Made by a program: the position numbers and the translations under genes. Below, piece by piece: positions 1-15,124 of a DNA stretch of 15,124 nt. Origin of the DNA: an uncultured Deinococcales bacterium (GTDB taxonomy: Bacteria; Deinococcota; Deinococci; Deinococcales; JAAFIG01); the NCBI GenBank assembly GCA_964244895.1, contig CAXTKV010000110.1, forward strand, positions 2,086 to 17,209. Reading direction: 5' to 3'. The notes beneath the pieces were generated by a model. It was not told the origin of the DNA, ran no database searches, and was given only the letters and a program-made list of their open reading frames with translations. Every line of letters starts with the position of its first letter. The first letter of the stretch is position 1.

Positions 1-60
1 GCCACAACCAAGCCGAAGATTCTCGGGGTGCGCACCTTCGCGCGCCGCAGGAGGTCACGC

Positions 61-339
61 ATGAACATCATCATCACCGTCGGCGGATTCAACGACGCTC
101 CCGGCTTCATCATCGTCTCCGACGGGCACGGCGGCTTCAAGATCGTCAAGACGCCCGGCTGGAACCCCGAGGTGGCCCTGGAAGTCAACGCGGGCATGGC
201 GATCCTGCGCGAGGCGCAAGGTTTGAAGTCCGTGCGCGCTCAGGCGAAGCTGGTCAAGATGGCCACCGAGATTCTCGAGCCGCACCAGGCCGAGTTGAAC
301 GAGTACCTGACTAAAGCCGCGAACGCAAAGGCCGCGTAA
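61..339 (+). CDS. Hypothetical protein, 92 aa
   Basis: ATG at 61 preceded by AGGAGG (49-54); strong GC3 codon bias; TAA at 337-339 followed by a 17-bp inverted repeat. No family recognised. Confidence 0.75.
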   Translation: MNIIITVGGFNDAPGFIIVSDGHGGFKIVKTPGWNPEVALEVNAGMAILREAQGLKSVRAQAKLVKMATEILEPHQAELNEYLTKAANAKAA

Positions 340-344
340 CCGCG

Positions 345-390
345 AACACCGTCCAGCACGCGAATTCTAAACTGCGTGCTGGACGGTGTT
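345..390. repeat. Intergenic palindromic repeat, locus 1 (perfect inverted doublet; may also act as terminator between convergent genes)
   Basis: AACACCGTCCAGCACGC (345-361) / GCGTGCTGGACGGTGTT (374-390), 17/17 complementary, 12-nt spacer. Confidence 0.95.
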
Positions 391-399
391 TCTGCGATC

Positions 400-834
400 T
401 CAAACCCACCCGAGATCGTCCAGCAGGGCTTTCAAGGCTGGTTCGAGCAAGTTGTAGACGTTCTCAAAATCGTTGATATCGCCGTAAAACGGATCGGGAA
501 CCTCGGCGTCCTCGAGTAACAGTTTCGCCTTCCGGGAAACTTCAGGCCAGCGTTCCAGATCGCGCAGATTCGCCCGATCCGCCGCCAGGATCAGGTCGAG
601 ATTCGCGTCAGAATCCCTGACCTGCCGCGCGACGTGCGCAAAGCCCGCGCCGCGCTTCTCGAGCACCCGCAGCGTGCGCCCGTCCGCGCCATCGCCCGCG
701 TGCCATCCGCCCGTGCCCGCCGAATCCACCGTGAATTGCTGCTCGAGCCCGCGTTCTCGCAGCAATTTGCGGAAGATGCCTTCCGCCATCGGGCTGCGGC
801 AGATGTTCCCGGCGCAGACGAACAGCACGCTCAT
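400..834 (-). CDS. Low-molecular-weight protein-tyrosine phosphatase
   Basis: VLFVCAGNICRSPMAE P-loop (CX5R), DSAGT and DPFYG motifs. Start placed at ATG 834, which overlaps the upstream stop (ATGA). Confidence 0.93.
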   Translation of the reverse strand: MSVLFVCAGNICRSPMAEGIFRKLLRERGLEQQFTVDSAGTGGWHAGDGADGRTLRVLEKRGAGFAHVARQVRDSDANLDLILAADRANLRDLERWPEVSRKAKLLLEDAEVPDPFYGDINDFENVYNLLEPALKALLDDLGWV

Positions 835-2063
835 TCCGGCCACAAACCCTGCCCTTCGCGTTCGACGTGATACCCGGCTTTTTCCAGGTGCGCGATCACG
901 TCCAAACCGTGCTGTTCATCCCTGACCTCTAAAGCCAGTTCCACGCCGACCTTGCCCAGTGGTGCGAGCCACATCGCGCGGCGGTGGAACACGTCGATGA
1001 TGTTCGCGCCGACTTCCGCCAGGCAGTCCACCACGCGCGCCAGCGCGCCGGGGCGGTCGATCACGGAAAGTTTCAGCAACACGTAGCGTCCCTGGCGCAC
1101 CATCACCTGTTCGATCACGCGCGCCAGCAGGTTGCCGTCGATGTTGCCGCCGCACAGCACGGTGGCGACCACGTCTTCAGGCTCGAGACGGATCTTTCCG
1201 GCGATGATCGCGGCGATTCCGGCTGCGCCCGCGCCTTCGGTCACCAGCTTGGCGCGTTGCCCGCAGTGAACGATGCCGCGCGCGATCTCGTCCTCGGTGA
1301 CGGTCAGCACTTCATCTACCAGGCGCTCGATGATTTCCAGGGTGATCTCGCCGGGGCGTTTGACGGCGATGCCGTCCGCGATGGTCTGGGCGGCGCTGAC
1401 GCTGACGGGATGCCCGGCTTGCAGTGACGCGGCTACGGGTGCGCAGCCCGCCGCTTGCACGCCGATCACGCGCACGGAGGGTTTTTGCGCTTTGATGGCC
1501 GTGGCGATCCCGCCGATCAGTCCGCCGCCGCCGATGGGTACGACGATCACGCTCAGGTTCGGGAGGCGCTCTAAGATCTCGAGCCCGATGGTGCCCTGTC
1601 CGGCGATGACGCGCTCGTCGTTGAAGGCGTGAACGGTTGTGAAGCCGTGCTGTTGCGCGAGCTTCTGGGCGTGTTCGGCGGCATCGTCGAAGGTCTCACC
1701 GTGCAGCACGACCTCAGCGCCGTAGCCTCTGGTGGCTTCAATCTTGGTCAAGGGCGCGTGGCGCGGCATGACGATCACCGCGCGGATGCCGTGAACCTGC
1801 GCGGCCAGCGCCACGCCCTGCGCGTGGTTGCCCGCCGATGGCGCGATCACGCCGCGCGCGCGCTCAGTCGGGGAGAGGCTGTTGATCTTGTTGTACGCGC
1901 CCCGAATCTTGAACGATCCCGCGCGCTGCAGGCATTCGGCCTTGAGGAATACGGGTGCGCCGATGTCCCTGGAGAGCCCTTCGTCCTGGAGCGTGGGCGT
2001 CTCGGCGATCACGCCGCGCAGCGCTTCTCGGGCGGCGAGGATGTCGTTCAGGTTGACACTCAT
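831..2063 (-). CDS. ilvA: Threonine ammonia-lyase (IlvA/TdcB medium form, C-terminal ACT domain)
   Basis: LKAECLQRAGSFKIRGA PLP-lysine motif, SAGNHAQGVA, PIGGGGLIGG, CGGNID and the ACT motif DRPGALA. Confidence 0.93.
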   Translation of the reverse strand: MSVNLNDILAAREALRGVIAETPTLQDEGLSRDIGAPVFLKAECLQRAGSFKIRGAYNKINSLSPTERARGVIAPSAGNHAQGVALAAQVHGIRAVIVMPRHAPLTKIEATRGYGAEVVLHGETFDDAAEHAQKLAQQHGFTTVHAFNDERVIAGQGTIGLEILERLPNLSVIVVPIGGGGLIGGIATAIKAQKPSVRVIGVQAAGCAPVAASLQAGHPVSVSAAQTIADGIAVKRPGEITLEIIERLVDEVLTVTEDEIARGIVHCGQRAKLVTEGAGAAGIAAIIAGKIRLEPEDVVATVLCGGNIDGNLLARVIEQVMVRQGRYVLLKLSVIDRPGALARVVDCLAEVGANIIDVFHRRAMWLAPLGKVGVELALEVRDEQHGLDVIAHLEKAGYHVEREGQGLWPE

Positions 2064-2069
2064 GGACTG

Positions 2070-2099
2070 AGCTTACTTGGGTCGGAACTTAGAGGTCAG
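2070..2099 (-). promoter_or_regulatory. Putative leaderless promoter of ilvA
   Basis: Minus strand reads CTGACC-N18-TAAGCT-N6-ATG; no SD present. Confidence 0.6.
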
Positions 2100-2132
2100 T
2101 GGTCAGAGGAAAAAAGCGGGATCGCACGAGCG

Positions 2133-2190
2133 AAACACCGTCCAGGACGCACTTCTCGAGCATCGTGAATTCGTGTGTAGGACGGTCTTC
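2133..2190. repeat. Intergenic palindromic repeat, locus 2
   Basis: AAACACCGTCCAGGACGC (2133-2150), spacer containing CTCGAG (2155-2160), degenerate right arm CGTGTGTAGGACGGTCTTC (2172-2190). Confidence 0.85.
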
Positions 2191-2313
2191 TCGATGCTCG
2201 AGCCAAACCGAGCTTTGCGCCACATCCGCACGACATCCATCCCCAGTATCGCTCGAGTTTTACCTCTGACTGTTTTCCCCTGACCGTAAATTACGCCGTC
2301 CTGACCCGGAGCG

Positions 2314-2322
2314 TGCGAGAAT
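2314..2322 (+). promoter_or_regulatory. Putative extended -10 (leaderless) for the kinase-murQ operon
   Basis: TG-C-GAGAAT-N6-ATG(2329). Confidence 0.45.
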
Positions 2323-2328
2323 GCCGTA

Positions 2329-3234
2329 ATGACGGTACTCGGGATCGACGCGGGGGCTTCAAGCACGAAATGGGTGGTGCTCGACGGGAGCGGCAGGGCG
2401 CTCGAACGGGATCGGGGAACGCCGATCACCGGGCACGCCTTCGACGAAAACGGTCAGCGAGACATGCTGAACGCGCTCTCCACGGTCATCACGCGGGCGC
2501 GAGCGTACTCGCCTCGGGCGGTGGTGGCTGGAATCACGGGCCTCTCGGCAGGCTCAGAGATCGCCGGGACGCTCAAAGCGCATATCGCGACGAGCTTCAA
2601 CCTCGTGCCTGAGCGCGTCAGCGTCATGAGCGACATGGACTTGGCGTACCGGGCGCACTTCAAGTCCGCCGAGGGCATCCTGTTGTACGCCGGGACGGGC
2701 GCGATCGCGTACCACATCCGCGCGGACAACCGCGTGGTGCGGGCGGGCGGGCGAGGGTTTTTGATCGACGACGCGGGTGGCGGGTTCAGCATCGGGCAAG
2801 CGGCCCTGCGAACCGTCACGCGCTGGATGGATCTCGAGGAGGGCGCGTCGGTGGTGCAGCGCCCGTTGGCCGCCGCCATTCTGTCCGCCATCGGCTCGAG
2901 CGACTGGAACGCGATCCGGGAGCACGTCTACAGCGGTGGGCGTCGGGCGGTCGCGGCCCTCGCGCCGCGCGTCGGGCAGGCGGCTCAAAAAGGCGATCTG
3001 GTGGCGCACGAGATTCTGGTGCAGGCTGGACGAGATTTAGCGGAATTGGCGTCGGTGATGCGCGCAAAGCTCGGGGATTTGCCAATCGTGCTTTCGGGTG
3101 GCGCGCTGGAAATCAGCCCCGTGATCGAACACGCCGTGCGCGAATACCTGCCGATCAACGCGCGCTTCGCGGTTTCCAAGACCTCGAGCGCCGAGGCTGC
3201 GGCGCGCATGGCGATTCAGCTCTCCAGCCGATGA
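2329..3234 (+). CDS. BadF/BadG/BcrA/BcrD-family N-acetylglucosamine/N-acetylmuramic acid kinase (MurK-like)
   Basis: LGIDAGASST, SD, YAGTGA, RAGGRGFLIDDAGGGFSIG and LSGG motifs; overlaps the murQ start (ATGA). Confidence 0.88.
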   Translation: MTVLGIDAGASSTKWVVLDGSGRALERDRGTPITGHAFDENGQRDMLNALSTVITRARAYSPRAVVAGITGLSAGSEIAGTLKAHIATSFNLVPERVSVMSDMDLAYRAHFKSAEGILLYAGTGAIAYHIRADNRVVRAGGRGFLIDDAGGGFSIGQAALRTVTRWMDLEEGASVVQRPLAAAILSAIGSSDWNAIREHVYSGGRRAVAALAPRVGQAAQKGDLVAHEILVQAGRDLAELASVMRAKLGDLPIVLSGGALEISPVIEHAVREYLPINARFAVSKTSSAEAAARMAIQLSSR

Positions 3235-4193
3235 GCGCGGATCATCCAGATTCAATTCGGGACGCTGAGGAATCAGCCGCTCACCTCGAGCGCGACCTGG
3301 AACGGATCGCGCGTTCGGGCACGGAGAGCATCGACGCGCGCTACCCGAACCTCGATCAGTTCACTACGCCCGATCTGATCGAGGCCCTGGTTGAGGATCA
3401 ACGCAACGCCGTAGAGGCCGTCGTGCGCGCCGCCAGTGCGATCTCGAGCGCCGTGGATCAGGCCGTCGTGCGGCTCTCGCGCGGCGGACGGTTGATCTAC
3501 GCTGGTGCGGGCACGAGCGGCAGGTTGGCCTTTCTGGACGCGGCGGAACTGACCCCGACCTTCTCGTGGCCCGCCAGCCGGGCGTTGGTCTGCATGGCGG
3601 GCGGTCAGGATGCAGTCTTCAAAGCCGTCGAAGGCGCAGAAGATCATCTCGAGGCTGGACGCGCGGATGTCCTGGCGCGGAACCCCGCGCAGGACGACGT
3701 GATCATCGGTATCGCCGCCAGCGGCACGACCCCTTACGTGCTGGGCGCTTTTATCGCCGGAAAATCCGTCGGTGTGCTGACCATCGGGATCGCCAACAAC
3801 GCGGACACGCCCGTGCTGATGGCCTGCGATCTGCCCATCGCTCTGCTGACCGGGCCGGAAGTGATCTCCGGTTCGACGCGCCTCAAGGCGGGCAGCGCGC
3901 AGAAGATGGCGCTCAACGCGCTGTCTTCCGGCATCATGGTTCGTCTGAACAAGGTCTACGGCAACCTGATGGTGGACTTGCAGGCCACCAACGCCAAGCT
4001 GATTCAGCGCGCCATCCGCTTGACCACCACCGCGACGGGCTCGAGCATTGATGACGCGCGAACGGCGCTCGAAGCCTGCGGCTGGAACGTCAAGACCGCG
4101 ATCGTGATGCTCAAAGCTGAATTGGGCGCGACCGCTGCCCGAGAACGCCTGGATCGCGTTCAGGGCAGCGTCCGATTGGCGCTCGAGCAGTAA
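3231..4193 (+). CDS. murQ: N-acetylmuramic acid 6-phosphate etherase
   Basis: GRLIYAGAGTSGRLAFLDAAELTPTF, GIAASGTTPYV, TGPEVISGSTRLKAGSAQK, GNLMVDLQATNAKL. Confidence 0.96.
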   Translation: MSADHPDSIRDAEESAAHLERDLERIARSGTESIDARYPNLDQFTTPDLIEALVEDQRNAVEAVVRAASAISSAVDQAVVRLSRGGRLIYAGAGTSGRLAFLDAAELTPTFSWPASRALVCMAGGQDAVFKAVEGAEDHLEAGRADVLARNPAQDDVIIGIAASGTTPYVLGAFIAGKSVGVLTIGIANNADTPVLMACDLPIALLTGPEVISGSTRLKAGSAQKMALNALSSGIMVRLNKVYGNLMVDLQATNAKLIQRAIRLTTTATGSSIDDARTALEACGWNVKTAIVMLKAELGATAARERLDRVQGSVRLALEQ

Positions 4194-4242
4194 ATGCGCT
4201 CGCCCAGACCACCGATCTGTTCGCATTACATGATGACAATGC

Positions 4243-4285
4243 CTCGAGCTTCAGCCCGAGACGCGAGCCATGCTCGAGCTTCAGC
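4243..4285 (+). repeat. 13-bp direct repeat CTCGAGCTTCAGC x2 (30-bp period)
   Basis: Exact copies at 4243-4255 and 4273-4285. Confidence 0.7.
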
Positions 4286-4303
4286 GCTCACAGAAGTTCC
4301 ATT

Positions 4304-4442
4304 AGACTTCCTGTGAACGTGATCGAACGCGTCCCGAAGGAAGCTTAGGGACAAGCCCTACAAAACCTCCGTCCTGTAGGGGCAACCTTCATGGTTGCCC
4401 TCGCGTGAACACGTTCTCAAGACGGACTTTCCCAGGAGGTCT
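4304..4442. mobile_element. Putative MITE (139 bp) with imperfect TIRs and 3-bp ATT target duplication
   Basis: Left end AGACTTCCTGTGAA (4304-4317); right end TTCCCAGGAGGTCT (4429-4442), 12/14 complementary; ATT on both sides (4301-4303, 4443-4445); no ORF inside. Confidence 0.6.
4376..4401 (+). repeat. GTAG-type REP sequence
   Basis: GTAG followed by GGGCAACC-TTCAT-GGTTGCCC (8-bp perfect stem). A partial oppositely oriented REP, TAGGGACAAGCCCTAC, lies at 4346-4361. Confidence 0.75.
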
Positions 4443-4505
4443 ATTGGTTGCGCTGCGCCTTGAGAAAACCTTTCTGCGCTTCAGACCTGATGCGTAATGC
4501 CGTAA

Positions 4506-4545
4506 GAACACCGTCCAGGACGCGAATCGAATAACGCGTCCTGGA
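4506..4545. repeat. Intergenic palindromic repeat, locus 3
   Basis: GAACACCGTCCAGGACGCG (4506-4524) and CGCGTCCTGGA (4535-4545). Confidence 0.9.
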
Positions 4546-4590
4546 GCGCGAACGGCCCTTCAGGTGCTGTCCTGTGAGAACGAACCCAAC

Positions 4591-6228
4591 TCACGGAACG
4601 GGGTTGAGGGTCACGTCCTGCCCGTACAGCGGCAAGCTGGTCACGGTCACGGAACGCTGACCGACCAGATCGCCGGAATCCTCGGTGCCGTTCTTGTTGA
4701 CATCCACGCTGACGCGCACCGTGTACGTACCGGGTGAGATGTCGCTCAGGCTGTACGCGCCCGTGCTGCGTCCCGGCTGCAGGCTGGACTTGACGGTCTT
4801 GAGGACGGTGGCACCGTTCAGGACGGTCGTGGTCACGTTGTAACCCGACGCCGCATCCGGCCCGGACAGCGCCAGATCGGCCCGCACGAGCCCGTTGCCG
4901 GTCTGATCGTCGCGCCCTGAGCTACCCAGATCCTGCGCGGTCTCGAGCAATCGGGCAAAGATCAGGTCGGGGCTCGAGAGGCCGTTCGAGCGCAGCAGGG
5001 CCGCCACACCCGCCACGGTCGGTGAGCTGAACGACGTGCCGGATTCCTGGCCGATGCTCGCGCCCAACAGTACCCAGACGTTCCGCCCCGGCGCGACGAG
5101 ATCGAGCTTCGGGCCGTAATCCGAAAAGTTGGATCGACCGAGCGCGTTCTCGATCGATCCGACCGCCAGCACGTAGCGGTTCAACGCCGGGTACGCGATT
5201 GAACCCGCGACGTAACCCGCCGATGCCGCGTCGTTGCCGGAAGCCGCGACCAACACGGCTCCGGCCTTGTAGGCTTTCTCCAGAGCCGCATCGATGACGG
5301 GATCGGTCGCGCTCGAGCAAAGGTTGCCGCTCACCAGGCAGAAACTCATGTTGATGACCTTCGCGCCGACATCGATCGCGGTGTCCAGCGCAGCGGCGAT
5401 CGTGGCGCTGGTGCCACCAGCCGGGGCGCTACCGCCCGGATCGGTGAAAACCTTGATCGGCACGACCTGAACGCCCTGCCAGGTCACGCCCGCGATGCCC
5501 AGGGCGTTGTCGGTGGTGGCCGCCACGATGGACGCCACCGCGCCGCCGTGCGTGTCCTCGGGGTAAGTGCTGTTGCCGGGGAATTCGGTCGGTTGGTTGT
5601 CGCCGTTGCCCGGATCGAGCCACAGCCCGGATTTGGGCGTCGGCAGGGCGATGCGCCCCGAGATATCGGTCTGGTTGGCGTTGTATCCGTCGTCCAGCAC
5701 GGCCACCAGCACGCCCGCTGCGCCCTTCTGGGCATTCCAGGCGGCGGGCGCACCGATCAGGCTGAGGTTGGTCTGCTGCGCGAACTTTGGATCGTTCGGC
5801 GTCGCCAGGCGCTTGTACCGGTAATTTGGCCCGATGGCTTCGACGTTCGGGTCGTTCTCGAGCTGCGCCCGCACGGATTCCTCGCTGCCCGGATCGACCT
5901 CGAGAAGGCTGATTGACCCGAGCTGTCGCTCGGCGCGCACCGACGCTGGGCGCGCGCTCAGCGTCCCGACCCGGCCATCGCGGTAACGCACGACCAGCTC
6001 ACCGGGCACGCGCGCTGCGCCGTCACCGGGCACGCGCGCAGGAGTCTGAGCGCTCGAAATCCCGGCGCTGGCCGCCTTTGCATTCAGATCTGCGCGCATC
6101 AAGCGCCCGCTGACGACCGCCTCCGCAGCCGGAGGCTTGACTGGCTGACACGCCGTGACCGCGACGATCAACAGCGCACTCAGGAAGGGTTTCAAACGTC
6201 CGGTCGGCGCGCGAGAGGTGTCAAACAT
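4591..6228 (-). CDS. S8 (subtilisin-like) serine protease, predicted lipoprotein, with C-terminal beta-sandwich domain
   Basis: Lipobox VTAC; propeptide VPGELVVRY; catalytic triad VAVLDDG / HGGAVA / GTSFSSP; oxyanion ASGN; C-terminal DVNKNGTEDSGD Ca-binding-like loop. Confidence 0.93.
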   Translation of the reverse strand: MFDTSRAPTGRLKPFLSALLIVAVTACQPVKPPAAEAVVSGRLMRADLNAKAASAGISSAQTPARVPGDGAARVPGELVVRYRDGRVGTLSARPASVRAERQLGSISLLEVDPGSEESVRAQLENDPNVEAIGPNYRYKRLATPNDPKFAQQTNLSLIGAPAAWNAQKGAAGVLVAVLDDGYNANQTDISGRIALPTPKSGLWLDPGNGDNQPTEFPGNSTYPEDTHGGAVASIVAATTDNALGIAGVTWQGVQVVPIKVFTDPGGSAPAGGTSATIAAALDTAIDVGAKVINMSFCLVSGNLCSSATDPVIDAALEKAYKAGAVLVAASGNDAASAGYVAGSIAYPALNRYVLAVGSIENALGRSNFSDYGPKLDLVAPGRNVWVLLGASIGQESGTSFSSPTVAGVAALLRSNGLSSPDLIFARLLETAQDLGSSGRDDQTGNGLVRADLALSGPDAASGYNVTTTVLNGATVLKTVKSSLQPGRSTGAYSLSDISPGTYTVRVSVDVNKNGTEDSGDLVGQRSVTVTSLPLYGQDVTLNPVP

Positions 6229-6299
6229 GTTAAATCATCCTAATCGAGCACCTGAGCAATCACTGAAGAAATCCATCAGTTCATGATGCAGAACCCCGG

Positions 6300-6350
6300 C
6301 ACCGTGCTGGACGCGACTACTTGAGCCTAAAGAATCGCGTCCTGGACGGT
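6300..6350. repeat. Intergenic palindromic repeat, locus 4
   Basis: ACCGTGCTGGACGCGA (6301-6316) / TCGCGTCCTGGACGGT (6335-6350), 14/16 complementary. Confidence 0.88.
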
Positions 6351-6430
6351 TCATCTGCAATTCTCAGCACGAGGCTCGAGATGGATGTCCCAATCCTTCA
6401 TTTTTAGAAAGACATCCCCTCGCGCGTTTG

Positions 6431-6439
6431 TGCTATGGT
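6431..6439 (+). promoter_or_regulatory. Extended -10 promoter of the cold-shock gene
   Basis: TG-C-TATGGT, about 100 nt upstream of the ATG; implies a 5' UTR of about 90 nt. Confidence 0.55.
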
Positions 6440-6536
6440 TTCCAAATCCGACACAGACAGTGGTTCGGAAACCCGGCAGAGGCCGGAAGTATCGGTTCTG
6501 GTGCGAACCAAAACCGCGTTACAGAGAGGCAGTACA

Positions 6537-6746
6537 ATGGCAGAAGGTACAGTCAAGTGGTTCAACGGTGAAAAAGGCTTCGGATTCATCACGCCCAGCG
6601 ACGGCGGCAAGGATGTGTTCGTTCACTTCTCGGCGATCAAGGGGAGCGGCTACCGCAACCTCGAGGAGAACCAGCGCGTCTCCTACGACGCCGAAGAGGG
6701 CAAGAACGGTAAGGGCCCGCAGGCCGTCAACGTCACCGTTCTCTAA
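6537..6746 (+). CDS. csp: Cold-shock protein (CspA family), 69 aa
   Basis: [15 protein letters not shown] (RNP1) and VFVHFSAI (RNP2); GAGAGG SD at 6524-6529. True start is the internal ATG 6537 of the ORF-track ORF. Confidence 0.96.
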
Positions 6747-6762
6747 ATCGAACTCAATCGCA

Positions 6763-6788
6763 AAGAACCACCCCTCGGGGTGGTTCTT
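6763..6788. terminator. Intrinsic, likely bidirectional terminator
   Basis: AAGAACCACCC-CTCG-GGGTGGTTCTT between the convergent csp and membrane-protein genes. Confidence 0.8.
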
Positions 6789-6842
6789 CATGTTCTGGTT
6801 CTGCTCGAGCCTCACGGCCCTCGAATGTTGCTGGGTCGAGCG

Positions 6843-7736
6843 TTATTGGGCGCGCTGCCGCGCCTTGTTGATGACCGCGACCGTCAAGGCCAGAACCATC
6901 CCGCCCACCAGCACCAGGCCCGGATATTTCTCGAAAGCTTGCCACACGCCCGGCTCCAGCGCGAAGAACCCGACCAGCGCGAGCGCCCAACCGGACGCGG
7001 CCACGAGCACCATCGGTTGAACGCGCGGCAATTGGACGCGCGGCAGTTTCGAGGCGTCCAATCCCGTCACCAGGAACCCCGCGAACAGCAGGCTGACGCC
7101 GACCATGCGCCCCACGGATTCCAGGTACGTGATGCCGAAACGGTTCAGCGTGGAGGTCGAGGCCAGCGTCAGGCCCGAAACCGCGATCAACAGCGTCCCG
7201 AGCGCCCGCACCCGGTCTTTTCGCCACAGCGCGATGCTCGAGTACAGCGCTCCGCCGACCAGCCAGACCGTGCCGTAGAGGTTGAACGGGATCGTCCACG
7301 ATCGGGGAGTGGCCCAACCCGCCTGTTTGATTTCCATGAACGCCTTGCCTGAGGGCTCGAACGGCGCGGTTAGCTTCGAGAAATCGATCGGTGCGTTCAG
7401 CGCGACCAGCCCCGCCACCAGCGCCAGCACGATCAGCAGTTCGAGCGCGCGCAGTGTCCAGTCGCGCCGATCCAGCAGGTGCAGCGTGCCCTGCCCCAGG
7501 AACGCCACGCCCAGCATCGCGCCCGAAAAATACCAGAGGCGGTAGCCGCCGTCCGACCACGCGCCCTGAGCGCGCGCGATGGCTTCCACGGTCACGCCCA
7601 GCGCGAAAAACGCGATCCCGACTGTCCAGATCAACTGGTGCAGCTTGCCTCTGGATCGGTACTGCCCCCAGGTCAGCAGCGCGAACAGCCACGATACGGC
7701 GGCGGCCAGGGCGCTGAAGGCGGGATCGGAACTCAC
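6843..7736 (-). CDS. Uncharacterised polytopic membrane protein (about 297 aa, roughly 8-9 hydrophobic segments)
   Basis: Alternating hydrophobic helices (HQLIWTVGIAFFALG, YRLWYFSGA, FNLYGTVWLVGGALYS). Start moved to GTG 7736 because the ORF-track extension runs into repeat locus 5, and TG-T-CACAAT lies 7 nt before the GTG. Confidence 0.8.
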   Translation of the reverse strand: MSSDPAFSALAAAVSWLFALLTWGQYRSRGKLHQLIWTVGIAFFALGVTVEAIARAQGAWSDGGYRLWYFSGAMLGVAFLGQGTLHLLDRRDWTLRALELLIVLALVAGLVALNAPIDFSKLTAPFEPSGKAFMEIKQAGWATPRSWTIPFNLYGTVWLVGGALYSSIALWRKDRVRALGTLLIAVSGLTLASTSTLNRFGITYLESVGRMVGVSLLFAGFLVTGLDASKLPRVQLPRVQPMVLVAASGWALALVGFFALEPGVWQAFEKYPGLVLVGGMVLALTVAVINKARQRAQ

Positions 7737-7861
7737 GGCAGATATTGTGACAGCTCTTTGGTGCTGGAATGTCCCAGGTCGAACAGTTCCCAGGTTCCCC
7801 AGCTCGGTTTTTCTCGAGCATGTGGGCTGAGGGAGCTCTTCTTTTGGAGACGCGATCATCG

Positions 7862-7909
7862 GAACACCGTCCAGCACGAGATTCTTGAAATGCGTCCTGG
7901 ACGGTGTTC
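7862..7909. repeat. Intergenic palindromic repeat, locus 5
   Basis: GAACACCGTCCAGCACG (7862-7878) / CGTCCTGGACGGTGTTC (7893-7909), 16/17 complementary. Confidence 0.95.
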
Positions 7910-7970
7910 TTCATACTGCTCGCGAAAGCCTCTCGCTCGAGTGCGAACCGTTCCGCACGGCACGGTTTCC

Positions 7971-7999
7971 TTGACACCCCTCGCCATGACCGCTAGAAT
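7971..7999 (+). promoter_or_regulatory. Sigma70/SigA promoter for tRNA-His (probably continuing into tRNA-Leu and tig)
   Basis: TTGACA (7971-7976)-N17-TAGAAT (7994-7999). Confidence 0.88.
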
Positions 8000-8013
8000 C
8001 CTGTGGCTTTCGT

Positions 8014-8091
8014 GGTGGGTGTAGCTCAGTTGGTTAGAGCGCCGGTCTGTGGCACCGGAGGTCGAGGGTTCAAGACCCTTCACCCACCCCA
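8014..8091 (+). tRNA. tRNA-His(GTG)
   Basis: G-1, acceptor stem GTGGGTG/CACCCAC, C73, encoded CCA; anticodon arm CCGGT-CTGTGGC-ACCGG; T-loop TTCAAGA. Confidence 0.97.
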
Positions 8092-8227
8092 CTCAAGCAC
8101 GGTGATCTGCACGTCGAAACCTGGCGCGTATCGTTTGGCTCCTCTCGGTTCAGGCGGGTTTTTCGATCACGGTTCGGCCAAGATTTCAACACAGAAGGAT
8201 GTTCAGACGAACGACGGTTCAACGCGG

Positions 8228-8314
<87 letters not shown>

Positions 8315-8339
8315 TGAACCTGGCTGGTGGAGGATTCCT

Positions 8340-9563
8340 GTGGCAGAACTGCTCGAACGCAACGGCAACAAGGTCAAGTTCAAAGTCATCATTCCCGCCG
8401 ACGAGGTCAACCAGGCCTTCACCGGCGTGGTCAACGCGTTGGCGCAACAGGTTCGGATTGACGGCTTCCGGCCCGGCAAGGCTCCCAAGAGCGTGATCGA
8501 GAAGCGCGTCGGCAAGGACTACGTGGTGAGTGAGGTGCGCGAATTTCTGGTCGGTCAGGCGTACCCGAAAGCCGTCAAGGAACTCGAGTTGATCCCGGTT
8601 TCCGCCAACGTCACGCCCGGCGATCTGGCGGAAAACGCGCAGTTCGAGTTCACGGTGGATGCCGAGAACTACCCGGAAGTCACGCTGCCCGCCTGGGAAT
8701 CGTTCAGCATCGAGGCCAAACCGCTCGAGATCACCGATGAGAACGTTGATCAAGCCATTTCTGAACTGCGCGAACGCCAGGCGACCTACGATCCGGTCGA
8801 ACGCGAAGCGCAAGCCGAAGACCTGGTGACCGTGGAAATTTTGGAAGGCGAAGACGCCGGCCAGACGTACCCGATTTACCTCGAGCGCAGCGATGCGAAC
8901 GTGCGAAACGCTCTGCTGGGTCAGGTCGCGGAAGCCCAGGTGGAAGTTCCCATGTCCGGCGACGACACGGACGGGCAGACCCTGAAAGTCAAGATCGTGG
9001 ACATCAAGGCCAAGGTCGTGCCCGCCCTGGACGATGATTTCGCTAAAACCATGCAACTCGAGACGCTGGACGAACTGAAACTCAAGGTGCGCGAGGACCT
9101 TGAAGCGCGCGCCAAGCAGCAGACCGAAAACAACCGCAAGGACGAGTTCGTCGGCAAGCTGGCCGAAGGCATGAGCGCCGAAGTGCCGCAAGCATTGATC
9201 GATCGTCGCCGCGAAGCCCTAGAAGCCGACCTGGGGCGCGACCTGGAACGCCAGGGCGTGACCCTGGAAAGCTACAAGGAATACCTGAAAACCGAAAATA
9301 AGCTCGAGGAATTCGACAAGGATCTGGACAAATCAGCCGTGGACGCCGTGCGCCGCGACTTGGCGCTCGAGCAACTGACCGAGCAGCAGGGCACGCAACT
9401 GACGGATGACGAATGGCGGGCTGCGCTCGAGAATTATGCCCGCACCAACCGCGTCAGCATCGCCCGCCTGCGCGAACTGATGGGCGAGGAAGGGCTCTCG
9501 AACTTCAAGGTCGTCGTGACGCGCGACAAAGCGCTCGATGCCGTCCTCAGCAAGCTTTCTTGA
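8340..9563 (+). CDS. tig: Trigger factor
   Basis: GFRPGKAP ribosome-binding signature and LDDDFAK; GTG start 8340 with GGAGGA SD (8329-8334); typical position after tRNA-Leu. Confidence 0.95.
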   Translation: MAELLERNGNKVKFKVIIPADEVNQAFTGVVNALAQQVRIDGFRPGKAPKSVIEKRVGKDYVVSEVREFLVGQAYPKAVKELELIPVSANVTPGDLAENAQFEFTVDAENYPEVTLPAWESFSIEAKPLEITDENVDQAISELRERQATYDPVEREAQAEDLVTVEILEGEDAGQTYPIYLERSDANVRNALLGQVAEAQVEVPMSGDDTDGQTLKVKIVDIKAKVVPALDDDFAKTMQLETLDELKLKVREDLEARAKQQTENNRKDEFVGKLAEGMSAEVPQALIDRRREALEADLGRDLERQGVTLESYKEYLKTENKLEEFDKDLDKSAVDAVRRDLALEQLTEQQGTQLTDDEWRAALENYARTNRVSIARLRELMGEEGLSNFKVVVTRDKALDAVLSKLS

Positions 9564-9578
9564 AATTTGAACGCTCGC

Positions 9579-9607
9579 AAAATCCCCCGAAGATGGGGGA
9601 TTTTTTT
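9579..9607 (+). terminator. Intrinsic terminator of tig
   Basis: AAAATCCCCC-GAAGAT-GGGGGATTTT followed by TTT. Confidence 0.92.
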
Positions 9608-9767
9608 GATACTGATGCTCAATTCTTGCGATCAGCTCGGGATAAACCTTCGTCGTCACAGTTTCTTTTGCAAGGTTCTGTAGACTGATGCGAAGCGCAC
9701 AACACAAAAGCGCGCAGGCTGAGGACAGGCGGTTGATCTGCTCGCTCGACCCCGGAAAGGATCACCG

Positions 9768-10064
9768 ATGAGTCACCGCGTTCCAGTGGAACCCACCGAT
9801 GTGCTCGAGCAAACCCTGTCATCGCTCGAATTGAGCGAGGCGCTCGTGTTGCGCCTCAGAACCGGGCTGGTGGACGGCAGGCGGCACACGCTGCGCGAGG
9901 TCGGCGAATTCCTGGGCACGACCCGCAGCGAAGCCCGCACGCTGGAATGGAGCGGCTGGCGCAAGCTGGCGCGCTTGGCGAGCAGCAGCAACGCTTCGCG
10001 CGAGGCCGTGCAACTGCTCTTGCGCCGTTGCACGCGACCCGTGCTGGTTCGACCGCTCAACTGA
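9768..10064 (+). CDS. Stand-alone sigma70 region-4 (HTH) domain protein, 98 aa
   Basis: LVLRLRTGLVDGRRHTLREVGEFLGTTRSEARTLE...RKL matches the primary-sigma region 4 pattern (VLKLRKGLIDGREHTLEEVG...TRERIRQIE...RKL); AAAGGA SD; own terminator. Confidence 0.8.
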   Translation: MSHRVPVEPTDVLEQTLSSLELSEALVLRLRTGLVDGRRHTLREVGEFLGTTRSEARTLEWSGWRKLARLASSSNASREAVQLLLRRCTRPVLVRPLN

Positions 10065-10078
10065 ATTGTGCAACGTTG

Positions 10079-10104
10079 AACCGACGCCTCGAGCGTCGGT
10101 TTTT
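10079..10104 (+). terminator. Intrinsic terminator (CTCGAG spans the loop)
   Basis: AACCGACGC-CTCGA-GCGTCGGTT followed by TTT. Confidence 0.8.
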
Positions 10105-10131
10105 GGTGCGACAATATTGATCGGGCAAAAA

Positions 10132-10179
10132 ACGCGTTCTGGACGGTGTGTGTCCCAAGAAACGCCGCCTGGGACGCGT
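10132..10179. repeat. Intergenic palindromic repeat, locus 6 (arms in opposite order)
   Basis: ACGCGTTCTGGACGGTGT (10132-10149) then ACGCCGCCTGGGACGCGT (10162-10179). Confidence 0.8.
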
Positions 10180-10184
10180 CTTTC

Positions 10185-11027
10185 TTAGATCGGCTCGAGC
10201 TCAAAACCGCCGCGTTCGCGAAGTTTGAATGTGCCCCACGAATACCGCGGATCGTGCGGCGTGGCGATCACGAAACCGCGCTCGAACCACTCCGGGAACA
10301 GGCGCTTGCGAACCTCCAGGGTGGTCACCGGGTACAGGTCGAAACCCATGATGTACGGGAAGGGCGCGTGATCGAAGGTCGGCAGCAAATCCGCCGTGTA
10401 GACCAACCCGGCGCCCTCGGACTCCAGGATCACCGCTTGCTGACCCAGGTTGTGACCCGGCGCGGGCACGACGCGCAGACCGGGCAAGATTTCCGTCTCG
10501 CCCTCGAGCGCGTCGAACAACCCGGCCTCGAGAACGGGTGCGATGTTGTGCGCGATGTAGCTGGCGCGGTTGCGCTCGTGGGTGTGCGTGGCGTCGTGCA
10601 GTTCCTGCGCCTGCACCACGTAGCGCGCGTTCGCGAAGGTCGGCCTGAGATCCATGGTCGTGTTGCGGCCCGCGTGATCGAAATGCAGGTGCGTGTTGAT
10701 CACGATGTCAACATCTGAGGGCTCGAGCCCCAACGACCGCAGACCGCCGAAGACGGTTTCGTCCCGATCCACGGCGAATTGCTGCTCGAATTTCTCGCCG
10801 GATTTGTCGTCCATGCCGGTTTCGATCAGGATGTTCTTGCCGTCCAGTTGAATCAGCATCGGGTTGATCCGCAGCGCGATCCGGTTCGACGCGTCCGGCG
10901 CGTTCAGTTTTTCCCAGAGCACCCTGGGAACCGTGCCGAACATGCTGCCGCCGTCCAGCCGGAACGTGCCATCGGTCAGCGAGTACGCGTCGGCTCGGCC
11001 AATTTTGAGGTGTTTGATCCAGGTCAT
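10185..11027 (-). CDS. Metallo-beta-lactamase-fold hydrolase (YtnP-like)
   Basis: DGTFRLDGGSMFGTVP, NTHLHFDHAG (HxHxDH), PGHN, ADLLPT, MGFDLYP, HDP. Confidence 0.92.
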   Translation of the reverse strand: MTWIKHLKIGRADAYSLTDGTFRLDGGSMFGTVPRVLWEKLNAPDASNRIALRINPMLIQLDGKNILIETGMDDKSGEKFEQQFAVDRDETVFGGLRSLGLEPSDVDIVINTHLHFDHAGRNTTMDLRPTFANARYVVQAQELHDATHTHERNRASYIAHNIAPVLEAGLFDALEGETEILPGLRVVPAPGHNLGQQAVILESEGAGLVYTADLLPTFDHAPFPYIMGFDLYPVTTLEVRKRLFPEWFERGFVIATPHDPRYSWGTFKLRERGGFELEPI

Positions 11028-11033
11028 GCGAGG

Positions 11034-11042
11034 AGTCTACCA
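11034..11042 (-). promoter_or_regulatory. Extended -10, leaderless promoter of the MBL hydrolase
   Basis: TG-G-TAGACT-N6-ATG(11027). Confidence 0.65.
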
Positions 11043-11159
11043 ACGCGCTGCGCGGTTCTCGAGCGAGTCTCGAGACGTTCCGCGTCGATCCAGAGCCGAG
11101 TTTTGTTTCTCGAGATCGGAGTCGTTCCAGGCTCGTCTCGGGTACGGATGAAACCTCGA

Positions 11160-11207
11160 GAATACCGTCCAGCACGCATATCTTATTTCGCGTGCTGTGC
11201 GGCGCTC
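11160..11207. repeat. Intergenic palindromic repeat, locus 7
   Basis: GAATACCGTCCAGCACGC (11160-11177, sharing its first G with CTCGAG 11155-11160) and degenerate GCGTGCTGTGCGGCGCTC (11190-11207). Confidence 0.85.
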
Positions 11208-11216
11208 GTGTGCAGC

Positions 11217-11222
11217 TAGACT
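11217..11222 (+). promoter_or_regulatory. -10 element, leaderless promoter of the P-loop kinase
   Basis: TAGACT-N6-ATG(11229). Confidence 0.55.
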
Positions 11223-11228
11223 CGAGGC

Positions 11229-11777
11229 ATGAGATTGTTTTTCCTCTACGGCCCGCCCGCAGCCGGGAAACTGACGGTGGCTCGGGCGCTGGCGTCACTC
11301 ACGGGCGCGGCAGTCTTTCACAACCACGTCTCGCTCGACTACGCGCTGCAACTTTTTAACCGGGACGCGCCGGAATTCGGGGCTTTCGTCGAGAAATTGC
11401 GCCTGGAAACTTTCGCGTTCTGCGCCAGCCACGACCGCGATCTGATTTTCACCTTCGTCTACGCCCACAAGACCGACGAGGCCATCGTGCGCCGCACGGT
11501 CGCCGCGGTCAGTGCCTTCGAGGGTGCAGAAATCGTGTTCGTCCACCTGACCTGCGACCCGGAAGAATTGCTGCGCCGCGTCTCATTGCCGTCTCGGGGA
11601 GAACACCAGAAAATCTCCGATCCAGCCGTACTCGAGGACTTGTTCAAACGTTTTGACCTGTTCTTGAGCATCCCGTTCGTGGACAGTTTGAGCTTCGATA
11701 CGACCCGCACGCCACCCCAAGAGATCGCGCTCGAGATTCTTCGGGCAATCACAGAAGACCGTCCAGCACGCGAATAA
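11229..11777 (+). CDS. P-loop NTPase / shikimate-kinase-like AAA-family protein
   Basis: FLYGPPAAGKLTVA Walker A; FHNH; LIFTFVY; lid motif ELLRRVSLPSR. Confidence 0.85.
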   Translation: MRLFFLYGPPAAGKLTVARALASLTGAAVFHNHVSLDYALQLFNRDAPEFGAFVEKLRLETFAFCASHDRDLIFTFVYAHKTDEAIVRRTVAAVSAFEGAEIVFVHLTCDPEELLRRVSLPSRGEHQKISDPAVLEDLFKRFDLFLSIPFVDSLSFDTTRTPPQEIALEILRAITEDRPARE

Positions 11778-11801
11778 AGAACATCCTCCGGGACGGTGTT
11801 C
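11754..11801. repeat. Palindromic repeat, locus 8 (overlaps the CDS end)
   Basis: GAAGACCGTCCAGCACGCGA (11754-11773) and compact form GAACATCCTCCGGGACGGTGTTC (11779-11801). Confidence 0.85.
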
Positions 11802-11913
11802 CGGCGCACGTAGTCCGGGTGACGTTCAAACTGGGAAACTTCCACGACAATGCGCCTGAGAACGCTGTCCTCGAGCCACCACATTCAAGCTCGAGGCCAC
11901 GAAAGGATCAACC

Positions 11914-12579
11914 ATGAGCCTACGCGAACGGATGTATGAGCTTCGCACGCCCGAAGAAGTGGACGCTTTCGTCACCGAAAACCCGACCGCCGCGATCTTC
12001 AAGGCCGGAACCTGCCACAAAACCATGCAGGGCTGGGGCAACGTCGAAAAGCTCCTGCGCGACCGCGACGATGTCAGCGTCGGCATCATTCGCGTCGTCG
12101 AGGCCCGCCCCGCCAGCAACCGCGTGGCCGAACGCACCGGCATCACGCACCAGAGCCCGCAACTGATCCTGTTCCGCGATGGTCAACCGAAGTTCGACCT
12201 GGACAACTGGGACATCACGCCCGAGAACCTCGAGCCGAAGTTCGGCGCGTACCTGCCGGACGCGACCACCGGCGAAACGCCGAAGGCCGGAGCGAAATCC
12301 AACCTCGAGCCGTACAAGCGCCTGCTGGACGCGTACATTGCGGGTCAGATCGGCGAGCAGCAATTCCAGGCGTACTACCTGGAAACCTTCCGCAACGACG
12401 CGAACCTTCGCGCCCAGGAAGAATTCGACGTGCTCAACAGTCTCTTCGGCAACCCCGACGAGCACCACATCCACGCCGGAGCGATCATGCAACTCGAGGC
12501 GGTGGCCGTGCGGGCGGGCAGCGTCGCGCCGTTGGTGGACCGCGCCAGAGCCCTGCGCGAGCAGTTGAACGCGCTCTGA
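11914..12579 (+). CDS. abxC: Monothiol bacilliredoxin BrxC (YtxJ) domain fused to a colicin-immunity-like helical domain (Deinococcus AbxC type)
   Basis: FKAGTCHKT monothiol motif and RPASNRVAERTGITHQSPQLILF; C-terminal EPYKRLLDAYIAGQI...FRNDANLR...LFGNPD; AAAGGA SD. Confidence 0.85.
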   Translation: MSLRERMYELRTPEEVDAFVTENPTAAIFKAGTCHKTMQGWGNVEKLLRDRDDVSVGIIRVVEARPASNRVAERTGITHQSPQLILFRDGQPKFDLDNWDITPENLEPKFGAYLPDATTGETPKAGAKSNLEPYKRLLDAYIAGQIGEQQFQAYYLETFRNDANLRAQEEFDVLNSLFGNPDEHHIHAGAIMQLEAVAVRAGSVAPLVDRARALREQLNAL

Positions 12580-12601
12580 GTTGAACCCCAGATTGGAACC
12601 G

Positions 12602-12630
12602 ACCGGGAAGCCGTGTGGCTTCCCGGTTTC
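12602..12630 (+). terminator. Intrinsic terminator
   Basis: ACCGGGAAGCC-GTGT-GGCTTCCCGGT followed by TTC. Confidence 0.75.
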
Positions 12631-12642
12631 TGTATCCCTTCA

Positions 12643-12707
12643 GAACACCGTGCTGGACGGTGTTCCTGCGATACTCGAGAATGCCGTCTGGAACGGTGTT
12701 TCTCGAG
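12643..12707. repeat. Intergenic palindromic repeat, locus 9 (two compact 23-mers)
   Basis: GAACACCGT-GCTGG-ACGGTGTTC (12643-12665); GAATGCCGT-CTGGA-ACGGTGTTT (12679-12701), bracketed by CTCGAG at 12674 and 12702. Confidence 0.9.
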
Positions 12708-12739
12708 GGTATGACTGTTGGGATCGCTGAAGCGCTCGT

Positions 12740-12765
12740 GCAGGGGCGAACGGTCTGTTTGTCCT
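12740..12765 (+). repeat. Decayed GTAG-type REP
   Basis: GCAGGGGCGAAC-GGTCT-GTTTGTCCT; 9-bp stem with three G-T pairs, tag reads GCAG. Confidence 0.4.
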
Positions 12766-12844
12766 CGGGCGGCAACGATGCCTCGAGATCAAGCCTTCAG
12801 CGAGAGAAATCCCGAGAAGATTGAACTAGGCTCGAGCGTGCGCG

Positions 12845-13504
12845 TCACTCGAGGCCGTCCACGTCGGTCAGGAACGCCCCCAGCAAATACTTTCGCGGAC
12901 CGCGCTTCTTCAAATATCTGGCCAGAACATCGTCCAGTTCGCGCTGCAAGGCTTTGGCATCCTCGATGCCCAAATAGACCGCGTGCCAGCCGGAAACCAC
13001 TGCCGGGCCTTCCGCCATCAAATCCGCCCAGGCGCGCCCGGAAGCGGACGCGATCTCGAGGTAGACGCTGCCGTTGGGTGCAATTGCGGTCACCACGCCC
13101 CAGTCCTGCTCGACGAAACGTTCCTCGCGGTACAACCGATCCAGGCCGCGCCTGAACAGCGCCTGATGGAGCGCCCAGTTCTGCCCGCTGATGCGTTCGG
13201 GCGGGTGCGTCCGGAACGGAATGAAGAACGCATCGGCCACCGTGCGGTAATGCCGGATTGCACGTCCCGCTCGCGCTTCAGTGCGCGTGATCTCGATCAG
13301 GTTCAGACCCTCGAAGCGTTTGACGATCTTGTAGAGCGCACTGACGGTCATCTCGAGGCTGGTCGCGGCCTGATTGATGGTGTTTTCCTGGCCCGTGAAT
13401 TCCGCCAGGATGCGCAACAGTGCGCGATCCGTCAGCAATTCGCACGCCTGCGCATCTTCGATGCGATACCAGTTTTGAGTCGTCCGGGAGCCTGGTTCCT
13501 TCAT
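12845..13504 (-). CDS. Winged helix-turn-helix (ArsR-like) protein
   Basis: TINQAATSLEMTVSALYKIVKRFEGLNLIEI...GRAIRHYRT HTH plus wing; C-terminal LGIEDAKALQRELDDVLARY helix; divergent from the GNAT gene. Confidence 0.8.
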   Translation of the reverse strand: MKEPGSRTTQNWYRIEDAQACELLTDRALLRILAEFTGQENTINQAATSLEMTVSALYKIVKRFEGLNLIEITRTEARAGRAIRHYRTVADAFFIPFRTHPPERISGQNWALHQALFRRGLDRLYREERFVEQDWGVVTAIAPNGSVYLEIASASGRAWADLMAEGPAVVSGWHAVYLGIEDAKALQRELDDVLARYLKKRGPRKYLLGAFLTDVDGLE

Positions 13505-13556
13505 GGGCTATCTCTGGAAGTAGATCCTAGCTCAGACTGTCCCCGGAGAACCAGAC

Positions 13557-14072
13557 ATGACGGAGATTATACGAATCACGAACCGCACCCGAGAACAACA
13601 CATTCGGGAACTCGAAACCGAATACTTCAGCTGGGTCGACGCTCAACTTCAGGCCGAATTTCAGATCGCGCTCGACACGCCAAAAATGATCGCCAACGAT
13701 CTCGAGCACCTGGAAATGTACCTCCCACCGACCGGAGGGCTGTTCCTGGCCGAACTGGATCGAACGCCGGTCGGCATGATCTTTTTGACCCAACTGCGTC
13801 ACGGCGTCGGACAGATCAGGCGGATGTACGTTCGGGATGCGTACCGCCGTCGCGGAATCGCGAGAGCCCTGTTCGAGGCCGCCATCCAACAGGCGCGCCA
13901 GATCGGGTACGTTCAGTTGCTCCTGGAAAGCCCGATGTCCTGGCGCGACGCGCACGCCCTGTACCAATCGCTCGGCTTTGAAGCTGTAGCGATGTACCCC
14001 GAAAGCGAAGTCCCACAGCACCTGCGAAAATACTGGGTTTTCATGCAATTGACGCTTCGAGACACGGACTGA
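13557..14072 (+). CDS. GNAT-family N-acetyltransferase
   Basis: IRRMYVRDAYRRRGIARALF motif A and AHALYQSLGF motif B; GGAG SD. Confidence 0.9.
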   Translation: MTEIIRITNRTREQHIRELETEYFSWVDAQLQAEFQIALDTPKMIANDLEHLEMYLPPTGGLFLAELDRTPVGMIFLTQLRHGVGQIRRMYVRDAYRRRGIARALFEAAIQQARQIGYVQLLLESPMSWRDAHALYQSLGFEAVAMYPESEVPQHLRKYWVFMQLTLRDTD

Positions 14073-14129
14073 AACTGGCCCGAACGCGTATGATTTCCAG
14101 ATTCCATCAGGCTCGAGACGGAGGACTCC

Positions 14130-15092
14130 ATGACCCAGACGACCGAAGCACCCAAACCCAAAGCCGGAGGAGACGCCGGAATCCAGGCCGGAATGATCTG
14201 GATGAACGGCCAGGTCGTCCCCCAGGAACGCGCCGTGGTCAGCGTCCTGACGCACGCCCTGCACTACGGCACCAGCGTCTTCGAGGGCGTGCGCGCCTAC
14301 GAAACCCCGCGCGGCGCGGCCATCTTCCGATTGGCGGACCACACCAAACGCCTCTTCGACAGCGCCCACGTCATGCGCATGCCGATTCCGTTCAGCCAAG
14401 AAGAAATCAGCCAGGCGCAACTCGAGGTCGTGCGCGTCAACGCGTACAAATCCTGCTACATCCGACCCCTGGTGTGGCGCGGCGGTCAGACCCTCGGCGT
14501 CAACCCGATGCCCTGCCCCGTCGAGGTCATGGTCGCAGGCTGGCACTGGGGCGCGTACCTCGGCGAGGACGCCATCCAGAAGGGCGCACGATTGATGACG
14601 ACCGCCTGGACGCGCCTTCCGGCGGGTGCCATGCCCGGCAAGGCCAAAGCGGGCGGCAACTACGTCAACAGCGCCCTGGCGCGCATGGACGCCGTCAGCT
14701 CCGGCTTCGACGAAGGCCTGCTATTGGACCAGAACGGCTTCATCGCCGAAGGCACCGGCGAGAACTTCTTTTTCATCAACAAAGGTGTCGTGTACGCCAT
14801 CAGCCGCAGCGTCAACCTGACCGGCATCACCCGCGACAGCGTCATCCAGATCTGCCGCGACATGGGACTCGAAGTCGTCGAAACCATGGCCACCCGCGAG
14901 GAACTCTACTGCGCCGACGAGGTCTTCATGACCGGAACCGCCGCCGAAGTCACGCCCGTCAGCGAGATCGATTACCGCAAGATCGGAACGGGCGTGTCCG
15001 GCAAGCTGGCCCTCGAGATCAGGAAGCGTTACCTGGAAGCCTGCACCGGGCAGTTACCGCAGTACGATTCCTGGCTGAGTTACGCGGATTGA
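14130..15092 (+). CDS. ilvE: Branched-chain amino acid aminotransferase
   Basis: HALHYGTSVFEGVRAY, YIRP, KAKAGGNYVNS (PLP lysine), EGTGENFF, GITRDSV, ADEVFMTGTAAEVTP; GGAGGA SD. Confidence 0.96.
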   Translation: MTQTTEAPKPKAGGDAGIQAGMIWMNGQVVPQERAVVSVLTHALHYGTSVFEGVRAYETPRGAAIFRLADHTKRLFDSAHVMRMPIPFSQEEISQAQLEVVRVNAYKSCYIRPLVWRGGQTLGVNPMPCPVEVMVAGWHWGAYLGEDAIQKGARLMTTAWTRLPAGAMPGKAKAGGNYVNSALARMDAVSSGFDEGLLLDQNGFIAEGTGENFFFINKGVVYAISRSVNLTGITRDSVIQICRDMGLEVVETMATREELYCADEVFMTGTAAEVTPVSEIDYRKIGTGVSGKLALEIRKRYLEACTGQLPQYDSWLSYAD

Positions 15093-15099
15093 GACTTAA

Positions 15100-15116
15100 G
15101 AACACCGTCCCAGACG
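15100..15116 (+). repeat. Intergenic palindromic repeat, locus 10 (partner arm probably beyond the window)
   Basis: GAACACCGTCCCAGACG, starting 8 nt after the ilvE stop. Confidence 0.8.
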
Positions 15117-15124
15117 AGGTTTAA

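Follow-up and report, generated by a model that had tools for sequence, protein, structure and literature searches.

The window, that is the whole stretch of 15,124 nucleotides analysed here from an uncultured Deinococcales bacterium, contains a palindromic repeat in 10 of its 16 non-overlapping intergenic spacers, and all ten loci lie where a preliminary description of the sequence had placed them. Forty-five matches to ACCGTSCWGSACG (two or fewer mismatches) were found in the window compared with 4.3±2.5 in shuffled sequences, and 0 of 200 shuffles reached 45. The only Rfam matches in the window are two tRNAs, none being for the repeat. A weak singlet within a gene (4808..4830) may be a partial site or a chance match. 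The features are as follows:

344..391, unstranded: pair with cores at 355 and 380 (25 bp), between convergent genes, directly after the stop codon at 339; 27.6 and 27.1 bits
2133..2190, unstranded: pair with cores at 2144 and 2179 (35 bp), between divergent genes; the spacer contains CTCGAG
4506..4553, unstranded: left arm strong (core 4517), its partner at 25 bp decayed, between convergent genes
4808..4830, unstranded: weak in-gene singlet, core 4820, in a subtilase gene; 12.0 and 9.6 bits
6297..6354, unstranded: pair with cores at 6308 and 6343 (35 bp) and decayed outer flanks, between divergent genes; 11.6 and 13.1 bits
7862..7909, unstranded: near-perfect pair with cores at 7873 and 7898 (25 bp), upstream of tRNA genes
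10129..10185, unstranded: tail-to-tail pair with cores at 10140 and 10171 (31 bp, a minor class); 18.5 and 12.3 bits
11160..11207, unstranded: left arm (core 11171) preceded by CTCGAG, with a decayed partner at 11196 (25 bp)
11754..11801, unstranded: pair with cores at 11765 and 11790 (25 bp); left arm in coding sequence, with the spacer containing the TAA stop of the ORF at 11229-11777
12643..12701, unstranded: two self-complementary singlets with cores at 12654 and 12690 (36 bp)
15100..15124, plus strand: left arm (core 15111) after the stop codon at 15092, cut off by the contig end

These loci belong to a family that is spread over the host genome (91% complete as assembled, with genes called by a simple caller written for this analysis). 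There are 3,029 loci, more than 90% of them intergenic, and the repeat sites amount to ∼124 kb (2.4%) of the genome; the coding share of arms is 4–8%. The ∼4,800 CGT-N5-ACG cores lie on nearly every contig with little strand polarity. Arms scoring at least 14 bits number 5,645 compared with 31 in the reversed genome, and ACCGTCCAG[CG]ACG is present in 1,268 exact copies, which bears out the expectation of thousands of copies of a high-copy, lineage-specific and mainly intergenic family. The invariant unit is the palindromic core CGT-N5-ACG. The outer CGT and ACG of the core as first described, CGT-CCAG[C/G]-ACG, were upheld, but the central five nucleotides vary (CCAGC 1,021, CCAGG 353, CCTGG 253, CCCAG 156, and further variants). 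The arm logos read GAACAC-CGT-N5-ACG and agree with the reported absence of a GTAG tag. Most loci are inverted doublets as described, but the locus at 12643 consists of two self-complementary singlets and that at 10132 of a tail-to-tail pair.

The doublet spacers were thought to range continuously from 10 to 21 nt. Instead, for neighbouring cores up to 45 bp apart, 1,641 of 1,810 centre-to-centre distances are 25/26 bp (911) or 35/36 bp (730), so that the 11-bp cores are separated by 14/15 or 24/25 nt, and the two preferred spacings differ by one helical turn. Only 24 of the 3,029 loci have three or more cores and there are no arrays. The spacers themselves are not self-complementary, are 57–60% A+T in a genome of 63% G+C, and form no families, with 640 of 680 distinct in left-right pairs of the 25-bp class and 161 of 161 in those of the 35-bp class. 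In 25-bp pairs, the two arms carry shared variants between positions −9 and +2 (for example, CCTGG with CCTGG in 40 cases versus 5.8), and sharing is absent at +3, +5 and −10. CTCGA precedes 17–25% of the arms that start with GAA compared with 3% in controls. CTCGAG was rejected as a target-site duplication: direct duplications of 2–8 bp do not exceed tiny counts, it occurs on both sides of an element no more often than by chance (8 versus 17.6 expected), and its side is independent of spacer orientation (88 versus 79).

The flanks carry an A/T wave of ∼11 bp, the phase of which is set by the nearest core; relative to the core, pairs of the 25- and 35-bp classes have identical phase. Over 20–80 bp the period is 11.5 bp (n=3,896 arms), with a power of 0.74 where jittered positions give a null of 0.023±0.012; over 45–100 bp it is 10.75 bp, and the wave extends 60–90 bp. 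It is also seen in coding flanks and remains in arms lacking CTCGAG; neither free CTCGAG sites nor stop codons without an element show it.

Elements occupy 470 of 582 convergent, 1,404 of 2,201 tandem and 345 of 612 divergent spacers, and the occupancy of divergent spacers supports the earlier argument against a pure terminator role. Their frequency peaks within 20 bp of stop codons, the number of loci per spacer is close to one (0.87 on average, with a variance of 0.31, for spacers of 200–400 bp), and the loci are evenly spaced, with a gap CV of 0.60 compared with a null of 0.66±0.014. No orientation bias relative to genes was found and, in tests of replication polarity, orientation autocorrelation was weak (z of 2.2–2.6) and skew revealed no bias of G·T/A·C. 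Local hopping was rejected because no sharing of variants along contigs was found. The codon bias of the upstream gene does not predict occupancy (0.71–0.81 across quintiles), contrary to what a role in transcription-generated supercoiling might predict. In comparisons of syntenic spacers with those of relatives, spacers with an element were longer by a median of 72 bp (n=83) and those without by 2 bp (n=87). Of 45 tight junctions, 14 had opened up and contain an element; since element-bearing gaps are longer than in relatives, insertion may have contributed. Orthologous loci hold their position at the one locus compared at 80% identity and at five window sites at ∼93% identity, and a further alignment of reads left pieces with 28–77 gap letters that could not be placed.

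The sites inside genes provide a second view of their origin. The pairs in PheT and MiaA show no indel relative to 11 of 11 orthologues each, with ancestral spacer codons retained, and the sites in a GntR protein and AlaS show none relative to 5 of 5 orthologues each. Judged from these alignments, several in-gene sites arose without length change around ancestral codons. Among 35 alignable in-gene sites, which as survivors are a selected subset, the net change is zero codons at 16, some of these being natural matches, and a gain of 4–18 codons at 9, mostly in linkers, so that added DNA accompanies many sites. The in-gene sites fill gaps between intergenic ones: the median distance to the closest intergenic site is 1,125 bp for 48 strong in-gene sites and 579 bp for coding positions chosen at random (p=7.5e-7). 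The bare core occurs 3,490 times in coding DNA compared with 2,551 and 2,579 for in-frame N2 and N8 controls, an excess that is absent in two relatives, and the peptide V[LQP]DG occurs 42 versus 26 times in 592 aligned orthologues, with 26 of 30 gains lacking a nearby indel. By these comparisons the in-gene sites have evidently shifted the proteome of the host.

The family appeared within one genus, the repeat being present only at chance level in 40 of 40 relatives searched. Metagenome contigs yielded one match, from a close relative, the matches listed for a collection of genome contigs included three unrelated ones lacking the outer flank, and viral contigs and plasmids yielded none. No RNA data set was among the sequencing runs listed as matches. 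The repeat is not described in the literature searched, and ISfinder or the supplements of PMC3733652 may hold an entry; names beginning with Deinococc- do not occur in that paper's main text. Confinement to a single genus would be unexpected if the repeat had a core role in the chromosome.

The preliminary description proposed a mobilising or binding protein encoded outside the window, and any such partner is indeed encoded elsewhere. The RAYT/Y1, GIY-YIG, DUF559 or IS110 gene flanked by copies that it suggested as mobiliser did not emerge. There was no match to Y1_Tnp (PF01797) in the 91% complete host genome, with a profile that matched 6 of 14 control genomes, and none to IS110. One GIY-YIG match is a 613-residue ORF read as UvrC, one weak DUF559 match fits DUF2726 better, there are 11 tyrosine-recombinase matches, and no paralogue family in the host genome is notable for flanking elements. 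A DUF559-like ORF (C10:18776-19216), found in 2 of 364 genomes of the phylum and with sporadic homologues in Actinomycetota and Bacteroidota, lies between two elements. It was set aside as mobiliser: 5 of 5 homologue loci examined lack a paired site (best single arm, 14.8 bits) and flanking on both sides is common (570 of 4,425 genes). Target-site duplications of 2–8 bp gave nothing beyond tiny counts in 1,176 tests per class. With regard to a cognate protein, the host genome has no histone-fold match, 10 of 11 highly expressed basic proteins of unknown function have no Pfam family, and one of these basic proteins was set aside as it is common to 12 of 18 family relatives. These candidate searches yielded no cognate protein, which counts against the docking proposal below.

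We propose, with nearly even confidence, that the repeats are double-stranded docking sites for a putative dimeric DNA-bending protein, acquired arm by arm under selection. The palindromic core, the helical phasing and the phased flanks, read as bent or wrapped, fit a docking site for a nucleoid protein or topoisomerase. A dimeric sequence-specific protein would bind each palindromic CGT-N5-ACG core, two dimers, separated by 25 or 35 bp, would occupy opposite faces of the helix, and the protein would bend or wrap ∼60–90 bp of DNA on each side. Near-matches would be improved by substitution and one arm would be copied onto its partner by fold-back (template-switch) copying, so that sites would be gained arm by arm; inverted repeats have been proposed to undergo correction by template switching (PMC5941160). 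Selection would favour one site per ∼1–2 kb, as a result of which sites would collect in permissive DNA just 3′ of stop codons, and in genes where no spacer is near. The least certain step is function: the complex might be a platform of the nucleoid, or one that recruits topoisomerase, and so organise or constrain the supercoiled chromosome. Dimeric proteins that shape the chromosome are also known to use palindromic double-stranded sites; those of matS/MatP, parS/ParB, SlmA and Noc number from tens to a few hundred and are regionally placed, whereas the present cores number ∼4,800, lie on nearly all contigs in phase-locked pairs and have little strand polarity. Longer element-bearing spacers, the 14 of 45 opened junctions and the codon gains at 9 of 35 in-gene sites count against docking sites gained in place.

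A 130-bp phased G/C motif marks gyrase-wrapped DNA (excerpts of PMC6379681), and the repeat is like it in having symmetric phased A/T-G/C flanks, ∼10.75 bp over ∼50 bp per side, read as protein-wrapped DNA. The gyrase motif, however, is degenerate, lacks a fixed core and has the cleavage site at its centre, whereas the phase here follows the nearest sequence-specific core, with a period of 11.5 bp near that core. It is a serious possibility, although we would lean against it, that this is a sequence-addressed DNA-wrapping system new to bacteria, in which a complex on ∼3,000 phase-locked pairs wraps 150–200 bp each, like positioned chromatin units, and selection or drive for one site per 1–2 kb writes sites into essential genes, altering amino acids; or, if the competence machinery is the reader, the first uptake-sequence system outside Proteobacteria, palindromic and paired. 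Abundant intergenic palindromes are commonly classed as REP-like mobile DNA; here in-place evolution like that of DUS is combined with a wrapping footprint, and it is therefore likely that either a new protein that organises the chromosome or another self-recognition code for DNA uptake, the third of independent origin, awaits discovery. The repeat offers a defined probe for how abundant bacterial site families originate de novo, and for whether REP-like repeats are protein-docking codes or transposon relics.

The main rival, which we consider unlikely, is that the repeat is a 'self' signal for DNA uptake or transfer, like the DUS of Neisseria and the USS of Haemophilus: a putative surface receptor would prefer fragments with a paired bendable site, and successive rounds of transformation would enrich the core genome in sites up to about one per fragment. 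DUS and USS spread through mutation and recombination and not by insertion, are spaced more evenly than random, alter the proteome, are under-represented in coding DNA and often form intergenic dyad pairs (excerpts of PMC2817400), and they are missing from recently acquired genes (excerpts of PMC2397512). In excerpts of PMC2817400, PMC2397512 and PMC7811141, the DUS of Neisseriaceae and USS of Pasteurellaceae resemble the present repeat in their thousands of copies, about one per kb, in-place origin and even spacing, as well as in scarcity in accessory DNA, enrichment between genes and after stops, and a peptide imprint on the proteome, and USS have flanking A/T tracts where the repeat has its A/T wave. 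The even spacing, proteome imprint and rarity in accessory DNA suit uptake drive and docking sites equally. Genes on the 39 element-poor contigs match sampled relatives in 6% of cases compared with 20% on element-rich contigs, ComEC is present in the host genome, and ComEA-like HHH_3 matches number eight compared with 1–5 in 18 relatives; however, relatives with 4–5 HHH_3 matches lack the sites, and no receptor was identified. Known uptake sequences are short and non-palindromic, a single copy is enough, and their pairs are RNA terminators, whereas here the core is palindromic and paired cores keep fixed spacings of 25/26 or 35/36 bp, with no RNA-terminator signature or RNA-pairing selection. 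The flank wave also reaches 60–90 bp, and its period exceeds 10.5 bp, a value that may reflect underwound chromosomal DNA. Coding arms make up 4–8% here and 34.5–65% in DUS and USS (excerpts of PMC2817400), the host lies outside Proteobacteria, and an uptake role for the repeat is a prediction.

It is improbable, in our estimation, that the family is a REPIN- or MITE-like non-autonomous element, spread by a transposase or nuclease now lost or unassembled and then decayed, with the in-gene matches as rare survivors. The longer element-bearing gaps partly favour the REPIN-like element first suggested, but mobility of a hairpin unit is at odds with the phase-locked spacing, unique spacers, lack of target-site duplications, lack of Y1 and IS110 genes and in-gene pairs formed without insertion. 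REP, REPIN and BIME sequences of the GTAG and CGTC superfamilies are likewise intergenic, near stops, in inverted doublets, very high in copy number and lineage-specific, BIME-2 are strong gyrase sites, and CGTC REPs also occur without a dedicated transposase (excerpts of PMC3733652 and PMC6379681). REP-like placement across the three spacer types and after stops, the one-sided CTCGA, which could be a target, the rare DUF559-like ORF and the incomplete assembly all fit such an element. Against this, the side of CTCGAG is unrelated to spacer orientation, there are no spacer families, arrays or local copying along contigs, the sole GIY-YIG match is the 613-residue ORF, the homologues of the DUF559-like ORF lack paired sites and two-sided flanking is common, and inward-facing lone arms are not enriched (61 versus 60, 61 and 74). 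Ancestral-codon pairs, gap filling and phased coding flanks are unexplained by insertion alone. The CGTC REPs (Di Nocera families 1–4) have an unpaired terminal CGTC, an 8–9-bp stem, a 4–5-nt loop and a CCA tail (excerpts of PMC3733652), whereas here CGTC lies inside the palindromic core with no such stem-loop after it and no CCA tail. Unlike GTAG REPs and REPIN-RAYT systems, the repeat lacks an unpaired terminal GTAG, a RAYT, clusters and shared spacers; unlike REPs, its spacer length is fixed by helical phase and it forms in place within genes; and unlike MITEs, it lacks target-site duplications and constant internal sequence.

That the pairs act chiefly as RNA hairpins, either terminators or 3′ stabilisers, is very improbable. 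The peak after stop codons would fit, the pair at 344-391 folds at −34.9 kcal/mol, and intrinsic terminators are rarer in element-bearing convergent spacers (7.5% versus 23%, <150 bp). However, neither selection for RNA-level pairing nor a U tract was found: the G·U:A·C ratio is 851:943 on the transcribed strand compared with 32:2 in true terminators. Divergent spacers are often occupied with no orientation bias to genes, and the fixed loop length and the flank wave are features that a hairpin does not need.

The window occupies positions 2086-17209 of contig C110, at whose end it stops, in the assembly GCA_964244895.1 (G000; 5,124,934 bases in 328 contigs, 62.7% G+C and 91% complete), whose genus has no other representative in the 19 genomes of the family that were compared. 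All ten repeat loci claimed in the preliminary description were recovered, in 10 of the 16 intergenic spacers, with 45 matches to the repeat pattern against 4.3 by chance. The genes flanking these loci are ordinary, and the MurQ gene of the window has its best plasmid-collection matches in Deinococcus (58-60%), which suggests that G000 comes from an uncultured family of Deinococcales. The genome-wide count that the preliminary description had called for gave, with a position matrix, 5,645 arms of at least 14 bits, compared with 31 in the reversed genome; these arms represent 4,839 cores spread over 3,029 loci. Genes called with our own hexamer caller make up 80% of G000 and contain 8.3% of the arms at ≥14 bits and 4.4% at 20 bits. 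A 16-base repeat pattern occurs 1,111 times in G000 and 0-4 times per genome among 40 relatives, a looser pattern yields 0-10 matches per genome in 18 family genomes, and 1.9 Mb of DNA from relatives contains just 41 arms of ≥14 bits.

The repeat has a fixed unit, CGT-N5-ACG, bordered by GAACAC on its outer side and by C(A/G)WWT on its inner side; a singlet is a 23-bp palindrome in which the core carries the outer flank on either side. Among 1,810 core-to-core distances of ≤45 bp, 911 are 25/26 bp and 730 are 35/36 bp, with 50 at 30/31 bp and 29 at 40/41 bp, and only 24 loci contain three or more cores. The 25/26- and 35/36-bp classes differ by one helical turn, which would place the paired dyads on opposite faces of the DNA. 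The spacers between paired cores are A/T-rich and nearly all distinct (640 of 680 and 161 of 161); they follow a directional consensus only loosely and are not self-complementary. In 25-bp pairs, variants are common to both arms far above chance from position -9 through +2, with no such excess at positions +3, +5 and -10; such sharing is weak in 35-bp pairs. At a single orthologous locus of 80% identity the pair position and 25-bp spacing are kept, 9 of 14 spacer bases differ, and the central base has changed alike in both arms. This matched change and the sharing between 25-bp arms fit fold-back template switching between the arms, a process proposed for inverted repeats (PMC5941160).

Outside the arms, A/T content rises and falls every 11.5 bp at 20-80 bp from the core (power 0.74, null 0.023±0.012) and every 10.75 bp at 45-100 bp. 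The phase from the nearest core is identical for 25- and 35-bp pairs, and the wave also occurs in coding flanks and persists once CTCGAG and heptamer repeats are removed. It is not clear at lone singlets (n=454) and is absent at free CTCGAG sites and at stop codons without an element. Phased A/T waves indicate DNA that rests against the surface of a protein, for example gyrase (PMC6379681). An RNA hairpin was rejected and is very improbable: mismatched stem pairs on the transcribed strand are G·U in 851 cases and A·C in 943, compared with 32 and 2 in the true terminators of G000. Repeat orientation is independent of gene direction, and the earlier argument against a pure terminator role is borne out by the occupation of 345 of 612 divergent spacers. 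Two element-free spacers of the window (6765-6792 and 9578-9608) contain classic G+C hairpins with A/T tails, and across the genome convergent spacers with an element have fewer terminators. Taken together, the pair geometry, the flank wave and the absent RNA signal make it quite probable that the repeat is a double-stranded site, read by a putative dimeric protein that would bend or wrap the DNA there.

Loci number about one per intergenic spacer regardless of its length (mean 0.70-0.89, variance 0.25-0.40 for spacers ≤800 bp). Spacer occupancy is 0.59 when another locus lies within 500 bp (expected 0.71-0.75) and 0.88 when the next is 1,250-1,500 bp away (expected 0.77), and inter-locus gaps have a CV of 0.60 (null 0.66±0.014). 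Density is highest directly after stop codons, and the 60 bp ahead of starts are avoided. Almost no loci occur on 39 contigs (486 kb) that have few genes in common with sampled relatives. Element-free islands (C5:1-55057, C15:14045-39883 and 19 other stretches of ≥9 kb; 289 kb in total) likewise have few genes in common with sampled relatives and still carry 1.6-8 CTCGAG per kb; they are likely recent acquisitions from CTCGAG-rich kin. CTCGAG, with 21,883 copies in G000 (∼13-fold above base composition by our arithmetic) and 4.7-7.0 per kb in sampled family relatives, is a family-wide HIP1-like palindrome that predates the CGT-N5-ACG repeat.

Coding arms of ≥14 bits number 335, against 98-112 in synonymous shuffles, and at 23 bits there are 49, compared with 3-6; the bare core is over-represented in coding DNA of G000 and not in that of two relatives. 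Nine element-bearing genes were aligned with family orthologues, a tenth having none. PheT (36-bp pair) and MiaA (34-bp pair) show no indel relative to 11 of 11 orthologues each and keep ancestral spacer codons. In PheT (L047, C80:1859-4261; site at residues 58-77) a cysteine that all 11 orthologues have is lost to the left arm, and synonymous changes alone suffice for the right arm starting from one relative. Sites in GntR and AlaS are indel-free against 5 of 5 orthologues each, that in FadN against 3 of 5, and that in a phosphotransferase against both g2 comparison genomes. PurD gained one codon, an FAD oxidase two and an LpxD-like gene at least three, far below the element length. The CTGGAC of a core derives from an ancestral CTCGAG in both MiaA and PurD. 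In our own wider tally of 35 alignable sites out of 37, which takes in eight of the nine genes, 16 show no net codon change (some being natural motifs), nine a gain of 1-3 codons, nine a gain of 4-18, mostly in linkers, and one a loss. Across 592 aligned orthologues, with the nine chosen genes dropped, site-encoded peptides are modestly raised (V[LQP]DG 42 versus 26; V[LQ]D 168 versus 116), and 26 of 30 such gains involve no indel. Strong in-gene sites (n=48) are a median of 1,125 bp away from the closest intergenic site, compared with 579 bp for random coding positions, a difference that missed gene fusions could inflate.

The median excess in length over relatives is 72 bp for syntenic spacers that hold an element (n=83; range -540 to +377) and 2 bp for element-free ones (n=87). 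Of 45 tight junctions, 14 have come to carry an element within added DNA. This extra length varies and frequently exceeds that of the element, so many intergenic sites come with some insertion or expansion, and the repeat may still have begun as a mobile element that was later domesticated. In X1, a sequencing run that contains a close relative (∼93% identical), pieces listed with 2-7 gap letters span sites 6300, 11160, 11754, 15100 and most of 12643; site 7862 falls within a piece of 35 gap letters, 4506 and 10132 lie at breaks, and 345 and 2133 are outside the pieces listed. At 12691-12742 the X1 contig is ∼47 bases longer than the window, near the size of a 25-bp pair. Intergenic DNA also contains 7-bp tandem repeats (tandem pairs: AAGCCGC 88, AGCCGCG 86, AGCCTCG 48, ACCTCTG 29), in the window at 2085-2108 and 2260-2285, that are frequent in expanded spacers also holding an element.

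Classical insertion is disfavoured: no target-site duplication was detectable at the repeats of G000, lone arms facing inward are not enriched, and CTCGA, found directly before 17-25% of the arms that start with GAA (3% in controls), is neither two-sided nor on a fixed side. Of the mobilisers suggested earlier, Y1 and IS110 transposases were not found in the 91% complete genome, and GIY-YIG gave one match only, in a 613-aa ORF. A 147-aa DUF559-like putative nuclease of atypical codon use (C10:18776-19216; L063:177-617), flanked by two elements, was examined as a mobiliser and set aside; it occurs in 2 of 364 phylum genomes and has 275 homologues elsewhere. The REPIN-like identity proposed in the preliminary description is only partly supported, as the repeat fails defining tests of REPIN-RAYT systems, MITEs and terminators, and lacks the features given for GTAG and CGTC REPs in PMC3733652. 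A mobile REPIN or MITE is improbable.

Two readings of the site itself are stronger. We tentatively favour, at slightly under an even chance, an intracellular chromosome-organising complex as the factor that would select for a site every 1-2 kb, because the long wave has a period above 10.5 bp and the pairs are phase-locked; candidate searches of G000 identified no cognate protein. Drive resembling that of uptake sequences accounts for the evolutionary pattern equally well (PMC2817400, PMC2397512, PMC7811141), and competence genes are present in G000; the repeat resembles DUS/USS in its evolution and departs from them in architecture, and this reading is rather unlikely. We file the repeat among high-copy, genome-wide, protein-recognised signals. 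No account of it was found in the literature searched, which covered few subscription papers and lay outside ISfinder and catalogue supplements, and it may perhaps, somewhat doubtfully, be part of a system new to bacteria.

ComEA-like HHH_3 domains have eight matches in G000 (contigs C225, C240, C206, C179, C115 and C39), compared with 1-5 in 18 relatives; several of the eight belong to small proteins that look secreted and have strong codon bias. Within the window, the 92-aa ORF at 9786-10064 has sigma-70 region 4 as its lone domain, and 11914-12579 encodes a fusion of a BrxC bacilliredoxin with a colicin-immunity-like domain.
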